From: Chiloscyllium plagiosum
Taxonomy: Eukaryota
NCBI RefSeq assembly: GCF_004010195.1
Contig: NC_057718.1
Coordinates: 80,543,500-80,585,489 of the forward strand
Length of the DNA stretch: 41,990 nt
Direction: 5' to 3'
Shown here: piece after piece, positions 1-41,990 of the stretch
How the letters are laid out: every line of letters begins with the position of its first letter
How positions within the stretch are numbered: position 1 is the first letter of the stretch
Notes under the pieces: generated by a model
Databases searched by the model: none
What the model was told of the DNA's origin: nothing
What the model saw: only the letters and a program-made list of their open reading frames with translations
Made by a program: the position numbers and the translations under genes

Positions 1-261
1 GCTGAAAAATGTGTTGCTGGAAAAGCGCAGCAGGTCAGGCAGTATCAAAGGAGCAGGAGAATCGACATTTCTGGCTCCCCCAAGTCCCTCCTCCCTACCT
101 TTTATCTTAGCCTGCTTTGCACACCCTCCTCATTCCTGAAGAAGGGCTTATGCCCGAAACGTCGATTCTCCTGCTCCTTTGATGCTGCCTGACCTGCTGC
201 GCTTTTCCAGCAATACATTTTTAAGCTCTGATCTCCAGCATCTGCAGTCCTCACTTCCTCC
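1..261 (+). mobile_element. Non-autonomous Penelope-like element terminus with fold-back (inverted) structure; may be cut by the window edge
   Basis: 1-71 is the near-perfect reverse complement of 156-226; contains a hammerhead-like core at 136-163; its tail (ccagcatctgcagtcctcact) recurs at ~26805-26829. Confidence 0.75.
131..168 (+). ncRNA. Minimal type I hammerhead ribozyme motif
   Basis: CTGAAGA(136-142)-A-GGGC ttat GCCC(144-155)-GAAA(156-159)-C-GTC(161-163); palindromic ACGT in place of stem III; short, imperfect stem I. Confidence 0.7.
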
Positions 262-1254
262 TTGGTCCATTGTCTTGAAGCCTTTACATAAACTTCCCCT
301 CAGTGATTGAATGTTCAACTCAGAATTTGTCCAATGATACCAATTTTGGATGGAACACAAGTCTCCAGCAGCCACACTGTCCCAACACAAATTTTGGTCT
401 TACTTCCCATTATCCTGCCTCTTTTTCTCCTCTTCTTTTGTTGACATCAAATGCAAACACACAATTCTTAGTTGAACCAGCAGCATGTGCATTGAATTGG
501 TTCATTCATCCTGAAGATAAATATATAAGGCATCCCCTAAGTGCTTCAAATAACAATGAACATTGCAGTGAGCTGAAATCTCTGCCTCTCTTATGGGGTG
601 CTGCCACTCTGGCAATTTTGAGGTGCCTACTCACTTGTTTCCACGTGCTGCTGAAACGATGTTAGTAGTTAACATATATTCTCAGCATACCTCCTGCATT
701 CATTGACAGTGATGCCAGAAATGGATGGCTCTGTGTATAGTGGACCACTCTCTCAGTGAAGAAGCTCATGCACTCAAAACCCTGAGCTACAGCAGAGCAT
801 ATTAATGAACGGGCAGTTCCATTCTGTGCCCACATCTCAGCACTATTTCAGAAAACCTTAAACTCAAGCATGCATCTGATTCTACTGGTCCAGAAATACC
901 CAGATTGTGAGTTCTGCTCTTTCCAGCTAAGCATAGCTGTGCCTGTCCTTCATTGTCCAAAGGATGAAGGATATAGATGTCATGTTAAATTTACCTTGTC
1001 AAACGTAGAATGCTATTTTGAAGTGCTTGGAACAGTGAGATCTGCTGACAACACAACAGTTAATCACACTGTGAGCAATATCTAGTCAAGCCTCCTGACT
1101 GATCAATAAGAAATGGGTTCCAAATGCATCTCTACGGAGGCACCAGAAAATGTGGAGCCCGAGCATAGGTTTTTGACCAGTTTCTGATCTGCTACACTCC
1201 TGTTTTCACTAACTGGGTATGGAATATAGAATGATAAAATTAATAATATATTAT

Positions 1255-1400
1255 TAGGAATAACAGAATAAGGGAGATAAATCAATGACTGAAAAGGTGA
1301 TGCAATGTGCAAAGATTCAGTTTCCTGGATCATTGTGATCTCTTCTGGGACAGAAAAGAATTGTTCAAAAAGAATGGACTGGACAGGAACCAATATCTAA
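1255..1400 (+). mobile_element. CR1 LINE ORF1 (SGNH esterase-like) fragment
   Basis: Encodes FLDHCDLFWDRKELFKKNGL; similar to 2705-2850 and 29095-29170. Confidence 0.7.
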
Positions 1401-2099
1401 ACATAATATACCAATATAATCTAAAATGGTAGACTGAGTGTAGCATGAATATTGCAGCTGCTCCTGAGTTGTAGGCCTTCTTGTGTAATTATATAATTCT
1501 TATGGTTTTATGTTTCAGAATAAGATTTTTATTTCGAATCATTTTGGAACTCTTGTAGACCATATAATTACAAAACAAAATGAAGAAGTAGAGATTTTTG
1601 AAATGTGGCAGGGGCTTCCACCTGTTTGTCAAGTATCAATCTGTAGAGAGATTTTATTTCTCTTTCTCTGCTTTAAATTTTTATATTTCTAAAAATGTAC
1701 ATCATTACAAAATCAAAAAAGAAAACATAAACATAGTAAAGGAGAGTGTTTTTACGAACATGAAGGACAGTTATTTTTCTGTGGACATTTTTTTCAAAGG
1801 ACTTTGTCAAGTTTTGATTTGCAGAGCAATTTTTTGCACATAAAAAGATACACGAAGGAGGAGAGTTTGTTTGTTTATATGTGGAGGTTGTGGAAAGGCC
1901 AACGTGAGATTGAGTTTTTTTAAATCTGGAGATTGAAAGATGAATGTTGGATTATTTGAAGAGGAGTCATTTTCTCATTTGATTTCTTTTTAATATTTAT
2001 ATGTTTACTTTGTTTTCTATTTTCATTCTTAATATTAAATCTGTCGGTAAAGAAAAGTAGTTTATTTTTGTATATATTCTATTGAGAGCTTCTTTTTTG

Positions 2100-3312
2100 G
2101 CTTAACGTCACTGAGGCCATACAAGAGATACTGAGTGTGATACTTAGTAGGTTTAGAAAAGTGATTACACAGAAGGATCTGTCAGATAGATGGTTGATTT
2201 CAAGAAAGGTAACAAGGTATTTAGGAAATCTTCTGCCGCTATTCCCCTCTCAAACAGATATTCCGTTTTGGGTACAGTTAAAAGAGATGGTCTCTCAGAG
2301 GAAAATAGAAGTGGTAGTCAGATCTTGGGCATGAAGAATGAATCTTATGATAAATGGGGTTTGTCAAAATTTAAAAGAAAATTGGTTTCGGGGGGCTCAC
2401 GTGTCAGGGGCAGACTGGAACTTCTGCAGCAGTGAGTGTGAATCTAGGATAGAATATTGCTTTCCAGGTGCCAGGTTTAAGGACATCTCAAAATATGTGA
2501 AACATATTGTCAAAAGGGACAGTAGAAGCTGGAAGTTGTTGTACACATTGGTAGAAATGGTCTTGGCTACAAGACCATTTCTAAGGCTGACCCTCTCGCA
2601 AAAGGTTAAGGCTTTGCAGAGTGAAGATTAAAAAACAGAACCTCCAATGTAGTAATCTCTGGTTTACTCCCAGTGCCAGGTTATAATGAGGGAAGGACTA
2701 AAAGAATAGGGAAGATAAATCAATGACTGAAGACATGGTGTAATGTGCGGGGATTCAGTTTCTTGGATCATTGGGATCTCTTCTTGGACAGAAAATACCG
2801 ATCAAAAAGTCTGTGTTTCACCTGAACTGGAAAGGGACCAAAATCCTGGGAGGGAGACTTGCTAGTTCTATTTCAGGAGCCTGTAAGCCTTCTTGGGGTG
2901 CTAGGGCGGGGGGGGGCGGTGGTGAAGACTTTGTACGTAGTGTAAGTAGGAAGAACTATGATGACGATTCTGAATCCGAAAAGTGCAAGCTAATTACTAA
3001 ACACAGACAAGTGCAAGTCAGAGAATGAAATAATTAAACTACATTTATTTCAGTGCAAGAGGTCTTACAGGAAAGGCTGATGAACTCAGGCATGTATGGG
3101 AATGTGGGACTGGATATTGAATCTATCACAGAAACTTTGCTGAGGGAAGGACAGGGATGGTAGCTCAATGTTCTAGATTTTAAATGTTGTGGGAAGGATC
3201 GAAGGAGAAGCATGGGGGTGGCATTTTCTGATGAAGTAGAACATTACTACTGTAATTAGAGAAGATATTTCTGAGGGATCATTTAGTGAAAATATTTGGA
3301 ATGAAATTAGAA
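2100..3312 (+). mobile_element. Degenerate CR1 LINE: ORF1 esterase and start of the AP endonuclease
   Basis: IPLSNRYSVL, CFPGARFKDI, VVISGLLPV, FLDHWDL and YFSARGLTGKADELR motifs with stops/frameshifts; aligns by eye to the element at 28-30 kb. Confidence 0.85.
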
Positions 3313-3987
3313 AAACATTTACAAGGTCTACCCCAGGTCGCTATTTATCTGGATGATGTGCTAATAACCGGGAAGAATATAAAGCATTCAGCAAATTTGG
3401 ACACTGATAAAACATTTCTCCAAGGCAGGTATATGCCTTAAAAGGGAAACATGTGTTTCAAGCAGTCCATGTGACCTACCTGGGCTACAGAGTCAACAAG
3501 ACCGTACCTGTTAGAAGATAAATTGAGGGCAACCGAAGGTGCCCAACCTCCCATGTATATATCAGAGCTCAGGTCTTTGCTTGGGTTAGTGAATTATGAT
3601 GTAAAATTCATACGTATTCTAGCCTCCATCCTGCACCCTTTACGTATGCTATTGCGAGAGGGTCAGCCTTAGAAATGGTCTTGTAGCCAAGACGAAGCCT
3701 TTAGGGAAGTGAAGAGGTATTGGCGCATGACAATCCCAAGCACGATGTGGTGCTGACGTACAATGGCTACCTGAATGGTATCGGAGTAGTGTTAGCTCAC
3801 CGGTGGCCCAGCAGAGACAAATACCCAATAGCATATGCTTCCCAACCTTCAGCTGATCCTGAACAAAAATATCCCCAGATAGAGAAGTAACTTGAGAGTG
3901 ATAAAGTTCCACCAATACTTTTATAGATGTTAGTTTGGAATAGCAACAGACCACAAGTCCCTGCTAGGGCCTTGAGCCATTTCGCAC
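3313..3987 (+). mobile_element. Ty3/Gypsy pol remnant (RT and RNase H)
   Basis: LQGLPQVAIYLDDVLITG (YxDD), ELRSLLGLVNY, GVVLAHRW, PIAYAS, TDHKSLLG; frameshifted. Confidence 0.85.
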
Positions 3988-6167
3988 TGTTATTATAGAC
4001 CCAACCAACCCCTTCAAAATATATCAGATATTAGTCTCGACCCTAATTTTTTCTTATTATACAAGTAACTGTAAGGTGTTGCATTCCACATGCAATTTGA
4101 TTGGTCAAACTACTCTACGTTAAGCAACACACATTTTATTCATATACTCTAGAGTCATAGAGATGTACAGCACGGAAACAGACCCTTCGGTCAAACTCAT
4201 CCATGCCAACGAGATATCCCAACCCAATCTCGTCTCACCTGCCAGCACATGGCTCATATCCCTCCAATTCCCTCCTATTCGTATGTCCATCCAGTTCCCT
4301 TTTAAATGTTACAATTGTACTAGCCTCTACCACTTCCTCTGGCAGCTCATTCCATACATGCACCATCCTCTGCCTGAAAAAGTTGCCCCTTAGGTTTCTT
4401 TTAAATCTTTCCCCTCTCATCCTAAACGTATGCCCTCTAGTTCTGGACTCCCTCACCTCAGGGAAAAGACTTTGTCTGTTTATCCTATTCATGCCTCTCA
4501 TGATTTATAAACCTCTATCAGGTCACCCCTCAGCCCCCGATGCTCCAGGCAAAACAGCCCTAGCCTATTCAACCTCTCCCTATAGCTCAAATCGTCCAAC
4601 CCTGGCAAGATTCTTGTAAATCTTTTCTGAACCCTTTCAAGTTTCACAACATCTTTCCAATAGGAAGGAGACAGAATTGCATGCAATATTCCAACAGTGG
4701 CCTAACCAATGTCCTGTACAGCCACAACATGACCTCCCAACTCCTGTACTCAATTCTCTGACCAATAAAGGAAAGAATACCAAATGCTTTCTTCACTATC
4801 CTATCTACCTGCGACTCTACTTTCAGGGAGCAATGAACCTGCACTCCAAGGTCGCTTTTTCTTCAAAAACACTCCCTAGGAGCTTATCAATAAGTGTACA
4901 AATCCTGCTAAGATTTGCTTTCCCAAAATGCAGCACCTCACTTTTATCGAAATTAACCTCCATCCGCTGCTTCTCAGCCCATTGGCCCATCTGATCAAGA
5001 TCCCGTTGTAATCTGAGTTATTATTCTTCGCTGTCCACTACACCTCCAATTTTGGTGTCATCAGCAAACTTACTAACTATACTTCTTATGCTAACATCCA
5101 AATCATTTAGATAAATGATGAAAAGTAGTGGATCCAGCACTGATCCTTGTGGCACTCCACTGGTCACAAGCCTCCAGTCTGATAAACAACCCTCCACCAC
5201 CACCACCCTCTGTCTTCTACGTTTGAGACAGTTCTGTATCCAAATGGCTAGTTCTCCCTGTATTCCATGAGACCTAAGCTTGCTAATCAGTCTCCCATGG
5301 GGAACCTTGTCGAATGCCTTACTGAAGTCCGCATAGATTATGTCTACCACTCTGCCCTCATCAATCCGCATTGTTACTTCAAAAAACTCAATCAAGTTTG
5401 TGAGACATGATTTCTCACGCACAAAGCCATGTTGACTATCCCTAATCAGTCCTTGCCTTTTCAAATACATGTACATCCTGTCCCTCAGGATTCCCTCCAA
5501 CAACTTGCCCACCACTGACGTCAGAATCACTGATCTGTAGTTCCCTGGCTTGTCCTTACCGCCCTTCTTAAACAGTAGCACCACGTTCGCCACCTTCCAG
5601 TATCCGGCAACTCACCTGTGACTATCGATGATACAAATATCTCAGCAAGAGGCCCAGCAATCACTTCCCTAGCTTCCCACAGCATTCTAGGGGACACCTG
5701 ATCAAATTCTGGGGATTTATCCACTTTTATGCATTTCAAAACATTCAGCACTTCCTCCTGTGTAACATGGACATTTTTCAAGATGTCACCATCTATTTCC
5801 GCACACTCTATATCTTCCATGTCTTTTTCCACAGTAAATACTGATGCAAAGTATTTGTTTAGTATCTCCCCCATTTTCTGTGGCTCCACACAAAGCTGTC
5901 TTGCTGATCTTTGAGGTGCCCTGTTCTCTCCCTAGTTACCCTTTTGTCCTTAAGGTAAAAACCCTTTGGATTCTCCTTAATTCTATGGGAGCTAGACCCC
6001 ACCAATTCAGGCTGCTTCTACTGTTGCAACTTGGCAAAAAAAGCCCAAGGCCTCTCAAGCTGTTTTCTTTTTTGGATTCAAATAGACAACCTGTCATCTC
6101 TGTCTTAAAACCTTTCTTCATAAAGATCAGGACAAAATACATTTCTTAAAACCATAGTATCGTCACA
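3988..6167 (-). mobile_element. Probable solo LTR inserted in Gypsy pol and itself interrupted by a CR1 (4150-5950)
   Basis: Minus strand starts TGTGAC and ends ATAACA; AATAAA near 4135-4140 on minus; Gypsy reading (LSHFAL/TDK) resumes right after 6167. Confidence 0.5.
4150..5950 (-). mobile_element. 5'-truncated CR1 LINE (RT and 3' tail)
   Basis: ORF 5021-5593: PGNYRSVILTSVVGKLLE, DFSKAFDKVPH, SGVPQGSVL, KFADDTK; ORF 4235-4501 RTRGH...WNELP; ctctatgactct tail; same family as 27478-31800. Confidence 0.95.
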
Positions 6168-6343
6168 CTGACAGATAAACTACTGGTGATGCTGTTGCTA
6201 GAAGAATCCATTCTGGTTTTAAACTTTCTGTTCTGTCACTGCTGACAATATCAGACTGTGGACACAAAAAGATCCTGTCCTGGCAAAAGTAAAACAGCTG
6301 GTGGAGATGGGGAAAACAGAAGGGCCATCACAACCAGAACTAA
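6168..6343 (+). mobile_element. Gypsy pol linker fragment
   Basis: VTADNIRLWTQKDPVLAKVKQLV, typical RNase H-integrase linker. Confidence 0.65.
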
Positions 6344-7477
6344 TTTGGAGAAGCTGGTGTTGAACTGGTCTGGACAGAGTTAAAAATCACAGAACACCAG
6401 GTTATAGTCCAACATGTTTATTTGGAAGCTTTCGAAGCTCTGCTGCTTCATCTGGCAGTTGTGAAGTAGGATCATAAGACACTGAATTTATAGCAAAGGA
6501 TTACAGTGATACAATGATACATCGAGCAAACCTAAACTGTTAAGTCTTTCATCTTTTAGAATGGATTTAATACGTAAATCCCAGAACTTCGTTTAAGTCA
6601 CATTCTCAAGATAATTTAAGGTTTTATAGCAAAAAGTGACATCTCAGCTCAGACCATGCCTTAAAGTTATGAGTCACGCCAATCTTGAGTCAGACCGGTT
6701 CCATTTCTAAAATGGAATTTATAAATATTGTATAGATTTTATTGACTGCTTCCAGGTTCTGCATTTGTTTGAGCAAAATAGAATCCATTTGCAAATATAA
6801 TTCTGCAAACACAAATTCACCCCGTTAACCTATAGGTGTGTGCCCATGCAGGGAAGAGAGTGCACGTAAGAGAGTGTGTGTTTGCACGTGTGCAAGATTG
6901 GTAAAGTGTGTGTGAGTGTGACGGGGTATCAGCCTGTGAGAGGATGCATACGTTGGTGTGAGCGTGGGTGGTGCATGTGCGCGCATATGAGAGAGGGTCT
7001 GCTTGATTGTGCAAGTATGTAAGAGTGTGTGTGCGAGAGTGTATAGTGCAGTGGGGTCACCTGTAATGTGACAGGAACCCAAGGGTCCTGTTGACGCCAT
7101 CCTCATGCCTACCAAACTTGGCTATCAGCCTCTGGTTGGCCACTTTATGATATTGCCTGTCCCAAAGTCCACCTTGAAGGATGATCACCCGAAGATCCGA
7201 GGCCAAATGTCCCTGACCGCTGAAGTGTTCCCCGACTGGGAGGGAACATCCCTGCTAGTGATTGTTGTGTGGTGTCCATTCATCCATTGGCGAGACCAAC
7301 CAGTTGCTACAATAATGTACCATGCCACGGGGCATCCTTGCCTGCAGCGTATGAAAGAGTCTGTGTCCTATGATCCTACTCCACTAGTTACCTGATGAAG
7401 AAACAACACTTCAAAAGCTAGTACTTCCAAATAAACCTGTTGGACTATAACCTGGTGTTGTATGATTATGAACTTTA
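6344..7477 (-). mobile_element. 5'-truncated Penelope-like element (GIY-YIG C-terminus, CA-rich 3' region) with an inverted terminal copy
   Basis: Minus strand 7060-7350: RCRQGCPVAWYI, MNGHHTTI, PVGEHFSGQGH, QRLIAKFG; ~6376-6485 is inverted relative to ~7360-7476. Confidence 0.85.
7389..7423 (+). ncRNA. Degenerate hammerhead ribozyme motif
   Basis: tac-CTGATGA-A-(decayed stem II)-AAAA(for GAAA)-GCTA-gta; stem I tac/gta intact. Confidence 0.55.
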
Positions 7478-7499
7478 ACCACATCTGAAAACTTTCTAG

Positions 7500-8702
7500 A
7501 TCTGCTAAGACATGTCATTATGGGCAGCAAAAATGATTATCCCAAACCAAGGTACTGGCTGAACTCCATCAGGGTCATCTAGGGGTGTCCAAAATGAAGG
7601 TATCAGTGGGAAGTTATGTCTGGTGGCCAAGATTAGATTCTGACATAACTGCATTGGTGGGGCAATGCCCAGAGTGCCAACAAGGATAAAAATGATTACC
7701 AACAGCTCCCCCATGTCCAAGGGAGTGACTAGGTAAACCCTGGACTTGATTACACATCGACTATGCCATTCATTTCATGGGGTGTATGTTCTTCATCATT
7801 GTGGACATCCATTCAAAGTGGCTAAACATTCAAACACCGTGATGACAACTGAATAGCTGCATCTTTTACAACACATGAACTTCCAGAGGTTTTGGTCACA
7901 GACAAAGGGAATTCGAGTATTGCCTAAAGTTGAATGGCATTCAGCAGAAAAGGACTTCTCAATACCATCCATCATCCTCTGGTCTGACAGAAAGAGTAGT
8001 CCAAACTTTGAAGGCAGGCTGAAAGAAATGGCCTATAACTTCACTCAATATCAAACTGTCCCGGTTCCTGTTTGAATATCGGACTACCCCTCACGCAACT
8101 ACAGGGACAGCTCTAGCAGCGTTGCTAATGGAGACACGACACTGTGCCAGATCGAACCTGGTCTTCCAGGACCTGGGAGGACAGGGTGAAATGGTATCAG
8201 AAACACCAATGCTGGACACAAGACTCCGCTAAGCAAGAGAGCCAGTTTACTTCAGGGGATGAAACCATGAGAATCGGCTGCATGGGTAAGAGGCATGATT
8301 GACACAAAGTCAGGTCCCATGTCATACAAAGTTAATGTTGGAATGCTGGTCCTGAACAAGCACACGGACTGCATGAAAGCTACAATCTTGAAACTTGGGC
8401 AGGAACATAACTTAGAACATCTGGCAAGGTTGTTAGAACCCATGGGTTCTCCCCCTTAGCCTATTGCCAAAATGACATGTGAGGACGAGATGGGCAAGGC
8501 AGTTGAAGCTTCAACGCCATTTCCTCCTGAAGAAGAAGGTGAATTTCATTCTGACATTTCAGACAGAAGAGATGGGCTACTGTCCGGTACGCGCCGTCAG
8601 TATCCAAGGCAGAGTCAAATGAACTAATCTGGTCCAAAAATGCCCCACAAGAAGCTACAGGCAAAAGAATAGGCCTATGTCCAGGACCAAGAGGGGGAGG
8701 GA
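7500..8702 (+). mobile_element. Gypsy integrase remnant ending in a polypurine tract
   Basis: LHQGHLG, SYVWWPRLDSDI, CPECQ, KPWT*LHIDY, YRTTPHATTG; PPT AAGAGGGGGAGGGA at 8689-8702 followed by TG. Confidence 0.9.
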
Positions 8703-9498
8703 TGTAGTGTTTGGGATGAGGTCAGCCAGATGGATCTCAGAATATGAGTTCTCTGACTGGGGCTGTTAACCTGGTCCAATCAGGGAGCTGTCACTGACAA
8801 ATATAAACAGAAGTGACATTGGGTTATAGTAGCCAGCTCTGAGCTAGCTGGATCAGTGTCATGTACTGTGCACATGTACATGAGTAGCTTTTTATTTGTC
8901 ATTTCTACAATATACAACTGATACGTTAAAAACGAGACAGCATTCCTCCAGTACTGAGGATGCTTCATGGACAGCACAAACTACACAATTGTACACACAT
9001 AAAGTGCTTAAGAAGTGCAAAACACGCAAGTTACAGTATAATAGAAGAATGATAAATAACAGAAGTCATGCAAAGAATTTCAGATTGGAAATAGTCCGAT
9101 CATACTGCGTTCAAGAGCCTGATTGCTTGGGGAAGAAACTGTTGCACAGTCTGGCTGTGAGAGACTGAATACTCCTGTATCTTCTGTCAGATGGCAGGAA
9201 GGAGAAGAGTTTGAGTGAGGGATGTGTTCGATCTTCCACAATGCTCTGAGCCTTTCGGATGCAGCGTGTAGTGTAATGGAGAAAAGAGAGACCCCGATGA
9301 TCTTCTCAGCTGTCCTCACTATCCGTTGTAGTGTTTTACGATCCGAGATGGTGCAATTCCTGAACCAGGCAGTGATATAGCAGCTCGGAATACTCTCAAT
9401 GAACCCTCTGTAGAATGTGGTGAGGATATGGATTGGGAGGTGGGCTTTCCTCAGCTTGCGTAGACTTGGTGATAAAATACCTTTGTGAAGTTATTTCA
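8703..9498 (+). mobile_element. Gypsy 3' LTR interrupted by a Rex1-type LINE
   Basis: Begins TGTAGT right after the PPT; CCAAT and ATATAA motifs; putative end TTATTTCA at 9498, where CR1 RT sequence resumes. Confidence 0.6.
8890..9462 (-). mobile_element. Rex1/Babar-type LINE 3' fragment
   Basis: Minus strand: LRKLRKA, FYRGFIESI, VRTAEKIIG, HPSLKLF, LCNSFFPQAIRLLN. Confidence 0.8.
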
Positions 9499-9775
9499 TA
9501 GTGGGCAGTGAAGAAGGTGATCTAACCTTACAAAGAAATTTTGATCAATTGGGTCAATAGGCTGAGAAGTGGGAGATGAATTTAATTTGGATAAATGTGA
9601 GGTATTACATTTTGGTAATACAAACAAGGATTGGAGTTATATAGTTAATGGTGGGCATTGGGAGTGTTGTCGAACAGAATGATCTTTGGGTTCACATATA
9701 TAAACCTTTGAAATTTGTGTCACAGGCAGGCTGGTTAAGAAAGTATTTAGCATGCTTGTGTTCATTGCTAAAATC
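9499..9775 (+). mobile_element. CR1 RT fragment
   Basis: VGSEEG, DQLGQ*AEKW, FNLDKCEVLHFG, DLWVHI. Confidence 0.8.
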
Positions 9776-10274
9776 TATGTCTTTCAAAATTGCATCTCCT
9801 TCAGTCTTGCATTATGTCCCAGTAATATTCATTGTTGCATCTCGCATCAAATTCTCTGTTCCCTCATATTAAATTATTATAAATACTGAATATACAAGGA
9901 AGTGAAGAATGTCCTTTCTTTCTATTTCTTTATTAATTTTGATTCTTACTGTTTTCACCACTGCCTCTACTCCACGTATTTTATACTCGTTCATGTCAAT
10001 CCTTCTAATATTATTTATGCTGATTTTCATTTATTTATTCCCATCTTTTAATCTTTTTCTTGAGTTCCTCACTATTATGTGAACTGATTAAAAATAGCAA
10101 GTGACTGACTTTCTAGGTCTTAACCAATATTACTTTTGTGAATAAGATTGAATGATGGTGCATTTTCAAGAAAACTATGCTCTACTCCTTCTCTAATTGG
10201 GCCATTAATTTACAGGGGACTTGGAAAGAAAAGAAATATATCAGGTTTAGGAATTAGTTGCAAATGTTAAAACA

Positions 10275-11222
10275 AGAATTTAAGAAACAGAAACAGAAAT
10301 TGGCCATTCACCAAGTTGATCATCTACTGTGTTAAAAGGTGTATCATTTACATTATGACTTGAAATTTGGATTTTAAAATTGAGGCAAATGATGTGGTTT
10401 CACTTTTGTGTTGTTAACTTTTATTTTGAAGAGGTGAGAATATAATTTCTAACACTAAACTGGAGATATATTTTCCAGGAGGCACTTGATTCAGTCTACT
10501 GCCTAGCCAGACACTTGTGTTCATGAATGAAATCTTTATACATCCAAATTTATGACAGAGAAAACAGAGCAGAGGCATTAGGTTAGTTTTGGTTTCATAG
10601 CAGAAGAATAAAGTTTTCACTTCAGAGAAACAGTCAGCATACCAGAAATAGTTCTAATTTTTGAAGCTTCCAAGCTGTGAGTGTTTATAAAGAAGTCAAG
10701 TTATCAGAACGTTGAAGAGTTGCGATAGGCGTAATTTTGTTTTTTTGCTGGGTTTGAATATCTGCAAAGGATAATATTGAAATGTTGTATTGATTTTTAG
10801 GTTATGATCCTTTCAAACTGTCTTTATTTATCAAGCTTTGTTTATTCTCCCATGTAAGAAACTTGAATTCTTTATTAAAGAACATTTGCGGCATTGTTCA
10901 ATAACTAACCAACATGGTAACTAACTACAAATTTTAAACTTGGGATCTGTCCAGCAAGATTTCATTCTGGGATCTGACTTGACCAGAATGATGATCAGTT
11001 TGGATCATAACCCTACTTCGACATCATTTTCTTGAACTATCTCTGCATCCCTTGATGTTTTAATATGCAGAAATCTATTGATCTCAGGCTTGAACATTCT
11101 CAACAATTGAGCGTACAGATATTTGGGTGTAGGGAATTCCAAAGATTCATCACCCTCTGAATGAAAAAGATCTTCCTCATCTCAATGTAAATGGCCTGTT
11201 CTATATTCTGAGATTATGTCCC
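10275..11222 (-). mobile_element. Old CR1 3' fragment split by a solo LTR
   Basis: Tail-like aagaaacagaa...ggccattca at ~10280-10310; gaattccaaagattcatcaccctctga at ~11134-11160 is the antisense of the CR1 QRVMNLWNS motif. Confidence 0.6.
10328..11012 (+). mobile_element. Solo LTR with 4-bp TSD
   Basis: Starts TGT, ends ATAACC (decayed ATAACA); flanked by CTAC (10324-10327, 11013-11016); ATTAAA at ~10874. Confidence 0.6.
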
Positions 11223-11640
11223 TTCAAATAAATGCATATGGCTTTTCTAATGATTATATTCAGGCCGCATCATGTTAATGTTTTGTAGATAAAGAGAAAT
11301 TAGAGAGAGAGAAAACTTGCTAAATGTGCCACATTACTTTGTTGACATATCAGGAAACACAAAGGCCATATTTTACTGAGAAAATAAGTCGATAAAGTGC
11401 ACACTGTTATTATGATGCAAATCCCAGCAGCTTCTTGCAAGCAAGAGATACCTTGTTAGTAGTGAATTGCCAGAAACAGCAGTGTTATGGGTAAATATTT
11501 TTTCAAACCAAACCAAACAATTGTATGGCTAGTTAATAGGGCATGTCAGAAGGTGCCTCACTCCAGTAAATTCAATCTGATCTGATTTTTTTTTTAGGCT
11601 AAGTGAATAGGATTGGGTGCAAATCTATGCTTATGCTGAT

Positions 11641-14045
11641 AAAAGCAAAGTACTGCAGATGCTAGAAATCTGAAATAAAAACAGGAGCTGCTACAGAAAC
11701 TCAGCAGGTCCAGCAACATCTTCTTGGAAAGGGAAACACAGTTAATGTCTGACTCTTCTCTAGAACTAAAAGCAGTTTTTTGTTATGCAGCAGGCAGAGA
11801 GGGAGGAGGAACAAGGAGAACAAATAGTAAGGGTGCTTAGTGCCAAAGACTAGAGTTACTGATGGTAGTGAAGGAAAGATAGAGATGTGAATAGGGTGTA
11901 AGTAAAAGTGTGAAAAGGAGAAAATAAATCTGCTCTGATAAGAATAAAGTTAACAAAACACAAACAAAACCCAGCAGTGTGTGTAGGGGAGAAGGGGTGG
12001 GGGTAATATTGGAGCATGTAAGAAAAATTAAATGAAGGACACAGAGGTCATGCTCTGAGGTTGTGGATTTTGATATTGAATCTTAGAGGCTAAAAGGTGC
12101 CACAGCAGAAAATGAGATGTTGTTCCTCTGTGATATGCTTCATTGGAACACTATAGCAGGGACAGAATTGAAATAGTTTGCCGGAGCATGGTGATTTATT
12201 AAAATGGCAAGCAAGTGGAACGTTAAGGTCATTTTCATGGATAGATTAGAGGTGTTCTCCTGATAGGGTGGAAAATGAGGACAAACAGAACTTATTATTG
12301 TTCTGGGAGGGAGGGGAAAGTGTAAGCGCAGAATTGTGGGACGTAAGTCTAACACAGCTGAGGGCTCTGTCAAACAGAGTGGGTATGGGGGGAGTCTATC
12401 GTTGAGGAAAAAGAATGCTATATCTGGGAAAATGGAATTAAATTCATTCAGGAAGCAGAGTTAGAGGAAGCGTATTCAAGGTAACTATGGAAGGCAGTGA
12501 GTTTGTAATGGATGTTGATTTGACAACCTATCCTTGGAAATGGGAACAGAGAAGTCAAGGAAGGGAAGAGAAGAGTCAAATCAACTAGATGAAGCTGAGA
12601 AAAGGATGGAAATTGAAGGCATAAATGAAGAACTTTTCCAATTCTGACCGAGAGCAGGAAGTAGCATGAATGACATAATTGATGTATCAGAGAGTTTGGT
12701 TGGGTGCCTGAATAGGACTGGAACAATGAATATTCCACATACCCTTAAAGACAAGCATAACTAGCACCCAATACAGGTACCCATAGTCACACTTTTGGTT
12801 TGATGAAAGTAAGATGTATTCAGAGAAAAGTTGTTCAAACTGAGAACAGGTTCAGCCAGATGAAGGAGGGTATTAGTGGAGGGGAATTGTTCATGTCTAT
12901 TCAAGGAAGAAATTGAGAACCTTCAGACCATCCTGATGGAAGTTGAGTGTGTAGAAGAGTTGCACATCCATGGTGAAGAGTAGGTGATTAGGGCTAGAAA
13001 ACTGGGAATTATGGAACTTACATAAAGGATCAGAAGAATCATCAATATAAATGGGAAGAAACTGAATAAGGGAGAAATAAAGAGTTTAGGTAGGAAAATA
13101 GACAATGGAGTGGGCAGGAATAGGTTAAAACAATGGGTCTGCCAGGGCAGTCCAGTTTGTAGATTTTGAGAAGGAAGTAGAAGTGTGGTAATGGGGATCT
13201 GAGGTTGAGAAGCTGTAGAGGAGAGATCTCCAGAGTAGATGAGGGCAGTAACAGTCTTAGAAATAACAGCTTGGTGTCCAGTGGTGATGTCATGATCCAG
13301 AAAGACATAGGAGAAAGTGCCTGAGAGTTGGCACTCAGCTTTTAGAAGGTAGAGGTTAGCACACTGGATGTTAGCAGAATCCCTCCAATCAGCAGGTTTC
13401 ATAACAAAATCAGGGTTAGACCTGAGAGAAGGGAGTGTAACAAACTCAGAAGGAGACAGATTAGAGTGGGCGAGAGGAGCAGAGAAATATCACACTGGCA
13501 GTTCTTGATGAAGAGATCGAGTGCAGGTAAAAAGCCAAAAGGAGGAGGTTCCTGGCAGAGGGGAGTACTGGAGAGAGATGAAAGAGCCTGTGTGCTGTGG
13601 AAATGAATTCTGACCAAAAAGTGCATATGGGGGCAAACATGATAGAAGAAAGGTTCATCCACATGTGCCAAAAATCATTGAGGCAGGGAGCATAAAGAAA
13701 TAAAACTATCATTGGATGTGCACAGATTATTCAGCATCATAGAGAAGAAGATCAGAAAGTTTAGTGAGGGAATGGAGTTGTAGAGAAGAAGAGGGAAGGA
13801 GGAATCCAGAGCAGCATCACCACCAGTGAATTTTTGCAGCTTGCATTCTTTAACACCTGAGAGGAAGAGGAAAAGATTTTTTCTGTTAGTGCATCAAATA
13901 AGGTGAAAAATAAAATGCAAATGGGGACCATGACAGGCTTTGAAATAGTGTGAAGCAGTGCTGAAGGCAAGGTTGGCCAAGAGTGTGCATACAGCAATAC
14001 ATGGCATTGAGTGTGGATCTCAGGATGCAGCGGGATACTTATTCA
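11641..14045 (-). mobile_element. Long degenerate Penelope-like element (RT and GIY-YIG)
   Basis: KPAD...LYLLKAECQLS...LDHD, FYFLLKIYKLDCPGRPIV, IHYKLTAFHSYLEY, LACHFN, EQHLIF...GTF*PLRFNI; terminus 11641-11767 resembles the arms at 21740-21940. Confidence 0.85.
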
Positions 14046-14906
14046 GACTATTGTCTTAAAGCTGAAAAAGCACTTTTCAAATAGATTCTTATAAATTTTG
14101 CTGGCAGATACGCTTTGATTGCTTGTTTCAGTTATGAGTTCATCACAACTTTAATAAGTGATTTCAACTTTTGAAAAAAAAACGGTTTTTCTCTAGTTAA
14201 AAAAAAAAATTTCAAATGTAGCTGTCCAGAAAATAGTTTTGCAATCTGAAACCATGGCATGTTCCTTGAAAAGAAAAAGTTGTCATCTCAATGTGTTTTA
14301 ACACCTTTATGACATTTCTAGTAATCAAATTTTAGAAATGTACTGAAGACCTGCAAACTTCATATAGTTTTTCTCACTGTAAATTGGAGATAAATCTATT
14401 TCAAATGGACATTGTAATCCACAGAGTATAATTCTGTGATTGAAATAAAGCCTTGTTTAATCTGACCTATACATCTAATGTTACAAGGTCTAATTGGTGT
14501 AAATATCCTGAAGTCAATTATATGGTAATTGCTGATAAAGACTGCCCTTGAGAGGTTAGATGGAGGCTAACAGGAAAGGTTTTTTTTTGTTTTACAGTTT
14601 TTACAACATACTTAAAAATCATCCATTGGTGAATAATTCAAAATATATTATCAAAATATGACAAAACTCTCAGTATTTGTGCATGTGAATTTCCTGTAGC
14701 ACTGCTCAAGATAAATTAGAAGAAACAGTATGGATGCCTTTCCAGCTATGCATATTGAGTAAGCATGAGAGAGTTACTGTGATGCCTCTGGAGCAAGAAG
14801 GAATATGGTGTACATGTCATTTCTTTTTTTAAAAAGGTATTAAGATACCTCAAGGACAAAGACAAATAACAGGTAAGGCAGAGTCTGATTACAATATTAT
14901 GTTATA

Positions 14907-15108
14907 CAAGTTGTTCTGCTATAACACGTGTTTCACCAGTGTGAATTGGCTATAACGCGATAGACCAATAGTGGATATTGTTTGGATAACGCAAACGTTC
15001 TACTGAACGGGTACAGCAATTTTTCTATTAGCGATCTTCTACAGTGTCATTTTCCATACTGCGAGGTTGCAGAGGAACACAACCATCGTGTTATAGCAGA
15101 ATGACCTG
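14907..15108. mobile_element. Tc1/mariner (Tigger/pogo-like) MITE
   Basis: TIRs CAAGTTGTTCTGCTATAACACG / CGTGTTATAGCAGAATGACCTG, flanked by TA on both sides. Confidence 0.85.
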
Positions 15109-15544
15109 TATCCCAAAGTACATGGGCAAAGTAATCTGGCATTTAGGTAAAAGTTCTCTCCAGTTTTTCCTTTTTTTATATTGTCTAAAATGGACTGCAT
15201 CATGCAAAGTTCCTATCAGTCCATTCATTAAAAAAGCCATATGAACTAAATTTAATTGCTACAGGATTTTGCAACGACCTGACATAATTCCTATAGTTTG
15301 TCACATACGAGCCATGTGTGTATTGGCTTTTTAAATGTACAGAAGTGTTTAGTCCCATGCCCTGCTTTTTATCTGTAACTTTGTAAATTCTTTAGCTTCA
15401 TCGCCAGCCCACTACACTTTGAATATTAGCATCAACTTTCACCACCTCACATGTGGAATCAACAACAACCATCTAATGCTTGGGGTAGAGAGCTGCTACC
15501 ATTCCTCCTTTTTTATTTTTTATAGATATTTTAAGTCAACTTGT

Positions 15545-15690
15545 TCAGACATGTTATGACACTTCTGGACCAAGTGGGTCTTGAAATGGCCCTTTTGGTA
15601 CAGAGGTAGGGAAATATCAATGCAAGTAGGACTTAAACCATGAACGTTGTATCTCAAAAGTGAGAGTGCTGCCAACTAAATCACAGCTTT
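15545..15690 (-). mobile_element. Decayed tRNA-derived SINE head(s)
   Basis: Minus strand has A-box-like tgatttagttgg and B-box-like ggtttaagtcc; similar to the head at ~36005. Confidence 0.4.
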
Positions 15691-16199
15691 CTATTCTTTA
15701 TAAACTAGGTTTAAGGACATATTTGGTCAACAGTGGTGGAGGATAAACTTCTAGTGAACCTTAACAAGAAGAGGCCCTTGCCTTAATGATGTAATTTATT
15801 TTATGTTTGTAATTGGTATAATTACATAGTCTTAGCTATGTCTGACTAGAGAATCAGGCGACAATGATGACACATCGATCTCCATCAGGATTTCAAGTAA
15901 GGAATCTCTTTACCCCACCAAGACTTTAATAAAATTAAATCAGATGGAACTTTATACAATTTCCAACATCAATCTGTTCAGATTCATTAACTTATATAGA
16001 TCACAACATTGTTACTTTAATTTTAATCTGTAACTTGATATTGTGTTTTTAAATTGCAATTTTAAAGCTATTTGTAAAATATGAATTTCAAGTCATATGT
16101 AATTCTATTACATTGCGATTAAAGCATTAATGTCAAGCAAAAAGATCTATATTTTTACTGATGAATTTTCTACTGCTGAGACAGTATTAAAAAATTTAA

Positions 16200-18295
16200 T
16201 CACCATGAAAACCTTAATTTTGACATCTCCTAGCTGTCTGCTTCAGAAGGAACAATTCTATTTCCCCAATTTTTCCTCAACAAATTTTCTCATCCCTGGT
16301 ACCATTCTGGTAAATCTCTAAGACTTTAACATTTTTCCTGAAGGGTGATGTCCAGAATTACCAACTGTATTAGGGCTTAGGTTTAATCAGTGATTTGTAG
16401 AACCAGGTTTGCGTGAAAGGCCTTTCAAAGGTGAGAGGACTTCATTCCAAGAGTTCTCTTCCCAATCACAGTTTCAGCATATTTTGTTGTTGGTAGATAA
16501 GAGTGCAGATCATGAGCGCATGCAGCATAAGACCATAAAACATTGGAGCAGAAGTAGGCCATTCAGCCTTTGAGTCTGCTCCAACATTGAATGCGATCAT
16601 AGGTGATCTGATAATCCTCAACTCTACTTTTTTTGCCTTTTCTGCATAATTCTTGATTCTCTTACTGATTAAAAATCTGTCATCTCAACCTTGAATATAA
16701 TGATCCAGACTCAACAACCCACTGCAGTGAAGTATTCAGCAGATTTAATACCCTCTGAGATTACATCCTCTGGTCCTGGACTCTCTCAGAAGAGAAAACA
16801 ACCTTTCCATATCTACCCTGTCAAATCACCTAAAACTCCAGTGTGCTTCAATAAAGACATCTCCATTCTCTATATTCCAACAACTAATATTTAATCTACT
16901 CAATCTCTCCTCATAACACAGACAGTCTGATGAGCCTTGTAAACCTTCTTTGGATTGTGTCCAGTGCCAGTACATTTATCCTTAGGTAAGGAGTTTATAG
17001 CTGTTTACAGTATTCCTGCTGTGGTCTGACTAGTGCCTTTGAATAGTTTTAGCCAATCCTCCCTAAGTTAATATCCATTCCATTTGGAATAAAGACCAAC
17101 ATTCCATTTGCCTTCCCTATTACCCACTTAACGTGGAAGCTTAATTTTTGTAATTCACACTTAAGGACTCCCAAACCCTTCTGCTTCATAGCTTTTTGTA
17201 GTCTTTCTCCAATTAAGTAATATTCAGCTCCTCTTATTCTTCCTGTTAATGTGCATAGTCTGGCATTTCCTCACGTTATTTTTCAACTGCCAAGTGTTTG
17301 TCCATTTACTTCACAGTCACTGCATGATCCTCACCATTTACCTTCCCACTGATATTTTTGTCATCTGCAAGGTTGACTACTGTACATTCATTTTCCTCAT
17401 CCAAGTTCTGAATATATGTTGTAAGTAATTCTGCCCCCAACACTGGTCCCGATAGCACACTACTCGTTACAGGTTGCCATCCTGAAAATGCCTCATTACC
17501 ACAGATCTCCATCTTCCATTAGTTCTCCAATCCTCTACCCATTTCTCATATGCTACCTCTATCACCATGGGCTTTTATCTTATTAGGCAGTCCATCAAGT
17601 CATACATTCTTCAACGCAATTTCAAATCTATTACACCCATTGCTTTGTCTATGCTGCTTGATACTTCCTCAAATAATTCTAGTAAATTTATCAAGCATGA
17701 TTTCCCCTTCATGCAGTCATGCTGACTCTACATGATCATATTATGATTTCTAAATACTCTGCTATTACAAATTTTATGATACACTCCGTTATTTTCCAAT
17801 AACAGACATCAAGCTAACTTGGTGATAATTGCCTATTTTTGACTTCTTTCCTTTTCAAAATAAAGTTCTTATATTTGCAAGCTTCCAATCCTTTGAGACT
17901 CTTCCTGAATCTCAGAGTGTTACAAACAGTGCATCCCCTATCTTTGTGGCTACTTCCTTTAATACCCTAGGATGCATTAAATCAGCTATATGCAACTTAT
18001 CATTTTTTGGGGTTAAGAAACTTATCAGCCATGATTGAATGGCAGGGCAGACTCGATGGGCTAAATGGCCTAATTTCTGCCCCAATGTCTCGTGGTCGTA
18101 TGGTCTTTAGCTGTGAAGAATGAAACAAAGTATTTATTCAACACCTTTGTCATTTCCTTTGTTCTTTCCTAGTCTCACTCTCTGTGTTCACTTTACCTTC
18201 TCTCTTCCTTTTTAAAATATGTTTTAATAAGTTCTTGCTTTCTGTCTTGATATGTCTTGCAAGTTTATGCTCAAAGTTTATTTTCTCTCTCTCAC
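16200..18295 (-). mobile_element. Degenerate CR1 LINE (RT); a short plus-strand CR1 3' tail lies at ~18020-18105
   Basis: WQPVTSSVLSGPVLGAELLTTYI, NLADDKNISG, FEHKLARHIKTESK; cataagaccataa tail at ~16527. Confidence 0.85.
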
Positions 18296-19247
18296 TCCTG
18301 ATCTGGCCAATTGTACTGCAGATATAGGCATTACAAAGCTCCCCTAATTTCCATGGAATTGGACTCATTCTGGTAGGAGAAATGGCAAGGCTTCAAAGAG
18401 AAATCATAAATCAAGGGAGCTATTGTCCTGAGTCAGCCATTCATAATTTCTTATGAAATGCATTAGTTCTCTTACCTTCTTTATAATATTGATACTAAGA
18501 ATGGCTGTGCTTGATTGACAGTGACAATTTGCGTCCTTCAATTTTGCATAAATAAACAGAAGCATTCAAAAAAACTCTTCAAAGAATGAATAACCTATTG
18601 CAAAGTAATAAAACTCAATCAAACAAAGATTGCATTTATTCTTGCCACTCAGACATTGCCTACTGAGAGGTGATTTTAATGAAACTCTTGGAACAAATCC
18701 AAATATTCATGAAATCACCTGGAAAACTAGATTCTTATAGTGTCAATGTCAATTTGCCTTTAAGAGACATGCTCATGATATCATGAATGCATCATTGCAT
18801 GTGACCTGAGGGTATAAAGATCTCATTCCACCTTATCTAGGATCACTAGAAGCACAATACTATGGGAAACATGCTCCTCCGTTATAGCATAGTAGCTTAA
18901 CATTAGCCCACAGACTTATGTGTTTCAAGAATGTAATATTTGTACAGAATGTGTTGTAATAAATGTCAGTATGTCTGTATTGTTCAATTCCACAATATCC
19001 CACTCAATTTTGCATGTTATGTGAGTTAATATAAGCATTGCCACATCAGATTAAAAACCTTTGCTGGAGGCAAACTCACACCAGGGTAGCAGTGGTGGTT
19101 GTCTATAAATGACTCCAAAATCTTGGTAACGAATCTGGAAGATTAATTGACAACCAACCAGACAACAGCTTTGGAGAGCAGGGAATTCTTGATTAGGACC
19201 AATTTCTGTGAGAATAGACAGCTGTACAGATCAATAGATAAGGTTTT

Positions 19248-19722
19248 ATACACGAAGAAAAGATAATTTATTTTTGAGTATAATTCTAGTTCTTTTCAAG
19301 ACGAGAAATTTCCAAGATTGTCTTAATGAAAATAAATTTTTAGAAGGCCGAAGTAAAGATTTAAACTGCAACACAAAGACCCTGCAGGGCAAATACAGAA
19401 GCTGGTTGTTAAAATGCTTTGTCTATGCTGCTTGATACTTCCTCAAATAATTCTAGTAAAGTTATCAGGCATGATTTCCCCTTCATGTAGTCATGCTGAC
19501 TCTACATGATCATATTATGATTTCGAAATGCTCTGCTATTACAAATTTTATGATACACGACAAAAGAGAATTTATTTTTGAGTAGAATTCTAGTTCTTTT
19601 CAAGACAAGGGAAATTTCCAAGATTGTCTTAAAGAAAATAAATTTTAAAAAGGCCAAAGTAAAGATTTAAACTGCAACACAAAGACCCTGCAGGGCAAAC
19701 ACAGAAGCTGGTTGTTAAAATG
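19248..19722 (+). repeat. ~170-bp direct duplication flanking a 144-bp templated copy of 17641-17784
   Basis: 19248-19416 ~ 19553-19722; 19415-19558 ~ 17641-17784. Confidence 0.95.
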
Positions 19723-19807
19723 TTCTGTTCCTGACAATGCATACACAAATAGCAGTTTTTCAGATTAGTAGCTGCAAAATTAGTGTTCTTAAAAATAGAG
19801 CAGCACA

Positions 19808-20008
19808 ATAAGTCCTCTGTGTCCACGAGTTCATGACTCGCGAGTTTGCCGATCTGCGCTAAAAGGTAAAAACAAAATTCACCATCTGTGGGCAAATTCA
19901 TGTATCTGCAATTTTTAAACTTATTTTAATGATCTCTGCATTCACGAATTTCATCATTCATGGGGGTTCTCAGAAACTGAACCCTCATGCATAATGGAGG
20001 AGTGACTG
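19808..20008. mobile_element. Tigger/MER2-like MITE remnant
   Basis: Right end ...ggaggagtgactg-TA and internal gggggttctcagaaactgaaccctc typical of Tigger-like ends; left end decayed. Confidence 0.5.
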
Positions 20009-20099
20009 TATTTAATCTACAGTGACGTAAGTTCAGGGACAGAAGACTTAAGGTGATACAGTCAAATGTTTTTAAGGTGAAATCATGGGCAACAGAAGC

Positions 20100-21085
20100 C
20101 TCACTATGAATTGGGCATCTAGTGACTTTACTGAATTACAACTATTCAAACAGCATATATGCAGTTCTATTTGATGGACAAATTGATGGACGATCCTGAG
20201 AAAAGAGTTCCAAACTCTTGCTTACTATTAGCATGAATGGAACATAAGTAACACATTCAGTCTTTCCATAGATGATCAGAAATATTCAGAAAAAGTCTGA
20301 AAGTTTCTCAAAGACTGGCTCAAGGTAAGAATTAACTTCAGTGTTAAATGAATCCAACTCAGGTTTTACAGACAAGAGCCCCAAGAGTCTATTAACCAGT
20401 TTGTTCGAAGATGCTACAGCAAAGGGCTTGAGAATGACTTTTCTGAAGAGAAACCGTCAGAGGGGTTTATTGAATTAGTATTGCCTCCGCACCAACTAAA
20501 AACTTAGCGAAGGATCCATTGGTCAAGACAAATGGCTATATAATTGACGCAAATTGAGGACAAATGCAAGTATGAAGCAACAGCAGCAGTCCAAGAATAA
20601 TTATATCCTTTAGATACAGCATGTGTTGTTGGAATAATCAGCAAAGCATACAGTGTCGCTTATGATTTGTCATACTTTCAAAAGTTATCCAGTTTCTCTT
20701 GGTATCTGTAAAGCATCTGGCACCATAAGATATTGGACATGGTTCCAAAGGCCAAGTTAGACTCCAGAACTAAACGCAGAGGATGAACAAGATGGAACAT
20801 CACCACAACACTGGCAGCAAGGATAGTGTTAAGGTGTACAAACACAAATAAATTAATGTGGCTTAGTCCACCAAGCGAAAACTAAATTTCAGAGGATGAC
20901 CAAGATTTCCATTGTACAGATCATCTTGGTGGTCTACGTGAACAGAAGCTTTTATGCCATTATGATCTTAACGACATACCCTAAAAGCTTAAATTAAAAT
21001 GGGACATAGTGTAAATATATAACTATTACATGTTCTGAAGGACATGTACCTCAGCAAATATCACTCCATGTTACAGACAACAAGA
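20100..21085 (+). mobile_element. Possible heavily decayed hAT-like transposase
   Basis: ISMNGT*V resembles the SMDGPNV motif of a hAT-related family; many stops; weak evidence. Confidence 0.3.
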
Positions 21086-21169
21086 GCATCCTGTTGTGTC
21101 TCATGGTCACTATGTCAGTATGCCTTTAAGAGAAGTGGTCATAATATTATCAGTATCATGGATTTTAAG

Positions 21170-22322
21170 CCACCCAGTCAGGACTCACTGTACACTCACA
21201 ACTGTGTAGCCAAATTCCATTCCAACACCACGTACAAGTTTGCTGATGACATCACTATGGTAGGATGAATGTCAACAACAATGAGTCAGAATACAGGAAG
21301 AAGATGGAGTGCTTGGTGTTGTAGTGCAATGATAACAATCTCTGAGTTAATGTCAGCAAAGCAAAAGAAGTAATCATTGACTTCAGGAAGAAAAGAGGAG
21401 GGCATGCCCTTAACTACATCAGTGGAGCCAAGGTGGAGACGCTTGATAGTGTCAAGTTCCTAGGAGTGACAATGACCAACAATCTTTCCTGAACCTCCCC
21501 CTTAGATGTGACAGTCAAGCAGGCAGAACTATACCTCCTCTTCCTCAGGCAGCTTAGGAAATTCGGCATATCTATAAGAACCCTCACCAACCTTTACAGA
21601 TGCACTATAAAAAGAATTCTATCCTGACGCATGTTGGTCAGGTATGGCAACTGCTCTGCCCAGCACTGTAAGAAACTACAGAAAGTTGTGTGCATGGCCC
21701 ATACCATCATGGAAGGCAACCTCCCATCCATGGAAACCAAAAGAGCTGCAGATGTTATAAATCAGAACAAAAACAGAAGTTGCTGGAAAAGCTCAGCAGG
21801 GCTGGCAGCATCTGTGAAGAGAAATCCAAGTTAACACTTTGGGTTCTGAGGAAGGGTCACCAGACCGAAAACATAAACTTTGATTTCTCTTCACAGATGT
21901 TGACAGACCTGCTGAGCTTTTCCAGCAACTTCTATTTTTATCTCCTATCCGTGAATTCTATTTATACTTCCCATTGCTGCAGAAAGGCTACTAACATCAT
22001 CAAGACCCCTCCCATCCTGATAATGCTCTCTTCCAACCTCTTCTGTCTGGCAGATATAGAAGCTTGAACACGTGTACCAAGAGGTTCAAGAACAGCTTCT
22101 TCTCTGCTGTTATTAGACTGCAGAATGGAAGTCTCTCACATCGTTGGTTTTGCTTTGTATACCTCCTGTGCAGCCATAATCTCGTATGACTCATTCCGTC
22201 TCAGCACCCTATGATCTGTATGTCCTTGTTTGCTCTGATCTGCCTGTTCTACTTGCAAAACAAAGCTTTTCACTGTACTTAAGTACATGTGACTACAATA
22301 AATAAATGAAATGAAATCAAAA
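21170..22322 (+). mobile_element. Rex1/Babar-type LINE (RT to 3' tail)
   Basis: SLYTHNCVAK, YKFADDITMVG, VIIDFRK, VKFLGV, FLRQLRKFG, RFKNSFFSAVIRL; AATAAA and (AAATG)n tail at ~22297-22320. Confidence 0.9.
21735..21941 (+). mobile_element. Fold-back PLE-derived mini-element with degenerate hammerhead, inserted in Rex1
   Basis: Arms ~21770-21835 and ~21876-21938 are inverted; gtt-CTGAGGA-A-GGGTC acca GACC-GAAA...aac at 21843-21878; flanking repeats 21721-21734 / 21942-21955 (11/14). Confidence 0.75.
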
Positions 22323-22324
22323 AT

Positions 22325-22740
22325 CGTATGGATGTCTATGCTTGAACAGTGGAATCCAGAGTTGTGAGGCCTGTGAAAAAGTTGGAGAGTCACTTCGACA
22401 AAAGAAAGTGGAAGAACCCCTTGAAACTATGCACCTTGGCTAATAGCTCGGAGACAGAAGGGAAATCAGAACTTTAGTGTGGGGTCCAGAAAACACAGAA
22501 ATGAACCTTCATTTGTATGATAAGGAAATTCTGGGAGGAGAAGTAAGTAGAAAAAGTTAAAAGCCTACATATTATAAACTATAGCATTAGATTAGTAGTG
22601 ATTACTTATTTTTGATATGCAATATAATTTGTTTTTGTTTAAATAATCATGAAATCTTGTGGCATAGCTCTGTATTGTTAATCAATGAGTTTTCCAATTT
22701 CATTTTTAACTAAACTGTCCCTGACTACCTTGTTATAACA
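22325..22740 (+). mobile_element. Probable LTR fragment
   Basis: Ends TGTTATAACA; composition similar to the LTR at 10328; 5' part may lie at 21092-21170; no TSD found. Confidence 0.35.
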
Positions 22741-23139
22741 TCATTTTACAAAGCTTAATTTGGGTTCCCTGTAAGTCAGATATCTAACCTGCATTGTTGC
22801 AAAATAAAGCTCTTTCAACTTTACCCTCAACTATACATGTTTCATTTCCAGCTTTAGAAATCCTGAATTTGAATGACAATTCCATTTTCCTTACCAAACA
22901 TCCTGTGGAATTTGAGAGTTTCACAGTCTTAATACAAATTAAGAGGGGTACATTAAAGTACATTTTTATGGACCTATTATCTTTGGACACTTCATGAAAA
23001 TAAGGGACACCAATATTATTAGGACTGCCTAAAATATAAGGTTAGTCTCTTCGGTACTGTTGTAAGTAGATCAGAATAAAGAAGGAAAGTAGGGTTTTCC
23101 ATTGACTCTGTAACTCTTTCCACCAGTACATGACAATCA

Positions 23140-23308
23140 CTTCCTCAAAGATGATCCTTGAAACCTATTTCTTTATCCAGGCTTTTGAAATGTGCCTTGG
23201 TGTATTTCTAATTTCTGTGTTGGCTTTTGTTTTATAATACTCCTGTGAAGCATCTTTCAAACTTTCCTACATTTTAGGTGTTTATATAAATGCCAGTTAT
23301 TGTTGTTA
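23140..23308 (+). mobile_element. L2-type/SINE 3' tail
   Basis: ccttgaaacctatttctttatccaggcttttg ... tgtgaagcatc ... tatataaatgccagttattgttgtt. Confidence 0.5.
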
Positions 23309-23544
23309 CATATTATTGGTAATTACAACATTTTTTCATAACTTACTAGATTCCTGTCTATTGCTGAATAGCTGCTTCATATTTATTTCTCATCATTCCC
23401 TCCTCCAATGTGTTCAAAATTGCTGTCTGCAGAAGTTGCTTCTCTGAAATTTTCTTTCAATGATTGCTTTTTCTCTAGTTCAGTTTTCCAAAATAATTCT
23501 TCCCTTTTGTAATTGGTCTGAATCAAATACCTGATTTATCCAAG

Positions 23545-25090
23545 GGAGGAACATACCGAAAGGGAGCAATTTAGAACAATTATCAGGGGAAAAGGCACTG
23601 AACAGACCTTGGGATTGAAGGCAGACAAGTCCTTAGGGCCTGATGCCCTTTATCATAGGGTTTAAAAGGAAGTAGCAGCAGAGAAAATGGATCCATAGAT
23701 TACAATATTCCAAAATTCCCTGGCTGAGAGAAAGGTTCCAGTGGATTGAAAAATACTAATGAAGCACCTTTATCCAAAAAGGGAGGGAGACAAAGTGGGA
23801 AACTACAGACCAGTCAGTTTAACAGTGTCATTGGGAAATTGTGAGAATCCATTATTAAGGAAGTAATAATACGATATTTTGAAAGTCCAAATACAATCTT
23901 GTGTTTGACTAATTTGCTAGAGGTCTTTGAAAATGTAATAAACAATAATTGGGATCCTATAGATATAGTACATCTGGACTTCCAGAAGGTTTTTGATAAG
24001 GTGCCACAGTAAAGGTAAATTAATATGCGGTAAAGGCAATTTACTCTTTTGGTGAGCCAATCCTGTACACAAATTAAAACAGAGTTGGAATAAGTGGCTC
24101 TTCTGGTTGGCAAGATGCAACCAATGGTTATACAGGATTTGGTCCCCGGGGCCCCAACTGTTTAAAACCGTCTTGGATGTGGGGGTAGAAAAGACTATAG
24201 CCAAAATTGCATGTGTATTAAAATAGGTGGGAAAGTAACTTGCACTGAAGAATAAGAAATTTGCAATGGAAGTGGAAAGGTTAAATAAATAGCCCATAGT
24301 TTGGCAATTGAGGTTTAATGTGCACAAGTGTGAGATGATCCATTTTGATCAGAGGAATAATAGGGCAATTTATGATCTAAATGGAGAGAAACTTCAGGTG
24401 CTTCAGTGTAGAGGGACCTGGCTGTCATTGTGCATGAATCAGAGAACACTAGTATGCAGGTACAGCAGGTAATAAGGATGGCAAATCAAATTTTGTCATT
24501 TATTGCTGAAGGAATTGTGTATGACTATAGGGAAGCCTTTCTGTGACTATACAAGGAATTAGTGAGACCACACGTAGAATATTGCATACAATGTTAGTCC
24601 CATGTCTTGAGGAGGGATATATTTGTATTGGAGGCAGTTCAGAGAAGGTTCACTGGATTTATTCCAGAGAAAAGGTGTTTCTCTTATGAAGAGAGAGATT
24701 GAGCAGTTTAGATCTTCTATAAACGTGCTAGAGATTGAAAAAACTAGATGTAGAAGGGTTGTTTCCTCATGTGGAACAAATAGTATGAGAGGTCATAGTT
24801 TTAGAATATGGTGTAGCAGATTTAAATCTGAGATGAGGAGAAATTACTTCTCTCAAAGGGTCATGAGGCTGTGGAATTCACCACTTCAGAGTACAGTGAA
24901 GTGTACACTGTCTATCTCTTCCATAAATTTACTCAGATTTTTAATTAGAAGTGGGTTGAAGGGTAATGGAAAGTGGTTGGGAAATTGGAGTTGAGGCCGA
25001 GATAAGATCAGCCATGATTGTATCAAATGCCGGAGTTGGCTGGAGGGACTGAATTACCCATTCCTGCTTCTAGTTCTTGTGTTCTTACAT
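23545..25090 (+). mobile_element. Degenerate CR1 LINE (RT and 3' end)
   Basis: GLKADKSLGPD, GNYRPVSLT, LDFQKVFDKVP, LVRPHVEYC, RGHSFRI, NYFSQRVMRLWNS. Confidence 0.9.
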
Positions 25091-25734
25091 TCGTGACTGT
25101 TCATACAAATCAGCTGTGAATTCAGTAACAGCAATTATATGTAGTGAAGTAGTAATGGGGCTTGAAGTTCAGTAAGTTATTTTTAAAGCATTTCTTTTAA
25201 AACAGAAGCCAAAAATGCATTAACTGAATTGAAAACCTTTCTTGTTGTTCTGTAATGTTGCATACAGGGTGATGAGGTCTAGAATAGGTTAAGCACGTTT
25301 GAAAAGCACGATGTAATTGGATCAGGGTGCACAAATATAATGCAATTTATCATGCACTCTGCCTTAATTCAAACATTTGTATATCTACATTTATAATGGA
25401 AATTCCCTGTGTAAAGCTTGTAACTTGGTCATGATATCCCCTCGTTGGATGATTTTGGAAGTCATTTGAGGGTACAACACTGCAGTCTGTTTAACACAAA
25501 GATTTAATTGAAGTAAAGTTTAAGATGTCTGTGTACAGGTTGAGTGCCTCAAGATAGATGACTACTGCAGACTAGTACAGATATTTGTGCATAATTGCAT
25601 TTCAATCCAAAATGCCTCTGTTGGCACAAAGGAAAAGAAAAAAGGTATGCATCCTCATGTATATTTTAGTTGCCCAAGTTACCAACTGATACAATACGCA
25701 ACAAACTCTCTTAATGTTACGCATCCCTGTTGTT

Positions 25735-27030
25735 AACATAGGACATATAATAGGACACCACAGATACAGGTCCTTTGGCCCACATGTCTGTGCCAACAAT
25801 GTTGCTATTCTGAGCTAACCTAATTTGCCTGTGCATGGTCAGTCTCTGTCATTGTGTCTGTCTAAATGCTTCTTAAACATTTCTATTGTATCTGTTTCTA
25901 CCACTTCCCTGGCACAGCATTCCAGGCACCTGCTGCTCTCTGGTTAAAATTACTTGCCTCGCACATATCCCGGAAACTTTTCCTGTCTTGCCTTAAACGT
26001 ATGCCCTCTAGTATGACATTACCACCCTGACTATCCACTCTGTCGAGGTTTCTCATAATTTTATATACTTCTATCACATCACCCCTCAGCCTCTGATGTT
26101 TTAGCTTAAACAATCCAAATTTATTCAGCCTCTCCTTATAGCAAATGCACTCCAATCTAGTTAACTTATTTTGTATCCTCTCCGAAACCTCACATCCTTT
26201 CTATATTAAGGCTTCCAGAACTGCACACAATACTCCAAATGTGGCCTAACTAAAGTTTTATCCAATCACAATATGACTTGCAAACTTTTATCCTCAATGC
26301 CTAGACTAATAAAGGTAAGCATGCCATACTTCTTCTTTACCACGTTATTTACCACCTTATTTACTTGTGTTGACACTTTCATGGAAGTATGGATTTGCAC
26401 CCAAGGTCCCTCTGTATATCTGTATAGCCCTGCCATTTACTGTATGCTATCCTACTGCATTTGATCCCCAAAATGAATCATTTCACACATTCCTGGATAA
26501 AACTCCATCAGCCACTTCTCTGCCCAACTTTGCAACTGAGCTATATTCTGCTGTACCCTTTGACACCTTTCTTCACAACTCCACTCATGTTCATGTCATC
26601 AACAAACTTCCCAATCAGGCCACCTACATTTTTATCCAAATCATTCATATATATTGTAAACAACAGAGGTTCCAGCACTAATCCTTGTGGAATACCACTG
26701 GTCACAGACCTCAGGTCGGATAACCACCCCTCCACAACAAACCTCCATCTTCTATGACCAAGCCAATTTTGTTAAATGCCTGAAATGCTGTGCTTTTCTG
26801 AGTTCCAGCATCTGCAGTCCTCACTTTCTCCAAGCCAATTTTGTATCCAACTTACCAACACACCATGGATCCAATGTGACTTAAATTTCTGGAAGGACCT
26901 TGTAAAATCCATGTGATAACATCTACTGCCCTACCCTCATCAATCATCTTCATCACTACCTCAAAAAACTCAATAAAATTTGTGAGATATGACCTCCCCT
27001 GCAACAAAGCCATGCTGGCCTATCCCTACC
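25735..27030 (-). mobile_element. Degenerate CR1 LINE (RT and 3' end)
   Basis: SGIPQGLVLEPLLFTIYMNDLD, KFVDD, YKERLNKFGLF, RLRGDVIEVYKIM. Confidence 0.9.
26773..26829 (+). mobile_element. 57-bp PLE-terminus insertion with perfect 15-bp TSD
   Basis: CCAAGCCAATTTTGT at 26758-26772 and 26830-26844; the insert matches the tail at ~225-260. Confidence 0.85.
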
Positions 27031-28599
27031 ATGACTTCAATCTATTCTACAAAGGTCCTCAATTAATACAATTGCCACTTGAAGGGCCTCACATTGCGCT
27101 TACACAGATTCTGTGTGCTCAGACTGAAAAGTTGTTGTAATCACACAGCCACTTTTCATTTCCAGACTGCATTTCTGATTTACATGGGAAAGTTGCTGGC
27201 TGTTCATCTCAGTAATGTTGTCTTTATCAGAGACCATTTATCATGTCGTTATCAATTGTTTCTGTGTATTTCTATTTCTGTTGTTGGGTTGCTGTGGATC
27301 TCTGATTCTGATGATTGAGGTGCATTCACCTCTTCCTGATCAGTCTTCTGCAATTGAAGAACACCATCTGCATGTCCAGTCATTCATTTTCATCATGTAT
27401 GATCGAGGTAATAGTTGCTCCTAACAGTTAGCATTTGGGCAAGGTTTTATTGAGACCGTTGGATGGTTCAACTCTGACTCTGTGGAGGGCGGGAAAAATT
27501 TCTGGCTGTAAGCGCTGCTCCTTTTTTTTGAGGTATTTTAGGTGTTGGAGATGATTTCCTCGAATTCCAGGAGCAGCAATTACTATTTTATACGCTGTTG
27601 CATTGTTTTGCAACTTTGGAAAAAAAAGTCAAAACAACAGCAGTTTTAAAAGGGAAAAGAGCAGACAAAGCAAGCACATGGTGAGGACAGTGCAGGAGAC
27701 AGAGAGAGAGAACCTGCACAGTTACCGCCTTTGCTGTTTGAATTCGTGTATCGCTGGACATCAGAGTGCATCTGGGAAAATTAACAAACAGTGAAATTCA
27801 CAACTAATCTTGGAGGAACTGTTGGGCGAAGTTCACAGCACAGAAGCAGATAAGTTAATTGTCGTTTTAAGTCTGTCCAAGAGAAAGGCTGCAGTAGTGA
27901 GTACAATGGATTCTTTCTTGATTATATGTTTTTGGAGATAAGTCTGTTGATTAAACTTAAAATATAAGCCATAGCTATTAATTTAACCTGGGGCAGTGTT
28001 TGTAGAGGAATAAGACGGTGTTATTTTTCTGAGTCTGTACATTGTGAAGGAGCAAAAATAGCCTTTACAGTGATATGGACTTGTTGTCAGATGTGGGAGT
28101 TTAAAGAGAGTTTAAGGGTTACTGCGGATTATATCTGCCATAAATGCTGATACAGGAAGGGGGAAAGTCTCAGATACAGTCACATAGACGGGTTAACTCC
28201 AGGAAGGGTAAGAGAGGTAGGCAGCTAGTGCAGGAGTCTTTTGTGGATATACCCATTTCTGTGTGTGTTGTTTCCCTGGTGCCAGGATCAAGGATGTCTC
28301 AGAGAGGGTGCAGAATGTTCTCACAGGGGAGAGGGGCCAGCAGGAGGTCATTATCCACATTGGAACCAACGACAGTGGAAGGGAAAAGGTTGAGACTCTG
28401 AAGGGAGATTACAGAGAGTTAGGCAGAAATTTAAAAAGGAGGTCCTCAAGGGTAGTAATATCTGGATTACTCCCAGTGTTATGAGCTAGTGAGGGCAGGA
28501 ATAGGAGGATAGAGCAGATGAATGCTTGGCTGAGGAGCTGGTGTATGGGAGAAGGATTCACATTTTTGGATCATTGGAACCTCTTCTGGGGTAGAAGTG

Positions 28600-28980
28600 N
28601 NNNNNNNNNNNNNNNNNNNNNNNNNNNNNNNNNNNNNNNNNNNNNNNNNNNNNNNNNNNNNNNNNNNNNNNNNNNNNNNNNNNNNNNNNNNNNNNNNNNN
28701 NNNNNNNNNNNNNNNNNNNNNNNNNNNNNNNNNNNNNNNNNNNNNNNNNNNNNNNNNNNNNNNNNNNNNNNNNNNNNNNNNNNNNNNNNNNNNNNNNNNN
28801 NNNNNNNNNNNNNNNNNNNNNNNNNNNNNNNNNNNNNNNNNNNNNNNNNNNNNNNNNNNNNNNNNNNNNNNNNNNNNNNNNNNNNNNNNNNNNNNNNNNN
28901 NNNNNNNNNNNNNNNNNNNNNNNNNNNNNNNNNNNNNNNNNNNNNNNNNNNNNNNNNNNNNNNNNNNNNNNNNNNNNNNN
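28600..28980. other. Assembly gap
   Basis: Run of N. Confidence 1.
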
Positions 28981-30459
28981 AGGTCCTCAAGGGTAGTAAT
29001 ATCTGGATTACTCCCAGTGTTATGAGCTAGTGAGGGCAGAAATAGGAGGATAGAGCAGATGAATGCTTGGCTAAGGAGCTGGTGTATGGGAGAAGGATTC
29101 ACATTTTGGATCATTGGAATCTCTTTTGGGGTAGAAGTGACCTGTACAAGAAGGACGGATTGCACCTAAATTGGAAGGCGACTAATATACTGGCAGGGAA
29201 ATTTGCTAGAACTACTTGGGAGGATTTAAACTAGTAAGGTGGGGGGTGGGACCCAGGGAGATAGTGAGGAAAGATATCGATCTGAGATGGGTACAGCTGA
29301 GAACAGAAGTGAGTCAATCAGTCAGAGCAGGCAGGGACAAGGTAGGACTAATAAAGTGAACTGCATTTATTTCAATGCAAGGGGCCTAACAGGGAAGGCA
29401 TATGAACTCAGGGCATGGTTAGCAACATGGGACTGGGATATCATAGCAATTACGGAAACATGGCTCAGGGATGGACAGGACTGGCAGCTTAATGTTCCAG
29501 AATACAAATGCTACAAGAAGGATAGAAAGGGAGGCAAGAGAGGAGGGGGAGTGGCATTTTTGATAAGGGATAGCATTACAGCTGTGCCAAGGGAGGATAT
29601 TCTTGGAAATACATCCAGGGAAGTTATTTGGGTGGAACAGAGAAATAAGAAAGGGATGATCACCTTATTGGGATTGTATTATAGACCACCCAATAGTAAG
29701 AGGGAAATTGAGGAACAAACTTGGAAGGAGATCTCAGCTATCTGTAATAATAGGGTACTTATGGTAGGGAATTTTAACTTTCCAAACATTGACTGGGATT
29801 GCCATAGTGTTAAAGGTTTAGATGGAGAGGAATTTCTTTAGTGTGCACAAGACAATTTTCTGAATCATTATGTGGATGTACCTACTAGAAAAGGTGCAAA
29901 ACTTGACCTACTCTTGGGAAATAAGGCAGAGAAGGTGACTTAGGTGTCAGAGGGGGAGCACTTTGGGGCCAGCGACCATAATTCTATTCATTTTAAAATA
30001 GTGATGGAAAAGGATAGACCAGATCTAAAAGTTGAAGTTCAAAATTGGAGAAAGGCCAATTTTGACGATATTAGAAAAGCTGATTGGAGGCAGATGTTCG
30101 CAGGTAAGGGGACGGCTGGAAAATGGGAAGCCTCCAGAAATGAGATAACAAGAATCCAGAGAAAGTATATTCCTATCAGGGTGAAAGGGAAGTCTGGTAG
30201 GTATAGGGAATGCTGGATGACTAAAGAAATTGAGGGATAGATTGAGTGAATCCTTAGAAGAGTATAAAGAAAGTAGGAATATACTTAAGAGAGAAATCAG
30301 GAGGGCAAAATGGGGACATGAGATAACGTTGGCAAATGCAATTAAGGAGAATCCAAAGGGTTTTTACAAATATATTAAGGACAAAAGGGTAACTAGGGAG
30401 AGAATAGGGCCCCTCAAAGATCAGCAAGGCGACCTTTGTGTGGAGCCACAGAAAATGGG

Positions 30460-30767
30460 NNNNNNNNNNNNNNNNNNNNNNNNNNNNNNNNNNNNNNNNN
30501 NNNNNNNNNNNNNNNNNNNNNNNNNNNNNNNNNNNNNNNNNNNNNNNNNNNNNNNNNNNNNNNNNNNNNNNNNNNNNNNNNNNNNNNNNNNNNNNNNNNN
30601 NNNNNNNNNNNNNNNNNNNNNNNNNNNNNNNNNNNNNNNNNNNNNNNNNNNNNNNNNNNNNNNNNNNNNNNNNNNNNNNNNNNNNNNNNNNNNNNNNNNN
30701 NNNNNNNNNNNNNNNNNNNNNNNNNNNNNNNNNNNNNNNNNNNNNNNNNNNNNNNNNNNNNNNNNNN
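30460..30767. other. Assembly gap
   Basis: Run of N. Confidence 1.
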
Positions 30768-31809
30768 TCCCCATGGGAGACTGATTAGCAAGGCTAGATC
30801 TCATGGAATACAGGGAGGACTAGCCATTTGGATACAGAACTGGCTCAAAGGTAGAAGACAGAGGGTGGTGGTGGAGGGTTGTTTTTCATTCTGGAGGCCT
30901 GTGACCAGTGGAATGCCACAAGGATCGGTGCTGGGCCCTCTACGTTTTGTCTACATAAATGATTTGGAGCGAGCATAAGTTTGCAGATGACACCAAAATT
31001 GGAGGTGTAGTGGACAGCGAAGAGAGTTACCTCAGATTACAACAGGATCTGGACCAGATGGGCCAATGGGCAGAGAAGTGGTGGATGGAGTTTAATTCAG
31101 ATAAATGCGAGGTGCTGCATTTTGGGAAAGCAAATCTTAGCAGGACTTATACACTTAATGGTAAGGTCCTAGGGAGTGTTGCTGAAGGAAGAGACCTTAG
31201 AGTGCAGGTTCATAGTTCCTTGCAGCACGGTGTGTTGTTTCCCTGGTGCCAGGATCAAGGATGCCAGAGAGGGTGCAGAACCCGTCCAAGGATGCCAGAG
31301 AGGGTGCAGAATGTTCTCACGGGGGAGAGGGGCCAGCAGGAGGTCATTGTCCACATTGGAACCAACGACGTTGGAAGAGAAACGGTTGAGACTCTGAAGG
31401 GAGATTACAGAGAGTTCAGCAGAAATATAAAAAGGAGGTCCTCAAGGGTAGTAATATCTGGATTACTCCCAGTGAGGGCAGGAATAGGAGGATAGAGCAG
31501 ATGAATGCTTGGCATAGGTTTAGGGTGAGAGGGGAAAGATATAAAAGAGATCTGTGCGACAACGTTTTCACACGGAGGGCGGTATGTGTATGGAAGCAGC
31601 TGCCAGAGGAAGTGGTGGAGGCTGGTACAATTGCAACATTTAAAAGCCAATTGGATAGGTATATGAATAGGAAGGGTTTAGAGGGATATGGGCCGGGTGC
31701 TGGCAGCTGGGACTAGATTGGGTTGGGATATCTGGTCGGCATGGACGGGTTGGACCGAAGGGTCTATTTCCATGCTATACATCTCTATGACTCTATGACC
31801 TAACTCTGA

Positions 31810-32302
31810 TTTGGAGATGCCGGTGTTGGACTGGGGTGTACAAAGTTAAAATCACACAACACCAGGTTATAGTCCAACATGTTTAATTGGAAGCACACTA
31901 GCTTTCAGAGCGTCATTCCTTCATCAGGTGATAGTGGAGGGCTCAATCCTAACACACAGAATTTATCGTAAAAATTTACAGTGTGATGTAACTGAAATTA
32001 TACATTGAAAAGTTGATTGTTAAGTCTTTCATCTGTTTGAATACAATGATAGTTTCACTTCTTTCATGTGTAAATCACAAAACCTTTTTTTAAAACTTGC
32101 AAATCAGGTTAGCTGTTAACAATGGGTGATAGCTAGACAATATGTTGAAGGTGTTGGCCCACTGTGTTCTCTGTCTATGCCATGATGTTTAGATTGATTC
32201 TAATCTAAAAAATGAGATAGCAGAGTTTTACATGAATGCATGCAGTTTTTGAGCAAAGTACAATGTAACCCTGCATTGTACTTTGCTCAAAAACTGCATG
32301 CA
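31810..32302 (-). mobile_element. PLE 3' terminal fragment, ending in a 29-bp perfect hairpin
   Basis: 31810-31935 similar to 6344-6460 and antisense to 33960-34087. Confidence 0.8.
31896..31930 (-). ncRNA. Minimal hammerhead ribozyme motif
   Basis: Minus strand: cac-CTGATGA-A-GGAAT gac GCTCT-GAAA-G-CTA-gtg; stem I cac/gtg; palindromic AGCT. Confidence 0.7.
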
Positions 32303-32304
32303 AT

Positions 32305-33220
32305 ATCACTGGTAGTCATTGAACCTTCCTCCTAACAGTCCACTGTGACAACGTAGTCAGTTCCTGTGAGTGCAAAGAGATCTGCTCCCAATTTCATCTA
32401 TAATCTGTCTGGATATTATGTATCATCACTGGCTCTATGGCTTGCTCAGCTTGATACTGACTGAAAGCACTGCGCTAGCTAATGTGGTCCTTAATTTTGT
32501 TGCTCATGTTTAGCCAGCTGATCACATGGGACACATCTCTTGCCTTCTCAGACTTGTTTAATTCCTTGGTGGCTTGTTGCACATTGCCATATCGCCTCTC
32601 AACTTCCTTTGTACAATATGCCATCTTTATATGCCAATGTACTGTTCTAGCAACAGATATGTCCTTGATTCTCTCTGGACATCCTACTTTGTTGGATGGC
32701 TTTCTTCATTTGACCAAGGCGCTTGTCTCATGTATTTACTCTTTGTTGGGCTGATGACTTGCAGAGCATGCCAAGGTGCTGATTCACATTGAATCTGGAA
32801 TATTTCCATTGTAGTAAATTCTACTTTCTTTAATTTTGAGGGTGGGGGGGGGTTGCTCTCGACAGCATGTTTGCAATATGCATCTACTCTTCCTTTGCCT
32901 GACATCCAAATAATATTTCTGCAACTGAGGTACCATTCTTTGGAGCTGCTTTAGAACAAACAGTAGAAGTTTGAGGAAAATGCTTCAAATTGGCTTGTGG
33001 TCAGACTCAATTGTCACTTTGTTTTTTCCATGTAAATATTGATGAAAATATTCACAAGCAAAGGCAATGACTAGGCATATTGCTCAGTCTCGGCACAACT
33101 GTTTGTGTTATCACCTTGGATGCGAGTGTGACCAGTTGACCGAGCTGCATGAGGATTGCTTCAAATCCTGTCTCACTGGCATCACACTGGTGTTACCACC
33201 TATATCGCAGTATTGGACTT
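32305..33220 (-). mobile_element. Decayed Gypsy pol (integrase region)
   Basis: Minus strand: KARDV...WLNMSNKIKDHIS and MKLGADLFALTGTDYVVTVD; the distal boundary is uncertain. Confidence 0.6.
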
Positions 33221-33224
33221 CGAA

Positions 33225-34087
33225 CTTCGGACTGTGTCAATGCAGAGTTGCCGAGCAAAGGATAATAGCCAAGTTCGGAACCCATGAGCACAGCCTCAAC
33301 TGGTATCTTGGGTTCATGTCACACTACAGGTGACCCCCATTACACTATACACTCTTGCACATGATCGCACTCACACAGACTCTCTCTCATACATACGCCT
33401 TCTCTCTCATGCACACACTCTCACGCACACCCTCTCACAGGCATGTACTCCGTCACACACGCACACTCACGAACACGCTCATATGCACACACACACACAC
33501 GCTCGCACAGTCTCTCCATCTCTCCCACATACACACACAAATGCGCTTTCTCCCACACACAGACATCTGCATTTGCAGATTTGTCTTTGCATATACATTC
33601 TATTTTTTTCAAAAAGCACCCAATCTGTAAGCAATCAGTCCATATGACATTTTAATAATTCCTCCTTTGGAAATAGCACCAGTCTGACTCAAGATTGGGA
33701 TACAGACAGACTCTCGCCTCATATCTTTAATTCGTTGTCTGAGCTGACATGTCACCTTTTTATACTGATAAACCTTAAGTTATCTCGGGGTTGTGACTTG
33801 AAGAAGTTCTGGGATTTACGTATTAATCAATCAAAACCTGCATCCCCATTCAAAATGATTAAAGACTTAACAGCAATCTAGGTTTGTTCAATACATTACA
33901 TCAGTTGTATGACACAATGATCTTTTTTTATAAATTCTGAGTCCTATGATCCTACCCCACTAGCGACCTGAAGAAAAAGCAACACTTCAAAAACTTGTAC
34001 TTTCAAACAAACCTGTTGGACTATAACCAGTTGCTGTGTGATTTTTAACTTGGTCCACCCCAGTCCAACACCAACACCTCCACATTA
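33225..34087 (+). mobile_element. 5'-truncated Penelope-like element
   Basis: RVAEQRIIAKFGTHEHSLNWYLGFMSHYR*, CA-rich tract 33345-33560, decayed hammerhead CTGAAGA at 33968; same family as 6344-7477. Confidence 0.85.
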
Positions 34088-34730
34088 TTGCAGCATATCA
34101 CCATACCCTCTATTTCCTTTCTGTATTTTGACTCAGCATTTTTAGATATCCGTCCTACTACAGTGGTGTAATCAGCGAACTTATAGATGGCATTCATTTG
34201 GAATTTGGCAACACAATCTTGGGTATACAGGGAGTAAGTAGGGGCTGAAGACACATCCTTGGGAGGGGCTCCAGTGTTGAGTGTTGTTACGGAGGAGGTG
34301 CATTTACCTATCTTCACTGATTACGGTCTGTGGGTCAGAAATCTGAGGATCCACTTGGATGGCAGAGACGAAACCAAAGTCGCAGAGTTTTGAGATCAGT
34401 CTGGAGGGGATAATGGTGTTGAAGGCAGAGCTGTAGTCATTTAGCAGGAGTCTGACATAGGTGTCCTTGTCGCCCCAATGCTCCAGGGAGAGAGCAGAGC
34501 TGTGGATGTGGCAATCTCTTTGGACCTGTTACACCAGTAGGCACATTGTATGGGATTGAGGCTGGCTGCGAGTCTAGGGTTGATGTTGGCCATGACCAGC
34601 CTCTCTAAGCATTTCATGATTCTTGAGGTCACAACTGCTGGGCGGTAGTCATTAAGGCAAATTGCATGTGCTTTCTTGGGTATGGGGGTAATGATGGTGG
34701 TTTACTTAAAGCAGGTAGGGACTATGGCTT
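34088..34730 (-). mobile_element. Rex1/Babar-type RT fragment
   Basis: TSRIMKCLERLV, LNTGAP, SLYTQDCVA, YKFADYTTVVGRI. Confidence 0.85.
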
Positions 34731-34734
34731 GTAA

Positions 34735-35705
34735 ATACAGGTGGTAATGGTGGGGGATTTTAACTTTCCAAAGGTAGACTGGGACTGCCATAGTGTTAAG
34801 AGCTTGGATGGAGAAGAATTTAAGTAAAAGAACATTCAGTGTGCGATTTAGTATGTGGATGTGCCTGTCAGAGAAGGAGCAAAACTTGACCTACTGTTGG
34901 GAAATAAGGCAAAACAGGTGACTGAGGTGTCAATGGGGAAGCGTTTTGGGGCCAGTAATCATAATTTTATTAGTTGCAATATAGTGATGGAAAATGATAG
35001 ATCAGATCTAAAAGTTAAAGTTCTTAAATTGGAGGAAAGCCAATTTTGCCGATATTAGACAAGAACTTTCAAAAGATGATTGGGGGAGGATATTTGCAGG
35101 TAAAGGGGTGGATGGAAAGTGGGAAGCCTTCAAAAATGAGATAAGAAGAGTCCAAAGACAGTATGTTCCTGTTAGGATGAACAGTAAGGCTGGTAGTTGA
35201 GGGAAATGCTGGATGACTAGAGAAATTCAGGTTTTGGTCAAGAAAAAGAAGGAAGCATATTTTAGGTATAGACGGTAGGGATCGAGTGAATCCCTAGAAG
35301 TGTATAAAGGCAGCAGAAATATTCTTAAGAGCAAAAAGCAATTTGGTAAATAGGGTTCAGGAGGATATGAAAAGATTCTACAATTACATTAAGGACAAAA
35401 GAGTAACTTGGGAGGGAATAGGGCCCCTTAAGGATCAGCAAAGCCACCTATATGTGGAATCTCAGTAGATGGAGGGATACTAAATGTGTGTTTTGCATCA
35501 GTGTTTACTGTGGAAAAGAATATGGAAGCAGAGAACTTGGCAAAATAAATAGCAACGTCTTGATAAATGTCCACATGACAGAGGAGGAGGTGCTGGATGT
35601 CTCAAAATGTATAAAGGTGGATAAATCCCCAAGACCTGATCAGATATAGCTAGAACTTTGTGGGAAGCTAGTGACGTGATTGCTGGGCCCCTTGATGAGA
35701 TTTGT
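34735..35705 (+). mobile_element. CR1 fragment (APE C-terminus and linker)
   Basis: GDFNFPKVDWD, LDLLLGN, GASNHN, IKVDKSPRPD; similar to 29750-30450. Confidence 0.9.
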
Positions 35706-35999
35706 AAACCTTGTCTGATCTGTTTCCAACATGTATACATCCTCCCTTAAGTGAAGAGACTAATACTGTGCACATATTGCAGATGTGGTCTCACCAATGC
35801 CCTGACAATTCACAAGCAGAGAGCTTTATGCAGAGCTTGGCATCCACCCTTAATCTGCAAAGTAATATTTGGCATCTCCTATATAGTGCCTGTGCACACA
35901 ACTATGATCCAAAATCTGGTGATGGAGGTCTCAGTTTTCACTGCAGCACAAGCAGCAGCCAGTCAATATCTCAATGTCACACGGGAAACTCAAGACAGT

Positions 36000-36272
36000 C
36001 TCAGCTGTGGTTCAGTTGGTAATGGTGTAGTCTGAGTTACAAGCATTTCTAGACTTGAGAATAAAATCAATACTAATATTCTAGTTCAATATTGAAGGAG
36101 TAGGGGATAATCAGAGATGTTGTCTTTTGGATAAGACTTTAAACCAAGGCTCCTCAGGGAGACGTGAAAATTCTACTGCATTTTTCTGAAGAAGATCAAG
36201 GACAATATGTCTTGCATCTTGCCAATATTTATCCCTCAGTCTACATTTCAAAACAGATTATCTGGTCATATA
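36000..36272 (+). mobile_element. Deu-domain SINE (SacSINE1/AmnSINE1-like)
   Basis: ttttggataagactttaaaccaagg ... gaagaag ... gccaatatttatccctca ... aaaacagattatctggtcat, recognised from memory of the Deu domain. Confidence 0.65.
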
Positions 36273-36286
36273 GTTCTGGGAGTTTT

Positions 36287-36481
36287 AATCATAGAATTCC
36301 TAGAGTGTGGAAACAAACCATTCGACCCAATAAGTCCACACTGACCCTGTGAAGAGCATCCCATCCAGACCCTATCCCTGTAACCCTGTATTTCCCGTGG
36401 CTAATGTATGTAACCTACACATCCCTGGAGACTATGGGCAATGTAGCATGGCCAATTCACTTAACGTGCACATATTTGGAC
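36287..36481 (-). mobile_element. HE1-like (V-domain) shark SINE fragment with CR1-type tail
   Basis: Minus strand gtgcacgttaagtgaattggccatgctacattgccc; tail ...ctctaggaattctatga. Confidence 0.7.
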
Positions 36482-36894
36482 TTAGGTAGGCATGGGAGGT
36501 GATATGTGGACTCTGTTGGACAGCTGAGCAAAGTTCAACAGTGAGTGAATAGAGAGGTGACAACTGAACTTTTGCAGTCCAAGGTGGTAGGAAGTGTGTC
36601 AAATAAGCTAAAAAATTGATTGTCATAATCTGCTCACTCTGCACACCTCTGGGGCACATACAACAGGTATGCAATACAGGTCTAACCAGAAACTGCTAGA
36701 AGCATTCTTAATTTTTTTTTCAGGCCTCCAATTGCTCTGACACCAGTACTGACATGGAACTCAATTTTATGGTTGTAGTAGGTAGACTGGGATAAGGGTG
36801 CAATTACACTCTATGGTCCAATCTCTTGTTATAGTTTTATGGGCTATCCCCTAGACAAATACAAATTCTTTACTTTTATCGAATTGACAGCAAC

Positions 36895-37032
36895 CAGTAG
36901 TTACTGGAGCTTATATAATATCAGATGTAAAGTCATCCTTTTGAATCTTTTGTTGCATTCAGTAGTTACTGGACTTTATATAATGCTGGATATAAAATCA
37001 TCCAGTTGAACCTTTCGTTGCATCAGTGGTTA
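36895..37032 (+). repeat. Two-copy ~65-bp tandem repeat
   Basis: Units start CAGTAGTTACTGGA at 36895 and 36960; partial third at 37024. Confidence 0.85.
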
Positions 37033-37187
37033 GGCAGGTGCAGATAATGGTCACATAATTGCCTAGTTGGTCAGCAGGGTGGGATTGGTAAATTAGTGTT
37101 CAACAGCTGCACGAGTATTCAGGTTAATGTGGTGGAGAAGGATCACATTTGAACTAATCTCTTAGTGCAGAGGAATTATTTGAACAC

Positions 37188-37820
37188 TCATACAACACAA
37201 AACAGACTTTTCGGTTCAACTCATCTGTGTCAACTAGACATCCAAATCTGACCTAGTTCCATTTACCAGCATTTGGGCCACATCTGCCTAAACCCTTCTT
37301 ATTCACTGACTCATCCAGATGCCTTTTTTTAAATCTTGTAACTGCACTTGCCTTCACCACTGCCTGTGGCAGCTCATCCATACATGCACTACCCTCTGTG
37401 TGAAAAAGTTACCCATCAGATCCTTTTTGAATCTTTCCCCTCTCAGCTTAAACCTATGCCCTCTAGTTTTAGATTTCCCTATCCTGGGAAAAAGACCTTG
37501 TTTATTCGCCCTATCCATATCCGTTGTGATTTAATCAATCCCTATAAGGCCACACCCTCAGCAAGTGGAAAAAGCCCCAGCCTATTCTGCCTCTCCTACA
37601 ACTCAAACCATCCAGTTCCAGCAACATTCTTGTGAAACTTTTCTGCACCCTCTCAAATTTAACAATGTCTTTCTGTAGAAAGGGCGACCAGAATTGACAA
37701 CAGTATTATAAAAATGGCCTCACCAACGTCCTGTACAGCTGCAACATGATGTCCCAACTCCTATACTCAATGTTCTGCTCAATGAAGACAAGTGTGCCAA
37801 ATGCTCATCATCACGCAACC
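37188..37820 (-). mobile_element. CR1 3' fragment
   Basis: Similar to 4160-4790. Confidence 0.85.
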
Positions 37821-37839
37821 AAATTTCAGTGGAAATTTA

Positions 37840-37924
37840 AAGCGAAATACTGCAAATGGTGGAAATATGAAATAAAAACAAAAAGTACTGAAGAAACTCA
37901 GCAAGACTGTCAGCACCTCTGACA
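37840..37924 (-). mobile_element. Short PLE terminus
   Basis: Similar to 11641-11720. Confidence 0.6.
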
Positions 37925-40900
37925 GCTGCCTTCTTGAACTGTTGCAGTCTACCTGCTTTGGATTGACCCACAATGCCATTAGGGAGGGAATTCCAGGATT
38001 TTTACCCAGCAACAGAGAAGGAACAGCCATTTATATCCAAGTCAGCATGGTGAGTGGCTTGATGAGGAAATTGAAGATGGAGGTGGTCCCATATATCTGA
38101 TGTCCTTGTCCTTTTAAATGGAAGTGTCATGAGTTTGGAAATTGCTGTCTGGGGATCTTTGATGAATTTCTGCAGTGCATCTTGCAGATAGTACACACTG
38201 CTGCTACTGAGTGTCGGGTGGTGGAGGGAGTGGATGTTTGTGAATGTCATGCCAATCCAACAGGCTGCTTTGTTCAGGATGGTGTCAAGCTGCTTGAGTG
38301 TTATTGGGGCTGCACTCACCCACTCAAATGGAGAGTATTCCATCACACTCCTGACTTGTGCCTTGTAGATGGTGGACAGGTTTTTTGGGGAGTCAGGAGG
38401 TGTGTTACTTACCGCAGTATTCCTAGCTTCTGCAGTATTCCTAGTAATGTTACTTGCCACTTGTCAGCCCAAGTCTGGATATTGTCCAGATCTTGTTGGA
38501 ATTTTGAATGGACTGCTTCAGTATCTGAGGAGTCACGAATGGGTGCTGAACATTTTGCAATTATCAGCAACATCCCCTTTTCTGACCTTATGATGGAGGG
38601 GATGTCATTGATGAAACAGCTGAAGATGGTTGCGTCCAGGATACTACGCTGAGGAAGTCCTACAAAGATGTCCTGGAGCTGAGATGACTGATCTCCAACA
38701 ACAACAGCCATCTTCTAGTGTGTCAGGTATGACTCCAACCACCAGAGAGTTTGCCTCCAGATTCCCATTGATTCCAGTTTTGCCAGGGCTCTTTGAGGCC
38801 ATACTCAGTCGAATGCAGTCTTGATATCAAGGGCTGTCTCTCTCACCTCATCTTTGGAATTCAGTTCTTTTGTCTATGTTTGAACCAATGCTGTAATCAG
38901 GTCATGAGCTGAGTAGTCCTGATGGAACCCAAACTAGACATCACCAAGCAGGCTATTGCTGAGCAAGTACTGCTTGATAACACTCTTTATGACACCTTCC
39001 ATCACTTTACTGATAACTGAGGGTAGATAATGGGGCAGTAATTGGCTGAATTGGAATTGTCCTGCTTTTTATACACAGGATGTACTTGGGCAATTTTCCA
39101 CATTACCAGTGTTGTAACTGTACTGGGTAGGGGAGCAGCAAATTCTAGAACACAAGTCTTCAGCACTATTGCTGGAATGTTGGCAGGGCCTGTCGCCTTT
39201 CCAATGCCTCCAATTATTTCTTGATTTCACATGGAGTAAATCGAATTTGCTGAAAACTGATATCTGTAATGCTGGTGACCTGGAGGAAGTCGACATGGAT
39301 CATCTACTCAGCACTTCTGGCTGAAGGCTGATGCAAAAGCTTCAGCCTTAACTTTTGCTGGGCTCTTCCATCATTGAGGATGGGGATATTTGTGGAGCTG
39401 CCTCCTCCAGTGAGTCGTTTAATCATCCACCATCAGTCATGACTCGATGTAGCAGGACTGCAAAGCTTAGATGTGATCCATTGGTTGTGGGATCACATGG
39501 CTCTATCTATCACTTGCTGCTTATGCTGTTTGACATGCAAATAGTCCTGTTTGGTGGCTTCGCCATGTTGATAAGTCATATTCAGATATGCCTAATGCTA
39601 CTCTTGGCACACCCTTCTGCACTCTTCATTGAACCAAGATTGATCTCCTGGCTTGATAGTAATAGTTGAGTGGAGGACATGCCAAGCCATGAGGTTGCAG
39701 ATTGTGCTGGAGTACAATTCTGCTGCTGTTGATGCTCCACAGCACCTCATGGATGCTCAGTCTTGAATTGCTAGGTCTGTTTGAAGTCTGTATCATTTAC
39801 CACAGTGATAGTGCCACACATCACTGTGCCATACTCAAGGCGGGACCTCATTTCCGCAAGAACTGTGTGATGGTTATTCTTACCAATACTGTGGAGGTAG
39901 AAATGTTGGACTGGGGTGGACAAAGTCAAAACTCACACGACATCAGGTTATAGTTCAACGGTTTATTTGAAACTTGCGGTTGAACTATAACTCGGTGTTG
40001 TGTGATTTTTGACTCTTACCAATGCTGTCATGGACAGATGCATCTGCAGCTGATAGATTGGTAAGGATGAGGTCAAGTATGTTTTTCTCTCATTGGTTTT
40101 TTTCACCATCTGCTGCAGACCCATTCTAGCCACTTTGTCTTTTAGGACCCAATCAGTAGTACTGCTGCTGCCGATCTCATCTTGGTGGAGGACATTGAAA
40201 TCATCCACTCAAAGTACATTTTGTGCTCTCAGCACCCTTAGTGCTTCCTCTAAGCATTGTTCAACATGGAAGTGTAGTGATTCATCAGCTGAGGGAGGGC
40301 TAAAGTGGTAATCAACATGAGTTGTCCTTGCCTATATTTAACTTGAAACTATGAGACTTTCTGAGGTTCAGGGTCAACGATAAGGACCCCAAAGAGACAA
40401 CTACTTCTGACTGTTTACTACTGTGCCACCAGCTATACTGGTTCTGTCCTGCTGGTGGGACAGGACATGTCCAGTGATGGTGCTGATGGTGTCTGGGACA
40501 TTGTCTGTAAAGTATGATTCCATGAGTATGACTACTTCAGGCTGTCTCAATTTTGGCACTAGCCTCCAGATGTTAGTAAGCAGGACTTTGCAGGGTTAAC
40601 AGGGCTGTTTTTATCATTGTCCTTTCCAGCACCTAGGTCAATGCCAGGTGATCTGTCCAGTTTCATTTCTTTCAGACTTAGTAGCAATTGGCACAACTGA
40701 ATGGCTTGCTAGGCCATTTCAGAGGGCAATTGAGAGTCAACCACATTCTTGTGGGTCTAAAATCATGTGTAGGCCAGACTGGGTGAGGATGGCAGATTTC
40801 CTTCCCGAAAGGATATTAGTGAAGCAGATGGGGTTATTCCACCAATTAACAATGATTTCATGGTCATCTATAGATTCTTAATTCCAGATTTATTTTTATT

Positions 40901-41001
40901 GAATTCAATAAAATTCATTTGCCAGGGCAGGATTCAAACCTGGATCCCACAACATTAACAGGATCTCTGGATTAATAGTCTAGTGATAATACCACATGGC
41001 C
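37925..41001 (-). mobile_element. CR1-group LINE of a distinct family (APE and RT) with a tRNA-like/SINE-like 5' region
   Basis: YKAQVRSVMEYS, GLPQRSILDATIFSCFINDIP, QQDLDNIQTWADKWQV, MDDFNVLHQ; APE start VLLTNIWRL at ~40587; B-box-like GGTTTGAATCC at 40930-40940 on minus. Confidence 0.85.
39893..40013. mobile_element. 121-bp fold-back PLE-terminus insertion with 15-bp TSD
   Basis: TCTTACCAAT(A/G)CTGT at 39878-39892 and 40014-40028; arms ~39924-39961 and ~39977-40014; similar to 31810-31890. Confidence 0.85.
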
Positions 41002-41990
41002 GTTGTGATTCCCGACTCACTGGTGCGTACTTCCATTGCTCTTTGAATGATTTTAGTGTGCGTAAATTGGGATTGTGTGAAAAAAGCTATACAGATGCAT
41101 ATTACTTATTTCTTTTTCACAGTTCTTTACTAGCAGTATCCATTTAGGCAAGCAACTACAAAGATGTTAAATTCTACTGTCAATATATTCATATAATGAA
41201 AATAATATATTAATTGTCACAGAAGATAACATTACTTGGTTTTTGTGAAGATATACCAGCAATATGTAAAATGGAAGTGTCATACTTATCTATTTGGTTC
41301 TCCAGGGAGAATAAATTTTGAATCTAAATCTTTGATTATTCTCAGACATTTAATCAATCCTGCAATGTTTTTTCTGTGTAAAGTTCTTACAAGATTGTTG
41401 ATACCTGGAGACAGTCAAACTCCAATGTCTGCCCTTTTCCCATCATCTCTGGCAACCTTTGGTTATCTTGATGCCAACAGTCTTTAATCTTCCCACACAG
41501 TGATGAAGGGAAACTCCTGGTCTTCCTCCAGGGAGATGGTGTGGCTTGTCTCCCTGGATCTTATTGCCTTTTCTTTCCTCCTGTCCCAGTTAATATACTT
41601 TACTTTTGTGAGAAACAAAGCTCACACACTTCAATAATTGCAGTCCGAGACAAAATCTGAATCAGTAGTGTCCTTTATTTTACTGAGGGTGTGATGTCCA
41701 GTGTCTACAAGGCAAGGGACACACACATACCAAATTCAATTAATACACGATATTTATATAATTTGGTTTCTATTTTTTTCATTGCTCCTCCCCTGTTTAC
41801 ATCTTCCACTTCCCTAAGACCGGCACCCATTACTCATGTTTATCTCTTGCCTTATCCAGCCTTGTCTATGACAAAATGCTTATTTCTGGCCTCACAAGGC
41901 CGTTTGACCTCATCCCGCTGTGGGTCATTGTTAGGCATATTCTTGCTTCACCATTATCTACTCCCTCCATCTGTACCTTCCCCTACCATA

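Follow-up and report, generated by a model that had tools for sequence, protein, structure and literature searches.

The six hammerhead-like motifs in the stretch of Chiloscyllium plagiosum DNA analyzed here (41,990 nucleotides, hereafter the window) are very probably minimal type I hammerhead sequences in the end repeats of truncated Penelope-like element (PLE) insertions that likely belong to the Neptune clade; the window copies are likely inert. This reading is based on the termini shared between copies, the remnants of GIY-YIG and reverse transcriptase (RT) regions, 5' truncation, inverted 5' pieces, two target-site duplications (TSDs), and the position-wise decay of the motifs.

All six motifs lie where the original prediction placed them and on the strands it gave, except that C3 of the copy at 6428 falls at 6454 and not at 6456. 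We compared the motifs by a positional parse in structural register. The core C3 U4 G5 A6 N7 G8 A9 / G12 A13 A14 A15.1 / U16.1 H17 is complete in two of them (136 and 31899), and each of the other four (7392, 21846, 33968, and 6428) carries a single core substitution. The extra A after A9 that had been claimed for all copies is indeed present in all six, and a palindromic segment at 15.1-16.1 replaces stem III in four (ACGU in 136; AGCU in 31899, 7392, and 6428) and is lacking in 33968 and 21846. G10.1-C11.1 is a G-C pair in three motifs (136, 7392, and 6428), and stem II is fully paired in 136 only. The preservation of the motifs had been overstated: the copies at 6428 and 33968 are decayed as described, but those at 7392 and 21846 are also damaged, and 136-163 alone is intact.

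The intact family A copy (136..163, plus strand) has 11/11 core bases, the extra A at 143, the palindrome ACGU, four of four stem II pairs, and a GUC triplet with a predicted cut at 163/164; its stem I is weak (C-G, U-A, U.U, A-U). The family B copy at 31899..31927 (minus strand) combines an intact core, the palindrome AGCU, a CUA triplet, and a stem I of 3 bp with a stem II weakened by G10.1 opposite U and one A-C mismatch. Family B also contributes the copy at 7392..7420 (plus strand; G12>A, stem II with 3/5 pairs, palindrome AGCU) and two dead copies, one at 6426..6454 (minus strand), with U4>A and deletion of the cleavage site and the 3' strand of stem I, and one at 33968..33996 (plus strand), with G10.1>A, G12>A, a broken palindrome, and U at position 17. 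The decayed family C copy (21846..21875, plus strand) has no palindrome and can be parsed either by substitution, with G12>A and C11.1>G, or by indel, with a 1-nt deletion and a nonpalindromic loop III; G12 is probably lost.

Could such strings be chance matches? By itself the core pattern exceeds chance just modestly, because the descriptor counts are near those of shuffled sequence: a strict descriptor gave 1 match versus a mean of 0.13 in 15 block-wise shuffles (2/15 with one match), and a relaxed one gave 3 versus a mean of 0.73 (1/15 reached 3). Rfam likewise returned no hammerhead family at an E-value of ≤10 and only 7 weak unrelated matches, and the motifs also lack stem III. A looser descriptor allowing one core and one stem mismatch gave 18 matches versus a mean of 6 in shuffles; 14 further matches from it were not accepted: the family profiles did not score any of them as a hammerhead-bearing terminus, and the three inspected (3228, 8527, and 38649) had no PLE tail. 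The motifs are nevertheless real, since their flanks are homologous (E 1e-19 to 6e-75 for family B pairs; E 1e-7 for family A versus C) and the family is large in reads. The core stands at the equivalent place in homologous PLE termini and, as first noted, with differing stem II sequences, of which the families have three types, each complementary. We give the chance explanation almost no credence; flank homology has largely refuted it already. As to covariation within a family, the four family B copies offer only two anecdotal compensatory pairs (10.2-11.2 as G-C or A-U, and the third stem I pair as C-G or U-A). Viral contigs and metagenome contigs each yielded 0 matches to the family B tail motif.

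The placement of the motifs in PLE termini, as originally proposed, holds directly through coding remnants for family B and through tail homology for families A and C. On the minus strand, 7057-7254 has 12 protein matches, the best being a shark protein with 77% identity; the Pfam cutoff for GIY-YIG was passed by one of six matching proteins scanned, and a second fell just below it. Mapped back to the window, the homologues cover 7060-7355 (E 5e-31), where the reading frame is broken, and 33238-33330 (E 3e-11), which is the last 31 codons of the GIY-YIG domain; both lie upstream of family B hammerheads. A HMMER search with 13190-13489 (minus strand) gave 70 protein matches, whereas a word-based protein search with the longer piece 12923-13489 (minus strand) found nothing among 964 candidates. 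Five of ten scanned homologues of 13190-13489 matched both RVT_1 and, at the C terminus, a GIY-YIG domain (E ≤ 0.01), and such homologues map back to about 12420-13875, an RT-region remnant. The two domains occur jointly in homologues only; the window has separate remnants of each, and four decayed window frames matched 0 Pfam families. None of the coding remnants in the window belongs to family A, and its link to PLEs is thus a chain of 77-78% tail matches, in which the tail of the RT-bearing remnant resembles family C (77%, E 4e-8) and C resembles A (78%, E 1e-7).

A CX2-5CXXC linker marks Neptune/Nematis (PMC8557442). It is present in 8 of the 9 homologues checked and missing or unrecognizable in the window copies. 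Judged from the linker of the homologues, the parent elements likely belong to the Neptune clade; an initial assignment to Poseidon was dropped after the linker check.

The motifs are dispersed, as had been stated, but they represent five insertions and not six, because a single element carries both the motif at 6428 (in its body) and that at 7392 (in its inverted 5' piece). Its family B body (6341..7355, minus strand) retains a GIY-YIG C-terminal remnant, 3' UTR, pLTR, and tail and sits within a Gypsy-type LTR-retrotransposon fragment; the adjacent inverted piece, a 5'-truncated pLTR, lies on the opposite strand (7360..7476, plus strand). The family A insertion (1..262) consists of an inverted arm (1-75, a reverse copy of 152-226), which may continue past the window start, and a 5'-truncated body (76-262) that stops at the common 3' end of the family. 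The family C insertion (21740..21945) is also a fold-back, with an inverted arm at 21740-21845 and a sense copy that begins about 3 nt upstream of C3. Family B is further represented by a 5'-truncated pLTR copy (31806..32042, minus strand) and a PLE 3' end (33238..34087, plus strand) with the GIY-YIG end, 3' UTR, pLTR, and tail. An old decayed PLE, absent from the first reading, occupies 11640..13875 (minus strand) and combines RT-region remnants with an A/C-type terminus (11640-11769) that has lost part of its hammerhead.

Other fragments have no hammerhead: a family A 3' tail (26777..26831, plus strand) with a 16-bp TSD (1 mismatch), an A/C-type tail (37841..37922, minus strand), and a family B tail-only fold-back (39889..40016) with a 15-bp TSD (1 mismatch). 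TSDs of 15 to 16 bp were found at two of the seven termini tested, both tail-only, and at 3/200 random pairs; the other five termini had none. 5' truncation with an adjacent inverted copy occurs at 1-262, 6341-7476, 21740-21945, and 39889-40016, and opposite-strand joints are found family-wide in reads of family A.

The novelty of this architecture is low, as it matches a published consensus, and this kind of element was described in 2014 (PMC4209133). The minimal hammerheads that Cervera and De la Pena (2014, PMC4209133) reported from the pLTRs of metazoan PLEs have the type I core, G10.1-C11.1, and a short stem I in common with the window motifs, and their consensus has the same form, with an extra base between 9 and 10.1, a palindromic 15.2-16.2, and no stem III. 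They too occur as several families per genome, mostly as single copies in truncated PLEs, and they too form opposite-strand pairs, 100 to 700 bp apart there and 940 bp here. Stem II differs, with 7 to 8 bp in Schistosoma and 4 to 5 bp here. EN+ PLE units of the Neptune clade (Craig et al. 2021, PMC8557442) share the C-terminal GIY-YIG domain, 5' truncation, an adjacent inverted 5'-truncated copy, a hammerhead near the 3' end, and the CX2-5CXXC linker (here in homologues), whereas the window contains decayed fragments only, without a full ORF. PAc, the Poseidon element of the anole studied by Frangieh et al. (2024, PMC11167929), likewise has a pLTR hammerhead, fixed 3' ends downstream of it, and copies with an uncut site, but it is of a different clade by linker motif, and its ORF starts at stem II. 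Our literature search found no paper naming these shark families.

How would such copies arise? In active parent elements, cleavage after position 17 would take place only once the palindromes of two copies pair as a shared stem III, or with help from the protein that the element encodes, as in other, published PLEs. We hypothesize that the copies arose when reverse transcription was primed internally on RNA that was mostly uncut and that, once inserted, they decayed neutrally through CpG deamination. Element RNA is likely the product of read-through transcription on both strands.

Sequencing reads bear on the earlier suggestion of a very large ribozyme population. Family A is very large, but a correspondingly large number of working ribozymes does not follow, with one of six window copies intact, that copy predicted to be folded away, and CpG decay across the family. 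We placed 110,411 and 86,104 family A contigs in two species; from the summed depth, divided by 31 and by the depth of the flanks, we obtain about 46,000 to 50,000, an order-of-magnitude hint only, as depth is not copy number. The load here is probably above the 4,000 and 9,000 minimal hammerheads reported for coelacanth and Xenopus tropicalis (PMC4209133), in excerpts that name no shark. CpG changes at C11.1, G12, 15.2, 16.2, and C17 amount to 8-12% in DNA run X1, 11-17% in DNA run X10, and 7-21% among the RNA reads; the DNA runs show C>T and G>A symmetrically. The stem I U.U mismatch of 136-163 is apparently common to most family A copies, the repairing variant reaching 2% (X1) and 0.1% (X10). 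The core may be retained in a large fraction of family A copies, and some loci elsewhere may therefore cleave. Family A RNA accounts for 3,838 of 12,955,460 reads, in both directions; run X22 contributed 0 reads and carries no weight. The RNA run X21 has no read-end pile at the cut site, although its poly(A) single-cell library cannot show 5'-OH ends; no RNA joints appear among the 15 entries listed for X21, a library type unsuited to circular RNA.

Because the window has a single intact copy, and that one is predicted to be folded away, its motifs are likely inert leftovers. In the predicted fold of a transcript of 1-262, positions 156-164 pair with the inverted arm (probability of being unpaired ≤0.05) and stem I is not formed, which would bury 136-163 in a fold-back of about 70 bp. 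Minimum free energy (MFE) folds of monomer and dimer contained no hammerhead fold, but MFE is uninformative for such motifs. The intact core, the favorable GUC triplet, and the existence of family RNA could also be taken to mean that 136-163 has been co-opted to cut a host transcript. We consider this extremely improbable: in a very large family an intact copy is expected by youth alone, the copy has no tandem partner and, by the predicted fold, lies buried, and a scan of 149 of 208 nonrepeat ORFs, which would miss short exons, revealed no host exon.

The upstream edge of the motif raises another possibility, namely, that family A is mainly a separate nonautonomous, hammerhead-headed retroposon of about 130 nt (retrozyme-like), whose RNA template begins with the 5' strand of stem I, which is moved by PLE protein in trans, and which is partly arranged in head-to-tail tandems able to form active dimers. 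Heterogeneous AT-rich flanks precede 132/133 in 564 and 437 contigs (X1) and 570 contigs (X10), with an agreement of about 0.3, and similar flanks follow 261/262. Summed depth just upstream of the motif drops to 14% (X1) and 4% (X10) of tail depth, although upstream subfamily divergence likewise reduces depth. In family C the copy begins 3 nt upstream of C3, but such a ribozyme-edge start is seen in only one of six window copies, and the others reach 32 to 901 nt further upstream. Positions 132-134 are ATT, the preferred site of the anole PLE endonuclease, and hence cleavage or microhomology could make the boundary. Joints of 262 to 132 (13 and 18 contigs) and of 256 to 132 (11 and 11 contigs) point to head-to-tail units, some of them 131-nt tandems, but these joints are tens of contigs among about 10^5 placed, and the window has no tandem. 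Read pile-ups at 141, 212, and 226 were not accepted as ends and are taken as alignment clipping or subfamily variants. PLE-derived non-LTR retrozymes, built from pLTR hammerhead units, have been described as tandem repeats in one cartilaginous-fish genome in a 2026 preprint (bioRxiv 10.64898/2026.07.22.740005); the mean chondrichthyan unit there is 363 bp, compared with 131 nt here. On balance, we regard the separate retroposon as doubtful, and it refines the reading of truncated PLE insertions more than it replaces it.

It is also conceivable, but we think unlikely, that active elements keep the motif as a protein-binding or promoter/boundary structure, with self-cleavage incidental or absent. 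In the anole Poseidon element, core mutants inserted normally in vitro, the substrate was mainly uncut RNA, and the cut site had no RNA-seq ends (PMC11167929); Naiads thrive without hammerheads (PMC8557442). Among the 18 loose ends listed for genomic family A reads, none forms a 5'-end pile at 164. Against a purely structural role, weak cleavage of PLE motifs, as dimers or in the presence of protein, has been published (PMC4209133, PMC11167929), and catalytic positions, beyond the stems, appear to be spared from subfamily variation. Within 40 listed of 99 variant rows, 17 constrained non-CpG positions have 0 variants, while variants occur at 3 of 5 free positions (N7 and loop II; Fisher P = 0.006, post hoc); compared with the downstream tail, variant placement in the same 40 rows is not significant (P = 0.12).

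These considerations allow a bolder proposal, which we regard as doubtful. Sharks might carry among the largest vertebrate loads of minimal hammerheads, with tens of thousands intact, mostly in a nonautonomous hammerhead-headed unit of about 130 nt that begins with the 5' strand of stem I rather than at the cut site. The upstream edge would then mark where the copied RNA starts; the fold would aid propagation in its uncut form, with cleavage confined to rare 131-nt tandems.

In itself the locus is unremarkable. Families A, B, and C carry the minimal hammerheads of PLEs into shark-like genomes, and their abundance looks sufficient for a natural data set. With insertion ends in the thousands, one could locate the start and stop points of PLE reverse transcription with respect to the ribozyme, and such data bear on the role of the PLE hammerhead.

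Ends of Penelope-like elements (PLEs) in the window have been retrotransposed, truncated and partly inverted, and their minimal type I hammerhead decays after insertion. A position-by-position parse bore out the coordinates and strands of all six motifs in the original prediction, as well as its roughly three families: A at 136-163 (+), B at 6428 (-), 7392 (+), 31899 (-) and 33968 (+), and C at 21846 (+). The extra A after A9 was found in six of six motifs and the 4-nt palindrome in four, the remaining two lacking it. The places thus stand, but intactness does not, since 136-163 is the sole intact motif. The hammerhead cleavage-site rule is NUH, and the motif at 6428 has lost its cleavage site and carries U4>A. 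The core is kept at 31899 with a weak stem II, the motif at 21846 is decayed whichever of two parses is used, and 7392 and 33968 both carry G12>A, at the residue described as the general base (PMC6155905).

The first hammerhead descriptor gave one match in the window versus a shuffle mean of 0.13, and the second gave three versus 0.73 (15 shuffles), counts that by themselves just modestly exceed chance. An Rfam search of the window returned no hammerhead match. The case for real hammerheads is made by flank homology, and we regard chance matches as highly improbable.

The four family B motifs represent three insertions. One of these consists of a 5'-truncated PLE body (6341-7355, -) and, at 7360-7476 (+), its inverted 5' piece; hence motifs 6428 and 7392 derive from one event and not from separate insertions. 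This insertion sits inside a Gypsy-type fragment. The Gypsy-type element, with an RNase H fragment at 3705-3887 (+) and an integrase zinc-binding fragment at 7537-7686 (+), is broken up by LINE pieces and the family B insertion. Coding remnants of a GIY-YIG C-terminus (7060-7355, -; 33238-33330, +) match 12 proteins, the best at 77% and another at 66%, labelled Chiloscyllium punctatum and Mustelus asterias by their source, which backs the predicted shark-like assignment.

Families A and C are fold-back insertions (1-262 and 21740-21945) whose tails are related. The inverted arms 1-75 (A) and 21740-21845 (C) both end within the stem II 3' strand, which may be coincidence; family A read joints range over 166-228. 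An old decayed PLE at 11640-13875 (-), absent from the original prediction, retains RT-region remnants and an A/C-type terminus, its hammerhead partly deleted, and ends in a tail similar to those of families A and C. Its homologues bear RT plus GIY-YIG. Of nine homologues of the PLE remnants checked for a CX2-5CXXC linker, eight have one, which points to a probable place in the Neptune (or Nematis) clade over Poseidon. Three further PLE termini (26777, 37841 and 39889) have no hammerhead. Target-site duplications of 15-16 bp were found at two of seven termini tested versus 3 of 200 random pairs, and both flank termini of this hammerhead-less kind: a piece of family A tail, 55 nt long and with an internal deletion (26757-26844; 16 bp), and a tail-only family B fold-back (39889-40016; 15 bp). 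One arm of the latter starts just past the predicted family B cleavage site, at most a few bases beyond it, and this one instance would fit the copying of cleaved RNA. PLE-derived sequence totals about 5.2 kb, or 13% of called bases in the window.

The window also holds many LINE-like RT/endonuclease fragments (4150-5980, 28263-31795, 34747-35706 and 37191-37805), presumably resembling CR1, local duplications of 144 and 177 bp at 92-97% identity (17641-17784 and 19248-19728), and two N gaps (28600-28980 and 30460-30767); a duplicated 160-bp flank at the first gap suggests an assembly artefact. A 66-bp near-perfect palindrome (32237-32302, 91% self-complementary) is probably a small DNA-transposon relic, its Rfam miRNA matches being weak and sub-threshold.

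Four public runs were aligned to window positions 76-300 at 80% likeness, which covers family A only. Two DNA contig sets, one under the organism label that matches the window best (X1) and one from a second organism (X10), aligned 110,411 and 86,104 contigs, numbers that are not copy numbers. An RNA run (X21) matched with 3,838 of 12,955,460 reads, in both directions, and the fourth (X22) yielded 0 reads and carries no weight. Among the 40 variant rows listed of 99, variants within the motif sit on N7, loop II and CpG sites. None of 17 constrained non-CpG positions but three of five free positions had such a row (p 0.006, post hoc); measured against the tail, the same contrast was not significant (p 0.12). 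In the DNA runs, CpG changes at C11.1, G12, 15.2, 16.2 and C17 stand at 8-17% and show strand symmetry, the pattern expected if inserted copies undergo neutral deamination. No pile of genomic ends appeared at 164 among the 18 rows listed (733 further rows), nor did RNA read ends form a pile in X21, a weak test given that this poly(A) single-cell library is blind to cleavage ends.

Many family A contigs stop at 132/133 and 256-262, beyond which the sequence is AT-rich and varies between contigs, and 13 and 18 contigs carry 262>132 tandem joints. Family A could be a separate unit of about 130 nt headed by the hammerhead, which we think possible but doubtful: of the six copies in the window, just one has its start at the edge of the ribozyme, and ATT at 132-134 allows an endonuclease or microhomology origin of the boundary. 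This ATT is the common family A 5' end, where the tandem joints land too, and is the site favoured by an anole PLE endonuclease (PMC11167929).

Published work on such elements suggests that cleavage by the hammerhead would require a dimer or assistance from a protein (PMC4209133, PMC11167929) and that copies would arise when RNA that is mostly uncut is reverse-transcribed from internal priming. The intact 136-163 motif is without a partner at its locus and, in a predicted structure of a transcript including the inverted arm, 156-164 is paired and stem I absent; the two motifs in the 6341-7476 insertion lie on opposite strands, each broken. We therefore consider the window copies likely inert. 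Minimal hammerheads in PLE termini are upheld; a population of working ribozymes is not supported. A non-catalytic role of the motif agrees with anole data, though we rate it unlikely; co-option of the intact copy by the host is scarcely credible, with no host exon in 149 scanned of 208 non-repeat ORFs.

The motifs share their form with the 2014 minimal hammerhead consensus (PMC4209133), and inverted 5' pieces and tails like these also occur in PLEs of PMC8557442. PLE expansion is reported in whale shark introns (10.1101/443036), a term search of 10.1101/2025.06.08.657570 gave no match, and a 2026 preprint (bioRxiv 10.64898/2026.07.22.740005) describes PLE-related hammerhead tandems in one chondrichthyan. 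Shark terms are absent from two supplements of the 2014 paper, and literature searches (Repbase and Dfam aside) turned up no paper that names these shark families, which the supplements of the 2026 preprint may list. The window motifs add members to an already described class of PLE hammerheads.
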